A stretch of DNA of 64,000 bases from Malacoraja senta. Lineage: Eukaryota. Positions 1 to 64,000 of this stretch are shown in pieces. Position 1 is the stretch's first letter. Every line of letters starts with the position of its first letter. The notes under the pieces were generated by a model that made no database searches, was not told where the DNA came from, and saw nothing but the letters and a program-made list of their open reading frames with translations. The translations under genes were made by a program, and so were the position numbers. The stretch lies in assembly GCA_038087875.1 (NCBI GenBank), contig CM075989.1, positions 22,198,001-22,262,000 on the forward strand, written 5' to 3'.

Positions 1-61
1 CTAGTCAATTTATTTCCATTAACGTATAGAAAATTTGACGTTTTCAGGAATATTGATTATC

Positions 62-270
62 TAGTTCAAGTTCAAGTTCCATTTATTGTTACATGCACCT
101 TTTGGTACAGTGAGATTTGAGTTACCATACAGCCATATGAATAAAACGGACACGATACTCGATAACATTTAACATAAACATCCCCACACAGCTGAATCAA
201 CTTTTCCCACTGTTAGGGAAGGCAATAAAGTTCAATCATCTTCCTCTTTGTTCACCCATGGTCAGGGACG
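62..270 (-). mobile_element. 3' end of a non-LTR retroelement (LINE/SINE tail)
   Basis: On the minus strand: AATAAA followed by a (CTTGAA)n-type tail (ttcaagttcaagtt...tttattgttacatg on plus). A similar tail lies at ~44100. Confidence 0.5.
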
Positions 271-308
271 GCGGTCGGGGTCTAGGTCTCATCATGGGTA
301 GTCACTCA

Positions 309-1015
309 CATGGGCGGAAATCCCAGGGGGACAGGGGGAGACGTCCCCTCCATGTTTGAAAGGTGGGGGACAATCCCCCCCCCCCCCATGTTTTGTAATC
401 CGGATTTTGATATTCGGTGAAAAAAAAATTAAAAATCTCCGCTTTCCGCGAGACAGTGGGGGTGGGACTGATGATCGAGGGCGCCGAATGGACAAGAGAG
501 AGTTCGGTCAGCAGGCAGTGGGGGTGGGGGGCGGGACATGATGATTCTGCGCGATGATTGGAGGAGGGAGTTGTCGGTCAGGGGCGGAAGTAGGGGGGGT
601 GGACTGAGGATAGAGCGCGGTGATTGGAGGAGGGAGATGTCCTGGTGGATCAAAGATCATAGAGCGGAGCTTGAATCGGCCCGTTCGCGGGGCCTTTCAT
701 CGCCCGGCACGGCGCGGCGCGGCGCGGCGCGGCCATCCACAGGATCTTCCACCGTCCCGCAGTCAAATTGCTGCATCAAGGCGATCGAGGCTCCCGATGT
801 TGAAGCCCCCGCCGGGCGATGAAAGGCCGATTCAAGCCCCACAATTCAGGGCGGACGAAGCTGCTGTTGCTGGAGTTCAGAGTCGGTCACCAACCAGGTC
901 AGCTCCCGATGTTACCTTCCACAGGGCCCACGGCTGAAGCCTCTGAAGCCTCGTGCATGTGTGTGTGTGCACGCGGCCACCAAGAAATTGTGTCCCCCCT
1001 CATGTTCTGCCCCTG
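309..1015. mobile_element. Non-autonomous hAT-type DNA transposon (MITE)
   Basis: Imperfect TIRs CATGGGCGGAA (309) and TTCTGCCCCTG (ends 1015), flanked by an exact 8-bp TSD GTCACTCA (301-308 and 1016-1023). GC-rich interior, no transposase. Confidence 0.85.
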
Positions 1016-1189
1016 GTCACTCATGATCAAGGATGAGTTGCTTTTATTCTATTTTTGTGTGGTATGGGCTGGGCAGACAGAGGAACAATTTTGGAAGTGA
1101 TGCGCTCTTTCCACCATGTACACTGGTTTCCATGTGCTCCAGATGGATGGACACATTATTGTCCCACAAATTGGTCTCTGCAAATTTCA

Positions 1190-1418
1190 GTTTAATTTAG
1201 TTTAGTTTAGGGCTACAGCATGGAAACTGGCCCTTCGGCCCACCGAGTCCGCAATTCCCGCACACTGACGCTGTCCTACACACATTAGGGACAATTTACA
1301 ATTATACCAAGCCAATTAACCTACAAACCTCTACTTCTTTGAAGTGTGGGAGGAAACCGGAACACCCGGAGAAAACCCACGCAGGTCACGGGGAAAACGT
1401 ACAGCCTCGGTACAGACC
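1190..1418 (-). mobile_element. HE1-type V-SINE, 5'-truncated
   Basis: (CTAAA)n tail, GGGCCGAAGGGCC 3' stem and V-domain core (GGTTTCCTCCCACAC..CAAAG) on the minus strand. Confidence 0.85.
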
Positions 1419-1585
1419 AGCAGAAGCAAAGCAATGTAGTCAGGCCAGACGTGTGCGATAACATACCAGTGTATTAAGAATATCACATAAAATGGAAATA
1501 AAGGAACACGTTGTGGATCACAAATCACAACAAATTAATTTTAAAGTAGTCATTCACTCAAAGTCAATAAACTACAGAAATAAAA

Positions 1586-1700
1586 TGGTGTCAGGGATTA
1601 TGGGGCAAGGCAGGAGAATGGGGCTGAGAGGAAAAGATCGATCAACCACGATTGAATGGCGGAGTAGACTTGATGGTCTGAATGGCCTAAATCTACTCTT
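1586..1700 (+). mobile_element. CR1 LINE 3' fragment
   Basis: GGCAGGAGAATGGGG...GATTGAATGGCGGAGTAGACTTGATGG matches the 3' ends of the longer CR1 copies in this window. Confidence 0.8.
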
Positions 1701-2099
1701 ATCTCTTCTGTACGTATGAAATATTATGTCTTAATATGATGAGAATCTGAGAGAGAAAAAAATACTATTGCAATATGCATTGGAGTTGAATGCAATAAAT
1801 TTAACTGTAATGCTAAATAACCATTAAATGTTATTAAATAAGTGGTCTCCAAATAGAAGAATTGGTCAGGAGGAGGAACATCTGGAAGAATTGGTCAGTT
1901 ATTATCGACTTACAAAACAAACATAATTCAAAATTCCACAGAGATGAAACGATGAAAGAAGCATCAGAATTTGCTAAGGTTCTGACGCTTCTTCCATAGA
2001 TGCAAAATTAATTACAGGATAGGTAATACCAAAATGTTGTTGTTTGTTGTTTGTGCGTACGTACAGCATGTGTGAGTGAGTGTGTACTTGTGCGTATGT

Positions 2100-2100
2100 G

Positions 2101-2187
<87 letters not shown>
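2100..2187. repeat. (TA)n(TG)n compound microsatellite
   Basis: Directly visible. Confidence 0.97.
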
Positions 2188-2191
<4 letters not shown>

Positions 2192-2209
2192 GTGAGTATA
2201 GGTATATGT

Positions 2210-2341
2210 ACACTCTGAACTCTCTCTCGTTTATTATGTTGTTTACAGAGTACTATGTTTACATGTTCTGTTGTGCTGCTGCAAGTAAGAATTTCATTGT
2301 TCTATCTGGAACATACGACAATAAAACACTCTTGACTCTTG
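2210..2341 (+). mobile_element. Rex1/Babar-like LINE 3' tail
   Basis: TGTTGTGCTGCTGCAAGTAAG...GACAATAAA plus a (CTTGA)n-like tail. The same end lies on the minus strand at ~62853-62930, attached to a Rex1-like coding remnant. Confidence 0.65.
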
Positions 2342-2889
2342 GCTCTTCTGTATTTAAAAGCCATTTGGATAGATGTATGGATAGGAAGGGTTTAGAGGCT
2401 ATGTGCAAAGACAGAAATGGCAACTTGGTTGGCATGGACTAGGTGGACCAAAGGGCCTCTCTCCATGCTTTATATCTCTATGGCTCTATTATGATAGGTA
2501 AGGAATAGCAAGGGCTATGTAAGGACTAAACATATTGGTTTGAGTGTAGTCTATACATTGAATGAAGATGGCATAATCATAAATATGCACTAATATTTGA
2601 CTGGTCTTAATCACAAGGATGAGTTGGCAGAATTGCTAATACGTTTCAAGTCATTCTTGGGGTGACAAAGTTTTAGTTGGTAAAGAAAAATTAGTAGTGA
2701 TTTTTCGAGTCATGCTTCAGTGGACAAAGCGGAGGTTGTGAGGAATGGTTGCAAGGAGAGTGTGTTGAAGAACCCGAAGTATTTAAAAATGAGATGCCTT
2801 AAAAAAAATATTTGTAGCAATTTATTTTGTTAAGGGTCAAAAAAGTGGTATTTTGTTTCCATGTTTGGGTACAGGATCTCTCACAGACC

Positions 2890-3025
2890 CATAAGGTCAT
2901 AAGTGATAGGAGCAGAATTAAGCCATTTGGCCCATCACGTCTACTTCGCCATTCAATCGTGGCTGGTCTATATCTCCCTCCTATCCCCATTCTCCTGCCT
3001 CCTCCCCATAACCTCTGACACCCCA
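2890..3025 (-). mobile_element. CR1 LINE 3' fragment
   Basis: Reverse complement of the CR1 3' UTR, ending GCTCCTATCACTTATGACCTTATG. Confidence 0.8.
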
Positions 3026-3874
3026 GGAAGAAGGCAAGTACCTGTTCATTGTGGCACAGCTATCTTACAGATCACATACACGTCAAGGATTCTTCCACAC
3101 CACGCAATTCGTCTGGGTCAACGCTATCTGACCTTATGGGCACTGTTCTATTTATGGTCACAGCCTCACTTTGTCTGGAGCGTAAGACAACAAAGTCTGA
3201 TCAGGAGGGAACAAGCCCATTAACTAATTCACTAATAAATAAAATTAAATTTTTGTAAAGACTTAAATATTAATCTTTCCGCAGAACCTTGGTAAAAATC
3301 AACAAAGTTAGGTTGGGAACGGGAAAGATCTTGTACTTACGGTTGCTCTTTATTGTGTGGTCCATTTATCGGACTTGTGGTAGTCCAAACGCATTCTACA
3401 TCCCAATGAGAAATTCAGGGCAACGAGGAAAATAGCGGACATTTTCTCTCGAACCCACACAAGTGATTAAAACTCATCATTGTGGAGTTGATCTCCATTG
3501 TGGGATATCAACTACTCATATGAAATTATCTCATCCAGGCATGATCTCATCCAGCTCTGAATTGAAAGCATATTGCACATCAGTATTCATTGCACAAGTT
3601 GGCAATCTGCTCCATAGATTCACTATCCTTTGCCTTTAGAATAACCACCAGAGAAAAACGGACTGGTTCTGTGCTTATCTAACTTGCAACATGACCTTAG
3701 CGTCTTTTCTAACCCATTGAGCTGAAATAATTGATCACATAAACACAGTTCAATCTCTTCATTGTTTTTTAAACCTCAATAAAAATGCCCCCAACTCTAC
3801 ACTTCTCTAAAATATGGTAGCACAATTTGGGGGAATAACTTAGTTAAATCTGTTTAACGATTAAAGTGAAGATT

Positions 3875-4045
3875 GACACAAAAAGCTGGAGTAACTCAGC
3901 GGGCCAGACAGTATCTCTGGAGAGAAGGAATAGGTGATGTTTCGAGTCGAGACCCTTCTTCAGGGATGCTGTCTGGCCCGCTGAGTCACTCCAGCTTTCT
4001 TGTGTCTATCTTCGGTTTAAACTAGCATCTGCCGTTCTTTCCTAA
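3875..4045. mobile_element. Penelope-like element terminal hairpin remnant
   Basis: Inverted arms GACACAAAAAGCTGGAGTAACTCAGCGGG ... CCCGCTGAGTCACTCCAGC..TGTGTC; hammerhead-like core on minus at ~3938-3963. Confidence 0.75.
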
Positions 4046-4526
4046 CAATGCAAGTGATTTGATTAGGGAAATAAATGTTGTGGTTAATTTTACTCCTTTT
4101 CCAATATTAATGTTCGATAGCAAGATTCAAGTTTTCAAAGTTGTTACTAGAGCTGTCAATATATTGCAACTATTGATCCCCGAACAACAGCGACAAAATC
4201 GGTCCCAAACAAATGCTACTCTGTTGAAACTGTCTGACTGGAACTGAAATCCATGCCCGGGAGAGAGCTCTTTATAGATTTAGTCGCACACAGGAATTCT
4301 CCCAACCACTAAAATGTAATTCCTTTGAGAGTGTGAGTGTAAGTGTTTGTACACAGTAGGTATTTAAGTAAGTGTGGTGGTGCAGTGTTTAAATTACTGG
4401 ACTAGACATGGTACTTGTAAACCCAGCCCCTCGCACTCTGTAAATCATCAACACCACTAACTTGACATTTAACATAGATCTGATGGTAGAGGATTTCAGG
4501 CCCACTTCTGTTAATTGAAATGAACT

Positions 4527-5420
4527 TTTAGTTTAGTTTAGAGATACAGCCTGGAAACAGGCCCTTCGGCCCACCGAGTCCACGCCAGTCATTGATCGCC
4601 ACATACTAACACCATCCTACACACACGAGGGGACAATTTGCAATCTTACCAAAGCCAATTAACCAACAAACTTGTACGTTTTTGGAGTGTGGGAGGAAAC
4701 CGGAGCATCCGGAGAAAACCAAGGCAGGTCACGGGGAGACAGTACAAACTCATTACAGACAGCACCCGTAGTCAGGATCGAGCCCAAGTCTCTGGTGCTT
4801 CTTCTTCTTTCGTGTCCATCGTCTATGTTTCAATTGTTCGGTCAGGCTCTTGCGCAGTGGACAGCCTTCTCGTTTGCCACCGCTAGATCTTCCAGGCAGC
4901 ATTGTTCACCAAGAAGTGGGCATTGTAGTAGGTGTGGCGTGGATTGTACAGATGTTCCACATTCACATTCCGTGTCTGCCGCATCTGCAGAGCCCCATTT
5001 GCCCACATTGGTCTCGCATCGGCCCATCCCTGTACGAAGCCTATTGAGGGACTTCCAGGTCTTCCAGTCACACCTGTGACCAGGTGGTAGCTGTTCCTTG
5101 GTTGGGATGGGCATCTTTACGTGGTGGCGGTTTTCACTGCTTTTTCCCCCCCACAAGGCTAGTCTGGTTGCTTGAGGAGACTGTGACAGTGGCTGGACTA
5201 TGTGAAGGAAGCTCTTCCTCCACTTCAGCCATTTTGGGGCTGGGTGATGGGAGTGACAGGAGTGGCGGATGGCACCAACTTGCCCACCACGTTCAGTTCT
5301 ACCGGCAACTGATCTGTGGATACTTGGTGGAGCAATACCGGCCAAGACATACAAGCTATCCACATCTGTTGGTTTTAGGCAGCCAGTGACGTATCTCAGG
5401 CGCTGTGAGGCAGCAACTGT
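4527..5420 (-). mobile_element. HE1-type SINE split by an RTE-X insertion (SINE parts 4527-4799 and 5394-5420)
   Basis: The SINE body stops at TCTCTGGTGCT (4789-4799) and resumes at TCTCAGGCGCTGTGAGGCAGCAACT (5394 onward). Confidence 0.85.
4800..5393 (-). mobile_element. RTE-clade (RTE-X-like) LINE 3' fragment
   Basis: Minus frame reads VTGCLKPTDVDSLYVLAGIAPP...LNRLRTG...CECG..QSTPHLLQCP, the post-RT C-terminus with a CCHC-like motif typical of RTE-X. It has a (GAA)n tail and an 11-bp imperfect TSD. Confidence 0.8.
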
Positions 5421-5610
5421 ACAAAAGATTATTGGTGGAGCAGTCTGAGTAACAACTTAAATATTAGAAATTCCAATCAGCCTGTTTTCAAATTGTTGGA
5501 GTTTTTTTGTGTTACTTTGCATGATCTAATTTTTTACATTAAATTGGGCCTCACTATCATAAGAAAGTTCAGATGCTGGAATGTTGCATCGAGCACTAAG
5601 GGCATGGAAT

Positions 5611-5940
5611 AGGGCATCACAGTAGCACAGTGGTGTTGCTGCTGCCTCACAGTGACTGAGACACGAGTTTGATCCTGACTACAGGTGCTGACTGTACCAT
5701 CTCCCTGTGACAGCTTGGGTTTCCTCCAGCTGCTCCGGTCAGTCCCCTCCCACATTTCAAAGACGTGTGGGTTTGTAGGTTAATTGGCCTCTGTAAATTG
5801 CCCCTAATGTGCAGGATGCGAAAGTGGTGTAACAGGGAACTAGTGTGCAGGTGATCAATGGCCAGTGTGGACTCGGTGGGCTGAAGGGCCTGTTTCCGCG
5901 CTGCATCTATAACCAAAACTAAACTAAACTAAACTAAACA
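5611..5940 (+). mobile_element. HE1-type V-SINE, near full length
   Basis: tRNA-like head with A and B boxes, V-domain, GGGCTGAAGGGCCTGTTTCC end and (CTAAA)n tail. Confidence 0.9.
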
Positions 5941-6056
5941 TAGCAGGTTAGGCAGCATCTTTGGAGGCCATAGACAGGCAATGTTCTGCATCAGGACCCT
6001 TCTTCTGACTGCAATAATTAAGTCATAACTCTGGATAATGAAAAGACCATCAAAAC

Positions 6057-6135
6057 TTTGATCATAAAAACAAAGCCATTAACTCTTAAAATTACCCGCA
6101 TTTGTTTTTATCATTTTACTATGTCAGCAGGCGAA
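6057..6135 (+). repeat. 79-bp sequence duplicated at 8099-8177
   Basis: Direct repeat with 3 mismatches in 79 bp. Confidence 0.95.
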
Positions 6136-6309
6136 TGTTTAATGCAATGTGTTTGAAGATCATTATTAATTTTGGTGCTCAGTTTTATTCCCGATCAGTG
6201 CCTAAAACAAAGTATGTGGGATTGGTTAGACTGTAACAAATAGGATTGTTATTGTTTATTTGCCAAATTATTATTTCCATCAAACACAATGTTTAATATA
6301 ACAAGAAAA

Positions 6310-6420
6310 GGGCAGCACAGTAGCACAGCGGTAGAGTTGCTGCCTTACTGCGCTTGCAGCGCCAGAGACCCGGGTTCGATCCTGACTACGGGTGCTTTCT
6401 GAACGGAGTTTGTACATACT
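6310..6420 (+). mobile_element. HE1-type SINE 5' head
   Basis: GGGCAGCACAGTAGCACAGCGGTAGAG...GGTTCGATCC (B box). Confidence 0.85.
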
Positions 6421-6429
6421 CTCTTTCAT

Positions 6430-6668
6430 TCAGCCTATCAAGTCTACTCTGGCAATTCAATCATGGCTGATCATTCTTTCTTTCCCTTCTCCATTCTCCT
6501 GCCTTCTCCCCATAACCCCTGACATCCCTTAACTAATCAAGACCCTGTCAATCGCCACCTTCAAAATATCCATTGACTTGGCCGCCACAGCCGTCTGTGG
6601 CAAACGATTCCACAGAATCACCACCATCTGATTAAAGAAATTCCTTGTCATCTCCTTTCTAAAGGTAC
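6430..6668 (-). mobile_element. CR1 LINE 3' fragment
   Basis: Reverse complement of the CR1 ORF2 C-terminus and 3' UTR. Confidence 0.75.
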
Positions 6669-6731
6669 GAGAAGGTGTAGATATTGCAAGCAGATGTGGG
6701 TCAACAAATGTTGGGGGTTTCTATTGGGTGA

Positions 6732-7022
6732 TGGCAGCACAGTGACGCTGTGGTTATTTTGCTTCCTTACAGTGCCAGAGACCCAGGCTTGATCCTGATT
6801 ATGGGTGCTGTCTGGATGGAATTTGTAGGTTCTCCTTGTGATTGCGTGCTCTATTTCCTCCCACGCTCCAAAGATGTGCGTTTTTTTAGGTTAATTGACT
6901 ATGGTAAAAAGTGTTAATTATCCCTAGTGTGTAGGATGGTGCTAGTGTATGGGGTGATCACTGGTTGGAGTGGATTCGATGGGCCAAATGGCCTGTTTTT
7001 GCTCTGTATCTCCAAAGACTAA
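6732..7022 (+). mobile_element. HE1-type V-SINE, diverged
   Basis: Head, V-domain and tail are all recognisable. Confidence 0.85.
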
Positions 7023-7039
7023 AATAATGTCTAAAGTAA

Positions 7040-7550
7040 AACTCAGCAGATCAGGCAGCACCTGGGAGGAAGTAAATAGGTGAAACTTTGGTTTTAGACC
7101 CTTCTTCTGACTTACTGTAGTAGGGAGGAGAAAGCTGTGAAAGATAGATGGGGCCAGGACAAAATATGGCAAGTGATAGGTGGATACAGGTGATGGGAGG
7201 GGGGGGGAGGAGAAGGGGTGGGGGGGGGAGAAGGGTGGGGGTGGGAATAGGTTGCAAAGGCTGGAATTGAAAAGTAGACAAAAGTGTGTCAGATAAGAAG
7301 AGGAATGAAATGTAAAGCTAGAGGGAGGGATGTAGGTGGAAGGGACAGTGCGGAGGGGAAAGAGGGGGCGTTGATAAGTAAATGAAGGACTCAGGGATGG
7401 GAGATAAGTGTAAAAAGGAAGAGAAAGGAATAAGGTGACTGGGAGGAGGGAGATAGTGGGAGAAGTGGAAGCACATGGATGGGAGAGGTGTGTTACTTGC
7501 AATTGGAGAATTCAATGTTCATACCAATGAAGGCTACTAAAGTGGAATAG
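7040..7550 (-). mobile_element. Penelope-like element 3' region
   Basis: Minus strand carries a GIY-YIG C-terminal remnant (GMNIEFSN-like, ~7500-7525), a pyrimidine-rich 3' UTR and a degenerate hammerhead/terminal repeat at ~7040-7110. Confidence 0.7.
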
Positions 7551-7751
7551 TGTCATCTCAATTTTATTTTAATTATTTTGGATAAATAATTTTTTCCTTT
7601 GTGCTTTTCAATCTCATAAATAATCTTCTGCCTATGACAACTATGCTCTGGTGATTGCTAACATCACTGCGTTATTGATGTTACCAGCAGTAACACTAGA
7701 CGCAAGTATCTTTAGTTCAAATGACCTTGACATACCTTCCCTGACCGAATA

Positions 7752-8098
7752 GTGAAAGACCTGGATAGAATGTATATGGAGCGAATGTTTCCACTAGTGG
7801 AAGAGTCTAGGACCAGAGGCCACAGCCTCAGAATAAAAGGACGTTCCTTTAGGGAGAAAATAAGGAGGAATTTATTTAGTCGGAAGGTGGTGAATCTGTG
7901 GAATTATTTGCCACAGAAGGCTTTGGAGGCCAAGTCAGTGGATATTTTTAAGTCAGAGATATATAGAATCTTAATTAGTACAGGTGTCAGGGGTTATGAG
8001 GAGAAGGCAGGAGAATGGGGTTAGGATGGAGAGATAGATCAGCCATGATTGAATGGTGGAGTAGACTTGATGGGCCGAATGGCCTAATTCTGCTCCTA
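7752..8098 (+). mobile_element. CR1 LINE 3' fragment
   Basis: ORF reads SRTRGHSLRIKG...VVNLWN.LPQ (CR1 ORF2 C-terminus), followed by the 3' UTR. Confidence 0.9.
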
Positions 8099-8177
8099 TT
8101 TGATCATATAAACAAAGCCATTAACTCTTAACATTACCCGCATTTGTTTTTATAATTTTACTATGTCAGCAGGCGAA
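8099..8177 (+). repeat. Copy of 6057-6135 inserted in the CR1 tail
   Basis: Sits between CTCCTAT and ACTTATG of the CR1 terminal motif. Confidence 0.9.
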
Positions 8178-8924
8178 CTTATGGGATGTGCAGTATACAA
8201 ATGTCTGGGTGTGAAAATACTCAAAGACATTTGAACTTAGTTATTAAAATTTTTTGTTTTACTTTCAGAAGGTTTTGGTATCCCTTTGAAGCATGCTTCA
8301 ACTTAGAGATAACCGTTCCCACGCCTTGCCCTCATACCCTTAAGGGCTGTGTTTGTCTTTATAAATCGGCCTTATCAGTACTAAATACAATGATTCATAA
8401 TGTTGAAATGTGCAAAAGTAAACCTGACCAAAATGCCATTAAAATGCTCTAACCTTTCGTGAGGTTGATAAGGTGCTGATTTCACTTGTTGCAACTTCTC
8501 TTTATCTCCAAATCATTATCAAAAAAATATTAATAGCTAATGTTATCGTTGATTCTTATAACCTTTGTTGACCTGTTTGACTATGTCATATCCAGAGCTG
8601 TTCCTTTGTTCACCTTGGTACGACCTCGCACCCTGTCTGCACTGAGTCATGCGTCAATATTATATATGTCATGACGCCCTCTCTAGGCTCTATGTATTTT
8701 GGCTGATAGATACATTTCCAGGGTGAACTGATGGACCTCCTGGAGTCTTTCAGACATTTTTTGGCCATTTTAAAAAAACATATTGAAAAGCAAACACCAT
8801 GTCTCTGTGTGAGTTGCTGTACCTTAATGGCGGCACACAACGCTATCACCCAGAGGATGTGTCACGGTGAATACTGGGAATGCAAAAATGCATTGGCTTC
8901 CGATAACAACTGACCTATCGGAGA

Positions 8925-11272
8925 CATAGAAACATAGAAAATAGGTGCAGGAGGAGGCCATTTGGCCCTTCGAGCCAGCACCGCCATTCATTCTGATCAT
9001 GGCTGATCATCCACAATCATTAACCTGTGCCTGCCTTCTCCCCATAATCCCTTGATTCCGCTAGCCCCTAGAGCTCTATCTAACTCTCTTTTAAATTCAT
9101 CCAGTGAATTGGCCTCAACTGCCTTCTGTGGCAGAGAATTCCACAAATTCACAACTCTCTGGGTGAAATAGTTTTTTCTCACCTCAGTCTTAAATGGCCT
9201 TCCCTTTATTCTAAGACTGTGGCCCCTGGTTTTGGACTCTCCCATCATTGGGAACATTTTTCCTCCATCTAGCTTGTCCAGTCCTTTTATAATTTTATAT
9301 GTTTCTATAAGATCCCCTCTCATCCTAAATTCCAGTGAATACAACCCCCGTCTTTCCAATCTTTCCTCATATGACAGTCCACCATCCCGGGGATTAACCT
9401 TGTGAGCCTACGCTGCACTCCCGCAATAGCAAGGATGTCCTTCCTCAAAGTAGGAGACCAAAACTGCACACAATACTCCAGATGTGGTCTCACCAGGGCT
9501 CTGTACAACTGCCGAAGGACCTCTTTACTCCTATACTCACATCCTCTCGTTATGAAGGCCAACATGCCATTAGCTTTCTTCACAGTCTGCAGTATCTGCA
9601 TGTTTACTTTCAGTGACTGGTGTACAAGGACACCCAGGTCTCATTGCACTTCCCTTTTTCCTAATCTGACACCATTGAGATAATAATCTGCCAACTTGTT
9701 CTTGCCACCAAAATGGATAACCTCACTTTTATCTACATTATACTGCATCTGCCTTGCATCTGCCCACTCACTCAACCTGTCCAGGTCACCCTGCAACCTC
9801 CTAGCATCATCTTCACAGTACACACTGCCACCCAGCTTTGTGTCATCTGCAAATTTGCTAGTGTTACTTTTAATCCCATCATCTAAATCATTAATATATA
9901 TTGTAAATAGTTGTGGCCCCAGCACCGAGCCTTGCAGCACTCCACTCGCCACTGCCTGCCATTCTGACAGGGAACCATTTATTCCTACTCTTTGTTTCCT
10001 GTCTGCCAACCAATTATCTTTCCATGTCAATACTCTACTCCCAAAACCATGTGCTTTAATTTTGCCCACTAATCTCCTGTGTGGGACCTTATCAAAAGCT
10101 TTCTGAAAGTCTAGATACACTATATCCACTGGCTCTCCTTCATCCATTTTACTTGTCACATCCTCAAAAAATTCCAGAAGATTAGCCAAGCAGGGTTTCC
10201 CCTTCATAAATCCATGCTGACCTGGACCAATCATTTTACTGCTATCCAAATGCGCCCTTATTACTTCTTTAATAATTGACTCCAACATCTTCCCCACCAC
10301 CGATATTAGGCTAACTGGTCTATAAATCCCTGTTTTCTCCCTCGCTCCTTTCTTGAAAAGTGGGATAACATTAGCTACCCTCCAATGCACAGGAACTGAT
10401 CCTGAATCTATAGAACAATGGAAAATGATCACCAATGCATCCACAATTTCGAGAGCCACCTCCTTGTGTACCCTGGAATCCAGACCATCAGGCCCTGGGG
10501 ATTTATCATCCCTCAGCCCCATCAGTCTACCCAATACTATTTCTCGCCTATTGCAAATTTATTTCAGTTCCGCTGTCTCCCTAGATCCTCTGTCCTCTAG
10601 TACATCTGGGAGATTGTTTGTGTCTTCCTTAGTGAAGACAGAACCAAAGTACCTGTTCAACTCTTCTGCCATTTCCTTGTTCCCCATAATAATTTCACCC
10701 GTGTCTGCCTTCAAGGGACCCACATTTGTGTTTACTAATCTTTTTTATCTTAACATAACTAAAGAATCTTTTACTATCCTTTACCTTCTTGGCCAGCTTA
10801 CCCTCGTACCTCATCTTTTCACCCTGTATTGCCTTTTTGTTACCTTCTGTTGTCCTTTGAAAGTTTCCCAATCCTCTGGCTTCCCGCTACTCTTTGCTCT
10901 GTTATACACCTTTTATTTTACTTTTATTTCATCCCTAACTTCCCTTGTCAGCCAGGGTTGATTATTATTCCACTTAGTCTGAAGAAGGGTTTTGGCCCAA
11001 AACGTTGCCTATTTCCTTCACTCCATAGATGCTGCTGCACCCGCTGAGTTTCTCTAGCACTTTTGTCTACCATTACTCCACCTAGAATCTTTCTTCCTCT
11101 TTGGAATGAAATGATCCTGCATCTTCTGGATTATGCCCGGAAATTCCTGCCATTGCTGTTCCACCGTCATTCCTGCTGGGATCCTTTTCCGGTCGACCTT
11201 GGCCAGCTCCTCTCTCATGCCTTCGTTATCCCCTTTGTTCAACTGCAACACTGGCACTTCTGATTTAACCTT
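8925..11272 (-). mobile_element. 5'-truncated CR1 LINE, ORF2 reverse transcriptase pseudogene
   Basis: ORFs 9641-10534 (KSPGPDG, YRPVSL, YLDFQKAFDKVPH, QGSVLGP, FADD), 9320-9601 and 8997-9359 lie in different frames, indicating frameshifts. (TTTCTATG)n tail at ~8925-8940. Interrupted by a PLE insert at 10978-11071. Confidence 0.95.
10978..11071 (+). mobile_element. Short PLE-derived insert with hammerhead-like core, inside CR1
   Basis: CTGAAGAAGGGTTTTGGCCCAAAACGTTG...; flanked by the imperfect duplication ATTATTCCACTTAG / ATTACTCCACCTAG. Confidence 0.75.
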
Positions 11273-12510
11273 CGTTGGGGAGAAAGAAAGCCAGCATAAA
11301 TCTTTCTCTAAAATACTCCATATTGATCACTATGGTCTAGGGTGCATAGACGGAGTGCATCAAATAGTTCCCAGCCAGTCAGTCGCTGTTCTACTGAGGG
11401 GTATAGAGAGGAGAGAGGGGTTGGAGGGGCGAGGGGTTCAGAATAGCACCACCATGGTGATCTCCTAAGGATTGGCGAGGCAACCAGTCATCAAGGGATG
11501 CGGCAGATTTTTTCGCAAGGTTTTGAAAGTAAGGTCGCACGCTGCTATAGTTCATCCCGTGGTGCCGTAGTCCATACATCAGTCCCGAAGCAAGGAATGT
11601 GACATAGTTTTCTCCGTAATCAATTGGCTGAAGCAGCTCCAGATATAGATTTAGAAAATGGGCAATGGTCATGCATCTTAGCGGAGAGGGACATTTAACC
11701 GGCAAGGAGAATGAATTTGTTATCCTGTGATACTGCCAAGATTGGGCTAAAACAGTTCCAGGCGGATTCAGGACTAACTTCTGTGGAAATGGGGCAATGG
11801 GACTGTGATAGCGGGGAGAGCGTTGTACATTGCTAAGCGAATGTTTACAAATCGGCCGCCTGACAATTCATCCAGCATTTTCTCAAATGAAAGTCCAACA
11901 GATTTTTAAACCATTATAATTATCACTGAGACAGATTTTTTTTTTTAACGGTTTGCAGTTCGCATTAACCGGAAATCTGAATGGAATATAATTTAGCTTT
12001 CCTGGAGTTATGTCATTAATATTGAGCCATAAAATGCATGCGATGCTTAGTCCTGTCTCTACTCAATGAAGTCATGACATCAGTTTGATTTATGCTCCTA
12101 TACCAGATCTAAATCAGCAATGACACTCGTTATATTGTTTTAACCTTAGGAGATTGTCTTTTTTTTCCTTGATTAATATTTAATTCATAGTCCAAGCGTT
12201 TTCTGTTACAGTTTAAAAAAATGAATGAAATACTTTGCTATGAAATCAATGGATGTGTATTCAATCCTTGTGAGAAATATATTAATTAAGGAAGAGTATG
12301 ATTATTTTGATACGGATCAGTGGGTAATATTTGCTTGGTCTGGCAATGTTTATTCCCTACCCAAAATGTTTTGGCATTTTTTCATCGTGGAGGGGGTGCG
12401 TTGGGACGAATTGTGCCCCCAAATAAAGAGAGAAATCCAGAACTGCTCAATAACTGTGAAATCACGGGTTTGCCCCTGTTGGCGACCTTATAAACAGCCC
12501 AGGCCGATGG

Positions 12511-12718
12511 AAGGTAGACAAAAATGCTGGAGAAACTCAGTGGGTGAGGCAGCATCTATGGAGCGAAGGAAATAGGCAACGTTTCGGGCCGAAAACCCTG
12601 GGTTTCTGCCCGAAACGTTGCCTATTTCCTTCGCTCCACAGATGCTGCCTCACCCGCTGAGTTTCTCCAGCATTTTTGTCTACCTTCGATTTTCCAGCAT
12701 CTGCAGTTCCTTCTTAAC
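12511..12718. mobile_element. Palindromic PLE terminal element
   Basis: ~88-bp inverted arms centred near 12599, followed by the family 3' end CCAGCATCTGCAGTTCCTTCTTAA. The flanks share CAGCCC..CGATGGAA. Confidence 0.85.
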
Positions 12719-12765
12719 CAGCCCGATGGAACACTGGATTCGAATGGTTATTCCATTAATCTATA

Positions 12766-13085
12766 GGTAGACACAAAATGCTGGAGTAACTCAGCTGGAC
12801 AGGCGGCATCTCTGGATAGAAGGAATTTTAGACGTTTCGTGTCGAGACCCTTCTTCAGACTGAGTCCGGGGAGAGGGAAGTAAGTAAGTAAGTAAGTACG
12901 TAAGTAAGTAAGTAAGTTTATTGGCCAAGTATTCACATACAAGGAATTTGCCTTGGTGCTCCGCCCACAAGTAACAACATGACATACATTGACAGTTACG
13001 AATGGCTCAGAGGAAACGAGAGATATGGAAGGGTAATGGTGCGAAAACGAGAGATCAAAGGGGGCGACGGTCAAGGAAAATGCAG
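12766..13085 (-). mobile_element. PLE 3' fragment with a nested LINE tail ((TTAC)n) at ~12879-13010
   Basis: Terminal repeat plus hammerhead core (12831-12858, minus); AAGT tandem run and AATAAA on minus. Confidence 0.7.
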
Positions 13086-13949
13086 ATGGGTCGCCCTGAA
13101 GTCGATAATGCTGAGGCAGCGTGCAATGTCTTGCACCACTGAATTCTCTGATCCCAAGGAATGGGGACGGAAGATCAGGCGTTTCAGGTAGAGGTACACT
13201 CAATCAACAGTCCAGCATTTATCCCTTGAGCCTTCGAATGGGGCAACTGGTTGTTGATGGGCTTTTGTACCACATTTACATGTGAAATGTACTTAAAAAT
13301 AGTTCAATCAGCGAGTCTATGAAACAGACAATCATATTTGTAACCGTCTTTAAAAAATCGTGATTATCCGGAAATGCTCCATTTTGCTGAAACACATTTA
13401 TCTCGATAAGAAGTGGTGCCCTGTAAAATATAATTATGACAGCGCTAATGCATTATGCAAACGAACTGCAAAATGCGATTGGAGTATACATTGTTAAGAA
13501 AGATTTCCATTAGGTTCCTCTAGGCTTATGACAGATAATTGGACCACGATTTATTCGTTTAGTTTAACGAACACTTGTCAATTCTTCAATTTCCCCGACA
13601 CTTATCGAAACAGAAGCTTACCTGAGTACATCTAACAATGAAACATTCTAGACAGGAGGCGGAGGGCGAGATATTGATATATTTTGAAACTGTACAGATG
13701 GAACAAGGTTCTGAACTTAAAAATATAATGTTTTACGCTTCTTGCTTTTAAAAAATCATGCTGTAGGTTTGGAATTAATATTCTGGTTCCGGAGTCTAGA
13801 ACTCTGTTTTAGAATCGGTAACATTGACTAAAATTAACAGGTACTCAACAAATAAGAAGTGTTGTCCTTTTCTAGATTATTGGGTTCTATAGTGCCAGGG
13901 AAAACTTTAACCGTAAGATGCTCCAAGTGATAGGATCTCGGGGAATAGG

Positions 13950-14057
13950 CTTATTCCTTTTGCTTCGCTCCAGAGATACTCCCTGACCGGCTGAGTTACT
14001 CCGGCATTTTGTGTCTATTTTCGGTGTAAACCAGCATCTGCAATTCCTTCCTATACA
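13950..14057 (+). mobile_element. PLE terminal-repeat fragment
   Basis: GCTGAGTTACTCCGGCATTTTGTGTC...CCAGCATCTGCAATTCCTTCCTATAC. Confidence 0.7.
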
Positions 14058-14370
14058 AACTTCTAAAGGTCGACGCTGCCTCAAATGATGGACCAAAAAC
14101 TCAACTGATTGTTTGAGAAGCTTTTGATGCGTTATATCTTTAAGCAAGGTACTTAACCTGAGCAGATAGGATGTGTCTATACACTTCAGAATTCACTCTT
14201 GTGAGGCTCGTTGAACTGCTGTATTGGTGGGCATGGATGCCCCAATGTTTGGCAGTTCAAGGGCAGGTTTGCCTTGGCTGACACGTGAACTAAATTACAG
14301 TGAAGCTCTTGGGATCGTGTAATGAAGTGGGAAGAACATTGTTACTGGGCTGCCACGTGTTCATTATGTA

Positions 14371-16033
14371 CAGTGCCCTCCATAATGTTTGGGACAATGA
14401 CCTATCATTTATTTAATTGCCTCTGTATTCCACAATTTGAGATTTGTAATAGAAAAAAATCACATGTGGTTAAAGTGCACATTGTCAGATTTTAATAAAG
14501 GTCATTTTTATACATTTTGGTTTCACCATGTAGAAATTTCAGCTGTGTTAATACATAGTTCCCCCCCCCCCCCCCCCCCCCATTTCAGGGCACCATAAAG
14601 TTTGGGACACATGGCTTCACGGGTGTTTGCAATTGCTCAGGTGTGTTTAATTGCCTCCTTACTGCAGATACACGCGAGCTCTCAGCACCTAGTCTTTCCT
14701 CCAGTCTTTCCATCACCTTTGGAAACTTTTATTGCTGTTTATCAACGTGAGGACCAAAGTTGTGCCAATGAAAGTCAAAGAAGCCATTACGAGACTGAAA
14801 AACAAGAATAAAACTGTTAGAGACATCAGCCAAACCATCGGCTTACCAAAATCAACTGTTTGGAACACCATTAAGAAGAAAGAGAGCACTGGTGAGCTTA
14901 CTAATCGCAAAGGGACTGGCAGGCCAAGGAAGACCTCCACAGCTGATGACAGAATTCTCTCTATAATAAAGAAAAATCCCCAAACACCTGTCCGACTGAT
15001 CAGAAGCACTCTTCAGGTGTCAGTTGTGGATTTGTCAATGACCACTGTCCACAGAAGACTTCATGAACAGAAATACAGAGGCTACACTGCAAGATGCCAA
15101 CCACTGGTTAGCCGCAAAAAATAGGATGGCCAGGTTACAGTTTGCGAATAAATACTTAGAAGTGCGACCACAGTTCTGGAAAAAGGTCTCGTAGACAGAT
15201 GAGACGAAGATTAACTTATATCAGAGTGATGGCAAGAGCAAAGTATGGAGGAGAGAAGGAACTGCCCAAGATCCAAAGCATACCACCTCATCTGTGAAAC
15301 ACGGTGGTGGGGGAATTATGTCATGGACATGTATGGCTGCTGAAGGTACTGGCTCACTTATCTTCATTGATGATACAACTGCTGATGGAGTAGCATAATG
15401 AATTCTGAAGTGTATAGACACATTCTATCTGCTCAGGTTCAACAAATGCCTCAAAACTCATTGGCTGGTGGTTCAATCTACAGCAAGACAATGATCCCAA
15501 ACATATTGCTAAAGCAACAAAGGAGTTTGTCAAAGCTAAAAAATGGTCAATTCGTGAGTGGCCAAGTCAATCACCCGATCTGAACCCAATTGAGCATACC
15601 TTTTATATGCTGAAGAAAAAACTGAAGGGACTAGCCCCCAAAACAAGTACAAGCTAAAGATGGCTGCAATACAGGCCTGGCAGGGCATCACCAGAGAAGA
15701 CACCCAGCAACTGGTATTGTCCATGAATCGCAGACTTCAAGCAGTCATTGCAAGCAAAGGATATGCAACAAAATACTAAACATGACTACTTTCATTTACA
15801 TTACATTGCTGTGTCCCAAACATTATGGTATCCTGAAATGGGGGGACTATGTCTCAACATTGCTGTAATTTCTACATGGTGAAACCAAAATGTATAAAAA
15901 TGACCTTTATTAAAATCTGACAAGGTGCACTTTAACCACATGTGATTTTTTTCTATTACAAATCTCAAATAATGGAGTACAGAGGCAAATCCATAAATGA
16001 TGGGTCTTTGTCCCAAACATTATGGGGCCACTG
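14371..16033 (+). mobile_element. Full-length Tc1-family (DD34E) DNA transposon, IR/DR type
   Basis: Ends CAGTG...CACTG flanked by TA on both sides. ITRs are ~220-240 bp (14371-~14610 and ~15811-16033), each with two copies of the ATAATGTTTGGGACA-type repeat. Confidence 0.97.
14747..15779 (+). pseudogene. Tc1 transposase pseudogene
   Basis: HTH region with GRPRKT, (W>stop)TDETK, VKHGGG, QQDNDPKH, WPSQSPDLNPIE (34 residues between D and E), ending KGYATKY-stop. The start codon appears mutated to GTG; there is an in-frame TAG and about four frameshifts. Confidence 0.95.
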
Positions 16034-18168
16034 TATTACTGGCAGTTGTTACAAGCGCTGTTACCAGGAACTAAATCATTTCAAATTCCATTAATAGTTA
16101 TCTCGTGTATTCAATGTTCCATTGAAACCCTTATTGAACATACGAATTGGCTGCTTAAATACCAATCTTATTATACACGTTATGACAATTGGGTGCTATT
16201 TGGAAATGTTCCCACCATTTCAGTTGCAATTTCAAAGTAATTTAACTGCTGATTTCAAATAGTATTATGAAACAAAGTGGAACAATTCTGATTTTAGTTT
16301 CCTCGTCTTCTGCAATATGGGAAACTTAATGGTCCTCTTTCTCTCCCTTTATAACTTCTGCAATGCAATTTTCATTTGATATGTGTCAAATCCTGATGCT
16401 TCCTTTAACTTTTACATTTACCACAAAGCAAATTAGTTCCCTAATGGGGCATACGGCGTTCTCCTGCGTTAGAAATAAATAACTTCGTTGGGTTCCTAAC
16501 TGGTAGCACAAGGAGCTTAAATATGTTTTACGAAGCAATGTAACAATTTTCTTGGAAACTTGAATGATGAAGGGTGGTATGTCTGTAATAGAACAGTGGG
16601 GAATGAAAGAGGGGTGTCTGCGAACGTTTGAGTCGTTTATTTTGTAGCCACCAATGTATTATCGTGAGAAAATACGCAGAATTTAATTTGCGGCTTTTCT
16701 AAAGAGGATATGTGTAAAATAGAATATGAGAAAAATCACCTAAGCCACATTTTAAAATAAATATCGTCCATTCTAACCTAAAATTGATCGTTTTGGTCAG
16801 CATAATTGGGGTAGTTAATAACTTTAATAACTGTAGTAATAATCATGAAGTTCGCTTTCCAGCAAATCTATTCCATTATCTGATAGGGAAAAACTTTCGC
16901 TTGACACTTCAACATCCATGCTCTGAAGTTGACTGCCTTAAATGTGTATTCCATTATTACGACGGCGCGTTCGCTTTTAGTAATAGCCTTCGATGGTTTC
17001 ATTTTTTATCACAGTTCGTTCAATATAGGAAAACATATTTCTTATTGGAAAACTAATATGCTTTTTGCAACCTTCTTTCCACATAAAGCACGCAACAATT
17101 GAAAAAAAGAAGTGTTTCGAGATATTAATTTCATTAACTTACTAATTTTCCTAACGAACGTATTTATTGAAAGCAGCATTAAATAAATATTCAAGTGTTT
17201 GATTTGTTTTTCTGGTATTTATTTTGACTGCTTACAGAGTAATACATTGAAATCAAATGCTACCGTGCGACTCTAACCATTACAAATCTTCAAAGATACG
17301 GTTAAAACGATATTTTACACAGTTGAAAATATGTTTTTTTGCTTCAAAAATGCAGCAATTAATATTTTTTCCTCCTTTCTATGCTTCTTTCTGCAATTCA
17401 TACAATGAGTCGGGTTCGGTGTTTACGGAACAATGTAAAAGATTAATACGACATTTGAGCAAATAAATCTTCGGGGACAATACCGTTCTAACATTCTAGA
17501 TGATATAAGTTTATTCGTGTTGGCCTGTGCATATCAATGGCACGAATTTACAATTACATTTAGTTATTGGATTCTTTGCTTTTGGAAACGCATAACCTTC
17601 GTTTATCAATGCTGATCTTTACGGTCACTAACTGCGGGATTGCACCCTTAATATAATATATAAATTGTCAGTGCATTGTTTCACGAGAAAACAGAATATT
17701 CACTTAAATGTTATTTCTATGAAAGAATAGAATCAGTTAATGTATCATTATTATTTACTATATTTCTTACCCTCAAAAATTATATTCGCAAATGAATGAC
17801 ATTTTGAACTTCATTTCCTTACAATTTCAAATATAGTAGAATTTATTTCTGGCTGCCTAATGACTTAAATATGTGCATTGTTCATTTATGTTACTAAGAT
17901 TATTTTGATTTTGTTTTGTATCCGTCTAGATAATTTCAGAAGCACTTTGGAATGATGGAATCTAACCATTCCTTGGATTCCTAGCCGTTTGCCGTAGTGT
18001 ATATAGCTGGTAGATTGGTCAGTTTCATTAATCTGCCTTAATAGTCCTTTCAGAGATGTAAAGAGAAGCACTTTAGTGTTTTGGACCAATCTTCTGTGAG
18101 GCTGAAGGGGAAAATATGACAGCACGGGAGAATGGATTGATGGCATTTTGGATGGCGAGTCTCTGTCT

Positions 18169-18883
<715 letters not shown>

Positions 18884-21424
18884 TGCCATTCCCTCCACAG
18901 TGTCGAATGTGTCATGCTTTGTCACATCTTGTGTGTTTTTACTGAACATTTGAATAAAAGCATCTGCCAGGTATTCCTGACACTGTGGGCGGAATTCGCT
19001 GCCATCCACAAAGAGTTTTCCAGTTCCATTTGCATAAGGTCGCAGCAGAGCTTCTGATGGAAGTTCAGCGGCATCCTTGTCTCTTAGCAACAATATGCAC
19101 TTTTGGTCCTTGCATTAAATTGACGGATCCCTTTTTATTTCTTTCACATGGTGCTACGCAATGAAATGTCACCCTCAAACCTGTGTCTGTCACTAGTAGG
19201 TCAACTTTTTTCTTCCTTTAAGTCCAATTAGAAGAGGAGGCTATTCACTGAGTCCAAAATGATTCGTCTTATTTGTTAATTAATATTAATAACATTTCCA
19301 GTATTAATGGACGGAGCTGCATAAACATTTGAGAGATAAGGACCAAATTACTGGCACCTGCACTACAATACATTTTTGGAGTCAGTAATAGGATGCTGAG
19401 ATTGGAGAGCAGTTTTGGGTCATATTCTCCACCCATTTATTTGAGATAGGATTGAGCGCTGCTCCGAGAACTGAATGTGCTGAGAAAATTAGTGACAACC
19501 TCTGTGTGTCGATGGGAATTTCTGACATAATACAGCTGCTGAGAACTGGTGTTAATGGAGGGTCAACTTAGGACAATGGTATCCATCACTTGCCTCGTAG
19601 CTCCCCTGTCATCGCGGCCACTTTTGACTGCTCTATCACCCAGATTTTAGTTATTCAATTACTTGGGATTTTCCTCTCTGAACACCCAGTTGCTAATTTT
19701 GTGTGTTTCGCGTCAATAACGCGGTTAAACTGTCTTTCGTTATACTTCTAAAAAAAATCATCTCAAACGCGTGTTCCGGCTAAATAACAAAACCGGCCAC
19801 GTTCAGAATAATGCAGAGATTATGCTAACCGATGCACCTGTCCAACAAGTTCCAGGTATACCGGTGTACTTTGCAGGCAATAACTTTTACCAAAAACAAT
19901 TCTATTGAAAATAAAGTAATTTTAGTGTTTAATTTAAAGGAAATATTTCAGAAATTATGAATAGAATTTGCGATAATTCTTTTGTAATATATGTCGTTAG
20001 GTAATATTAAAAGTAGATAGATAGATCATGTTAATGGTGTATATCACACAACACAAACTCATTTATCTGTATTCTACACTAAACGTATATATTAAATTAG
20101 ACACCCTCCGTTTTTTTCCAAACAGGAAATATAAAATCTGAGTTGAAATTCATAATCAACAATTGAACCTTTTCCTCTCGACCCAAAAAGGTGGTAAACA
20201 TTTATTTTAAAAAATATCTTAAATGTTGCGATGCTGCCAAGTATTTTATTATGCTTATCTGGTCATTTATTAAGCTCGATTTCGAGAATAATATATATTT
20301 CTTGAAACCTAAAGCTAAATCTGTCTTTGTCAATGCAATGTTATCAGTCTGTAGGTTCTCAAATCGTTTTGAGTAATACTCAAATGAAACCGTATTATAT
20401 GGGGCATAACACCTGTTAACCGCTGCAAGTTCAGCCTGCGATCTTGCACAGTAAAAACAGAACTAATCTTGGCAGGAAAAGTTAGTTGCCTGTTGCATCA
20501 GTTATCATCAGCGACGAGACGCTTGCTGTCTGGTCCTGCGCATCCACTTGCGGCCTTTCTATCTATCATTCTATCTAATTTATGGACCATCTTCTGTGAC
20601 AATGGGCCGTTTTTCATGCAGACTTTCACTGGAGCTTTGGCGTTTCGTCCTGTCTCTGTATTTTCAACCTAGTAGCTCACATGCCCTGTAATGTATATTC
20701 AAGATAAATATACCGGAAATTTAGCTTCCTGACAACAGCTGGGTTAAAAGTCAAATGGGCTCTGTTTAATAATTCACGTGTCATATTTCTTCTGTTTTGT
20801 CAAGTTTGCCAAAGAAGATGAAACGACCCGAGAGAGATGTAGTAGACTTGGTCATATGGTCTGTGGCTTCCCGATATTCAGATCCATTATAGAGTTTACA
20901 GATGCTAATTGCTAAAGTACGAAGTAAGATCTATTTATTTTCCTTTCGATCTATGCTTTGGGCCATTGAGTAGTTATTCCAACTGCCTCTTTGTCCTCTG
21001 ACATTTCAGATTTGAACAGATTTGTTCCCGTTTAATGTAACTACTACCAAAGGCCGTGAATGATTTACGATATATATATTTACTGGGTAATATAAATAAA
21101 ATTCATAGATAATACTTAAAGAATGTATAATACTTGAACATAATACAAATTCCTCCTGAAACCTGAAGATAATTGCTGAAGCAAATTTCCCGTTGATTTC
21201 TTTAAAACTTAACGAGGACACAGCATAGGTAGAAATAGCTCTGAGATTTAAAATGTTCTCAACACCCTTGTGTATTTTGTGTCTAAACCATCTGTTTGGT
21301 GCCTGCGACTTTTACTATTAATCAATACATGAACTGGCGCAGGCTATAAGTTACAATACTCAATTCGAGTGTGTTTTGAATAATCTTCTAATGGCCCATT
21401 AATGTTATGGTTCTGCGCAGATTA

Positions 21425-21624
21425 NNNNNNNNNNNNNNNNNNNNNNNNNNNNNNNNNNNNNNNNNNNNNNNNNNNNNNNNNNNNNNNNNNNNNNNNNNNN
21501 NNNNNNNNNNNNNNNNNNNNNNNNNNNNNNNNNNNNNNNNNNNNNNNNNNNNNNNNNNNNNNNNNNNNNNNNNNNNNNNNNNNNNNNNNNNNNNNNNNNN
21601 NNNNNNNNNNNNNNNNNNNNNNNN
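21425..21624. other. Assembly gap (200 N)
   Basis: Run of exactly 200 N, a fixed-size scaffolding gap. Confidence 0.99.
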
Positions 21625-23438
21625 TCTCAGCTAATTAGCGACATGCAGCTTTTAAAATGAGGAAACGAGTGTCCTCGGCTGTGGTGCCCTCTTGGCAAAA
21701 TAGCATGCCAATCAATGTCAGGGCTCGCACGTGAAGAGTTGCCACTTGGAACGCACGCCACTGTGCCCCAACTGAGAGGCAGTGAGGAAGAGCACAACTT
21801 GGCGAAAAATCAAACGTGGGCACTTAATCTTTAATTAAATGGGATTTAAGCAACTGAAACAGACTGTAAAACCTGTCTTCATTGCATTGTTACAATATGC
21901 TCCTTTACTAGTATCCTGAATTGGTTTCTTTTTGACGAGTCAGAAACCTGTGGTGAGTTGGAGAGAGGTATTATAACGGATTTAAGCTGAATGATTTAAC
22001 ACAGAGGATGGCACAACGATGCAGGGTCAGGGTTTTGGTATTCGTGTGATTGAGCCTCGGTGCAGCATCCAAGCCTTATTTCATCCACTTTAATTAAAAT
22101 TAACTATACATTATCCATCAAAAGTTGAAATCCTAACATAGACTTGTAATGTGGTACATAGAAGAATATTAGTACTGCAGCAAATATTATCGGCTTAAGT
22201 CAGTGCCAAAGTTGAAGCCAGCTAATTATTTCTGTCTAGATATTGTCGTCTATGGGTTAACCTCATCTCACTTAGGCTGGGTGAAATTGGCCATCTCATA
22301 ATTTTTTCAAAGCAGGACTAGAAGCCATCATGTTGCTCTAGCCTTGTAATATTTATAATCAATTATGTGGCAATTTCATCATTAGAATATGTCTGTGGGG
22401 TGCATAAAACGTGACATTTTGGGAATACTGATTTGCTCAGTACTTCTGAGCGCATCGTTTGAAGATTCGGGGACAGTAATCGCATGAAGAAACACTAGGT
22501 GGGAGAGGGTTAATGAGGAGGGGAATAATTGTCCCTTCAAGGGAGTTACCTAGAGTAGCATTTTTTTTTTTGTCAATCACCGCTCACAATGGGGAAACAT
22601 CACTTCCACTAGGTAGAGTGCTTAGCAGAGCTAATGAGGAGAAAGAAAGCTTATTCCCTCCAGAGAGTCAACTAAGGTAGCTTCATGGAGTTAGGTGAGG
22701 TACTGTCTCTGGTCAGTGCTGGCAGCAAGACTCAGGAGGGAACCATTTACTCCGATAGATGGTGTAATAAGATAATCAGTCCTGACAGTCAGGAACAGGA
22801 GAAAGAAAGTTGGTCTCTCTGGAGAGCTGTTACAGTGGAGTTGAGGTGAGAGTGTGCATCTTGTCTTCCAGAGAGAGAAAGAAGGTTTGAGCAAGTAGGG
22901 TGGAGGTCAAGAAGCTTCCAGCACCTCCAAATCTCAAGATAGATGTGGCAAGCTTCAATTATTGGCTGCTGTAAATAAATTAATTGTTAACTTGTATTAT
23001 TCCATGCCAATTGAGAGATTATAGTTAATACCGAAAATGATATGGAGCGATTGCATGAACGTTTGCCAGGTATCAACTTGTTTATTACAGATAACATGTT
23101 AATCCCAAATCGACTCGACATACATAAATATATGGAAGTAATTTCGAAAGGAAGCTGTAACATTGGAAAGAGGAGAAGGATTTTGTCATCGTCTCAAGCT
23201 ATGTAATTTCCAATCTCTGATCCATGCAACGATGAAACAATCATGGGAGTAGCCACAGCCCACATCATGTCTCACTCACAACCAAAGTTAGGTGCATTAA
23301 GTAGGAAACAATGGAATTAAATGATAGGAAAAAAATTCAAATAAAGTAACAGATTAAATTTTACAGCCATAGATTCCAACAGGATAAGACTGGAATATGT
23401 TCAATAAGACTGGAAAACTGATCTATTATTTAGTTTAG

Positions 23439-23666
23439 GGTAGACAAAAAATGCTGGAGAAACTCAGCGGGTGATCCAGCATCTGTTGAGATAAGGAATA
23501 GGCAATGTTTCGGGTCGAGGCCCTTCTTAAGACTGTCTGAAGAAGGGCCTTGACCTGAAACGTCGCCTATTTCTTCTCACCATAGATGCTGCCTCACCCG
23601 CTGAGTTTCTCCAGCATTTTTTGTCTACCTACGATTTTTCCAGCATCTGCAGTTCTTTCTTAAACA
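23439..23666. mobile_element. Palindromic PLE-derived element with 15-bp TSD
   Basis: Inverted arms centred at ~23534; TSD TATTATTTAGTTTAG at 23424-23438 and 23667-23681. Confidence 0.9.
23537..23564 (+). ncRNA. Minimal hammerhead ribozyme-like motif
   Basis: CTGAAGA-A-GGGCCTTGACCT-GAAAC-GTC: CUGANGA box, stem II, GAAA box and GUC triplet. Confidence 0.6.
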
Positions 23667-23671
23667 TATTA

Positions 23672-25322
23672 TTTAGTTTAGTTTAGTTTATTGTCACGTG
23701 TACCGAAGTACAGTGAAAAGCTTGTGTTGTGTGCTAATCAGTCAGCGGAAAGACTATACATGATTAAAAAGGAGCCATCCACAGTGTACATAGATACATA
23801 CATAGATACATAGAAAATAGGTGCAGGAGTAGGCCATTCGGCCCTTCGAGCCTGCACCGCCATTCAATATGATCATGGCTGATCATCGAACTCAGTATCC
23901 CGTACCTGCCTTCTCTCCATACCCCCTGATCCCTTTAGCCACAAGGGCCACATCTAACTCCCTCTTAAATATAGCCAATGAACTGGCGTCAACTACCCTC
24001 TGTGGCAGAGAGTTCCAGAGATTCACCACTCTCTGTGTGAAAAAGTTTTTCCTCATCTCGGTCTTAAAGGATTTCCCCCTTATCCTTAAGCTGTGACCCC
24101 TTGTCCTGGACTTCCCCAACATCGGGAACAATCTTCCTGCATCTAGCCTGTCCAACCCCATAAGAATTTTGTACGTTTCTATAAGATCCCCTCTCAATCT
24201 CCTAAATTCTAGCGAGTATAAGCCAAGTCTATCCAGTCTTTCTTCATATGAAAGTCCTGACATCCCAGGAATCAGTCTGGTGAACCTTCTCTGCACTCCC
24301 TCTATGGCTATAATGTCCTTCCTCAGATTTGGAGACCAAAACTGTACGCAATACTCCAGGTGTGGTCTCACCAAGACCCTGTACAACTGCAGTAGAACCT
24401 CCCTGCTCCTATACTCAAATCCTCTTGCTATGAAGGCCAACATACCATTCGCTTTCTTCACTGCCTGCTGCACCTGCATGCCTACTTTCAATGACTGGTG
24501 TACCATGACACCCAGGTCTCGCTGCATCTCCCCATTTCCTAATCGGCCACCATTTAGATAATAGTCTGCCTTCCCGTTTTTGCCACCAAAGTGGATAACC
24601 TCACATTTATCCACATTATACTGCATCTGCCAAACATTTGCCCACTCCCCCAGCCTATCCAAGTCACCTTGCAGTCTCCTAGCATCCTCCTCACAGCTAA
24701 CACTGCCCCCCAGCTTAGTGTCATCCGCAAACTTGGAGATGTTGCTTTCAATTCCCTTGTCCAGATCATTAATATAAATTGTAAATAGCTGGGGTCCCAG
24801 CACTGAGCCTTGCGGTACCCCACTAGTCACTGCCTGCCATTGTGAAAAGGACCCGTTTACTCCTACTCTTTGCTTCCTGTTTGCCAGCCAGTTCTCTATC
24901 CACATCAATACTGAACCCCCAATACCGTGTGATTTAAGCTTGTATCCTAATCTCTTATGTGGTACCTTGTCGAAAGCCTTCTGAAAGTCCAGATACAACA
25001 CATCCACTGGTTCTCCCCTATCCACTCTACTAGTTACATCCTCGAAAAATTCTATAAGATTCGTCAGACACGATTTACCTTTCGTAAATCCATGCTGACT
25101 TTGTCCAATGATTTCACCACTTTCCAAATGTGTACCAATGCAGGATAAAGGGAATAACATTTAGTGGAAGATAAAGTCCAGTGAAGACCGATTAAAGATA
25201 GCCTGAGGGTCTCCAATGAGGCAGATAGTAGCTCAGGACTGCTCTCTAGTTGTTGGGAGGATGGGTCAGTTGTTTGATAACAGCTGGGAAGAAATTGTCC
25301 CTGAATCTGGAGGTGTGTGTTT
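23672..25322 (-). mobile_element. Rex1/Babar-like LINE 3' end (parts 23672-23789 and 25130-25322) split by a CR1 insertion
   Basis: The same tail is uninterrupted at 42015-42230 (…AGTGTACATATACAGGATAAAGGG). Here it is broken at GTGTAC, duplicated at 23784-23789 and 25130-25135. Confidence 0.75.
23790..25131 (-). mobile_element. 5'-truncated CR1 LINE with uninterrupted RT frame
   Basis: ORF 23892-25131 (~413 codons, no stop): QHGF, YLDFQKAFDKVPH, GVPQGSVLGP, FADD, RPHLEYCVQFWSP, RTRGHS. TATCTATG-type tail. Confidence 0.97.
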
Positions 25323-25733
25323 TCCCATTTACTCAAAGAGATTTTGAGCAGAAAGATTTTGAAATTACAACATTCTGATGTGTGTCCAACAAAGAACAAA
25401 AAATAATGAATAGTGATCACATTTTGCTTATTTATAAAATATTATAACTTCACCAAAATTATTCAAAGATATTCAATGCACAGCCTACTGATAATATTAA
25501 GTGAATTATTTTGAATTTGCACTAGACGTAATCGTACACCATGCAACAATCTGAAATATGTCATTAAGATCAGGCATTGTAGCCTGTAAATCTAGCATTA
25601 AAATTCCTGCTAATCCCATTTGAGGCGGTAGCCTTTTTTATCACGAGAGATGACCAAATTTATTTAGTGTGAATCTGTTTTTCTTGGTTCTGTTTTCATT
25701 TGAAATGAAGTCAAATTTTCAGGTAGCACATGT

Positions 25734-25987
25734 TAGACAATAGACAATAGACAATAGACAATAGGTGCAGGAGTAGGCCATTCAGCCCTTCGAGCCAGCA
25801 CCGCCATTCAATGTGATCATGGCTGATCATCCCCAATCAGTACCTCGTTCCTGCCTTCTCCCCATATCCCCTGACTCCGCTATCTTTAAGAGCCCTATCT
25901 AACTCTCTCTTGAAAGTATCCAGAGAACCGGCCTCCACCGCCCTCTGAGGCAGAGAATTCTACAAACTCACAACTCTCTGGGTGAAA
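25734..25987 (-). mobile_element. CR1 LINE 3' fragment with (TATTGTC)n tail
   Basis: AGACAAT tandem tail plus CR1 3' UTR; same subfamily as 29530-29845. Confidence 0.9.
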
Positions 25988-26094
25988 TGTTCATCTTTTA
26001 TTAAGAGACAATGGGCAATGTTGACTTTAGACCACAGTGTGAAATGCGTGTTGGTCTTCTATCTCAGAGGAAGAGTCAAGCTACCAAGGGAGAT

Positions 26095-26311
26095 TGTGTA
26101 GGAAGGAGCGGCAGATGCTGGTTTGTACCGAAGATAGACGCAAAATGCTGGAGTAACTCAGCGGGACCGACAGCATCTCTGGAGAGAAGGAAAGGGTGAC
26201 ATTTCGGGTTGAGACCCTTCTTTAGAAGGACGGTAATGACCCGAAACATTACCCAATCCTCTCCAGAGATGCTACCTGTCCCGCTCAGTTACTCCAGCAT
26301 TTTGTGTCTAA
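26095..26311. mobile_element. Palindromic PLE terminal element
   Basis: Inverted arms around ~26230 with a hammerhead-like core on minus. Confidence 0.8.
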
Positions 26312-26619
26312 CATGGAGCAAGGAGTGAGTTACCTCCCATCACAACAAGTACTTGTCAGTAACAACAAAGATGATCACTTGAATGTTGAATAAATTCTCG
26401 CCACTTGCCTTTCAATTATATTCAAGCAGACCACAAACTCTACCACATGGTAGAATAATGATAGCAGATGCATAGTAGCAATGGCACCAGCAAAATCTTC
26501 TCCTACAACATGGGACATATCTTGTGCAAAGAAATGAGATGAGAATGCAATCACCAGTAAAGGGCAAGAATTGATTGTTTTTCCTTTGTTATTAATGTCT
26601 ACATTGATGTCAATTAGGG

Positions 26620-26732
26620 TGCAGCTGGTCTCACAGAACTGGAGACATGGGTTCGATCCTGACCTCGGGTGCTGTCTAGTGTGGAGTTTGCACGTTCTCC
26701 CCGAGCCCATGTGGGTTTCCTCCAGGTGCTCT
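26620..26732 (+). mobile_element. HE1-type SINE fragment
   Basis: B box GGTTCGATCC followed by the V-domain start GTGGAGTTTGCACGTTCTCCCC. Confidence 0.75.
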
Positions 26733-26979
26733 GGGGGAAATTATATTAAATGTTCCTGTAAAAATATCTTCAAAATAATGAAGAGCTTTAAAAAAAAAAG
26801 TCAGATCATTAGAAAATTGGAAATCAATCAAAAGCAATTAAATATATTTAAATCAATCCAATTAAAGATATAAACAAAGATGTCATCTCTCTCTTCTCCT
26901 TTGTAGCTGTTCCTTCCTGTGCAAAACAATGGGCACAATTTCTTCTGATAAGTCAAACCCTGTAAAAGAAAAAGGTTAA

Positions 26980-27167
26980 AGGGTCTGTCCCACTTATGCG
27001 ACATGTCGCGGGGTGACGCCTCTATGGTCGTGAATAGTCGCCCAAAGAGTTGTACCTTTTTCTGGTCGCCGCTGGATTTTCAACATGTTGAAATTTTTCG
27101 GCAACCGGCTGCGACTATGAAGGGTGCCGGCAGTCGCCGAAAAAATCATGTAAGTGGGACAGGCCCT
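26980..27167. mobile_element. PIF/Harbinger-like MITE
   Basis: 17-bp TIRs AGGGTCTGTCCCACTTA / TAAGTGGGACAGGCCCT (1 mismatch); flanks TAA / CAA fit a decayed 3-bp TWA TSD; internal GTCGC repeats. Confidence 0.8.
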
Positions 27168-27208
27168 CAAATCTCCCATTGTAGATATCTATGGAAGTGT
27201 AATCTTAG

Positions 27209-27325
27209 GTAGACAAAAGGGCTGGAGAAACTCAGCGGGTGCAGCAGCATCTATGGAGCGAAGGAAATAGGCAACGTTTCGGGATGAAACCCTTCTTCAG
27301 ACATCTGCATTTCCTTCTTAAACAC
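27209..27325. mobile_element. Short PLE-derived insert with 15-bp TSD
   Basis: TSD GAAGTGTAATCTTAG at 27194-27208 and 27326-27340; hammerhead core on minus at ~27273-27300. Confidence 0.9.
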
Positions 27326-27696
27326 GAAGTGTAATCTTAGTTTATTGTATTGCATTTATTTCTGTAAGATTTATAATAATACTATGCAATATATTATTGC
27401 TCTAGTTATAATTTTACGACTACTAATTATATTATTATCATTGCATAAGATTATTGGTTATTCAATCTCGCCCCACGTTAATTTTGGTTCCTACCATCAA
27501 TTGTTAAAATGAGGACTTATTTTGTGTAGTGCAGGAAGTCCCCTGATGGGCATGTGGAGACTGCATGTTGAGTTACCTGGTACTATGATTGCCTGTGATC
27601 AAAGAAAAGTAAAGAACCCAACCCTACAGCCCAGAGTGACTGGAGTAATCAAATTCAAAAACTTGGGGTTACAGAAGTTTCTCATCCTCCGATAGA

Positions 27697-28148
27697 CTTT
27701 AGTTTAGTTTAGAGATACAGTGCAGAAACAGGCCCTTCAGCTCACTGAGTCCCGTAAACCCAATAACATACAGATAGTATATAATAGTCAAAAATTCAAT
27801 AAATTGGGGCGGCATGGTGGCGTAGTGGTAGAGTCTTACAGTGCCAGAGTCCCGGGTTCCAGAGTCCTGGGTTCAAGCCAAATAACCTACAAACCTGTAC
27901 GTCTTTGAAGTGTGCGAGGAAACCGAAGATCTCGTAGAAAACCCACGCAGATCACGGGGAGTACGTACAAACTCCATACAGACAGCATGAGTTTGTAGTC
28001 GGGATCCATAGTTGGATCCCGACTACTTCCATAGTTGAGTTTGTAGACAGCATGAGTCCCGTAGTCGGGATCAAACCCGGGTCTCTGGCGCTGATATTAC
28101 ATTTTGCTGTAAGGCAGCAACTCTACCGCTGCACTACCGTGACTGCCC
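27697..28148 (-). mobile_element. Rearranged HE1-type SINE (minus copy with a plus-strand head inside)
   Basis: Minus tail 27697-27755, plus head ~27806-27878, minus body and head 27875-28148. Confidence 0.8.
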
Positions 28149-29529
28149 TATAGTCTGCAGTTTTGTTCTTAAATAAACTGTAATATTAGGTAACCACAAG
28201 AGTGCAAAGACCAAAGTCTGTGGTGCGACTCGTCCTTTACACCATTTTAACCATCCTAGCCTTGGAGTCACTTTTTATCTGAAAGCTTACATGTGGTTTG
28301 TTGAGTTACCCACTCCTTGAAAGTGTTTGGCCATCATGACGAGAACATACCCGATAAATGACAACTTGTTTTTAGGTTCCTGCTGCTGGCTTCTAAAACA
28401 GAACAGGCTTGATTCAAAACTATATATTAAAAAAAACCTCTTGTAGAATTGAACCTTGTTAGATATAAAGTAGTGAAATTGTCAAAACGTAACAGAAATG
28501 GAAATCAACAAATATGGATCAGGATAGGGCAGTGTGTTGAGGTGAAAAGAAGTGAAAAGAGACTTGTGTAAATTTTACGAGACAGGTTTGAAGGGATTAA
28601 AGCAGAAGCCTAAAGGTCAATGTTGTTCATGTGTGACTGTACTCAGAGGATAATGACTGAGGAATCCACAACCAAAGTAGGTATGCTTTGTAATATTTCG
28701 GATAGATGTGGCTGCCTAAGTTCCAGTTCAAATAGTACAAAGTATTTTTATAGACTAATAATAAACTGTGGCTGTGACAAATTCCCTTTGTACTCTTTTG
28801 ATCGCTCACTGAATCTACCTAATTGCTTAACCTCATACAAGATAGGGCATAAGTAAACTAATGCAGTGAAATTATTGATTTTTATGGATGGAGACATTTT
28901 AATGCAGTCTCATTTTGAGGGCAATGATATTTCAACAACTGAACTTACAGCAATACACGTTAACATTTAGAAACTAAACACAAAGTTGTGATTCAAATAT
29001 TATGGAGATTCCACCACATCAATGCTCAGAGAATCATCCAGGTCATGTTTTTAATGCAAGGAGAATTTTAACGTGTAAATGAATTAAGTGTATCTACAAA
29101 ATATTCAAATTCCTTTTAAATCTTTTTCATCCATCATATTCTAGCGTGACAAATTTTAGCTTAGTTTCGAGATACTGCGCTGAAACAGGCACTTCGGCCC
29201 ACTGAGTCCGCACCGACCAGCGATCCCTGATGAAATGCAAACATGCAAAATATCTGCATGTTGCCTGTACACTCTACTTTTTCATGGAGTATTTTTGCAC
29301 TCATGACTTGTTTTTACTTTGCAGTCTTTTCTTCTTTTCGCCATCGTGGAGACTTTGCATGTAATTTATGTACAATGTTTGTGTGTGTATTGTGCGAGAC
29401 TATGTCATGCTGCAGTCAGCAAGATCTTACATCATTGTACCAGTGCAGGTGACAATACACTTTCATTGCTGTTCCTGATGTCTGTGAACATGGATATATT
29501 CAATGGGTATATTCATTGAAACTTTAAAT

Positions 29530-29845
29530 CTAGAACCAGGGGCCACAGTTTAAGAATAAGGGGTAAGCCATTTAGAACGGAGACGAGGAAACACTTTTTC
29601 TCACAGAGAGTTGTGAGTCTGTGCAATTCTCTGCCTCTGAGGGCGGTGGAGGCCGGTTCTCTGGATTCTTTCAAGAGAGAGCTAGATAGGGCTCTTAAAG
29701 ATAGCAGAGTCAGGGGATATGGGGAGAAGGCAGGAACGGGGTACTGATTGGGGATGATCAGCCATGATCACATTGAATGGCGGTGCGGGCTCGAAGGGCC
29801 GAATGACCTACTCCTGCACCTATTGTCTATTGTCTGTTGTCTATT
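29530..29845 (+). mobile_element. CR1 LINE 3' fragment
   Basis: SRTRGHSLRIRG-type C-terminus, 3' UTR and (TATTGTC)n tail. Confidence 0.9.
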
Positions 29846-30060
29846 AAATGTTTATTGTTCAAGAAGGAATGAGCTCAATGGTTTTCGTAGCACTGTATTT
29901 TTTTACTCCGGCTTAACCTAAGTTTAAGTTTGTCTGTATTCCAAATAGACCTGAAAGGTACTTAGATGTAATTTGGCACCTAATGACGGTACCATTTCTA
30001 GTCCAGCTTCTGGGATCTGCCTAAGGAGAAGTTCCAGGCTAATGATTTAATATCCATCCA

Positions 30061-30375
30061 GGGCAGCATGGTGGCGCAGTGGTAGAGTTGCTGCCTGACA
30101 GCGCTTACAGCGCCAGAGACCCAGGTTCGATCCTGACCTCTGCTGCTCTCTGTATGGAGTTTGTACTTTCTCCCCGTGACTATGTGGGTTCTCTCCGAGA
30201 TCTTTGGTTTCCTCCCACACTCCAAAGACGCATAGGTTTGTAGGTTAATTGGCTTGGTAGAAATGTAAATTGTCCCTAGTGTGTGTGTAGGATAGTGTTA
30301 GTGTGCGGGGATCGCTGGTTGGTGCGGACACGATGGGCCGAAGGGCCTGTTTCTGCATTGTATCTCTAAACTAAA
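30061..30375 (+). mobile_element. HE1-type V-SINE, full length
   Basis: A box TGGCGCAGTGG, B box GGTTCGATCC, V-domain and tail. Confidence 0.92.
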
Positions 30376-30604
30376 TCAGCTGTATTGCCTCAGAGCAAAT
30401 CAAGCAACAACAGAAACACCAATGAAGATCTCTATTCACCTTGGATAGACACAAAGTGGTGGAGTAACTCAGCGGGACAGGCAGCATCTCTGAAGAGAAG
30501 GGGTGGGTGACGTTTTGGGTCGATACCCTTCTTCGCCAGTACTCTGTTCATCTTGGCCACCACAAGAGTGGAAAAGTGGAACTGTTTCTAATGAGGTACT
30601 AATA

Positions 30605-30895
30605 GGGTGGTTCGGTAGCACAGTGGTAGAGTCACTGCCTCACAGCACCAGAGACACGGGTTCTATACTGACTTTGAGTTCTATCTGTACGAAGTTTGTA
30701 AGTGACCGCTTACACAGGTTTCCTCCCACATTCCAAAGACGTGCGGGTTTGTAGATTAATTGGCTTTGGTAAACTTGTAAATTGTCCCTAGTTGTAGGAG
30801 CGTTAGTATGAATGAGTGATCAATGGTCAGCACGGGTGTATTGGGCCGAAGGGCCTGTATCCACGCTGTATCTCTAAAGACTAAACTAAACTAAA
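30605..30895 (+). mobile_element. HE1-type V-SINE, diverged
   Basis: Head, partial V-domain and (CTAAA)n tail. Confidence 0.85.
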
Positions 30896-30899
30896 CCCT

Positions 30900-31045
30900 A
30901 AGCTCTCCTGACAAAAACTGTGCACAATACTCCAAGTGTGGCCTCGCCAACATCCCGCACAACTGCAACAATATGAACCAACTTCAATATTCATTGCCAT
31001 TACTGACGAAGGCCGGTGTGCCAAAAGGCTTCTTCACCACCCTGT
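30900..31045 (-). mobile_element. CR1 ORF2 internal fragment
   Basis: Minus strand encodes RPHLEYCAQF-like sequence. Confidence 0.7.
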
Positions 31046-31322
31046 GTAGATCTGCTGTATTCCATACAATAAAATTCTACTTTTATGATGAACTAGTAAT
31101 TACATTGTTGCTGGTTCAGACATGATTAGGGTAATGAAAAGGGAGCTTAATAAAGCCCAGTGTTGATGTGTCCAGTAGTTCCAATAACACCACAGCAGAT
31201 AATTCACTAAGTGTATTTCTTGTTGCAAATAATGCACTACAGGTAGGTACTGCTCAAAGAGAAACCCTTGAGCTTCTCTGCTCCTGTTCTGAATATATCA
31301 CACATGGTCAAATATTAACAAA

Positions 31323-31620
31323 CGGTGGCATAGTGGCACAGCAGTAAAGCGCCAGAGACCCAGGTTTGATCCTGACTACGGGTGCTATCTGTACAGAGTT
31401 TGTACATTCTCCCCGTGACCTGCGTGAGTTTTCTCCGGGTGCTCTGGTTTCCTCTCAGATTCCAAAGACGAGCAGGATTGTTGGTTGATTTAGCTTCCGT
31501 AAATTGTCCCTAGTGTGCAGGATATGCTCGTCTATGGGTGGTCATTGGTGGGCGCAGACTCAGTGGGCCAAAGGGCCAGTTTCCACGCTGTCTCTCTAAA
31601 ATTAAAACTAAATCTAAACT
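31323..31620 (+). mobile_element. HE1-type V-SINE
   Basis: Head with deletion, V-domain and tail. Confidence 0.85.
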
Positions 31621-32149
31621 TCAGCCATGGCTCTTGGAAAGCTAGTAAGTGTCGACCCTTGCACAACATGTTGGAAACAAAAGCCATTGCCCCATGTTTG
31701 TGTCAGCTCTCTCAAAGTACCATCCATAGGATCCCAAAGGCCAGTGTACAGTATATCCCAGTCCATTTTGAATCCCTTCTGATCTGCTTTGCACCATACT
31801 ATCGGGCAAAGCACTACAAATTGTTATATCTGCAACACAGCTTCAATCTTCATTCTTTTTTTCGATCTGCTAATGTTGGAGAAATTACCCCACGTAATCG
31901 GCAAAGCACAAAACCGAAAGTTTATAATTGACGACAGCTTGCTACCACTGTACAGTGCACACGCATGGATAATATCTTTGTTCAAGTCCAAGACTTTTGT
32001 TCTGCAGTCAGCTAGTGATTGCTTGCTCCACAATTTAGACGAGCAATCACACTGATGAAGAGCTGAATGATTAGCACAGGCAGCACAACCTGAGTGATAG
32101 CCTTGAGAATTGTAAGTGATATAGCTGATCATCCATCTATTATAACAGT

Positions 32150-32612
32150 TTGCAGGAGAAACAGCAGATGCTGGTTAATACACAAAAGGGCACAAAGTGC
32201 TGGAGTAACTCAGTAGATCAGGCAGCATCTCTGGAGATCATGGATAAGTGACATTTCAGATTGGGACCCTTCTTCAGACAAAGGGTCTCGACCTGAAACA
32301 TCACCTATCCATGTTCTCCAGAGATGCTGCCTGATCCTCTGAGTTACTCCAGGACCTTGTGTCACTTTGTGTTTATAATTTAACAAAATTATGCTTTTGT
32401 TCAAACCAATGCTTTAAATATCTCTCGGCTGGCCACCTGGTTTGAGGTGAGATCCTTTGGATAGAAGGTTAAAAAACTTGTGTATCAATGAAGAGTCTAG
32501 GGTGTCGACCCGAAACGTCACCTATCCGTTTTCTCCAGAGATGCTGCCTGACCCGCTGGGTTACTGCACCACTTTGTGTCTATCTTTGGTATAAACCAGC
32601 ATCTGCAGTTCT
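32150..32612. mobile_element. Two PLE terminal elements (palindrome 32150-32365; plus-strand arm 32500-32612)
   Basis: Inverted arms around ~32280; GGGTGTCGACCCGAAACGTC at ~32500. Confidence 0.8.
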
Positions 32613-33259
32613 TTGTTTCTGCTCTTATATCGTGTTTTGGTTTCCCTGGTAAGTAATATATTCACAGTCTCAGTTTTTCACAGTCTCAGATTTTCCCAAT
32701 CTGTCATAATCGAGATACCCAGCATTCTGAACAATACCTTCAAGCATACTCTCCCTTCAAGCATACTCTCACATTTGAACTTCTCATTAATAATGAGTTG
32801 GAGGAGCCCTGATGAGGCGTTGAAATCTCTCAGATCTTGCTTTACGGGGTTCATCAGCGCTGATTGTAGCACATGACTGAATGAATCTCTACAACAATTA
32901 GTTCAATAGCTTGCTACAACATCTCTGAATTTTGTTATGAGTGGCACATCACATGATGGACACAGGCTCTCCAAGGATCTCTGCTCTTTTGATGCAAAAT
33001 AAATGAAGCGCTGATCATTCCAATAGATATCATCTGGACATGGCATTTATTTTCTGTATCTCCAATGAGCAGGAGAATGTGCCGATTGCAGTGACCTCCT
33101 GTCAGGCATCACTTCTTGTAGGTTTGGTAGGTTGCCTTGTGACCCAGAGCACAGAACCTCGCTCCAGGCATGTATTTAATTGACCGCGACTCTTTGAGAG
33201 AAGGAGGAAGCCGTCATCCTTGTGTGTTGCTGCATCCTTGTCCCATGAGAAATGTTTTC

Positions 33260-33530
33260 TTTAGTTTAGTTTGGGCCCTTCTGCGCACCAAGTCCGTGCC
33301 GACCAGCGATCCTTAACACTAATGCTATCCTAGACACGTTGGAGGCAATTTACAACAATACCAAGCTAATTAACCTATAAACCTGTACGTCTTTGGAGTG
33401 TAGGAGCTAACCCACGCAGGTCACAGGGAGAATGACCAAACTCCATACAGACAGAACCCGTAGTCAGGATCGAACCTGAGTCTCTGGTGCTCTAAGGCAG
33501 TAACTCCATTGCTGCACCACCGTGCCGCCC
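33260..33530 (-). mobile_element. HE1-type V-SINE
   Basis: Reverse-complement tail, V-domain and head. Confidence 0.85.
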
Positions 33531-33664
33531 AAATATGTTGAACAACAAAGTATTGGGAGAAAGGCAAAACTGAAGAGATTTCATTGGAAATTTGCAGATC
33601 CCATTTTAGCACCGGTAAACTGCGGAACTGGTTATATGACCAGGGTGGAGGAATGGATCAACGG

Positions 33665-33870
33665 GAGAGAGGAGGCTAGTGTTAGTAGGAGTTACTTAAA
33701 ATTAGAGGATTCAACGTTCATACTGCTGGGTTGTAAGCTGCCCAAGAGAAATGTGAGGTGCTGTTCCTCCAATTTGCGCTGGGCCTCACTCTAACAGTGG
33801 AGGAGGCCCAGGACAGAATGGGAATGGGACAGGCAATGGGACAGAGAGTTGAATTGGTTAGCAACCAGGA
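33665..33870 (-). mobile_element. PLE GIY-YIG endonuclease C-terminal fragment
   Basis: Minus strand encodes RKLEEQHLTFLLGSLQPSSMNVESSN. Confidence 0.8.
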
Positions 33871-34221
33871 GATGCAGTACTCCTTGGTCAACCGGGCAGG
33901 CATTTGCTTTGATAGTGCTTGATGAGCTCTGTTCGAGACAAAGGAACAAAATTTATGATTTTAGGAAAATATCATGTTATCAACGTACTTAATATGCAGA
34001 GTCCCTCCTGCACTTTGTGTTACACCCTTAACGGGTGGCGCATGTCCCGTTGAGTTACTCCAGCCCTTTGCCTTTTAGTTTTGACAATGATTCACACAAT
34101 CCTCACTGAAGGAACAAAGATGCAATTTTCCAAAAAAAACTGAAACTTCTGACTAATTCACAAAAAATTGTGAACAATGGCCAATTCATCAAAAATGAGG
34201 ATGTATCATTTTTTTACATCT

Positions 34222-34873
34222 AAAAACATCACAATTTTCCTCAGTGTCTCCAGCAGTTCAAAAACATATTTGATCACTTCTTTAAATTCTTGCCCTGCCA
34301 CTGACCCACATGCCGAAAGCTGAATAATTATTTGTAATTTTTTTTAATTCATTTCATGTATCAATTGTTTTCGGACACAATTAAGGAAATTTTCTGGTAG
34401 CTACCTTCCGTGATAAACTAATTGGTTAATTTTCTTTATTGCGTCTCATCTATGCTATTCATCAACATTGATATCTGCCTTTTCAATTATAGCATTTTGT
34501 CTTAAAAGAATGCTAGTGATATATTTTTCACTTATATTATATAAATATATTTTTCACTTAAAATTATTTACTCCCATGCAATTAATTTATCATTCTTTTA
34601 AGACAAAATTCTAGAATTGAAAAGACAGACATCAATGTTGATAAATAACATAGATGAGATGCTCAAAAGAAAATTAAGCAACTAATTTACCTCAAAAAGT
34701 ATCTACCGGAAAACAAAATGACAAAACTTGTCATAAAACAATCGACATGTGCATTAATTTTTTTTTAATGAAAAGAATTATTCAACATTCAGCACATGGG
34801 CGTCATCAGCAAAGCAAACATTTAATGAAGTGACGAAGAACTTTTTTGAACTGCTTGAAAATTGTCATGTTTA
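34222..34873. repeat. Long AT-rich imperfect palindrome (~290-bp arms, ~78-bp spacer)
   Basis: 34441-34512 versus the reverse complement of 34591-34662 gives 7 mismatches in 72 bp. Similarity continues outward to ~34222 and ~34873. Confidence 0.9.
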
Positions 34874-36134
34874 AAAAAAATTGTGGAATGGTGAAAAATC
34901 ACTCGGGAAGTTGTACGGCACAGCTATTGATTTTACACAAAAAACCTTCCTCTTACTGAGAGATAACTCGGGGACACTGAATGATGTTCACAATCTGCAC
35001 AAACAGCCCGACATGGAACTAATTTTATCCAATGTTTCTCGATTCCACCGTTCTTCCTCAACACTGAGGGTACTATTTTGGATGCTTGTTCAGCAAGGAG
35101 AATTTAAACAAAAGTATACATTTTTGAAGGGCTCTCACTGAGTTAAAAATTGTCCAAATGCCTTTTTGAATGTAAAAGTCTAGCATTCAGAAAACTTAGC
35201 TTACACTTTCACTCATTTCTATCCATATTCTTACCACATTTACTATCTAAATATCCGTGATGGAATGGTTACTAAACAGTTACTACAAGCTGTTGTGTTT
35301 ACAATACTCAGTTAACACAATATAGTTTTCCAGCTGCTTGGTCTGAGATTATATCTTCCAATGTGCTGGTATTATGTACCTCAGTGCTTCAGTGTAAGTA
35401 TCAACACCAGAGCTAACACAGTGGGAGCAGTAATATTTAATATATCAATACCCAAGCCAGAACTATGAACACACATACGTTTGTCTGCTCATTGCTTTGA
35501 TTCTGTTGAAAGAATTCACAAAATGTTAACGCTTGAATAATTTTACCTGAGTAATTTAAAATATTAAGCTAACATTTTGAAAAAGCAAAATTGAAGATCT
35601 GCTGGAAGATAATTTATATTTTTGGAAATAAATAGGGGTCTGAAGCATAGCTCGAGTGTGGCCAAAAACGTGCTGTGTGGTCTTTAAATACAAATGGTAA
35701 TCTTATTTTTACAGAGGACTTTTGAATCATTGCTGAGATAATTTGATTTGCAGTTCTATTTTTTTACATTATGGTGGAGTCAAATTTTCAACTATAAAAA
35801 ATTGAAGTAATATATCACCTTAATAAAAAGTTTGCCGAAACAGATCATTGCCTGAATTTAATATAAACGAAGAGATATTATTTTTCAATAGATGCTGAAT
35901 ATATATACAATGCTGGAAGTTTTTTGATATTTTGGTGGAAAATAAATTTGCCATGCATGCAATAAATATATATATTTAAAATTATCAGTAATAAGAGACA
36001 AACATCACTGCACAAGTTTTAAAATGTGTCATCCAAATACCAAAATTCTAATATCTCAGAAAGGTTTTAAAACATTTTTACATCAATATTTATCACACTT
36101 ATCAAAATCATCTTGTTATAAAGTATCTTGGCCA

Positions 36135-36225
36135 TGTCAGAAGAAGGGTCCCGACCCGAAACATCCCCTATCCATGTCCTCCAGAGATGTTGCCTGACCT
36201 GTAGAGTTACTCCAGCACTTTGTGC
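36135..36225 (+). mobile_element. PLE terminal-repeat fragment
   Basis: CAGAAGAAGGGTCCCGACCCGAAACATC...GAGTTACTCCAGCACTTTGTG. Confidence 0.75.
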
Positions 36226-39200
36226 TTTGATTTATATAAAATTTGTGCAAGACGCACAGTAATTTGCGTTAATTATTAAATCTAATATAAAGAACCAGAA
36301 AATGCACCAACTAAAGTCCCAGCATTAAAGCTAAGTTTACAGAATAAGAAAAGTGCAACTTGTAAAATGCTGATGCAATTTGCAATATTGATATATGTGG
36401 ATAACAGAAAACGCGATAAATCTGACGTCAAGATTTAAAGAAATATAATTAGCTTGTTTTCACTAAACTTTAGTTTCCTGTAATAGAGTACTTATCCCTG
36501 CCAAGAATAAGCATTACTGTATCATTGGTTGAAACTTCAATTACTTTTAATTTATGAATCAGACTGATAAATATTGCATTACAAATGTATATCAAAGATG
36601 CTTCCAGGCATAATAAAATAATAACAGTGATGTCTCCCCCCCCCCCCCCTCACCCAGCCAGTCAAAGGGTTGAACTTTATGAAAGCTATTTTCATTATTA
36701 TAGCAATCAAACAAAATTACTACTTGAAAACATCTCTGATCCCAGTACACGAGTTGCTCTACTTATACTAACGAAGAATTAAAACACTTTGCTAATCCTT
36801 TTTTTTGTCTGTAAATTATGGCTAGAAGCAGAATTCCTTCACTGGAACGCACTGCTCATCTTCCTCTTTAACATTTTCTTTTATCTGACTTGGCATAAGA
36901 GCTGTCAAGGCAACCTTACTGTATGGGGCCTCTTCTCTGATATATTTTGCAAATAAAATGGTTCATGTGTCATCCATGGTCCCTGCGGCCTTGCTGTCTG
37001 AGTTCCTGCTCGAACAGGTGATAACCTGATAGACTTTATCTTGTGTTCGTCAACCTCCCTGAAGTCTACAGACACTTCCACTGGCTGTTAGGCATTTTAA
37101 AATTCCCCCTTGAGCCATAACCTTCCCCCCTTCTTCTATCATCAGCTGGTATGTCTCTGAGCTGTCAGTAGCTTGTTTTTTATTGATGTTTCCATGTGTT
37201 TTATGTCTTTCTGAGATATGACGGCCATGACATAGCCATAGAGCTGTAGTGATTTCAATCAGGCTGCATAAGAGGGTCTGGGTTTTAACTTATACAGTCT
37301 GTCTTCGATACTTCAGAGTTTCACCTTTAATGAAAATGTTTCTGAAGGCAGAAAACCCCCCCGCCTGTGTGCAACATCAGTGATGAATACACAAGACAAA
37401 AGCCTGCTTTTGTCATAAAGGAAGCAAGAATAGAAAGTGACCCTTGGGCCAAAGGTGCTGACACCTCATCAAATCCCTTTAGGCTCGATGTGGCAGGCTA
37501 GGGATGGCTTAAGATTACTTTATCACATCCAAGAGTGATGCTTGCATTTACTTCAGATGTCCAACATGTAAAGAGTTGTACATTTCCCAACGCATGTCGC
37601 CCATTAAATCAAGTTTAAGTGACTTGTGGAGCACATAGCCTTGTCAAACTGAGCTAAGCTTAAATCAAATTGAAACGCGAAAATATGTGCAGAGAGTTAT
37701 TATTGAAACAATCTCCAAGCTTACTTCTCATCAATGCCATTTATTTGCAATAATCCTGCAAGCAAATTAGGGAACGTATTTTCAAAGCAGTACAAATATC
37801 TCTGGATTGGTGGTTGTGAACTCCTGTAGATCAATAATGAAATTAAACTTATTGCTGGAATTTTTATTTCTCAACTTAAATAATAAGTAACAAAAAACTA
37901 TTGAAATTAGGGAATATCTGTAATTGAACTACACTTTTTCATTCTAACTTCATAACAATGGTAATTTCATTCAGAAGCAACTTAAAAAAAATTATAACTC
38001 CGTAATTTTTACAAATCAATTGAAATATTTATTTTGTCTTTAATCCCTCGCAGTCTAGTTTAACAATTTTATTAAGCACATTATTTAGAATTGTAGTGTT
38101 ATATAAATTTAGTCATCTTCTTTAGTTGTACAGCACACAATATTTCCTCATGTGATAGAATATAATTCCTACCAAGCCCTATCAAGGTGATATGAACTTA
38201 ATATAATTAATAGCTCATTGAATGATTTTTCAACTCGGAACAATAATATCAACATTTGTCATGAAAGTTTCTATTACTGCAATACTAGAAAGCGTTGTAC
38301 TGTATTTTCCTTTTGAACTGGAGGACAGGGAAAGGATTAAAAGATCATGAAATATGTTTTGTTCCAATTAATAGTTAAAACATCCAAGTTGCTGTATTAT
38401 AGAAAATGGAACTCAAAAATCATGTTAATATATAATGCATGGTAATTTATTGTTAGAAGCTTCCTTAACGTTGCAAAAAAATACTGAATGTAAATGTCCT
38501 AACACAATAACCTATGCAAATGCTCAAATCAGTTTAACTGAAAAATGCAAGAGTCTAACTGGTTTCATTGTAATAATGTTAAAAATAGGATTACATTTTT
38601 CATGATAAATTTGCATAGCTATGCATAATTTTTACACAATTGTTCTGGAATGATCGTTGTTCGGTGTAGTTTGCCACTGTTAGTCTCATACACTAACCCA
38701 AGGAGTCTACTTTCAACACACTATGAAATGCTGTTCGCCAGACCTGCTGAAATTCTTTTCAAAAAACACTGTGACAAGTAGCCCCAGCACTCAGAATAAC
38801 TCGCTGTTCTGTCAGCATAATAATATGCCATTGTTTTCTGGTTAAATGCTTTTCAGAAATCTAATTACCTGAATGACAATTGTTGGCATCACTGCTGAGA
38901 TAAGTGCCTTAATTTGTTTTTATTAATATCATTAATCCCTTTGAGAACTTCTTAGTAGTTGGGGGGGAAAAAAACATTGTTCACAACATATAATACATTA
39001 CTTTTCAAGCAAGCGCTTAGCCAAACAAAGGTGAATACTAATTGCATTGCCAAACTGCGTTATGCAACAGTTATATGGCAGTAGATAAACTCCATAAAAA
39101 TAATTCTATCATATGTTGCTTGGAGTGATAATTTTGTTTATTGAAAAACCCTTAAGGATAAACCATGTACTTTATTTCCAAGGGCACTGAGTAAGTATTT

Positions 39201-40139
39201 ATCTAGTGTTGAAGAAATGCAGATAGTTTCTGTTCCTGTGATCTTAAATATTTGCAGATTGCACGCGCTCTGATTTTTTTAACACTATAATAAGTCTATA
39301 GTTGGGTCTGAGTCAAATATAAGCTGTCACCCAGGAAGTATTGAGGGAAGTAAAATCTTCACAGCAGAGGTTTAAAATTTCAATTTATATTGGTCGTGAC
39401 TTGTGACACAGTTTGGTGAGTTGGGGCCTGGGAGTCAGGGTTACCACTGACCTCTCTTCAGGCTGGTTGAGAGAGATGTCAGCTGAAAACTCCCAGGGAT
39501 GAACTAGCTGCCAACTAATCTGAAAACTTCTGCCAAATTGTCGTACCCCTCAGCTGAATGCTAACCCGAGAGGAGGGGAGTAGAAGCACTAAAAAGGTTA
39601 GAGGTGGTCATCACTTTCAATAGTGGGCTGTCTGCTTCATTAAAGACAGCCGGTCCCAAACAGCATGGGAGTCAAGCAATTCTGTAACCTCTAGGTTGGT
39701 ACTTTCTGCATAATTTTAAAATCAAAGGGATGGTGAGAAGATGATAGAAAGACTTTTTTGTTTTAGTTTTCTCCTATTCTTAGGTTTGTTATACTTTACC
39801 ACAATTAATAGGGGAACAGTGATTACAGCCTCCTAAGAATAAAATATGTTGAGAATCAATAATTTATTTTAATTCATAAATATTAATTCCAGCATATTAT
39901 GCACTTACACAGACATTTATTGTAACTAACAGTGGGTATTTTTGATTAATCATCTCAAAATATTCCTATGTAACTTGTGTGAAAATAATTCTATATATTA
40001 ATTCAATTTCTAGAATATACAGTATTGTAGAACAAACTTGCCAAATTACCATACAATGCAAGAACCAACACCGACAAGTTTGTATTGATTTATTTAAAAT
40101 ATTTTCATCTCAATAGCTTATCTTTAGGCCTTCTTTAAC

Positions 40140-40261
40140 TGTGCACTGTGGACGGCTTGATTGTCCTCATCTGTAGTCTTCCTTGACTGGATAGCAGGCA
40201 AACAAAAGCTCTTCACTGTACCTCGGTACATGCGACAATAATAAACTGAACTAAACTAAAC
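40140..40261 (+). mobile_element. Rex1/Babar-like LINE 3' tail
   Basis: TTCACTGTACCTCGGTACATGCGACAATAATAAA followed by (CTAAA)n. Confidence 0.7.
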
Positions 40262-42014
40262 AGCAGTTGCTTTTTTTGATGTTATGACTTTATGAAAAAT
40301 GAAAGCAAATGAGAAACTGTACACATGGACTAGTTTATTAAGTGATTCATCCTTAACAATAAAAATTATTTCTCTGTATTAATGGATAAATTAAGACCTT
40401 CGGTCGTGGATATATTTGCTTAGAGTGTCAAGACATATATATTTTATTTTCGAAATGCAAGCTATATAACAAATGTTTGCAATTTGCTATTTTAAAATAA
40501 TCTCAGTTTGTTAAAATAATATTGCAATACTTGGTAGCAAAATAAATGCACTAATAAGTATGATATACTTTAGTATTAAAATGCTCAATTTTATTTTTAT
40601 TTGGGTTGCATGGCAAACAAAAAATGTACAAGCTGCTTCCACGTCAAATTACATGGCACTCCCGATTATAAATAAAACTTTATGAAAGAAGTTTCTGGCG
40701 TTAAACATCAGAATCCTATTTTTCAAATAACCAAAGTGATGCAACTTCATTCTTACTATAAACGTATTATTATGCGATGCTAGTTGTATGCGCTTATCGC
40801 ATCGATTGTATCGATTTGACAAAGAGTTACTTATTTATTCATCTGTTTGCACGCTATACTGTAGAAGTTGGTGACTAGTCATTGTTGCTAGTTTTACTAG
40901 CGAGCTGATAATTATAGGAATATCGTGATATCTGGGTCTGATTACAATAGTCAACCGGGACAATTAAACCCAGTGGCGGCTGAATAGAGCATTAGGACTA
41001 ATTTTACAGATTGTGTGAATTAAAAATTTTATAGGACATTTTCATAACTTTTTTAGTACAATTTGATTGCATATATTTGATTGACTAAATAAAAACTAAA
41101 ATAGGAAATAATGCTATATAAATATTGCAGTATTAAGTTCGGTCACATAGTTGAAATAAATAGTATAAATATACTATTGCTCTTTTATTATTAATATAAT
41201 GAACTATTTTTGTCCTTTTCTTTGCATGGAGACTTTTAGGAGTTTCGGATTTTTACGTTTGCAATGCCATGATAAAATTAAACAAATCATAAAAGGATGA
41301 AATAATTTCTAAGAAATATTAAAAACAATGAGTATTTCTGTTAAGTTGAAGAATCAATGGCATTTTTATACAAAATATTTTTAATAAAAGTACAAAATAT
41401 AAGATCTTCAAAGTGAAATAAGGCTGACAATGGGAGAAATAACATTTCTAATTGTTTTTGTAAAGAGAAAGAATGTTAATATTTTAGATGCAAACCTTGG
41501 AATAATTCCCAACAAAACCATATTGCTTATATTTCATGTTTTATTGAAATAGAGGCAGGGCATATCTGTGATGTATCCCTGGAAATTTATGCTTTAATTT
41601 TCGCAATCATTTCAGTATCAAAATATGTTTGAACATGTCAATGTCTATAGTGCAAGCCAATCTGCTAACACATCATGGCGAAATTAGTCTACCACATATT
41701 ATATACACGATAATCCACCTTACAGTTTATCATTTGCTATGTTCTAACATATATTCTTGATGTGAAATCTAATTCCGGTTAAAAAAAAGTTGGGGTACCA
41801 AATAAAAGTAATTTGTTGTTGTGAAATTCTGAATAGTCATCACACTTTAAATAGAAAAGATTATGCATGATCTATAGATTAATACATGATGTAAAGATTA
41901 ACATCAAAATAAACACTGTTTGGTTGTTTATTTAAATTGTGATCTACTAGAAAATTAGGCTTCTATATTTTAATAATTGAACCATCCTGTTATACCTTTT
42001 ATTAAATGATTCTA

Positions 42015-42230
42015 GTTTACTTTATTTTTGTCACGTGTACCGAGGTACAGTGAAAAGCTTTTGTTTGCGTGCTATCCAGTCCGAGAAAATACTATACACG
42101 ATTACAATCGAAACGTCCATAGTGTACATATACAGGATAAAGGGTAGACTTTTCAGAGCAAAAAATAACATTGAAGTCTAATAAAGTCCAACTAAAGATA
42201 GTTCCAAGGCCTCCAATGAGGTAGATAATT
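42015..42230 (-). mobile_element. Rex1/Babar-like LINE 3' tail
   Basis: Reverse complement of the same tail family. Confidence 0.7.
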
Positions 42231-43189
42231 AGTGCCATAACCAAGAATAAAAAAATAGATTATTTTTATTAATTTATATTACATTGGCGCAAGTCAACTA
42301 GCTGAAAATAGTAATATTTATACCTCCAAAGGTAACAGATGAGCAAACGTTAAACTTAATTGATAAAAACAGCATTGAAAAAAAGCAAAACAGCCTTCAC
42401 AAGCGAGGAATGAAAGGGAATATAAAGGTTTATGAGAAACAACAGGATATGTCAAGGTAGAAAAGGGAATGAGGGAAAAAACTGCTAAGTTTTTTTGTAC
42501 AGTCAGATTCTGTCAAATTCACAGTCAGCCTAGCAACTCAAAGGTGACACCTGGAGACAAGGCTTCAGACCATTTCTTCTTGATGGGGGTGTCTTCTGCA
42601 CGAGAGTTATTACCTGGCATAATAGCATATGGTAAAATGTAAACAACATCTGCATATTCTTGTAATAATTTCATATGTTTAATTAGTTCCAGCAAAGCAG
42701 TTTACCCTTGGAGACCCTCACTGTCAGCATTGAGATCATACATTTCTGCCCTGCTGTCTCCGTTGACAGCCGTCCATTGTTCATATGACGCGTTCGACTC
42801 ACCAGCTAATGTGACTGAATCTTCAGAGGGTAAGAGCTCATCTCACCAATCCAGCTGTAGGAGAATCCGTCTGTCTGTCCCCATGGAAAGTGCTAATGGC
42901 AGATGTGACAGTTGATATAAATTTGGGAGATGTACATCATAAGGGCCAGTGACAATTCCTTTACCTTTATCTTATACGTAAACAGCAAAGCAGCTTTTAA
43001 GTGTATTAACAGGGATGATGTACGCAATTAAAATTTTGATCACCTTTGTCAAGATATGTAGATTCAAAAACAAACATAGTGCCGTGTTGGGATGTTGGCG
43101 AGTGTGGGAAGGAAGGGGGAGAGTGGGTCGGTGGAACTATTTGCTTTTAACATAATACATGTGCTTTATTTGATCATTCATTAACATTC

Positions 43190-43345
43190 CACAGATTCAC
43201 CGCCCTCTGACTAAAGAAATGCCTCCTCGTCTCCTTTCTAAAGGTACGTCCTTTTATTCTGAGGCTGTGGCCTCTGTTCCTAGACTCTCCCACTAGTGGA
43301 AACATCCTCCCCACATCCACTCTATCCAGGCCTTTCACTATTCAC
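43190..43345 (-). mobile_element. CR1 ORF2 C-terminal fragment
   Basis: Reverse complement of the KGLDRVD...SR.RGHSLRIKG-coding sequence. Confidence 0.8.
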
Positions 43346-43401
43346 TATTTTAACACTGCTGTTACTCTCGAATAATTGGTGGCACACTGATCAAATGTAA
43401 T

Positions 43402-43737
43402 GGGGCAGCCACGGTGGCGCAGCGGTAGAGTTGCTGCATTACAGCGCTTGCAGCGCCGGAGACCCGGGTTCAATCCCGAGTACGGGTGCTATCAGTAAGC
43501 AGTTTGTACGTTCTCCCCGTGACCTGAGTGGGTTTTCTCCAAGATCTTCGGTTTCCTCCCACATTCCAAAGAGGTACAGGTTTGTACGTTAATTGGCTTG
43601 GTGCATGTGTAAATTGTCCCTAGTGGGTGTAGGATGGTGTTAATGTGCGGGGATCGCTGGTCGGTGCGGACTCGGTGGGCCAAAGAGCCTGTTTCCACGC
43701 TATGTCTCTAAACTAAACAAAAACTAAACTAAACTAA
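43402..43737 (+). mobile_element. HE1-type V-SINE, full length
   Basis: A and B boxes, V-domain and tail. Confidence 0.92.
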
Positions 43738-43889
43738 CTCTGCAGGAATGCTGCAGTGCATAGGTGTTGCCATGGAGTGACTTGTTAAATTGAGATCCTC
43801 TTTGACCTCTTGGATAAATGTAAATATACACACCTAAAATACAATTAAATTAGAGAAGGACATTTTTTCTCTGTCCAAGCTAATTTATT

Positions 43890-44030
43890 CATAGTGTGGA
43901 AACAGGCCCTTCAGCCCAACTTGCCCACACCGGCCAACATGTCCCATCTACATTAGTCCCAACTGCCTACGTTTAGCCCTTATCCCTCTAAACCTGTCCT
44001 ATCCATGTACCTGTCCAAATCTTTCTTAAA
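43890..44030 (-). mobile_element. CR1 (HER1-like) 3' end
   Basis: Shares the GGGCTGAAGGGCCTGTTTCCAC terminus with HE1. Confidence 0.8.
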
Positions 44031-44725
44031 TCAAAATGGATTAAAATAAAACTCCGATAATGCACTTCACATTTGTTTGGAGATCCCAATTATTTGAAAT
44101 TTCAATGGTTCAACAATGCTTTATTGTCACATGTGTGAAGTGCAAACGCTCAGTGAAATTCCTTTCTTCCAAATAGTCCAGTACAGTATTGCCATACCAT
44201 CCCCGATTAGCAGTTGTAGAAAAATAATCTACTGAGCCCGCATGCAAGAGGTGCCAAGTTTAGGCGCCATTTTCCAAGTCAAGTCCACATTCCAGTTGTT
44301 CTAATCGGAACCCGATCCAGGCGAGCCCCAGGCTGCTGCAGGGCCTCCAGCCATCGCCTTCCTTGGTCGGCAAGCAACCGACATCATCTCCTCCCCATCC
44401 ACCTTTGTTCCCCAGGGGCAAATTACCCGGGGGAGATCACCAAATGTGAATTGCTATGCTCACATTAGACTCCTGCTCATGTGCTTCTACTGGGGCCCTG
44501 GTTCTTGCACCCCCATTAACTTACTAGGGTTTCATTCCTGCACTCCCATGAACATCACAAATATCCATTCTGCACTCACATCGAACTCAATGAGATCCTT
44601 TACCTTGAAGCTCACCTGGTAAGTCTTTCTAGGCTGTTCCAGTCCACAGTTGAGAATCAACCACATTAGTTGGGCTAATATAGGCCAGAACAGAACGATT
44701 ACCATATTTTCTTAATGTCATTAAA

Positions 44726-45150
44726 AGGAACTGCAGATGCTGGTTTACACCAAAGATAGACACAAAATGGTGGTGCAACTCAGCGGGTCAGGCAGCATCT
44801 CTGGATACAATCTATAAGTGACATTCCGGGTCGGGACCCTTCTTCAGACTGATCGTAGAAGGGAGAGCAGGAAAAAAATGGAAATAAGAACAAGCTACAC
44901 AAATCAGTGTTGGCAACAGATGATCTCTGGCGAGGAGGTTCCCTGATAGGCAGATTGTTGGATAGAGACGGGTGTGAGTATCAAGAGGGATACATAGTTG
45001 TGGAATGTGAAGCTAGTTAATGGACTTTTAAAGTTAACGCTCTCCCTACTACAATCAGTTTGAAGAGGGGTCCCTACCCGAAACGTCACTTGTCCACTTT
45101 CTCCAGAGATGCTGCTAGACCCGTTGAGTTACTCCAACATTTTGTGTCAA
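44726..45150. mobile_element. PLE 3' region with inverted terminal repeat
   Basis: Minus arm 44726-44850 plus 3' UTR; plus arm 45055-45150 with TGAAGAGGGGTCCCTACCCGAAACGTC. Confidence 0.8.
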
Positions 45151-45614
45151 TACAAGATTTTCTTTCCTACTTGACCTTTAACCTGGTCGGTAAATTTTGT
45201 TACTATAACGCATTTCAATAATTTACGAGCAGCTCTATTGCTACCACATTGGTATACAGCCCTGGTTGATATCTCCACGTTTGAATATGATTTGCCTTGC
45301 TAGTGCTTCCAGCAATCGCCATGGGCAATATTGAACCCATCACATTATCGTAACAAAACATGATGACTATTTTGGAGAGTTTCCAAACCAGTCAAATGAG
45401 TAACTACACTCAACAGTTTCAACTATTACTCAATGATAATCAAAGGGATCCTTCCCACAAAGTAATAACATTATAACCAGTTGACTTGGAAAGGTTAGCC
45501 ACAATGAATCTTGCAATAGATTGATGGGCATTTATCTTGTGGTGGGATCATCCACTTTAAAACATTCAGTGAATGTGATTATCCCAGTGTTCTTGCAAAA
45601 CCTCCTGTATATTT

Positions 45615-45708
45615 AAGATAGGAAAAAAAGCTGGAGTAACTCAGCAGGTCAGACAGCATCTCTGGAGAAAAGGAATAGGTGATGTTTTGAGTCGAGACCC
45701 TTCTTCAG
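45615..45708 (-). mobile_element. PLE terminal-repeat fragment
   Basis: GCTGGAGTAACTCAGC...GAGACCCTTCTTCAG. Confidence 0.75.
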
Positions 45709-45939
45709 GCACTCCTTCTTACACATGCCTATATATTTACCGTTGGTAAGGTTATAGTCAAACGGCTTTAATAATTTTGTTGAATGGATGACCTAACATG
45801 TTCTTGCATGTTGGTGAAGCTCCATTGAAACTGACGGAGATTTTCCATTATACAAGTGACATGAGAACCTTGTCTATCCACAAGGTAAGCATGGATGTAC
45901 TATTTCCAGATCTTCTGGTATCACATCTGTCAATCTGTT

Positions 45940-46160
45940 GTAGGGAATCTAGAACCAACGGAGATTGCTTTAAGGTAAAAGGGGAAAGATTTAATAAGAA
46001 CCTGAGGAGCAACCTTTTCACTCAGGGGGTGGTAGGTATATGGAACAAGCTGCCAGTGGAGGTAGTATAAGACCATTTAAAAAATACTTTCAGACAGATA
46101 CGTTGATGGGAAAGGGACATGGCACTTGAAGGGTTTAGAGGGACATGCACCAACTGCGGG
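45940..46160 (+). mobile_element. CR1 (HER1-like) 3' fragment
   Basis: Encodes FTQGVVGIWNKLP. Confidence 0.8.
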
Positions 46161-46179
46161 TAAATGGGACTAGCTTAGT

Positions 46180-46495
46180 TAAGTCCATTTGAAGATAGTC
46201 TGAGGGTCTCCAATGAAGTAGATAGTAGCTCAGGATCACTCTCGTTGGTGGTAGGATGGTTCAGTTGCCTGACAACAGCTGGGAAAAAAACTGTCTCTGA
46301 ATCTGGAGGTGTGTGTTTTCATCGCTGTACCTCTTGCCTGATTGGAGAGGGGAGAAGAGGGAATGACCAGGGTGAGACACATCCTTGATTATGCTGCTGG
46401 CCTTGCTAAGGCAGTGTGAAGTGTAGATGGAGACAATGGAAGGGAACTTAGTTTGTGTGGTGGTCTGGGCTGCGTCAACAATTCTCTGCAGTGGT
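46180..46495 (-). mobile_element. Rex1/Babar-like LINE ORF C-terminus
   Basis: LQRIVDAAQ...KASSIIKDVSHPGHSLFSPLQSGKRY motif. Confidence 0.8.
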
Positions 46496-46839
46496 CTTGG
46501 CCCATTTATCTTTCCTGCAGACATTTTAGGAGTACTACAGTATGTGGAATACTAATCTGCAAAGATGTGGATTTATCAAGTCGGTTTTCGAATGTGGGCT
46601 GTGTATGAAGTGAAATGTGTGGGTGGGGGGGGGGCGGGGGGGGGGATCCAACATCAAAATGGTTTTCCAGTTAGAGGGGGGGAAGGCAACTGATCACATC
46701 TCATGGCATTTCTCCAGAATGCAAATTCACCAGAGTTCTTCAGATCTTTTCAAATAAATATATTATAGCATATGATCGTTAATGTTGTTTATCATATGGA
46801 GAAAAAGTTCAACTGGATAACATTATCTAGCAGTGAATT

Positions 46840-47228
46840 AGTGAAAGGTCTGGATAGAATAGATGTGGAGAAGCTGTTTCAACTAGTGGGAGAGACAAGA
46901 TGCAGAGGGCACAGCCTCAGAATAAAATGACTTACCTTTAGAATGGAGATGTGAAGGAATTTCTTTGGTCAGAGGGTGATGAATCTGCAGAATTCATTGT
47001 CACATATGGCTGTGGAGGCCAAGTCATTGGATATTTTAAAAGCGGACAGATTCTTGATTAGTACGGGTGTCAAAGGTTGTGGGGAGAAGGCATGAGAATG
47101 GGATTGAGAGGGAAAGATAGATCAGCCATGATTGAACAGCAGAGTATACTTGGAGGGCTGGTCGGTGCTGGCTCAAAGGGCCGAATGGCGTACACCTGCA
47201 GCTATTTTCTATGTTGCTATGTTTCTAT
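46840..47228 (+). mobile_element. CR1 LINE 3' fragment
   Basis: KGLDRID...RGHSLRIK-coding sequence plus 3' UTR and tail. Confidence 0.85.
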
Positions 47229-48029
47229 TTTTCTAAAGCTTGTATAATGTATGACTGGCCTAATGACCAAACTGAGGTAAAGAGTTTTATATGGGACTTC
47301 CCCTTTTTCTAACATAGATCCTGATCCAATTTTGATTGCCCAACTTGAATTGATGTGGATAGGAAGGAACTGCAGATGCTGGTTTACACCGAACATAGAC
47401 ACAAAAAGCTGGAGCCAGACAGACTCTCTGGAGAAAAGGAAAAGGCTACGTTTATTTATTTGTTTTTGATGTGTACTGCTTCCATTATGTTTATTTTCAC
47501 CTGTCACCAAAAAAAAAATTGCATTTACAACATTACAGCTTCGATTCTTAACTTCAAACTAGATCAGAAGTATAATCAATGTATCATGACATTTCCCTTG
47601 TAGTGGGAAAAAAGTAGAGCATTCAACACTACAAAAACACCCAGCTTCAGTCGTATCCTATTCCTATTAGACAAGTAAGTCACTTAATACAAAATATTTA
47701 ATCATTGAGAAATCTTAATTATGCCTTGCCTTATTTTTTTCTCGAAAACAAATTCTGCCGTACCAGCATGGTAACACACAATGCAGAACGGATAATTAAA
47801 ATTTGTGCTGGCAACATGTTAAAAAAATATGTAAACACTCACAGAAGGAAGGAAGAGAATAATATCTAATTAACACAAATGAAATACATTGGCAGTGACT
47901 TGCCTACTGTAAATATCTCCATATAACGTTCAAAGGAGATTGCAAACAGAATGGTTCCAATTTTTAACAAGTGCCATGATATTTAGATTCATTATTTCAA
48001 CCGATTGATGTGTATTTTCAATAGAGGAA

Positions 48030-48453
48030 TCACTGTCAAAGTGAGGCCCAATGCACATTGGAGGAACAGCACCTCATGTTTCACTTGGGCAGCGTACACC
48101 CCAGCGGTATGAATATTGACTTCTCTAACTTTACGTAACCCTTGCTTTTCCTCTCTCTCCATCCCTCCCCATCCAAGTTCTCCCACCAGTCTGACTGTCC
48201 TCCTGATTACGTTTTATCTTTGTATACCTCGTTGTTACCTACCGCTAGCTAACAATGATCTATTCTACATGTTCCTTGAATTTCGTCCTCTTGGATCTCT
48301 TGTTTTCACACCATACTCTTCCATATTTCTGTGTGTGTTCCCTCTCCCCTGACTCTCAGTCTAAAGAAGGGTCTCGACCTGAAACGTCACCCATTCCTTC
48401 TATCCAGAGATGCTGCCTGCCCCGCTGAGTTACTCCGGCATTTTGTGTCTATC
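48030..48453 (+). mobile_element. PLE 3' portion: GIY-YIG C-terminus, 3' UTR and hammerhead-bearing terminal repeat
   Basis: Encodes LEEQHLMFHLGSVHPSGMNIDFSN-stop; CTAAAGAAGGGTCTCGACCTGAAACGTC at 48361. Confidence 0.85.
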
Positions 48454-48454
48454 T

Positions 48455-48752
48455 AGAGGAATCAAGAACCAGAGGACGTAGATTTAAGGTGACTAGGGAA
48501 AGATCTAATAGGAACCTGAAGGATAACTTTTTTACACAAAGGGTGGTGGGTGTATGGAACGAGCTGCCGGAGGGGGTAGTGAAGGCAGGTATTATCACAA
48601 CGCTTCAGAAATATTTAGACAGGTACATGGATAGGACAGGTTTAGAGGGATATGGGCCAAATGCAGGCAGGGTGGACTAGTGTAGATGGGACCTGTTAGG
48701 CTGTGTGGGCAAGTTGGGCTGAAGGGTCTGTTTCCACGCTTTATGACTCTAT
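48455..48752 (+). mobile_element. CR1 (HER1-like) 3' fragment
   Basis: FFTQRVVGVWNELPE...GYGPNAG; 3' end shared with HE1. Confidence 0.9.
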
Positions 48753-48997
48753 AACAATGACATAGACAAGCTCTTAACTGTGATGAAGAGGTGATGAAGA
48801 GAGAAACAAAACTCCTAACAGGAGGATATCTCCTATCCACATGCTCCTGAGGCCATACATGTCCCATGCATGTTCTTCCATCGACAGAAAAACATGAGAT
48901 GCCTGTGATTTATTTTCTGTACCATGCTGCTGCCTATTACGGCCAGGTTTGCTTTGCCAGAAGGTCAGTCAAAGTAGTAACTTTCAAAAGGGAATAG

Positions 48998-49235
48998 GCG
49001 CTGTCTATACGGAGTTTGCAAGTTCTACCTGTGACCTGCGTGGGTTTTCTCCAGGATCTCCGGTTTCCTCCCACACTCCAAAGACGTACAGGTTTGTAGG
49101 TTAATTGGCTTGGTGTAATTGAAAATTGTCCCTAGTGTGTAGGGTAGTGTTAATGTGTGGGGATAGCTGGTCGGCGCGGACTCGGTGGGCCGAAGAGCCT
49201 GTTTCTGCACTGTATCTCTATACTAAACTAAACTA
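48998..49235 (+). mobile_element. HE1-type V-SINE, 5'-truncated
   Basis: V-domain and tail. Confidence 0.9.
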
Positions 49236-49354
49236 ATTGGATGCAGACTTGAAATTGAAACATATGAAAGGTCGGCAGAGTGTGTTGTGCAATGGAACTA
49301 ACCAGGTGGCCCTTCAATGTGTTACTCAGATCATCGTGGGCTAAATGGTAATGG

Positions 49355-49995
49355 TCTATTACTGTCATGTGTACCAAGATACAGTGAAAAAATTTGTTTT
49401 GCATACATGCCACATAAGTATATCAGGTAGTGCAGATAAAAAAAGGTCTCCAGGACCTTTTCTCCAAGGACTCCAGCGAGGTAGATTCGAAGTGCAGGAA
49501 TTCATTCCGAGCATGTGAGAGGTCCATTCAAGAGGCTGATAACACAGGGAAGAAGGCGTTCTTGAGTCTGGCGTACGTGCTTGTAAGCTTTTGTTACTTT
49601 TCCCCTACGGGACAGGGGTGAAGAGAGAAGATATGAAGGTCCTTGATTATGTTGGCTGCTTTTCCAATTATTATGAAGTGCAGATGGAGTTAGTTGATGG
49701 GGGAGGAGGGGGAGATGGAAGGCTTATTTCTTGTGAAGGACTGGGCTGCATTTACAATTCTCTCCAAATCCTTGCAGTCTTTTGGCAAAGCAGTTGGCAT
49801 ATCAAGTTGTAATGCATCCAAATAGGATGCTTTCTCTGGGGCATCTAGTGAATTTGGTAATTTAAGAATTTCCTTAGCCTTCTGAAGAAGTAGAGGCATT
49901 GGTGAGCTTTCTTGGCCTTGGCACCAATGTAGTTGTACCAGGAGAAATTGTTGGTGGTATTTGCACCAAGGAACTTGAAGCCCTCAACAGAGTTC
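49355..49995 (-). mobile_element. Rex1/Babar-like LINE 3' fragment, decayed
   Basis: VEGFKFLG...KKAHQCLYFFRRLRKF motif plus tail. Confidence 0.75.
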
Positions 49996-50061
49996 ACCTG
50001 CGCACCATGATATAGGCTAGGGCGTGAACCAACCTGGTTCCCAGATAACATTTATAGATTG

Positions 50062-50183
50062 AAGAAGGGTTTCGGCCCGAAACGTTGCCTATTTCCTTCG
50101 CTCCATAGATGCTGCTGCACCCGCTGAGTTTCTCCAGCATTTTTGTGTACCTTTGATTTTCCAGCATCTGCAGTTCCTTCTTA
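50062..50183 (+). mobile_element. Short PLE-derived insert with 15-bp flanking duplication
   Basis: AACATTTATAGATTG at 50047-50061 and 50184-50198; core TGAAGAAGGGTTTCGGCCCGAAACGTT. Confidence 0.9.
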
Positions 50184-52108
50184 AACATTTATAGATTGTT
50201 GTCTTGACATCAAGCTACTAAACTCCCTATCCCTTCCTGTAGTCCATTTCATCATTGTTTGAGGTTTCAACCTCACAGTGGTGTCAACTCCAAACTTCAA
50301 TGGAATTAATATATTTAAATGGCATCAACTGCTAAGAATGCAGGTCCTATGCAGGTATCTATCGCATATTTACTACGCAATGATTTATTTCCATAAAATT
50401 GTGGCATCCTTAAACATCAACATGTTTCTTGTGAAGGTGACGTAAATACATGTTTAGCAAACGTGCAGGAAGGAACTGCAGATGCGAGTTTATACCAAAG
50501 ATAGACAAAAAATAGTGGAGTAACAGGCAGCATCTGTGGAGAAAAAGAATAGGTGATGTGTTGCATCCTTTAAATCTTGTTCTGAAATTCTACTCAAAGG
50601 TAGTTTGCACTGAGAGCCCACAATGCCTAATGACCGGACTCCATGCAAATTTCAAGAAATAATATAATTGGATAACCATTAGAATAGCATATTGGCTTTT
50701 CTAATAAGGTTAAAATCCATTTTCCTTGCACTGGTAGTAATATTATTGACCTTAAGTGCTCAGGTCCAATGAATTACAAAGTAGAGGAGAACAATAACTT
50801 GTTAGAGCATGATATATATTTTCGTAGATTATTGTGATAAGGTCTGTATGTCGCGACCCATTGGCGTCAAACTAATCCGGCAATATTCAGCACTACATTG
50901 TTCTTAATCAATAACTAATTATCAAAGTATGGCTGAGGTAGCAGTTCTTTCAGAATTCCTTGTTAAAAATGGCTTTTGGCAGTGAGCAGGAAGAAAGGTC
51001 GCCTCATTGACATCGTCACAAGCCTTTCAACATCTACTGCCCTGTCACATTGAATTACTGTTACTAACTAATTGATATAAATTTAAACAGAAGAATGCTT
51101 GTTACTGTGGGATGTCATAATATCATCTTCGGTAAGTGTGCATAAGGACAAGTACACTGTAGATTCCCACTCTAACAGATGTAAATTAGGTTTGGCACAG
51201 CAAGAACATGAATATGATTAAAAATAAATCCAAAGGAATTTAGAAGAGCATATTGTTTTCTTCTGACAATTCCAGGTACACTTCTATTGAAAATCCTCAA
51301 GAGTTATTATCAGGTTTCATTTCATTTCACTGAGCATGATTTAGAATTCAGTTGGACCATTAATTGGGTGCTTTGCAAAGTAGTAACAACAAATAACTAT
51401 TTAGTGGTGCTTGAAAGTATTCATGAATAAAATCCGCTGGCACGCGTCGGTGTATCTGTAAACAAGATGAGAAAGAATAAGGGTCTCAATAGCAGAAATT
51501 GAATGGTACAATTCAAAAATTGGGTTCCATTCATGAAAATGGTTCCAAATTACTAATGGTGAAAGGCATACTCAATTCAGAGCTCTTTCCATTCAAAATG
51601 ACTTTAGCTAGATTCGCAAAGGAAAGGTACTTTTGGTCGTAAAAGTAAACTTACTTCAGTCCACTGTACATGATCTTATAGCTTGTCCTGCGATCCTGGC
51701 TATAAATATGTCCTTCACATGATGTGACACATTGATTTTTGATTGTTAATTATCATGTCGTTTCATTCATGGTTCCACAAATTTCTCATATCAATATAGT
51801 GAACCCTGGAAAAAGTTTATTGTTCATAGGGTTAGCACTGTTGTAGAGTCATCTGCATTTAATTTTGTTATTTTAAGGCAAAGTTGTAATTTTGTATAAT
51901 TTTTGAATGTCTGAAAACCTTTATAAAAACATGGTGTTATAACTTAGAGTTTCGTGAGTAAGGTGAAGCTGTTTCCTGACCAAATTAAACGCAGCAACCA
52001 TGAAATTATGCAATATATAATTATTTTGAATTGTAGAATAATTGGATTTCATACAAAGGTATAGACATGATTGCTGCCAAACACAAATTAATTTGAACAA
52101 AATAAATG

Positions 52109-53291
52109 GTGTTTTCTTCGTTGATACAAATTCAAGATATTTGTATTAAACTTAATACAAATCTTTATGGTCAAAGATTTCAAATATCAAAGAAAGTTAT
52201 GCACAGAACAGGCAATATGACTATTGATTACAGGGTTAAATATTTTACAGCAAAACTGAAAATGAATAATGTTGTACATGAGAAACATGTATAAAAGTGT
52301 CAAATAAAAATATCTAAATAGTTGGAAATCATCCCATCAATAATATATGAATCACTTAACTAAATGAATTCCATGGGAGCAATTTTATAACCGGAAAATT
52401 AATATGAATTCATCTTATTTTTTGAAAAGTTAGTCTTGTTATGATCAGTTGCTATTCAATGTTATTTTTAATTGGGGTTAAAATTTAATCAAACATGCCT
52501 GTTAATACTGAAGAAAAGAAAATAATTCTAATTCAGTGCATTATTGGATCGTATCGTAATAAACCTGCAGCCTGAATGTTTTCATATTTCTGCTGGTTTT
52601 AGATATGTACACCAGCACTCCTTGTATTCGCTGATAAATGTTCAAGGCAAGAAAAACAATGAGCAGCCAATTAAAAACGAGGGAGCACTGTTTGTTGGGA
52701 GAGTAAAGACTGAATTACCTTAATTCCCTTTCGGGGAAATCTTGGGTTGAAGATCAACACCGCTTTTCAACCTAATGCAGTTTTATTCTTCATTGAAGGC
52801 TTGGTTGAGTAATATTTATTCTCCACAGAGCATCAAGCTATTCTCCGGCCTAAAACTTAATATTCAATGAGGAACTATTGAGCTGACCAGGGTTTCAGAT
52901 TTAGCAAGGTATTGACATCACCACATAAGGGTCCAGTGATTAAAGATAACTACAAAATGTTTCTTTATTTTTAACCTGCTTGTTCATGACATTCAGGACC
53001 TAAGCTGATTCATATCATCATAGGGTTTAAAGCTCTTTCACATCAGCGATTTTGAATGCAAATAAAACCTGATTCCCTCGATCACCGGGAGACCAACAAA
53101 TAGTCATCAAGTTTCTCATGTGTAACTTTACTCACTTTCAGTTTTCTTAATGTTCATTATTTGAGCCTGTTATCAATTGACATATTCCCTGTTCTGTGCA
53201 TAACTCTCTTTGACATTTGAAATCTTTGATCGTAAAAATTTATGTTAGGTTTAATACAAATATCTTGAATTTGTATCAATGAAGAAAACAC
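52109..53291. repeat. Long inverted repeat (arms of at least 180 bp, spacer ~0.6-0.8 kb)
   Basis: 52109-52242 versus the reverse complement of 53158-53291 gives ~15 mismatches in 134 bp; weaker similarity continues inward. Confidence 0.92.
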
Positions 53292-53295
53292 AACC

Positions 53296-53458
53296 TTCGA
53301 GAAAACTTTAACGTCCAGGTTCAGGAACAGCTTCTTCCCTTCAGCCAATAGGCAATTAAACACTACAACCTTTAAATAAACTCTGAACTACGTAGACCAT
53401 TATTGTTATTATTAGACTTTTATTGCTTGTTTGTTTTTAAAGTGTACATATGTGTGCA

Positions 53459-53494
<36 letters not shown>
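53296..53494 (+). mobile_element. Rex1/Babar-like LINE 3' fragment ending in (TG)n(TA)n
   Basis: ACGTCCAGGTTCAGGAACAGCTTCTTCCC (RFRNSFFP motif). Confidence 0.7.
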
Positions 53495-53495
<1 letters not shown>

Positions 53496-53868
53496 CACAG
53501 GCTCGGCGATCGTTTCACTGAACACCTCCGTTCAGTCCGTCTTAGCCTACCTGATTCCCGGTGGCTCAGCATTTCAACTCCCATTCCCAATCCCAATCTG
53601 ACCTTTCTGTCCTGGGCCTCCTCCATTGTCACAGTGAGGGCACAGAGCACATTGGAGGAACAGCACCTCATATTTCGCTTAGGTAGTTTACACCCCAGCG
53701 GTATGAACATTGACTTCTCTAACCAGATAGCGCTTGCTTTCCCTCTCTCACCATCCCCACCCCCTTCCCAGTTTTCCCACCAGTCTTACTGTCTCTGACT
53801 ACATTCTATCTTTGTCCCACCCCCTCCCCTGACATCAGTCCAAAGAAGGGTCTCGACCCAAAACGTAT
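53495..53868 (+). mobile_element. PLE GIY-YIG endonuclease fragment plus 3' UTR, bounded by (TA)n
   Basis: HRLGDRFTEHLRSV...LEEQHLIFRLGSLHPSGMNIDFSN; degenerate hammerhead at ~53840. Confidence 0.85.
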
Positions 53869-53909
53869 ATATATATATATATATCATATCCTGGTATATA
53901 TATATTTAT

Positions 53910-54148
53910 CCGGGTTCAATCCTGACCTCAGATGCAGTCTGTACGGAGTTTGTTCATTCTCCCTGTGACCCAATTTTCTCTGGGTGCTCCGGTTTCCTCC
54001 CACATTCCAAAGACGTGCAGGTTTGTAGGTAAATTGGCTTTTGTAAATTGTCCCTAGTGTGTAGGATAAAACTAGTGTACGTTGATTGTGGTTGGCGCAG
54101 ATGCTGTGGTCCAGAGGGCTTGTTTCCACGCTGTATCTCTAAACTAAA
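53910..54148 (+). mobile_element. HE1-type V-SINE, 5'-truncated
   Basis: B box, V-domain and tail. Confidence 0.88.
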
Positions 54149-54391
54149 GTATTGGAAAAACATTCACTTTTCCAAAAGACATGTTTTATTGACTACCTGA
54201 CTTAATGTACAATATTTCTGGAAATGTTAATCGAAATAGAAATACATGAAACCATGTAATATCTAATCATATAGGAACTCAGAGGGTCAGTCAGCAACTG
54301 GGGAGGGAATGGAGAGGTGACGTTATTTGAGTGGGGACACTTTAGCATGAAGAATGGTCCCAACCTGAAATGTGAATAAGGGTCCCAACTC

Positions 54392-54645
54392 GAAACGAAA
54401 CGATACAATAGAACTTTATTTATCCCAGGAGGGAAATTGGTCTGCCAACGGTCATAAAACACAACAGGATAGATGAAACATGAAATTAAAGTGACGAGTG
54501 GAAAGTCCAGGATTTGGGATGTGCAAAGATTGGAGAGGGAGGGGTGGGAGGGTGGGGAAGGGAAGTCAGTCTACCCCACGACAGAAGGGGGAGCAGTTGT
54601 ACAGTTTGATAGCCACAGGGATAAAGGATCTCCTGTGGCGTTCTG
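54392..54645 (-). mobile_element. LINE 3' tail nested in a PLE remnant
   Basis: AATAAA and an (TTTCG)n-like tail on minus. PLE terminal sequence lies on both sides (54280-54390, 54655-54765), with ACTCGAAAC repeated at both junctions. Confidence 0.6.
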
Positions 54646-55216
54646 TCCTACTCGAAACTCGAAACGTTGCCTACCCATTCCCTCCCCAGATACTGCCTGA
54701 CATATTGAATTCCTCCAGCACTTAGTGTTTCGCTGATGATACCAACAGCGGCAGTCTCCTGTGTCTCTAATATATAATCATTCTCAAAATAAATTCTTTT
54801 GTTTAAAAGGAATGAGTGTTCATGTTCGGGCAGAGCGATGAATATGCGAGTGATTTGGCAGTACCATTTGTTATTTGTATTTCAATTATTTAAAAAAACT
54901 TACACTAAGCATAATTATGAGGTCACCTCTCCACTTCTGCAGCATTTGCCACAAATTTGTTATATTGCACCACGGTGCTCATTAGGATAAATTTTGACAG
55001 AATCACAGAGGGGATTGTTTTTCCCCACAGTGTATCTAACACGAAAGAACTCTTTAGTCAAGTATGGCAAGGTCATTAAGAATCCTTTAACATGTGGCTT
55101 GATTCCAAGAATGAAAACTTGTCCTTAGAATTCGGATGTTAGAAGTTGCAACATGTAAAACACATAACTTTTCTAAGTTTTTCTGTGAGGAAAAAAGGCA
55201 AACAGCTTAGACAAAA

Positions 55217-55705
55217 GGAGGATGAGGGGTGATCTTGTTAAGCTGTATAAAATCATGAGAGGAATAGATCAGGTAGATGCTCAGAGTCTCTTGCCCAGAG
55301 TAGGTGAATCAAGGACCAGAGGACATAGGTTTAAAGTAATGGGGAAAATAATGAATAGAAATCTGAGGGGTAACTTTTTCACGCAATGGGTGGTGGGTGT
55401 ATGGAACGAGCTGCCAGAGATAGTTGAGGCAAGGACTATCCCAACGTTTAAGAAACAGTAAGACAGGCACATGACTTATCCCTAACCAGACTGAAGAAGG
55501 GTCTCGACCCGAAACTTCACCCATTCCTTCTCTTCAGAGATGCTGCTTGTCCCGCTGAGTTACTCCAGTTTTTTGTGTCTATCTTCGGTTTTAACCAGCA
55601 TCTGCAGTTCCTTCCAACACAGGTATATGGATACAACAGGTTTGGAGGGATATGGACCATACGTGGGCAGAAGGGGCTGTTTCCACGCTGTATCACTCTA
55701 TGATT
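55217..55705 (+). mobile_element. CR1 (HER1-like) 3' fragment split by a PLE insert (55472-55620)
   Basis: RGDLVKLYKIMRG...FFTQWVVGVWNELP; insert flanked by ACAGGCACATG / ACAGGTATATG. Confidence 0.88.
55491..55518 (+). ncRNA. Minimal hammerhead ribozyme-like motif
   Basis: CTGAAGA-A-GGGT(CTCG)ACCC-GAAAC-TTC. Confidence 0.55.
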
Positions 55706-56681
55706 CTATATTCCAGGTGTTCGACAAACCGGACCACTTCTGACCCATCTAAATAATAGCTGGAAGATCCTAATGACATAATCAGAGCAGGCCGCTTGGA
55801 ATAAAACTGTATCCAAACAATGAAAGACTGCAGGTGTAATGAAAATCAGATGTTGAAAATTCACTCTGGATTATTTTCAGTGTCCGAATTTCCATGATCT
55901 AATTTTTATTCACTTATTTTTAATGTATGATACTTCTATAAATAGACCCATTAACCTGACATTGTAATTCGTTCAAAGTCAAATATTCCTAATTTAAAGC
56001 CCGCTTTGCTGACGGGTCCCAAGCCGGAGATGTATCACTCATCACTTTAACTAGTTGATAATGAGCTTTTAAGGAAATATTATCAACTCGTTTGTAACTC
56101 GCCCGATGCCGGCGACATGTTTATCAGAACCAAGCGGTGGTGAAAGAGTTACAAAAGGACGGGACGTTTTATTTAAGATGACTAATCCTGAATAGGTGAA
56201 AAGTGGAACTCTGTCCGAAAGTCTTTCAGTAGCTATCAGTGATTTGCCAGGGGCTCTGCCTGTGCAAGTGAATGCTGGCACAGAAGTGTAGATTTGCAAT
56301 AAATCTGTGCTTTTGTGTGTCGTTGCAAGAGCATGCTGAAATATTTGGACACTAATACCCATTCAATTTCTGAGCTCTATAAATAAAAGCTGCTTGAAAT
56401 GCAGTGGCCGTGAAGTGGTATTCTACAGGTCACAGCGGGAAGCGCATCCTTATTACCGCAGTAGGGGAGGAGGCCAGAGCAGCGAGACATCTAAATCAAG
56501 ACCTTTTTACCGCAGACAAAATCACTAGTAATAAAAAAAGGAGCCACGTTAGAAATTTTCTGGAGACCCGTGGCCATCATTATTTGAAGATAAAAGTATT
56601 TGAATGTGATGAAAAGAGATTAGGCTCATCTGTAGCGGCGTAATGGTAGTTCTGTTTCTCTTCAAGCCCTGGGTCAGTGCG

Positions 56682-56818
56682 GGAGAGAGAGGAGAGCGAG
56701 AGAGAGAGAGAGAGAGAGAGAGAGGGACAGAGGGAGGGAGTGAGAGAGAAAGGGAGGAAAAGACAGAGGGAAAAAAAGGGAGGAAAAGAGGAAGAAAGAG
56801 AGAGAAAGAGAGAGAGAC
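56682..56818. repeat. GA-rich low-complexity tract
   Basis: Directly visible. Confidence 0.9.
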
Positions 56819-56875
56819 GGACATGTTTGTGTTCATGTGTTTGTTTTTCTTTATGCCTCTGTGCCTTTGTCGACT

Positions 56876-57260
56876 TTTAGTTTAGTTTGGAGATGCATCG
56901 TGGAAACAGGTCCTTCGGCGACCAACGATGACCCATTCACACTAGTTCTATCCTACACACTTCGGGCGGCACGGTGGTGCAGCGGTAGAGTTGCTGCCTT
57001 ACAGCACTTTCAGTGCCAGAGACCCGGGTTCGATCCTGACCGCGGGCGCTGTCTGTGCAGAGTTTGTACGTTCTCCCCGTGACCTGCGTGGGTTTTGTCC
57101 GAGATCTTCGGTTTCCCCAAAGATGTACAGGTTTGTGGGTTAATTGGCATGGGGGGGAGGGGGGGGAAACTCCGTACAGACAGCACCCGTAGTCAGGTTC
57201 GAACCTGCTTCTCTGGCACTGTAGGCAGCAACTCTACCGCTGCCCCCACCCTGCCGCCAT
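56876..57260. mobile_element. Rearranged HE1-type SINE (minus copy whose middle is replaced by a plus-strand 5' part)
   Basis: Minus tail 56876-56962, plus head and V-domain 56963-57150, G run, minus head 57167-57260. Confidence 0.85.
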
Positions 57261-57905
57261 TGCAACAAGGCAAATGGTAGATTCAAGCTTCATCTCCTGA
57301 AATCCAATAACAATTCAATATTGCGCATTTGCCTGGTCAACTTTAAAATAAACTTGTAGGATAGTCATCATTTCAGAAGTGCTAAATTGTAAATGTGTGG
57401 ATGCCATTGTCTGATTAAAGGTTTGTGCATATTTGGTCCGAAATGATTGAACAATGTTAACCTATCCAAGAGATGAGTACCAGCAAAATAGAAACCCTCC
57501 ATTGGTGCTAATTATGCTTATAAATGGATAATTACAGACTCTTGACACCAATATTATTTTTCTCGTGAAAGATACAAATGTAAAACAGGATATCAAATGC
57601 AAGATCTCATGCATAAATTGACCAATTATAAGCCTAAATTTTTTTGTGAGTGATAACATTGCGATGCTTAACATATTCATATCAAATTCACTCCATGATT
57701 TAAATGGAAGCATTAATCCAAGCTCCTTTAAAATAGCAGGGAGACCAATTTGTTACGAGCACTCCAAGCAGTTGCAAGATAAAGTCACTCTCAACACTTT
57801 CACTGTAAACTGCAGTTATTAAAAATGTGATCCTACACTCACTTTAAAGAATATTTGCCCCCAAAAGCATGGGGTAAAAATAAAAGGATAGGTTGTGGCC
57901 TTCGA

Positions 57906-58175
57906 GGCGGCGCGATGGCGCAGCGGTAGAGTTGCTGCCTTACAGTGCTTGCAGCGCCAGAGACCCGGGTTCGATCCCGACGACGGGTGCTGTCTGTACG
58001 GAATTTGCACGTTGTCCCCATGGGTTTTCTCCAAGATCTTTGGTTTCCTCCCACACTCCAAAGACGTACAGGTTTGTAGGTTAATTGGCTTGGTATAAAT
58101 GTAAATTGTCCCTAGTGTGTGTCCCTAACGGACTCAGTGGGCCGAAGGGCTTGTTTCCGTGCTGTATCTCTAAAC
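57906..58175 (+). mobile_element. HE1-type V-SINE
   Basis: A and B boxes and V-domain; tail interrupted by a hAT MITE. Confidence 0.9.
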
Positions 58176-58372
58176 CAGGGATTCCCAACCTTTTTCGTCC
58201 CATTTACCCCGGCAACTTTAATAGCAAATAACAAGGTTATTTCACTTATTTATGAAAAACTAATGATGAACAGATACCGAATACAGTCAGTCAATGAGAG
58301 AAAATATGTTCAGATCCAGAATGAACAAATTTACCCCCTGGGGATAAATTTACCCCAGGTTGGGAACCCTTG
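58176..58372. mobile_element. hAT-Charlie-like MITE (197 bp)
   Basis: TIRs CAGGGATTCCCAACCT / AGGTTGGGAACCCTTG; exact 8-bp TSD CTCTAAAC (58168-58175, 58373-58380); subterminal TTTACCCC repeats. Confidence 0.92.
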
Positions 58373-59091
58373 CTCTAAACCTTCAGCCTATGATCGTTTT
58401 AAGTGTGGCATCTCCACTGTGAACTTGGAAAGATCCAATAGTTCGCATTTAATAGCCACGTAATCTCAGTAGCAACTTTTTAAGTCGTGCCGGTTCCAAA
58501 ACTGACTGCATACAGAGACAGAACAATGGTACACTGTGAATAACCAAGCATCTGGATTTTATACTTTCGTTCCACTTGGCTTAAGTTAAAGTGTTGTGTG
58601 ACTGCATGCTTAGAGTCAAGTAGTCCATCCACTACATTAGGCGCAGCACGGACAAATAATGGTGTCCAGGAGAAATGTCTTTAGCATATTAGAAACTGAC
58701 TACAATATTGGTTTAAGTGCTTTATATGGACAAACAGGATAAGGGGAACATGGGAGAGTATTTGAGTCATCAGAAGCCAGCTTTACTCAATAAATTCAGG
58801 AGCAGTCGGCTTTTCCTGGGACCCACTTGAAACTCCTCTTCAGTCGATTGTTGTGTACACTCATGCTAAAGAAGGATTTTGGAGCACCGTGTTGTAGAAG
58901 ATTGTTGTGGTAAATGAGTGCGTCTGAGGAGCGAGGAGAGCAAACAAAAACCTGGGTTTGTGATCCTGCCCATTGAGTGCAGCTCAGACCAGCAGGATTT
59001 AAGTGTGCTGGGGAAATGGAGACAGGCCTAAGAAAATTCACGAGCGGAAGAAGGAGTGAGATGTAAACACGTAAAAACTAAGAGCAGCAAA

Positions 59092-59370
59092 GTTTACAAA
59101 AAGTGGTGAACACTGCCCAGTTCATCACAGCCACTGACCTCTCCACCATCGAAGGGATCTACAGGAGTTGCTGCCTCAATAAAGGCAGCCAGCATCATCA
59201 GGGACCCACACCACCCTGCCCATGCTTTCCTTTCACTCCTGCCATCGGGAAGAAGGTAAAGGAGCCTGAAAACTGTAATATCCAAGTTCACGAGCAGCTT
59301 CTTCCCAACAACCATTAAACACTGCAACCTCCAAATAAGCTCCCAACTACATAGACTTGGGGGCATTGTT
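59092..59370 (+). mobile_element. Rex1/Babar-like LINE ORF C-terminus
   Basis: LQKVVNTAQFIT...AASII.DP.HP...LPSGRR motif across frameshifts. Confidence 0.8.
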
Positions 59371-59371
59371 A

Positions 59372-59827
59372 TTGTAAATTGTAAATTGTCTCTAGTGTGT
59401 AGGATAGAACTAGTTTATGGGTGATCGCTGGTCGGTGTGGACCCAGTGGGCTGAGGGGCCTGTTTCCACACCATCTCTAAACTAAACTCATCAGCAACCC
59501 CAGAATATTTTACTTTAGTTTACTTTGGAATTACAGAGTGGAAACAGGCCCTCCGGCCCACCGCGTCCGCGCCAACCAATTATCACCCCGTCCACAAGCA
59601 CTACCCTGCACACTCGGGACAATTTACAATTTCCAGCAGATAATAATTAACCCGCAAGCCTACACGTCTTTGGAGTGTGGGAAGAAACCGGAGCACCCGG
59701 AGAAAACCCACGCGGTCACAGGGAAAACGTACAAACTCCGTACAGACAGCACCCGTAGTCACGATCAAATCCGGGTCTCTGGTGCTGTAAAGGCAGCAAC
59801 TCTACCGCTATGCCACAGTTCTGCCCC
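59372..59827. mobile_element. Tail-to-tail HE1 pair (plus 3' part 59372-59488; minus full copy 59513-59827)
   Basis: SINE tails face each other across a ~25-bp spacer. Confidence 0.88.
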
Positions 59828-62434
59828 TAACCCATTGAACGAGATTGGGTCTAACTCTTTGCTCCTGAGGGACCAAAGATGAAAAACATGAAAAAAAAGT
59901 TACTTTGAACCAACGTAAGTTGCCGAAGCAATATAAAATGGGCAAAAAGTACATCCTAAACTGCAGATAAATATTTTGCTGCTCACTTTGGGTTTGTTGT
60001 CAATTCATTTCCCTTTAACGAGAAACACATATACAATAAATTGGCTGTTCAATGGAAAATCCCTTTTAACTATTCACTAATTGAGAGAAGCTGTTGCTGC
60101 TGTGATTATTCCAGCAATCAATGGTTTAGAAGGAAATTCCCCTCAGCTGCTCTAATAGAAGTGATGAACCAATTCAAATAAACAAATGAGGTCCTGTGCT
60201 CAAATTACAGAAGGGAGGAATTTGACGTGACTGTTTTAAAAGCGCTGGGAAGCTAACACCTTTACTATCACAATTGCACTTCTTCCACTGAAGCGGAAGG
60301 CTGATTGATAAACGAATGTCATCATTTGCTTTGCGTTCAAGATGCCAAAGTTGAGAAAAGTTCCTACCACTCGGAAATGGGACAGCACTTCTATGATTCG
60401 CAAGAGGGCCGATCGGTTGTTGATAGCTGGAGGTGCTCCTAGCATATGTAGGTAAGTGTACTGATCAGCTCAAAATATGTCGCAGCCTTCGGCAATCTGT
60501 GCAGGTGGTCGATTGCCTCAGTTAAAGAGGTTAACCCAGAGTGAACACACGGGCTCCAAGTCTGAATAGGGGAAGCACCCAGGGAGCCTGTAACAATAAG
60601 CAAATAATGAAACAAACCTGACCATGGTTAAATACATAAAGTGATGAAGATTCACGGATCTCTGGCATTGAACAAGGGAAATAAAGGAACTTGCCCAGCG
60701 AGAGCGCAGCTGTCATTAGGCTTGTGTTAGTTCAGGGGAAGGTATGTTAGGCTGGCTGCCATTTTGATTAACTCAGATCTAACCTCTCAATTCACATAAA
60801 GAGGATCAAAAGACACATACTTTAATGCACATCCTGCTGTTAGTTTGTAATGGGCTTCAAGTGAAAGACAATATAGAACACCAAATAGTTTTGGACAAAA
60901 AATAGTAAAGTAATTGACACATTTTCAATGATTTTAGAAAGGCAGTGCCTTAGATGAAAATGTAAGTGCTCATTGTAAACTTGCTTGCAAATGTATTAAA
61001 GAAAATAATCCTTCCTATGTTTTTCACATTTAGCAGAACTGACACTGGGCTATCTCGGTATTTCTTTTACAGAGTGCTTTCAAAAAATGGGAGCGTACCA
61101 CATCCACTTTCATCTGCTTTGGGCTTCAAAGTAGTTTCACATTATCTACAAAGTAATGAAAGCCTTTCATTATCACAAATGGGGCTGCCTGTGTTCTTGA
61201 ATGGTACTCTACGGACCAGCAATGGACAAATCTCTTTTGCCTCTGCCTGCCTGCTTTGTCTAACTCCAAAGATGTTGAGGTGCTTTTGAAGAAAGCCATT
61301 CCGTGAGCAAGTCTGAGTTTGGGGATAATAGCAAAAGCCGTAACAGCTGGATAAATGAGGATATCGTGAAGGATACTGAGAGTAGAGCAAGTGAGAGCAG
61401 AAGTGGTCAGTAACAGTAAGTATTTAGTGAGGGTAAGTGAAAAGACTAAATGGACTAAACACTTAAACCCCTAAACTAAAAAAAACAAACATCTTACTTG
61501 AGTACTGCTGCAAATAGCATTTGACTCATCTTCTTGCAGGAAACGTTACATAACACATCACACCCTGTTAAGCTTTCCCTTTTCAAGATGACCTTTCTAT
61601 TGCATACAAAAATGTTGATTAATAAGCCATGTGCAAAAAACATGCCATTAAATTTCAGTTAATATAAAATATATTAGTCGAGTAATTTTCTATATGGAAC
61701 TTATTAGTAAACCCTCTGTGGGTATTAAACCAGTCGGTAAAACTTCAGTGCTTGCACAACCGCAGTTTATCTGAAAGCCGCGAATAACTTTCCAATGTAA
61801 CTGGGATTTGCACCTTCTGTGAAATATGCTCTCCATAACTAGTCCTCGTGTAACATGTTGGCAAACGCCAGGGTGTGTGAAGCATGTTCGTAAATCCTCG
61901 CTGTATGTTAAACACCAGCGTGCAATAAAATGTCACCACCTTCACTACCTAACGGATCCTAAGCATATACAAACCTTGTTAGATAATTCCCAGTATAAAT
62001 AACACATGCTATTCAGTGCTCAGTGAATATAAAATCTGGTAATAAATCTGCCAGGCATATTTTTACAGATGCTGATAAATCATTTGCATCAGTAAAATAA
62101 ATGAGTACAGTCGTTCCTTAATCTACATGAAAGAGGCAAATAGATCCCCAGCAAGTAAATATTTTGCAATGGGATTAAATAGTTCTGTGTTTCTGTGCAT
62201 CACATAATCGATCTTCAATAAAACAATGTAATGTACAAAGACCATGAATTTTGTTCAGGGTCCTGCATGCATCTCATGCACAACTGCATGGATGATCAAG
62301 ACCACTCGTTCAATTGCATCCGTCTCCTGACGGCTCCAGGTCCTAATTTGCACTCTTGTGTGTGACTGCACTGTCCACAGGTTGTACATGAAGAAGCTTT
62401 CACGTTTGAGAAGCCAACCTCTATATGATTTCAT

Positions 62435-62528
62435 GGACACAAAGTGCTGGAGTAAATCAACGGGTCAGGCAGCATCTCTTGAGAACATGGATCGCTGATG
62501 TTTCAGGTCGGGACCCTTCTTCAGACTG
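62435..62528 (-). mobile_element. PLE terminal-repeat fragment
   Basis: GACACAAAGTGCTGGAG...GGGACCCTTCTTCAGAC. Confidence 0.75.
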
Positions 62529-62852
62529 ATGTAAAGGACATTAGGAAGTCGCAAACTGGCATTGAAATCTGGACTAAGTAAATCTCCTTAAGGTAGGCAC
62601 ATACTCCTCTCCTTCAAGTGCCACTTTATGCCTGACTCGCTCGGTTCATCCACCAATTTGACTGCATGTTATTTACTAAACCCACAGTAAATTCTCCAAT
62701 CATCTCCCATCTGACCTGCCCTTTCAACCCATCTCTGAAAGCGACCACTCTCTATAACTGTTGATGAAACACTCCTCCCACCACACGACTGATCAATTAG
62801 GTGGATTGGGTAAATTTGATGCTCTCGAAGACAAGTGTTTGCAACTTCTACG

Positions 62853-63205
62853 AGTCAAGTCAAGTCTAGAGAGTTTATTGTCATGTGTCCCAGATAGGAC
62901 AATGACATGCTTGCTTGCTGCAGCACAACAGAATATTATAGGCATAAATACAGAACAGATCAGTGTGTCCATATACCATAGAGTATATATATATATACAC
63001 ACATAAATATACAGATAAAGTGCAATAGGCTGTTAAAGTTCAGAGTTTGTTTGATGTTGTGTTTAATAGTCTGATGGCTGTGGGGATGTAGCTGTTCCTG
63101 AACCTGGATGTTGCAGATTTCAGGTCCTGTACCTTCTGCCTGATGGCAGCGGAGAGATGAATGAGTGGTCAGGATGGTGTGGGTCCTTGATGACGTTGGC
63201 AGCCT
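62853..63205 (-). mobile_element. Rex1/Babar-like LINE 3' end
   Basis: KKAANVIKDPHHPDHSFISPLPSGRRYRT, plus AATAAA and a (GACTT)n tail. Confidence 0.8.
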
Positions 63206-63659
63206 TTTTGAGAAAGTCTTTTTGAGCCTTATTTCGGGAAGTTCCTACTAAGAATCGGGTTTCTGCCTTTGATACTGGGTCATAGGAATCTGAAATTTTC
63301 CAGCGATGCTGCCTGACCCACTGAGTTTCTCCAGCACTTTGTGTCATTTTTTGTAAAGCATTTCCATCTGGAGGGATATTGATTGTATCTCAACTAATCC
63401 AGTGAACCTTCTCTGATTTGTCTTCAAAGCAGGTACATCCTCCTAAAAATACTTTCAGTCAGTTGAAGGGCTCCAACCCAAAATGTCATCCATCCTTTTT
63501 CTCCAGAGATGCTGCCTGACCTGTTGAGTTACTCCAGCACTTGTGTCTACATCCACCTGAATATGGAGATCAATAGCGGAGGTAGTATTCAAGGGAATGT
63601 TTCCACCAGCATTGTGTATTGTTGTAACAAAACCTCCCTATTTTTATCGCTGTACTGCT

Positions 63660-64000
63660 TCATAAATTTATACTGTAAGTGACAGGAGCAGAATTAGGGC
63701 ACTCAGCCCCATCAAGTCTACTCCGCCATTCAATCATGGCTGATCTATCTCTCCCTTCTAACCCCATTCTCCTGCCTTCTCCCAATAACTCCTGACACCT
63801 GTACTAATCAAGAATCTAAGGTAGACAAAAAGCTGGAGAAACTCAGCGTGTGAGGCAGCATCTATGGAGTGAAGGAATGGGTGACGTTTCGACTCGAGAC
63901 CCTTCTTCAGACTGAATCAAGAATCTATCTATCTCTGCCTTAAAAATATTATTTAACTTGGCCTCCACTGTGATCTGTGGCAATGAATTTCACAGATTCA
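63660..64000 (-). mobile_element. CR1 3' end (runs off the window) with a PLE insert at 63819-63914
   Basis: CR1 3' UTR on minus; insert flanked by the 13-bp TSD AATCAAGAATCTA (63806-63818, 63915-63927). Confidence 0.88.

Follow-up and report, generated by a model that had tools for sequence, protein, structure and literature searches.

Sequences resembling a minimal hammerhead ribozyme are scattered over both strands of a 64-kb stretch of the Malacoraja senta genome, here called the window, which raises the question of what these motifs are and whether any of them acts on host RNA. The motifs are terminal fragments, aged and mutated, of a very high-copy Penelope-like element (PLE). The best explanation of the whole set, with a probability of about 0.8, is that each copy is a now-dead insertion of the terminal repeat (pLTR) of a Penelope-like retrotransposon of the endonuclease-positive Neptune type.

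Copies in the window

The initial annotation named 14 sites (7 plus-strand, 7 minus-strand), all of which were recovered with offsets of 1-3 nt, as were the stem II loop variants CTCG, TTCG and CCCG and, in the top pair of that stem, the alternation of U-A and U-G. With up to 3 substitutions, the motif occurs 18 times in the window and 0 times in each of 5 dinucleotide shuffles; with up to 6 edits, the counts are 26 and 0, 2, 0, 0 and 2. Iterated nhmmer finds 36 hits of a 100-135 bp element (19 plus, 17 minus), a density of 36 arms in 64 kb. Three subfamilies (A, B and C) are distinguished among the copies, which lie solo or head-to-head; no tandem arrays of the 100-135 bp unit occur within the 64-kb window. 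ORF-linked copies, target-site duplications (TSDs), a one-sided tail and inverted pairs are features that the annotation had not mentioned. The units are as follows, with positions in the elements counted from C3 of the core.

3868..4050, unstranded: two arms head-to-head, the minus one running from C3 (3963) to the short end and the plus one having a late start and the tail; flanking repeat of just 6 bp, at chance level
5937..6011, minus: old degenerate copy without its 3' part
7039..7480, minus: old copy whose pyrimidine-rich 3' UTR is long; last ORF codons recognised by eye from the translation only, tblastn giving no match there
10978..11071, plus: solo subfamily B copy with the short end; 14-bp TSD (10964-10977, 11072-11085, 2 mismatches)
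12513..12717, unstranded: inverted pair, both arms beginning within stem II, tail on the plus arm; single 14-bp TSD (12499-12512, 12718-12731)
12764..12880, minus: subfamily A copy; further 3' UTR upstream, past a secondary insertion with a (TTAC)n tail
13956..14058, plus: tail-bearing copy beginning at about +30, just beyond the cut site, within a small fold-back junction
23439..23666, unstranded: inverted pair whose arms meet at the bases immediately 5' of the CUGA box, the plus arm having the tail; 15-bp TSD without mismatch (23424-23438, 23667-23681)
26095..26310, unstranded: inverted pair, tail on the minus arm
27209..27325, minus: short-ended copy with an inverted tail-only piece before it; 15-bp TSD without mismatch (27194-27208, 27326-27340)
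30445..30541, minus: solo copy; 15-bp TSD with 2 mismatches
32148..32370, unstranded: inverted pair of subfamily C, tail on the minus arm
32488..32620, plus: solo copy with tail and an insertion inside the core
33695..33892, minus: PLE GIY-YIG ORF end with an in-frame stop (tblastn best E 7e-17); a search for an adjoining pLTR found none
36136..36230, plus: solo copy, subfamily C
44714..45150, unstranded: two head-to-head arms, C3 at 44847 (minus) and 45060 (plus), with a spacer of ~170 bp that is unique in the window; probably one insertion, given an outer 14-bp flanking repeat (2 mismatches) and a tail on one arm
45616..45727, minus: short-ended copy with an inverted piece of tail before it; 12-bp TSD
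47358..47465, minus: tail-bearing copy beginning in the GAAA box
48033..48453, plus: single insertion of GIY-YIG ORF end (48031-48135), 3' UTR, hammerhead (C3 48361, C17 48388) and short end; 11-bp TSD; its flank-to-element junction recurs in runs X3 and X21, from two other species
50062..50183, plus: the least diverged of the subfamily B copies, tail present; 15-bp TSD without mismatch (50047-50061, 50184-50198)
50463..50568, minus: tail-bearing copy beginning at about +24
53498..53864, plus: frameshifted ORF end followed by 3' UTR and hammerhead core, the insertion lying in a (TA)n tract; 22-bp flanking duplication; 3' terminus 1-2 bases short of the scissile bond
54264..54754, unstranded: degenerate inverted pair, plus arm with a 25-bp duplication and apparently split by a later insertion (about 54398-54654), as a repeated 11-mer indicates
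55487..55620, plus: subfamily A copy with tail
62431..62531, minus: solo copy, subfamily C
63299..63547, plus: two separate degenerate arms (63299-63373, 63447-63547)
63819..63914, minus: solo copy beginning at -4, within another repeat; perfect 13-bp TSD (63806-63818, 63915-63927)

Link to Penelope-like elements

Two copies (48031-48453 and 53496-53864) join the end of a GIY-YIG ORF, a UTR and the motif, with the ORF upstream of the pLTR. The element thus reads ORF end, pyrimidine-rich 3' UTR, TCAGT, minimal hammerhead core, about 65 nt and an optional 35-nt tail. Searches by tblastn with cartilaginous-fish proteins gave best E values of 2e-13 (53496-53723), 4e-10 (48031-48132) and 7e-17 (33695-33892). 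Together with the 36 hits in 64 kb, this link bears out the earlier description of the motifs as Penelope-derived and very high-copy.

The protein relatives (Leucoraja, Hypanus, Rhincodon) bear the GIY-YIG start and a C-x3/4-C-x2-C linker. This Cys motif of the RT-EN linker is seen in relatives P0008, P0009, P0010, P0018 and P0020, and the window fragments stop short of it. A zinc finger-like Cys linker motif is also described for Nematis, so it is common to Neptune and Nematis (PMC8557442). The putative clade assignment was made through relatives of a 76-residue frameshifted ORF fragment; a Pfam search of the fragment itself gave no match. Two of the top phmmer matches, P0005 and P0006, turned out to be unrelated repeat proteins and were excluded. 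RT-like motifs were recognised by eye in relative P0004, and P0003 resembles a chimeric gene model of a LINE RT and a PLE. Within the 64-kb window no PLE RT was found and no full-length element was seen; the RT matches at 9644-10558 and 23895-25160 were rejected as PLE RT, being part of another repeat.

Structure of the insertions

TSDs of 11-15 bp mark the insertions. A TSD score of at least 8 is reached by 13 of 29 units versus 7 of 222 mismatched controls, and a convincing TSD is absent in 16 of the 29. The units at 12.6k, 23.5k, 27.3k and 45.7k combine an inverted copy with flanking TSDs of 12-15 bp. The 3' ends fall into two classes ~35 nt apart, 18 of 36 at +91..+107 and 13 of 36 at +120..+133. 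The tail is confined to exactly one arm in all nine inverted units (9/9), and its letters form the top 3' loose end in 4/4 contig runs. Inverted pairs join at palindromic spots, either the box or stem II. At the cut site, 54372 was considered as another 3' end and set aside, because that arm seems to resume at 54655 after a later insertion.

Genome-wide figures come from one mapping of contigs from three species; they suggest an abundance of very roughly 10^6 arms per genome. Summed depth over the pLTR is ~9-23 times that over the ORF end in three contig runs. Head-to-tail dimers of ~96 bp also exist genome-wide: joints of 90-97 bp appear in all three large runs (for example, in at least 14, 16 and 5 and at least 12, 8 and 8 contigs).

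Such joints, and the great excess of short arms over ORF ends, could be left by a separate retrozyme: tandem arrays of a ~100-nt unit would be transcribed, the hammerhead would cut the RNA into monomers, and these would form circles that the PLE enzyme reinserts. Retrozymes have been reported as pLTR-derived and present in one chondrichthyan (bioRxiv 10.64898/2026.07.22.740005). This origin is nevertheless improbable: the window holds no tandem array of the unit, the identical module sits on ORF-bearing copies, and the boundaries lie at about -3 and +95/+130, neither at C17 nor permuted. The dimer joints are sparse and heterogeneous, amounting among those listed to at least tens of contigs among 157,000-179,000. 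Furthermore, the ribozyme is of the minimal PLE kind with a stem I of 2-3 bp, as against the canonical type I reported for retrozymes (PMC7229834). The earlier proposal of a distinct non-autonomous retrozyme family is not supported: the module is the pLTR of ORF-bearing elements, its copies in the window are not tandem, and its boundaries lie away from the cut site.

The hammerhead core and cleavage

The core is indeed a PLE-type minimal type I hammerhead, in which a palindromic CG replaces stem III. Majority sequences of 3/3 subfamilies carry the CUGANGA and GAAA boxes, NUH (H17 being U in subfamily B), an extra base after A9, G10.1-C11.1 and a palindromic 15.2-16.2. Stem I has 2, 2 and 3 bp in the majorities of subfamilies A, B and C; a longer one was considered, and occurs in the single copy 44847 and in no subfamily majority. 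The canonical type I features (6-bp helix I, loop-loop contact) were not found in the scored copies or subfamilies. Mutation of the copies and shortness of stem I, both flagged previously, go further than was claimed: none of the 22 core-holding copies is intact (both boxes, 4-bp stem II, CG palindrome and UH together), and contiguous stem I pairs number at most 2-3 bp. Mismatches in the CG palindrome are 13 of 48.

Could many copies still be active ribozymes that cut host transcripts and are retained by selection? Both boxes and UH survive in 8 of 22 copies, and non-CpG mismatches among copies are 11/213 in the core versus 52/583 just downstream, a difference that is not significant (p=0.10) and that concerns copies selected by their core. 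Stem I pairs are wholly absent in 9 of 22 copies. Covariation in the stems shows no excess over shuffles (2 of 20 pairs with two-sided change), and the strand balance is 19:17. A comparison of 168 frames (34 + 134) with Pfam returned transposon domains only and no host exon; it excluded 33 of 178 candidate frames, and short exons would escape it. An Rfam check over the window returned 12 matches at E<=1, and hammerhead families are not among them; its microRNA matches were rejected as hairpins arising from inverted pairs and microsatellites. In the nearest-neighbour model, a dimer hammerhead fold can be drawn at -6 to -8.5 kcal/mol, which is 12-22 kcal/mol above the cofold minimum and competing folds. 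Biochemical reports point the same way: metazoan minimal hammerheads are described as inactive in vitro as monomers (PMC4209133), and the Anolis hammerhead as requiring its protein (PMC11167929). Selected host-cutting ribozymes are therefore highly improbable. Given that 0/22 scored copies are intact, cleavage of host RNA is without support, and the suggestion of self-cleaving host intronic RNA is not supported, in view of this count, the competing folds and the lack of a host exon in the frames compared.

The picture differs for the source elements. Among the 13 columns of core and palindrome, 0 differ between the subfamily majorities, versus 16 of 65 downstream columns (one-sided p=0.038). 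The core, kept between subfamilies, mattered in the source elements, where it was probably a weak, dimer- and protein-dependent ribozyme; the genomic copies are passengers. Pattern scans for the motif gave 0 matches in viral contigs and, in metagenome contigs, 0 and then 1; the latter (L001) was attributed to chance, as nothing else of the element accompanies it.

Position of the 5' ends

The oddity of the set is that most pieces begin just before the ribozyme and not at the cut site. Among hand-curated 5' ends, 23 of 35 lie within -10..+10 of the CUGA box, and a single one is close to the cut site; the rate is 0.064 per nt in this interval, which was picked after inspection of the data, versus 0.004-0.005 elsewhere. 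An automated pass places 19 of 36 in -7..+9, a range broader than a single start site, with some at -4. The head-to-tail and opposite-strand joints listed in three runs are mostly at -3/-2 (48358/48359). The loose-end peak at 48356 is in part an alignment break from another subfamily's UTR, and C17 (48388) is absent among the top 6 loose ends listed per run, 1969 others lying outside these. One copy (53840) terminates beside the scissile bond. A splice acceptor at CAG|T was set aside, because the DNA upstream of TSD-bounded copies is target DNA and not a common exon.

By extension from Anolis Poseidon biochemistry (PMC11167929), the RT-endonuclease would make staggered cuts in both target strands and have two priming positions inside the RNA, near +95 and +130 relative to C3. 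A head-to-head pair would arise where both strands are primed, and a solo copy where just one is. The template would be uncleaved RNA, because copies span the cut site. After insertion the copies decayed. As to the 5' ends, we infer, at rather less than even odds, that transcription starts at the A of the initiator-like TCAGT (-3) and that the enzyme, primed within the first pLTR of the RNA, copies no more than 100-135 nt before 5' run-off. Start at -3 and run-off at the RNA 5' end would explain the roughly tenfold excess of short arms over ORF ends.

Another possibility, short of an even bet, keeps the same PLE origin and attributes the 5' pile-up to RT stalling or strand transfer at a structure, with no start site. 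The structure might form between the pyrimidine run of the UTR and the purines that follow CUGA, or it might be the box's short palindrome. Predicted folds of UTR-retaining copies do pair the upstream pyrimidine run with AGAAGGG, the joints of inverted pairs fall at the palindromic box and stem II, the 5' ends of rotifer PLE pLTRs are reported to be palindromic (PMC3846280), and some 5' ends lie at -4 to -7. On the other hand, the hotspot is common to subfamilies with different UTRs and to solo copies, which need no fold-back, and the joints listed are mostly at -3/-2, as expected where the template physically ends.

Generalising the start-site reading is more speculative and on balance unlikely: with an initiator 3 bases upstream of the core and internal priming 95-130 nt downstream, the mRNA 5' tip would be retrotransposed as a fixed-length mini-insertion, needing neither a separate non-autonomous element nor ribozyme cleavage. 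If true, this would be SINE-scale amplification, leaving relics of the hammerhead core in numbers of the order of a million per genome, and the start site would leave the ribozyme just 2-3 bp of stem I. Rare copies like 53840 could then reflect priming on cleaved RNA, a genomic trace of in vivo activity.

Comparison with known systems

The class is already known: minimal-hammerhead PLE pLTRs, truncated and inverted copies and the tail have all been published. The value here lies in sample size: these genomes offer dated junctions in the hundreds of thousands, which could test the PLE cycle, including where the template RNA starts, whether one dimer uses both priming sites (9/9 one-sided tails) and whether cleaved RNA is copied. 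Motif-based ribozyme counts in cartilaginous fish will mostly reflect dead pLTR stubs.

Cervera and De la Pena (2014, PMC4209133) report minimal hammerheads in metazoan PLE pLTRs, including those of fish Neptune, Poseidon and Xena. The cited passages share with this set the type I topology, the extra base between 9 and 10.1, G10.1-C11.1 and the palindromic 15.2-16.2, as well as mostly dispersed single motifs, ascribed to truncated PLEs, and opposite-strand pairs within 100-700 bp. Stem I (2-3 bp) is shorter than the 4-5 bp of Schistosoma families and resembles the 2-bp helix I of Drosophila virilis Penelope, and stem II has 4 bp instead of 7-8 bp. Density is far above that in coelacanth and Xenopus (4,000-9,000 motifs), although theirs are descriptor-passing motifs and those here decayed arms.

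Metazoan non-LTR retrozymes are likewise short, non-coding, hammerhead-bearing and pLTR-related, with many dispersed monomers (PMC7229834; bioRxiv 10.64898/2026.07.22.740005). They are described there as arranged in tandem, with repeats mostly 150-450 bp long, and as having ribozymes of canonical type I and circular RNAs, whereas here there is no array in the window, the ribozyme is minimal, 0/22 copies are intact and priming sites set the boundaries.

For Anolis carolinensis Poseidon PAc, two internal priming sites are reported to define the tail (Frangieh et al. 2024, PMC11167929). The present element would resemble the reported system in its two priming sites, cutting and extension of both strands and uncleaved RNA template, and its copies share the AT-rich targets. 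PAc belongs to a different clade, and its ORF begins at stem II, where the copies here have no ATG.

In layout the units match those of endonuclease-positive PLEs, described as 5'-truncated, with an adjacent inverted pLTR, a one-sided tail of 30-40 bp and TSDs (PMC8557442, PMC3846280). The protein relatives resemble Neptune and Nematis of the same reports in their C-terminal GIY-YIG domain and Cys linker motif. TSDs are longer here (11-15 bp versus 8-10 bp in the rotifer examples), and, in contrast to those units, most units in this window are the pLTR alone, with 5' ends concentrated in a 20-nt zone.

Motif copies and insertion units

The hammerhead motif family of this skate is real, Penelope-derived, and extremely abundant; its kind is already known, and most copies are dead. 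All 14 motif coordinates of the initial annotation were recovered, each within 3 nt, and when up to 3 substitutions are allowed the motif has 18 occurrences in the window, whereas none of 5 dinucleotide shuffles contains any. An nhmmer profile, seeded with 10 copies and iterated, gives 36 matches in the window (19 plus, 17 minus), which represent about 28-29 insertion events. Rfam hammerhead models had been suggested as a check, and an Rfam scan of the window at E ≤ 1 returned no hammerhead match.

Each match is an arm, a copy of a 100-135-bp stretch of the terminal repeat (pLTR) of a Penelope-like element (PLE). Counting C3 of the CUGA box as +1 (C17 is then +28), the module that the arms have in common comprises TCAGT, CUGAAGA plus one additional A, stem II of 4 bp, GAAA, CG, U, C/U and ∼65 nt more. 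Among the 36 arms, 18 have their 3' end at +91 to +107 (the short end), 13 continue through a ∼35-nt tail to +120 to +133, and 5 stop earlier. The tail is one-sided in 9/9 inverted units (7 head-to-head pairs and 2 units with an inverted tail-only piece), a count that takes 44.8/45.1k as a single unit and 54341-54373 plus 54655-54754 as one split arm. Flanking direct repeats scoring at least 8 accompany 13/29 units versus 7/222 mismatched controls. Several of these repeats match perfectly over 11-15 bp, and the inverted pairs at 12.6k and 23.5k each have a single flanking repeat per pair. No flanking direct repeat above chance was found in the remaining 16/29 units. At 44714-45150, head-to-head arms that likely have a 14-bp target-site duplication (TSD) in common surround a ∼170-bp spacer, unique in the window, which is possibly sequence captured during insertion.

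The initial annotation called the family retrozyme-like. The probability that it is a separate retrozyme, rather than fragments of PLE pLTRs, is low, though sparse head-to-tail dimers keep it above zero. However, metazoan retrozymes, in the available text of PMC7229834 and bioRxiv 10.64898/2026.07.22.740005, are tandem repeats that carry canonical type I hammerheads and occur also as circular RNA, whereas the window holds solo or inverted units without any array, the ribozyme is minimal, and the unit ends coincide with priming sites.

Link to a Penelope-like ORF

In copies 48361 and 53840, an upstream pyrimidine-rich UTR and, beyond it, an ORF end lie with the arm within one TSD; the same arrangement of UTR and ORF end was seen by eye at copy 7109. 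Pfam returns nothing for the 76-residue ORF fragment itself. Its relatives number 2 among 63 candidates and 16 in the full scan. They have the beginning of a GIY-YIG domain and a C-x3/4-C-x2-C linker; within the window they match at three sites, with best E values of 2e-13, 4e-10, and 7e-17. The available text of PMC8557442 gives a Cys linker motif as a mark of Neptune and Nematis. Of 10 looked up, 4 either bear the name of Leucoraja, Hypanus, or Rhincodon or belong to same-type assembly proteins; 2 others were unrelated repeat proteins and were dropped. Three relatives (P0003, P0008, and P0009) are public skate or stingray gene models, labeled "uncharacterized" or "mucin-2 isoform," that contain parts of a PLE endonuclease, apparently because repeats have contaminated the annotation.

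Other features of the window
8921-10558 and 23794-25160, two related LINE-like fragments with reverse transcriptase matches (RVT_1, E between about 1e-25 and 1e-28), with no relationship to the PLE module
14369-16035, Tc1/mariner-type DNA transposon relic with ∼240-bp inverted ends (86% identity) and HTH_Tnp_Tc3_2 and DDE_3 matches
18160-18884, (TC)n microsatellite, 725 bp
21425-21624, assembly gap, 200 N
34249-34858, AT-rich, self-similar, MITE-like sequence of ∼610 bp with a long predicted hairpin

A hotspot of 5' ends

The 5' ends of the arms cluster at the motif. By hand curation, 23/35 fall in -10 to +10, an interval picked after the data were seen, while 6 lie beyond it on the downstream side and 6 on the upstream side; ends occur at 0.064 per nt in this interval versus 0.004 and 0.005 elsewhere. 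An automated pass, which misjudges ends where the partner arm mimics the UTR, places 19/36 in -7 to +9 and 1 at +27 to +31. Genome-wide, among the top loose 5' ends listed, those followed by AT-rich letters of low agreement lie at -3, -2, and +4; the UTR of another subfamily accounts for part of a peak at -5, and a subfamily break for one at 48403. Among the joints listed, head-to-tail and opposite-strand joints mostly return to -3/-2.

Because ends and joints concentrate at -3/-2, the templates were probably not cut at C17, and the putative template 5' end is the A of TCAGT. TCAGT fits the initiator consensus, although this motif is weak. According to the available text of PMC2377424 and PMC8557442, promoters and start sites of PLEs are situated within the pLTR. 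With a template that begins at this A, the 100-135-bp copies would come from priming in the mRNA's first pLTR, and the longer copies with random truncation from priming in its last. A serious competing explanation is stalling at a hairpin or palindrome, which would also place 5' ends at a hotspot. Separately, an ORF-bearing copy at 53476-53886, in a (TA)n tract and with a 22-bp flanking duplication, stops 1-2 bases before the scissile bond; this single case may reflect priming on cleaved RNA or later deletion.

State of the ribozyme

Three subfamilies (8, 7, and 9 copies) diverge from their majority sequences by a mean of 10, 8, and 16%. Subfamily differences affect 0/13 core and palindrome columns versus 16/65 downstream columns (p=0.038), which points to constraint acting in the source elements, and the sole stem II change between subfamilies preserves pairing. 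Within copies, non-CpG decay is lower in the core (11/213) than just downstream (52/583), but not significantly so (p=0.10), in copies that were themselves selected by core. Covariation was not above shuffles.

The genomic copies are decaying. The initial annotation had cautioned that copies are mutated and stem I is short; indeed, 0/22 are intact, 8/22 keep both boxes and the UH, 9/22 have no stem I pair, and stem I is 2, 2, and 3 bp in the three subfamilies. The CG palindrome has 13/48 mismatches. It is possible to draw the dimer with stems I and III that was also raised there, but a model without tertiary contacts puts this fold 12-22 kcal/mol above the cofold minimum. No host exon was found in the 168 frames scanned in the window.

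Pairing reaches 95-97% in an 8-bp helix that joins the post-hammerhead region to the tail and in a small hairpin ahead of the short end, without covariation. In copy 55491, as in every arm with a tail, the tail can form 8 bp with AGATGCTG, 30 nt past the cut site. Tail helix and short-end hairpin are candidates for a recognition structure between the two priming sites.

Abundance

Contigs of four sequencing runs were aligned on 47900-48480. The three large runs, from three species, gave 156,665, 162,467, and 178,799 aligned contigs, with summed pLTR depths of 48.6, 16.8, and 48.1 million versus 27-74, 8-19, and 19-21 in unique flank. Summed depth is no copy number, but taken as a rough magnitude it points to ∼10^6 arms per genome; the 0.56 arms per kb in the window, scaled to a 2.2-Gb skate assembly in the available text of PMC10115646, agrees. 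ORF-end depth is about 9-23 times below pLTR depth. The flank-to-element junction is common to runs X3 and X21 (two other species), and the X21 flank differs at about 10/132 listed positions; the insertion is therefore old.

Comparison with known Penelope-like elements

The family may already be named in repeat libraries (Repbase, Dfam) or preprint supplements. In a largely open-access literature, judged mostly by title and the start of the abstract, no publication was found that reports hammerheads from skate PLEs or a clustering of 5' ends at the hammerhead motif.

The copies are textbook PLE insertion units. Like the units described in the available text of PMC8557442 and PMC3846280, they combine 5' truncation, an adjoining inverted copy, and a one-sided tail, which is 30-40 bp in those accounts. 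Minimal hammerheads are known from the pLTRs of fish Neptune, Poseidon, and Xena, where most are scattered single motifs and some form pairs on opposite strands (PMC4209133, available text). For the Anolis PLE enzyme, the available text of PMC11167929 describes cutting and extension of both strands, two internal priming sites that define the tail, use of uncleaved RNA, and hammerhead cleavage only with protein.
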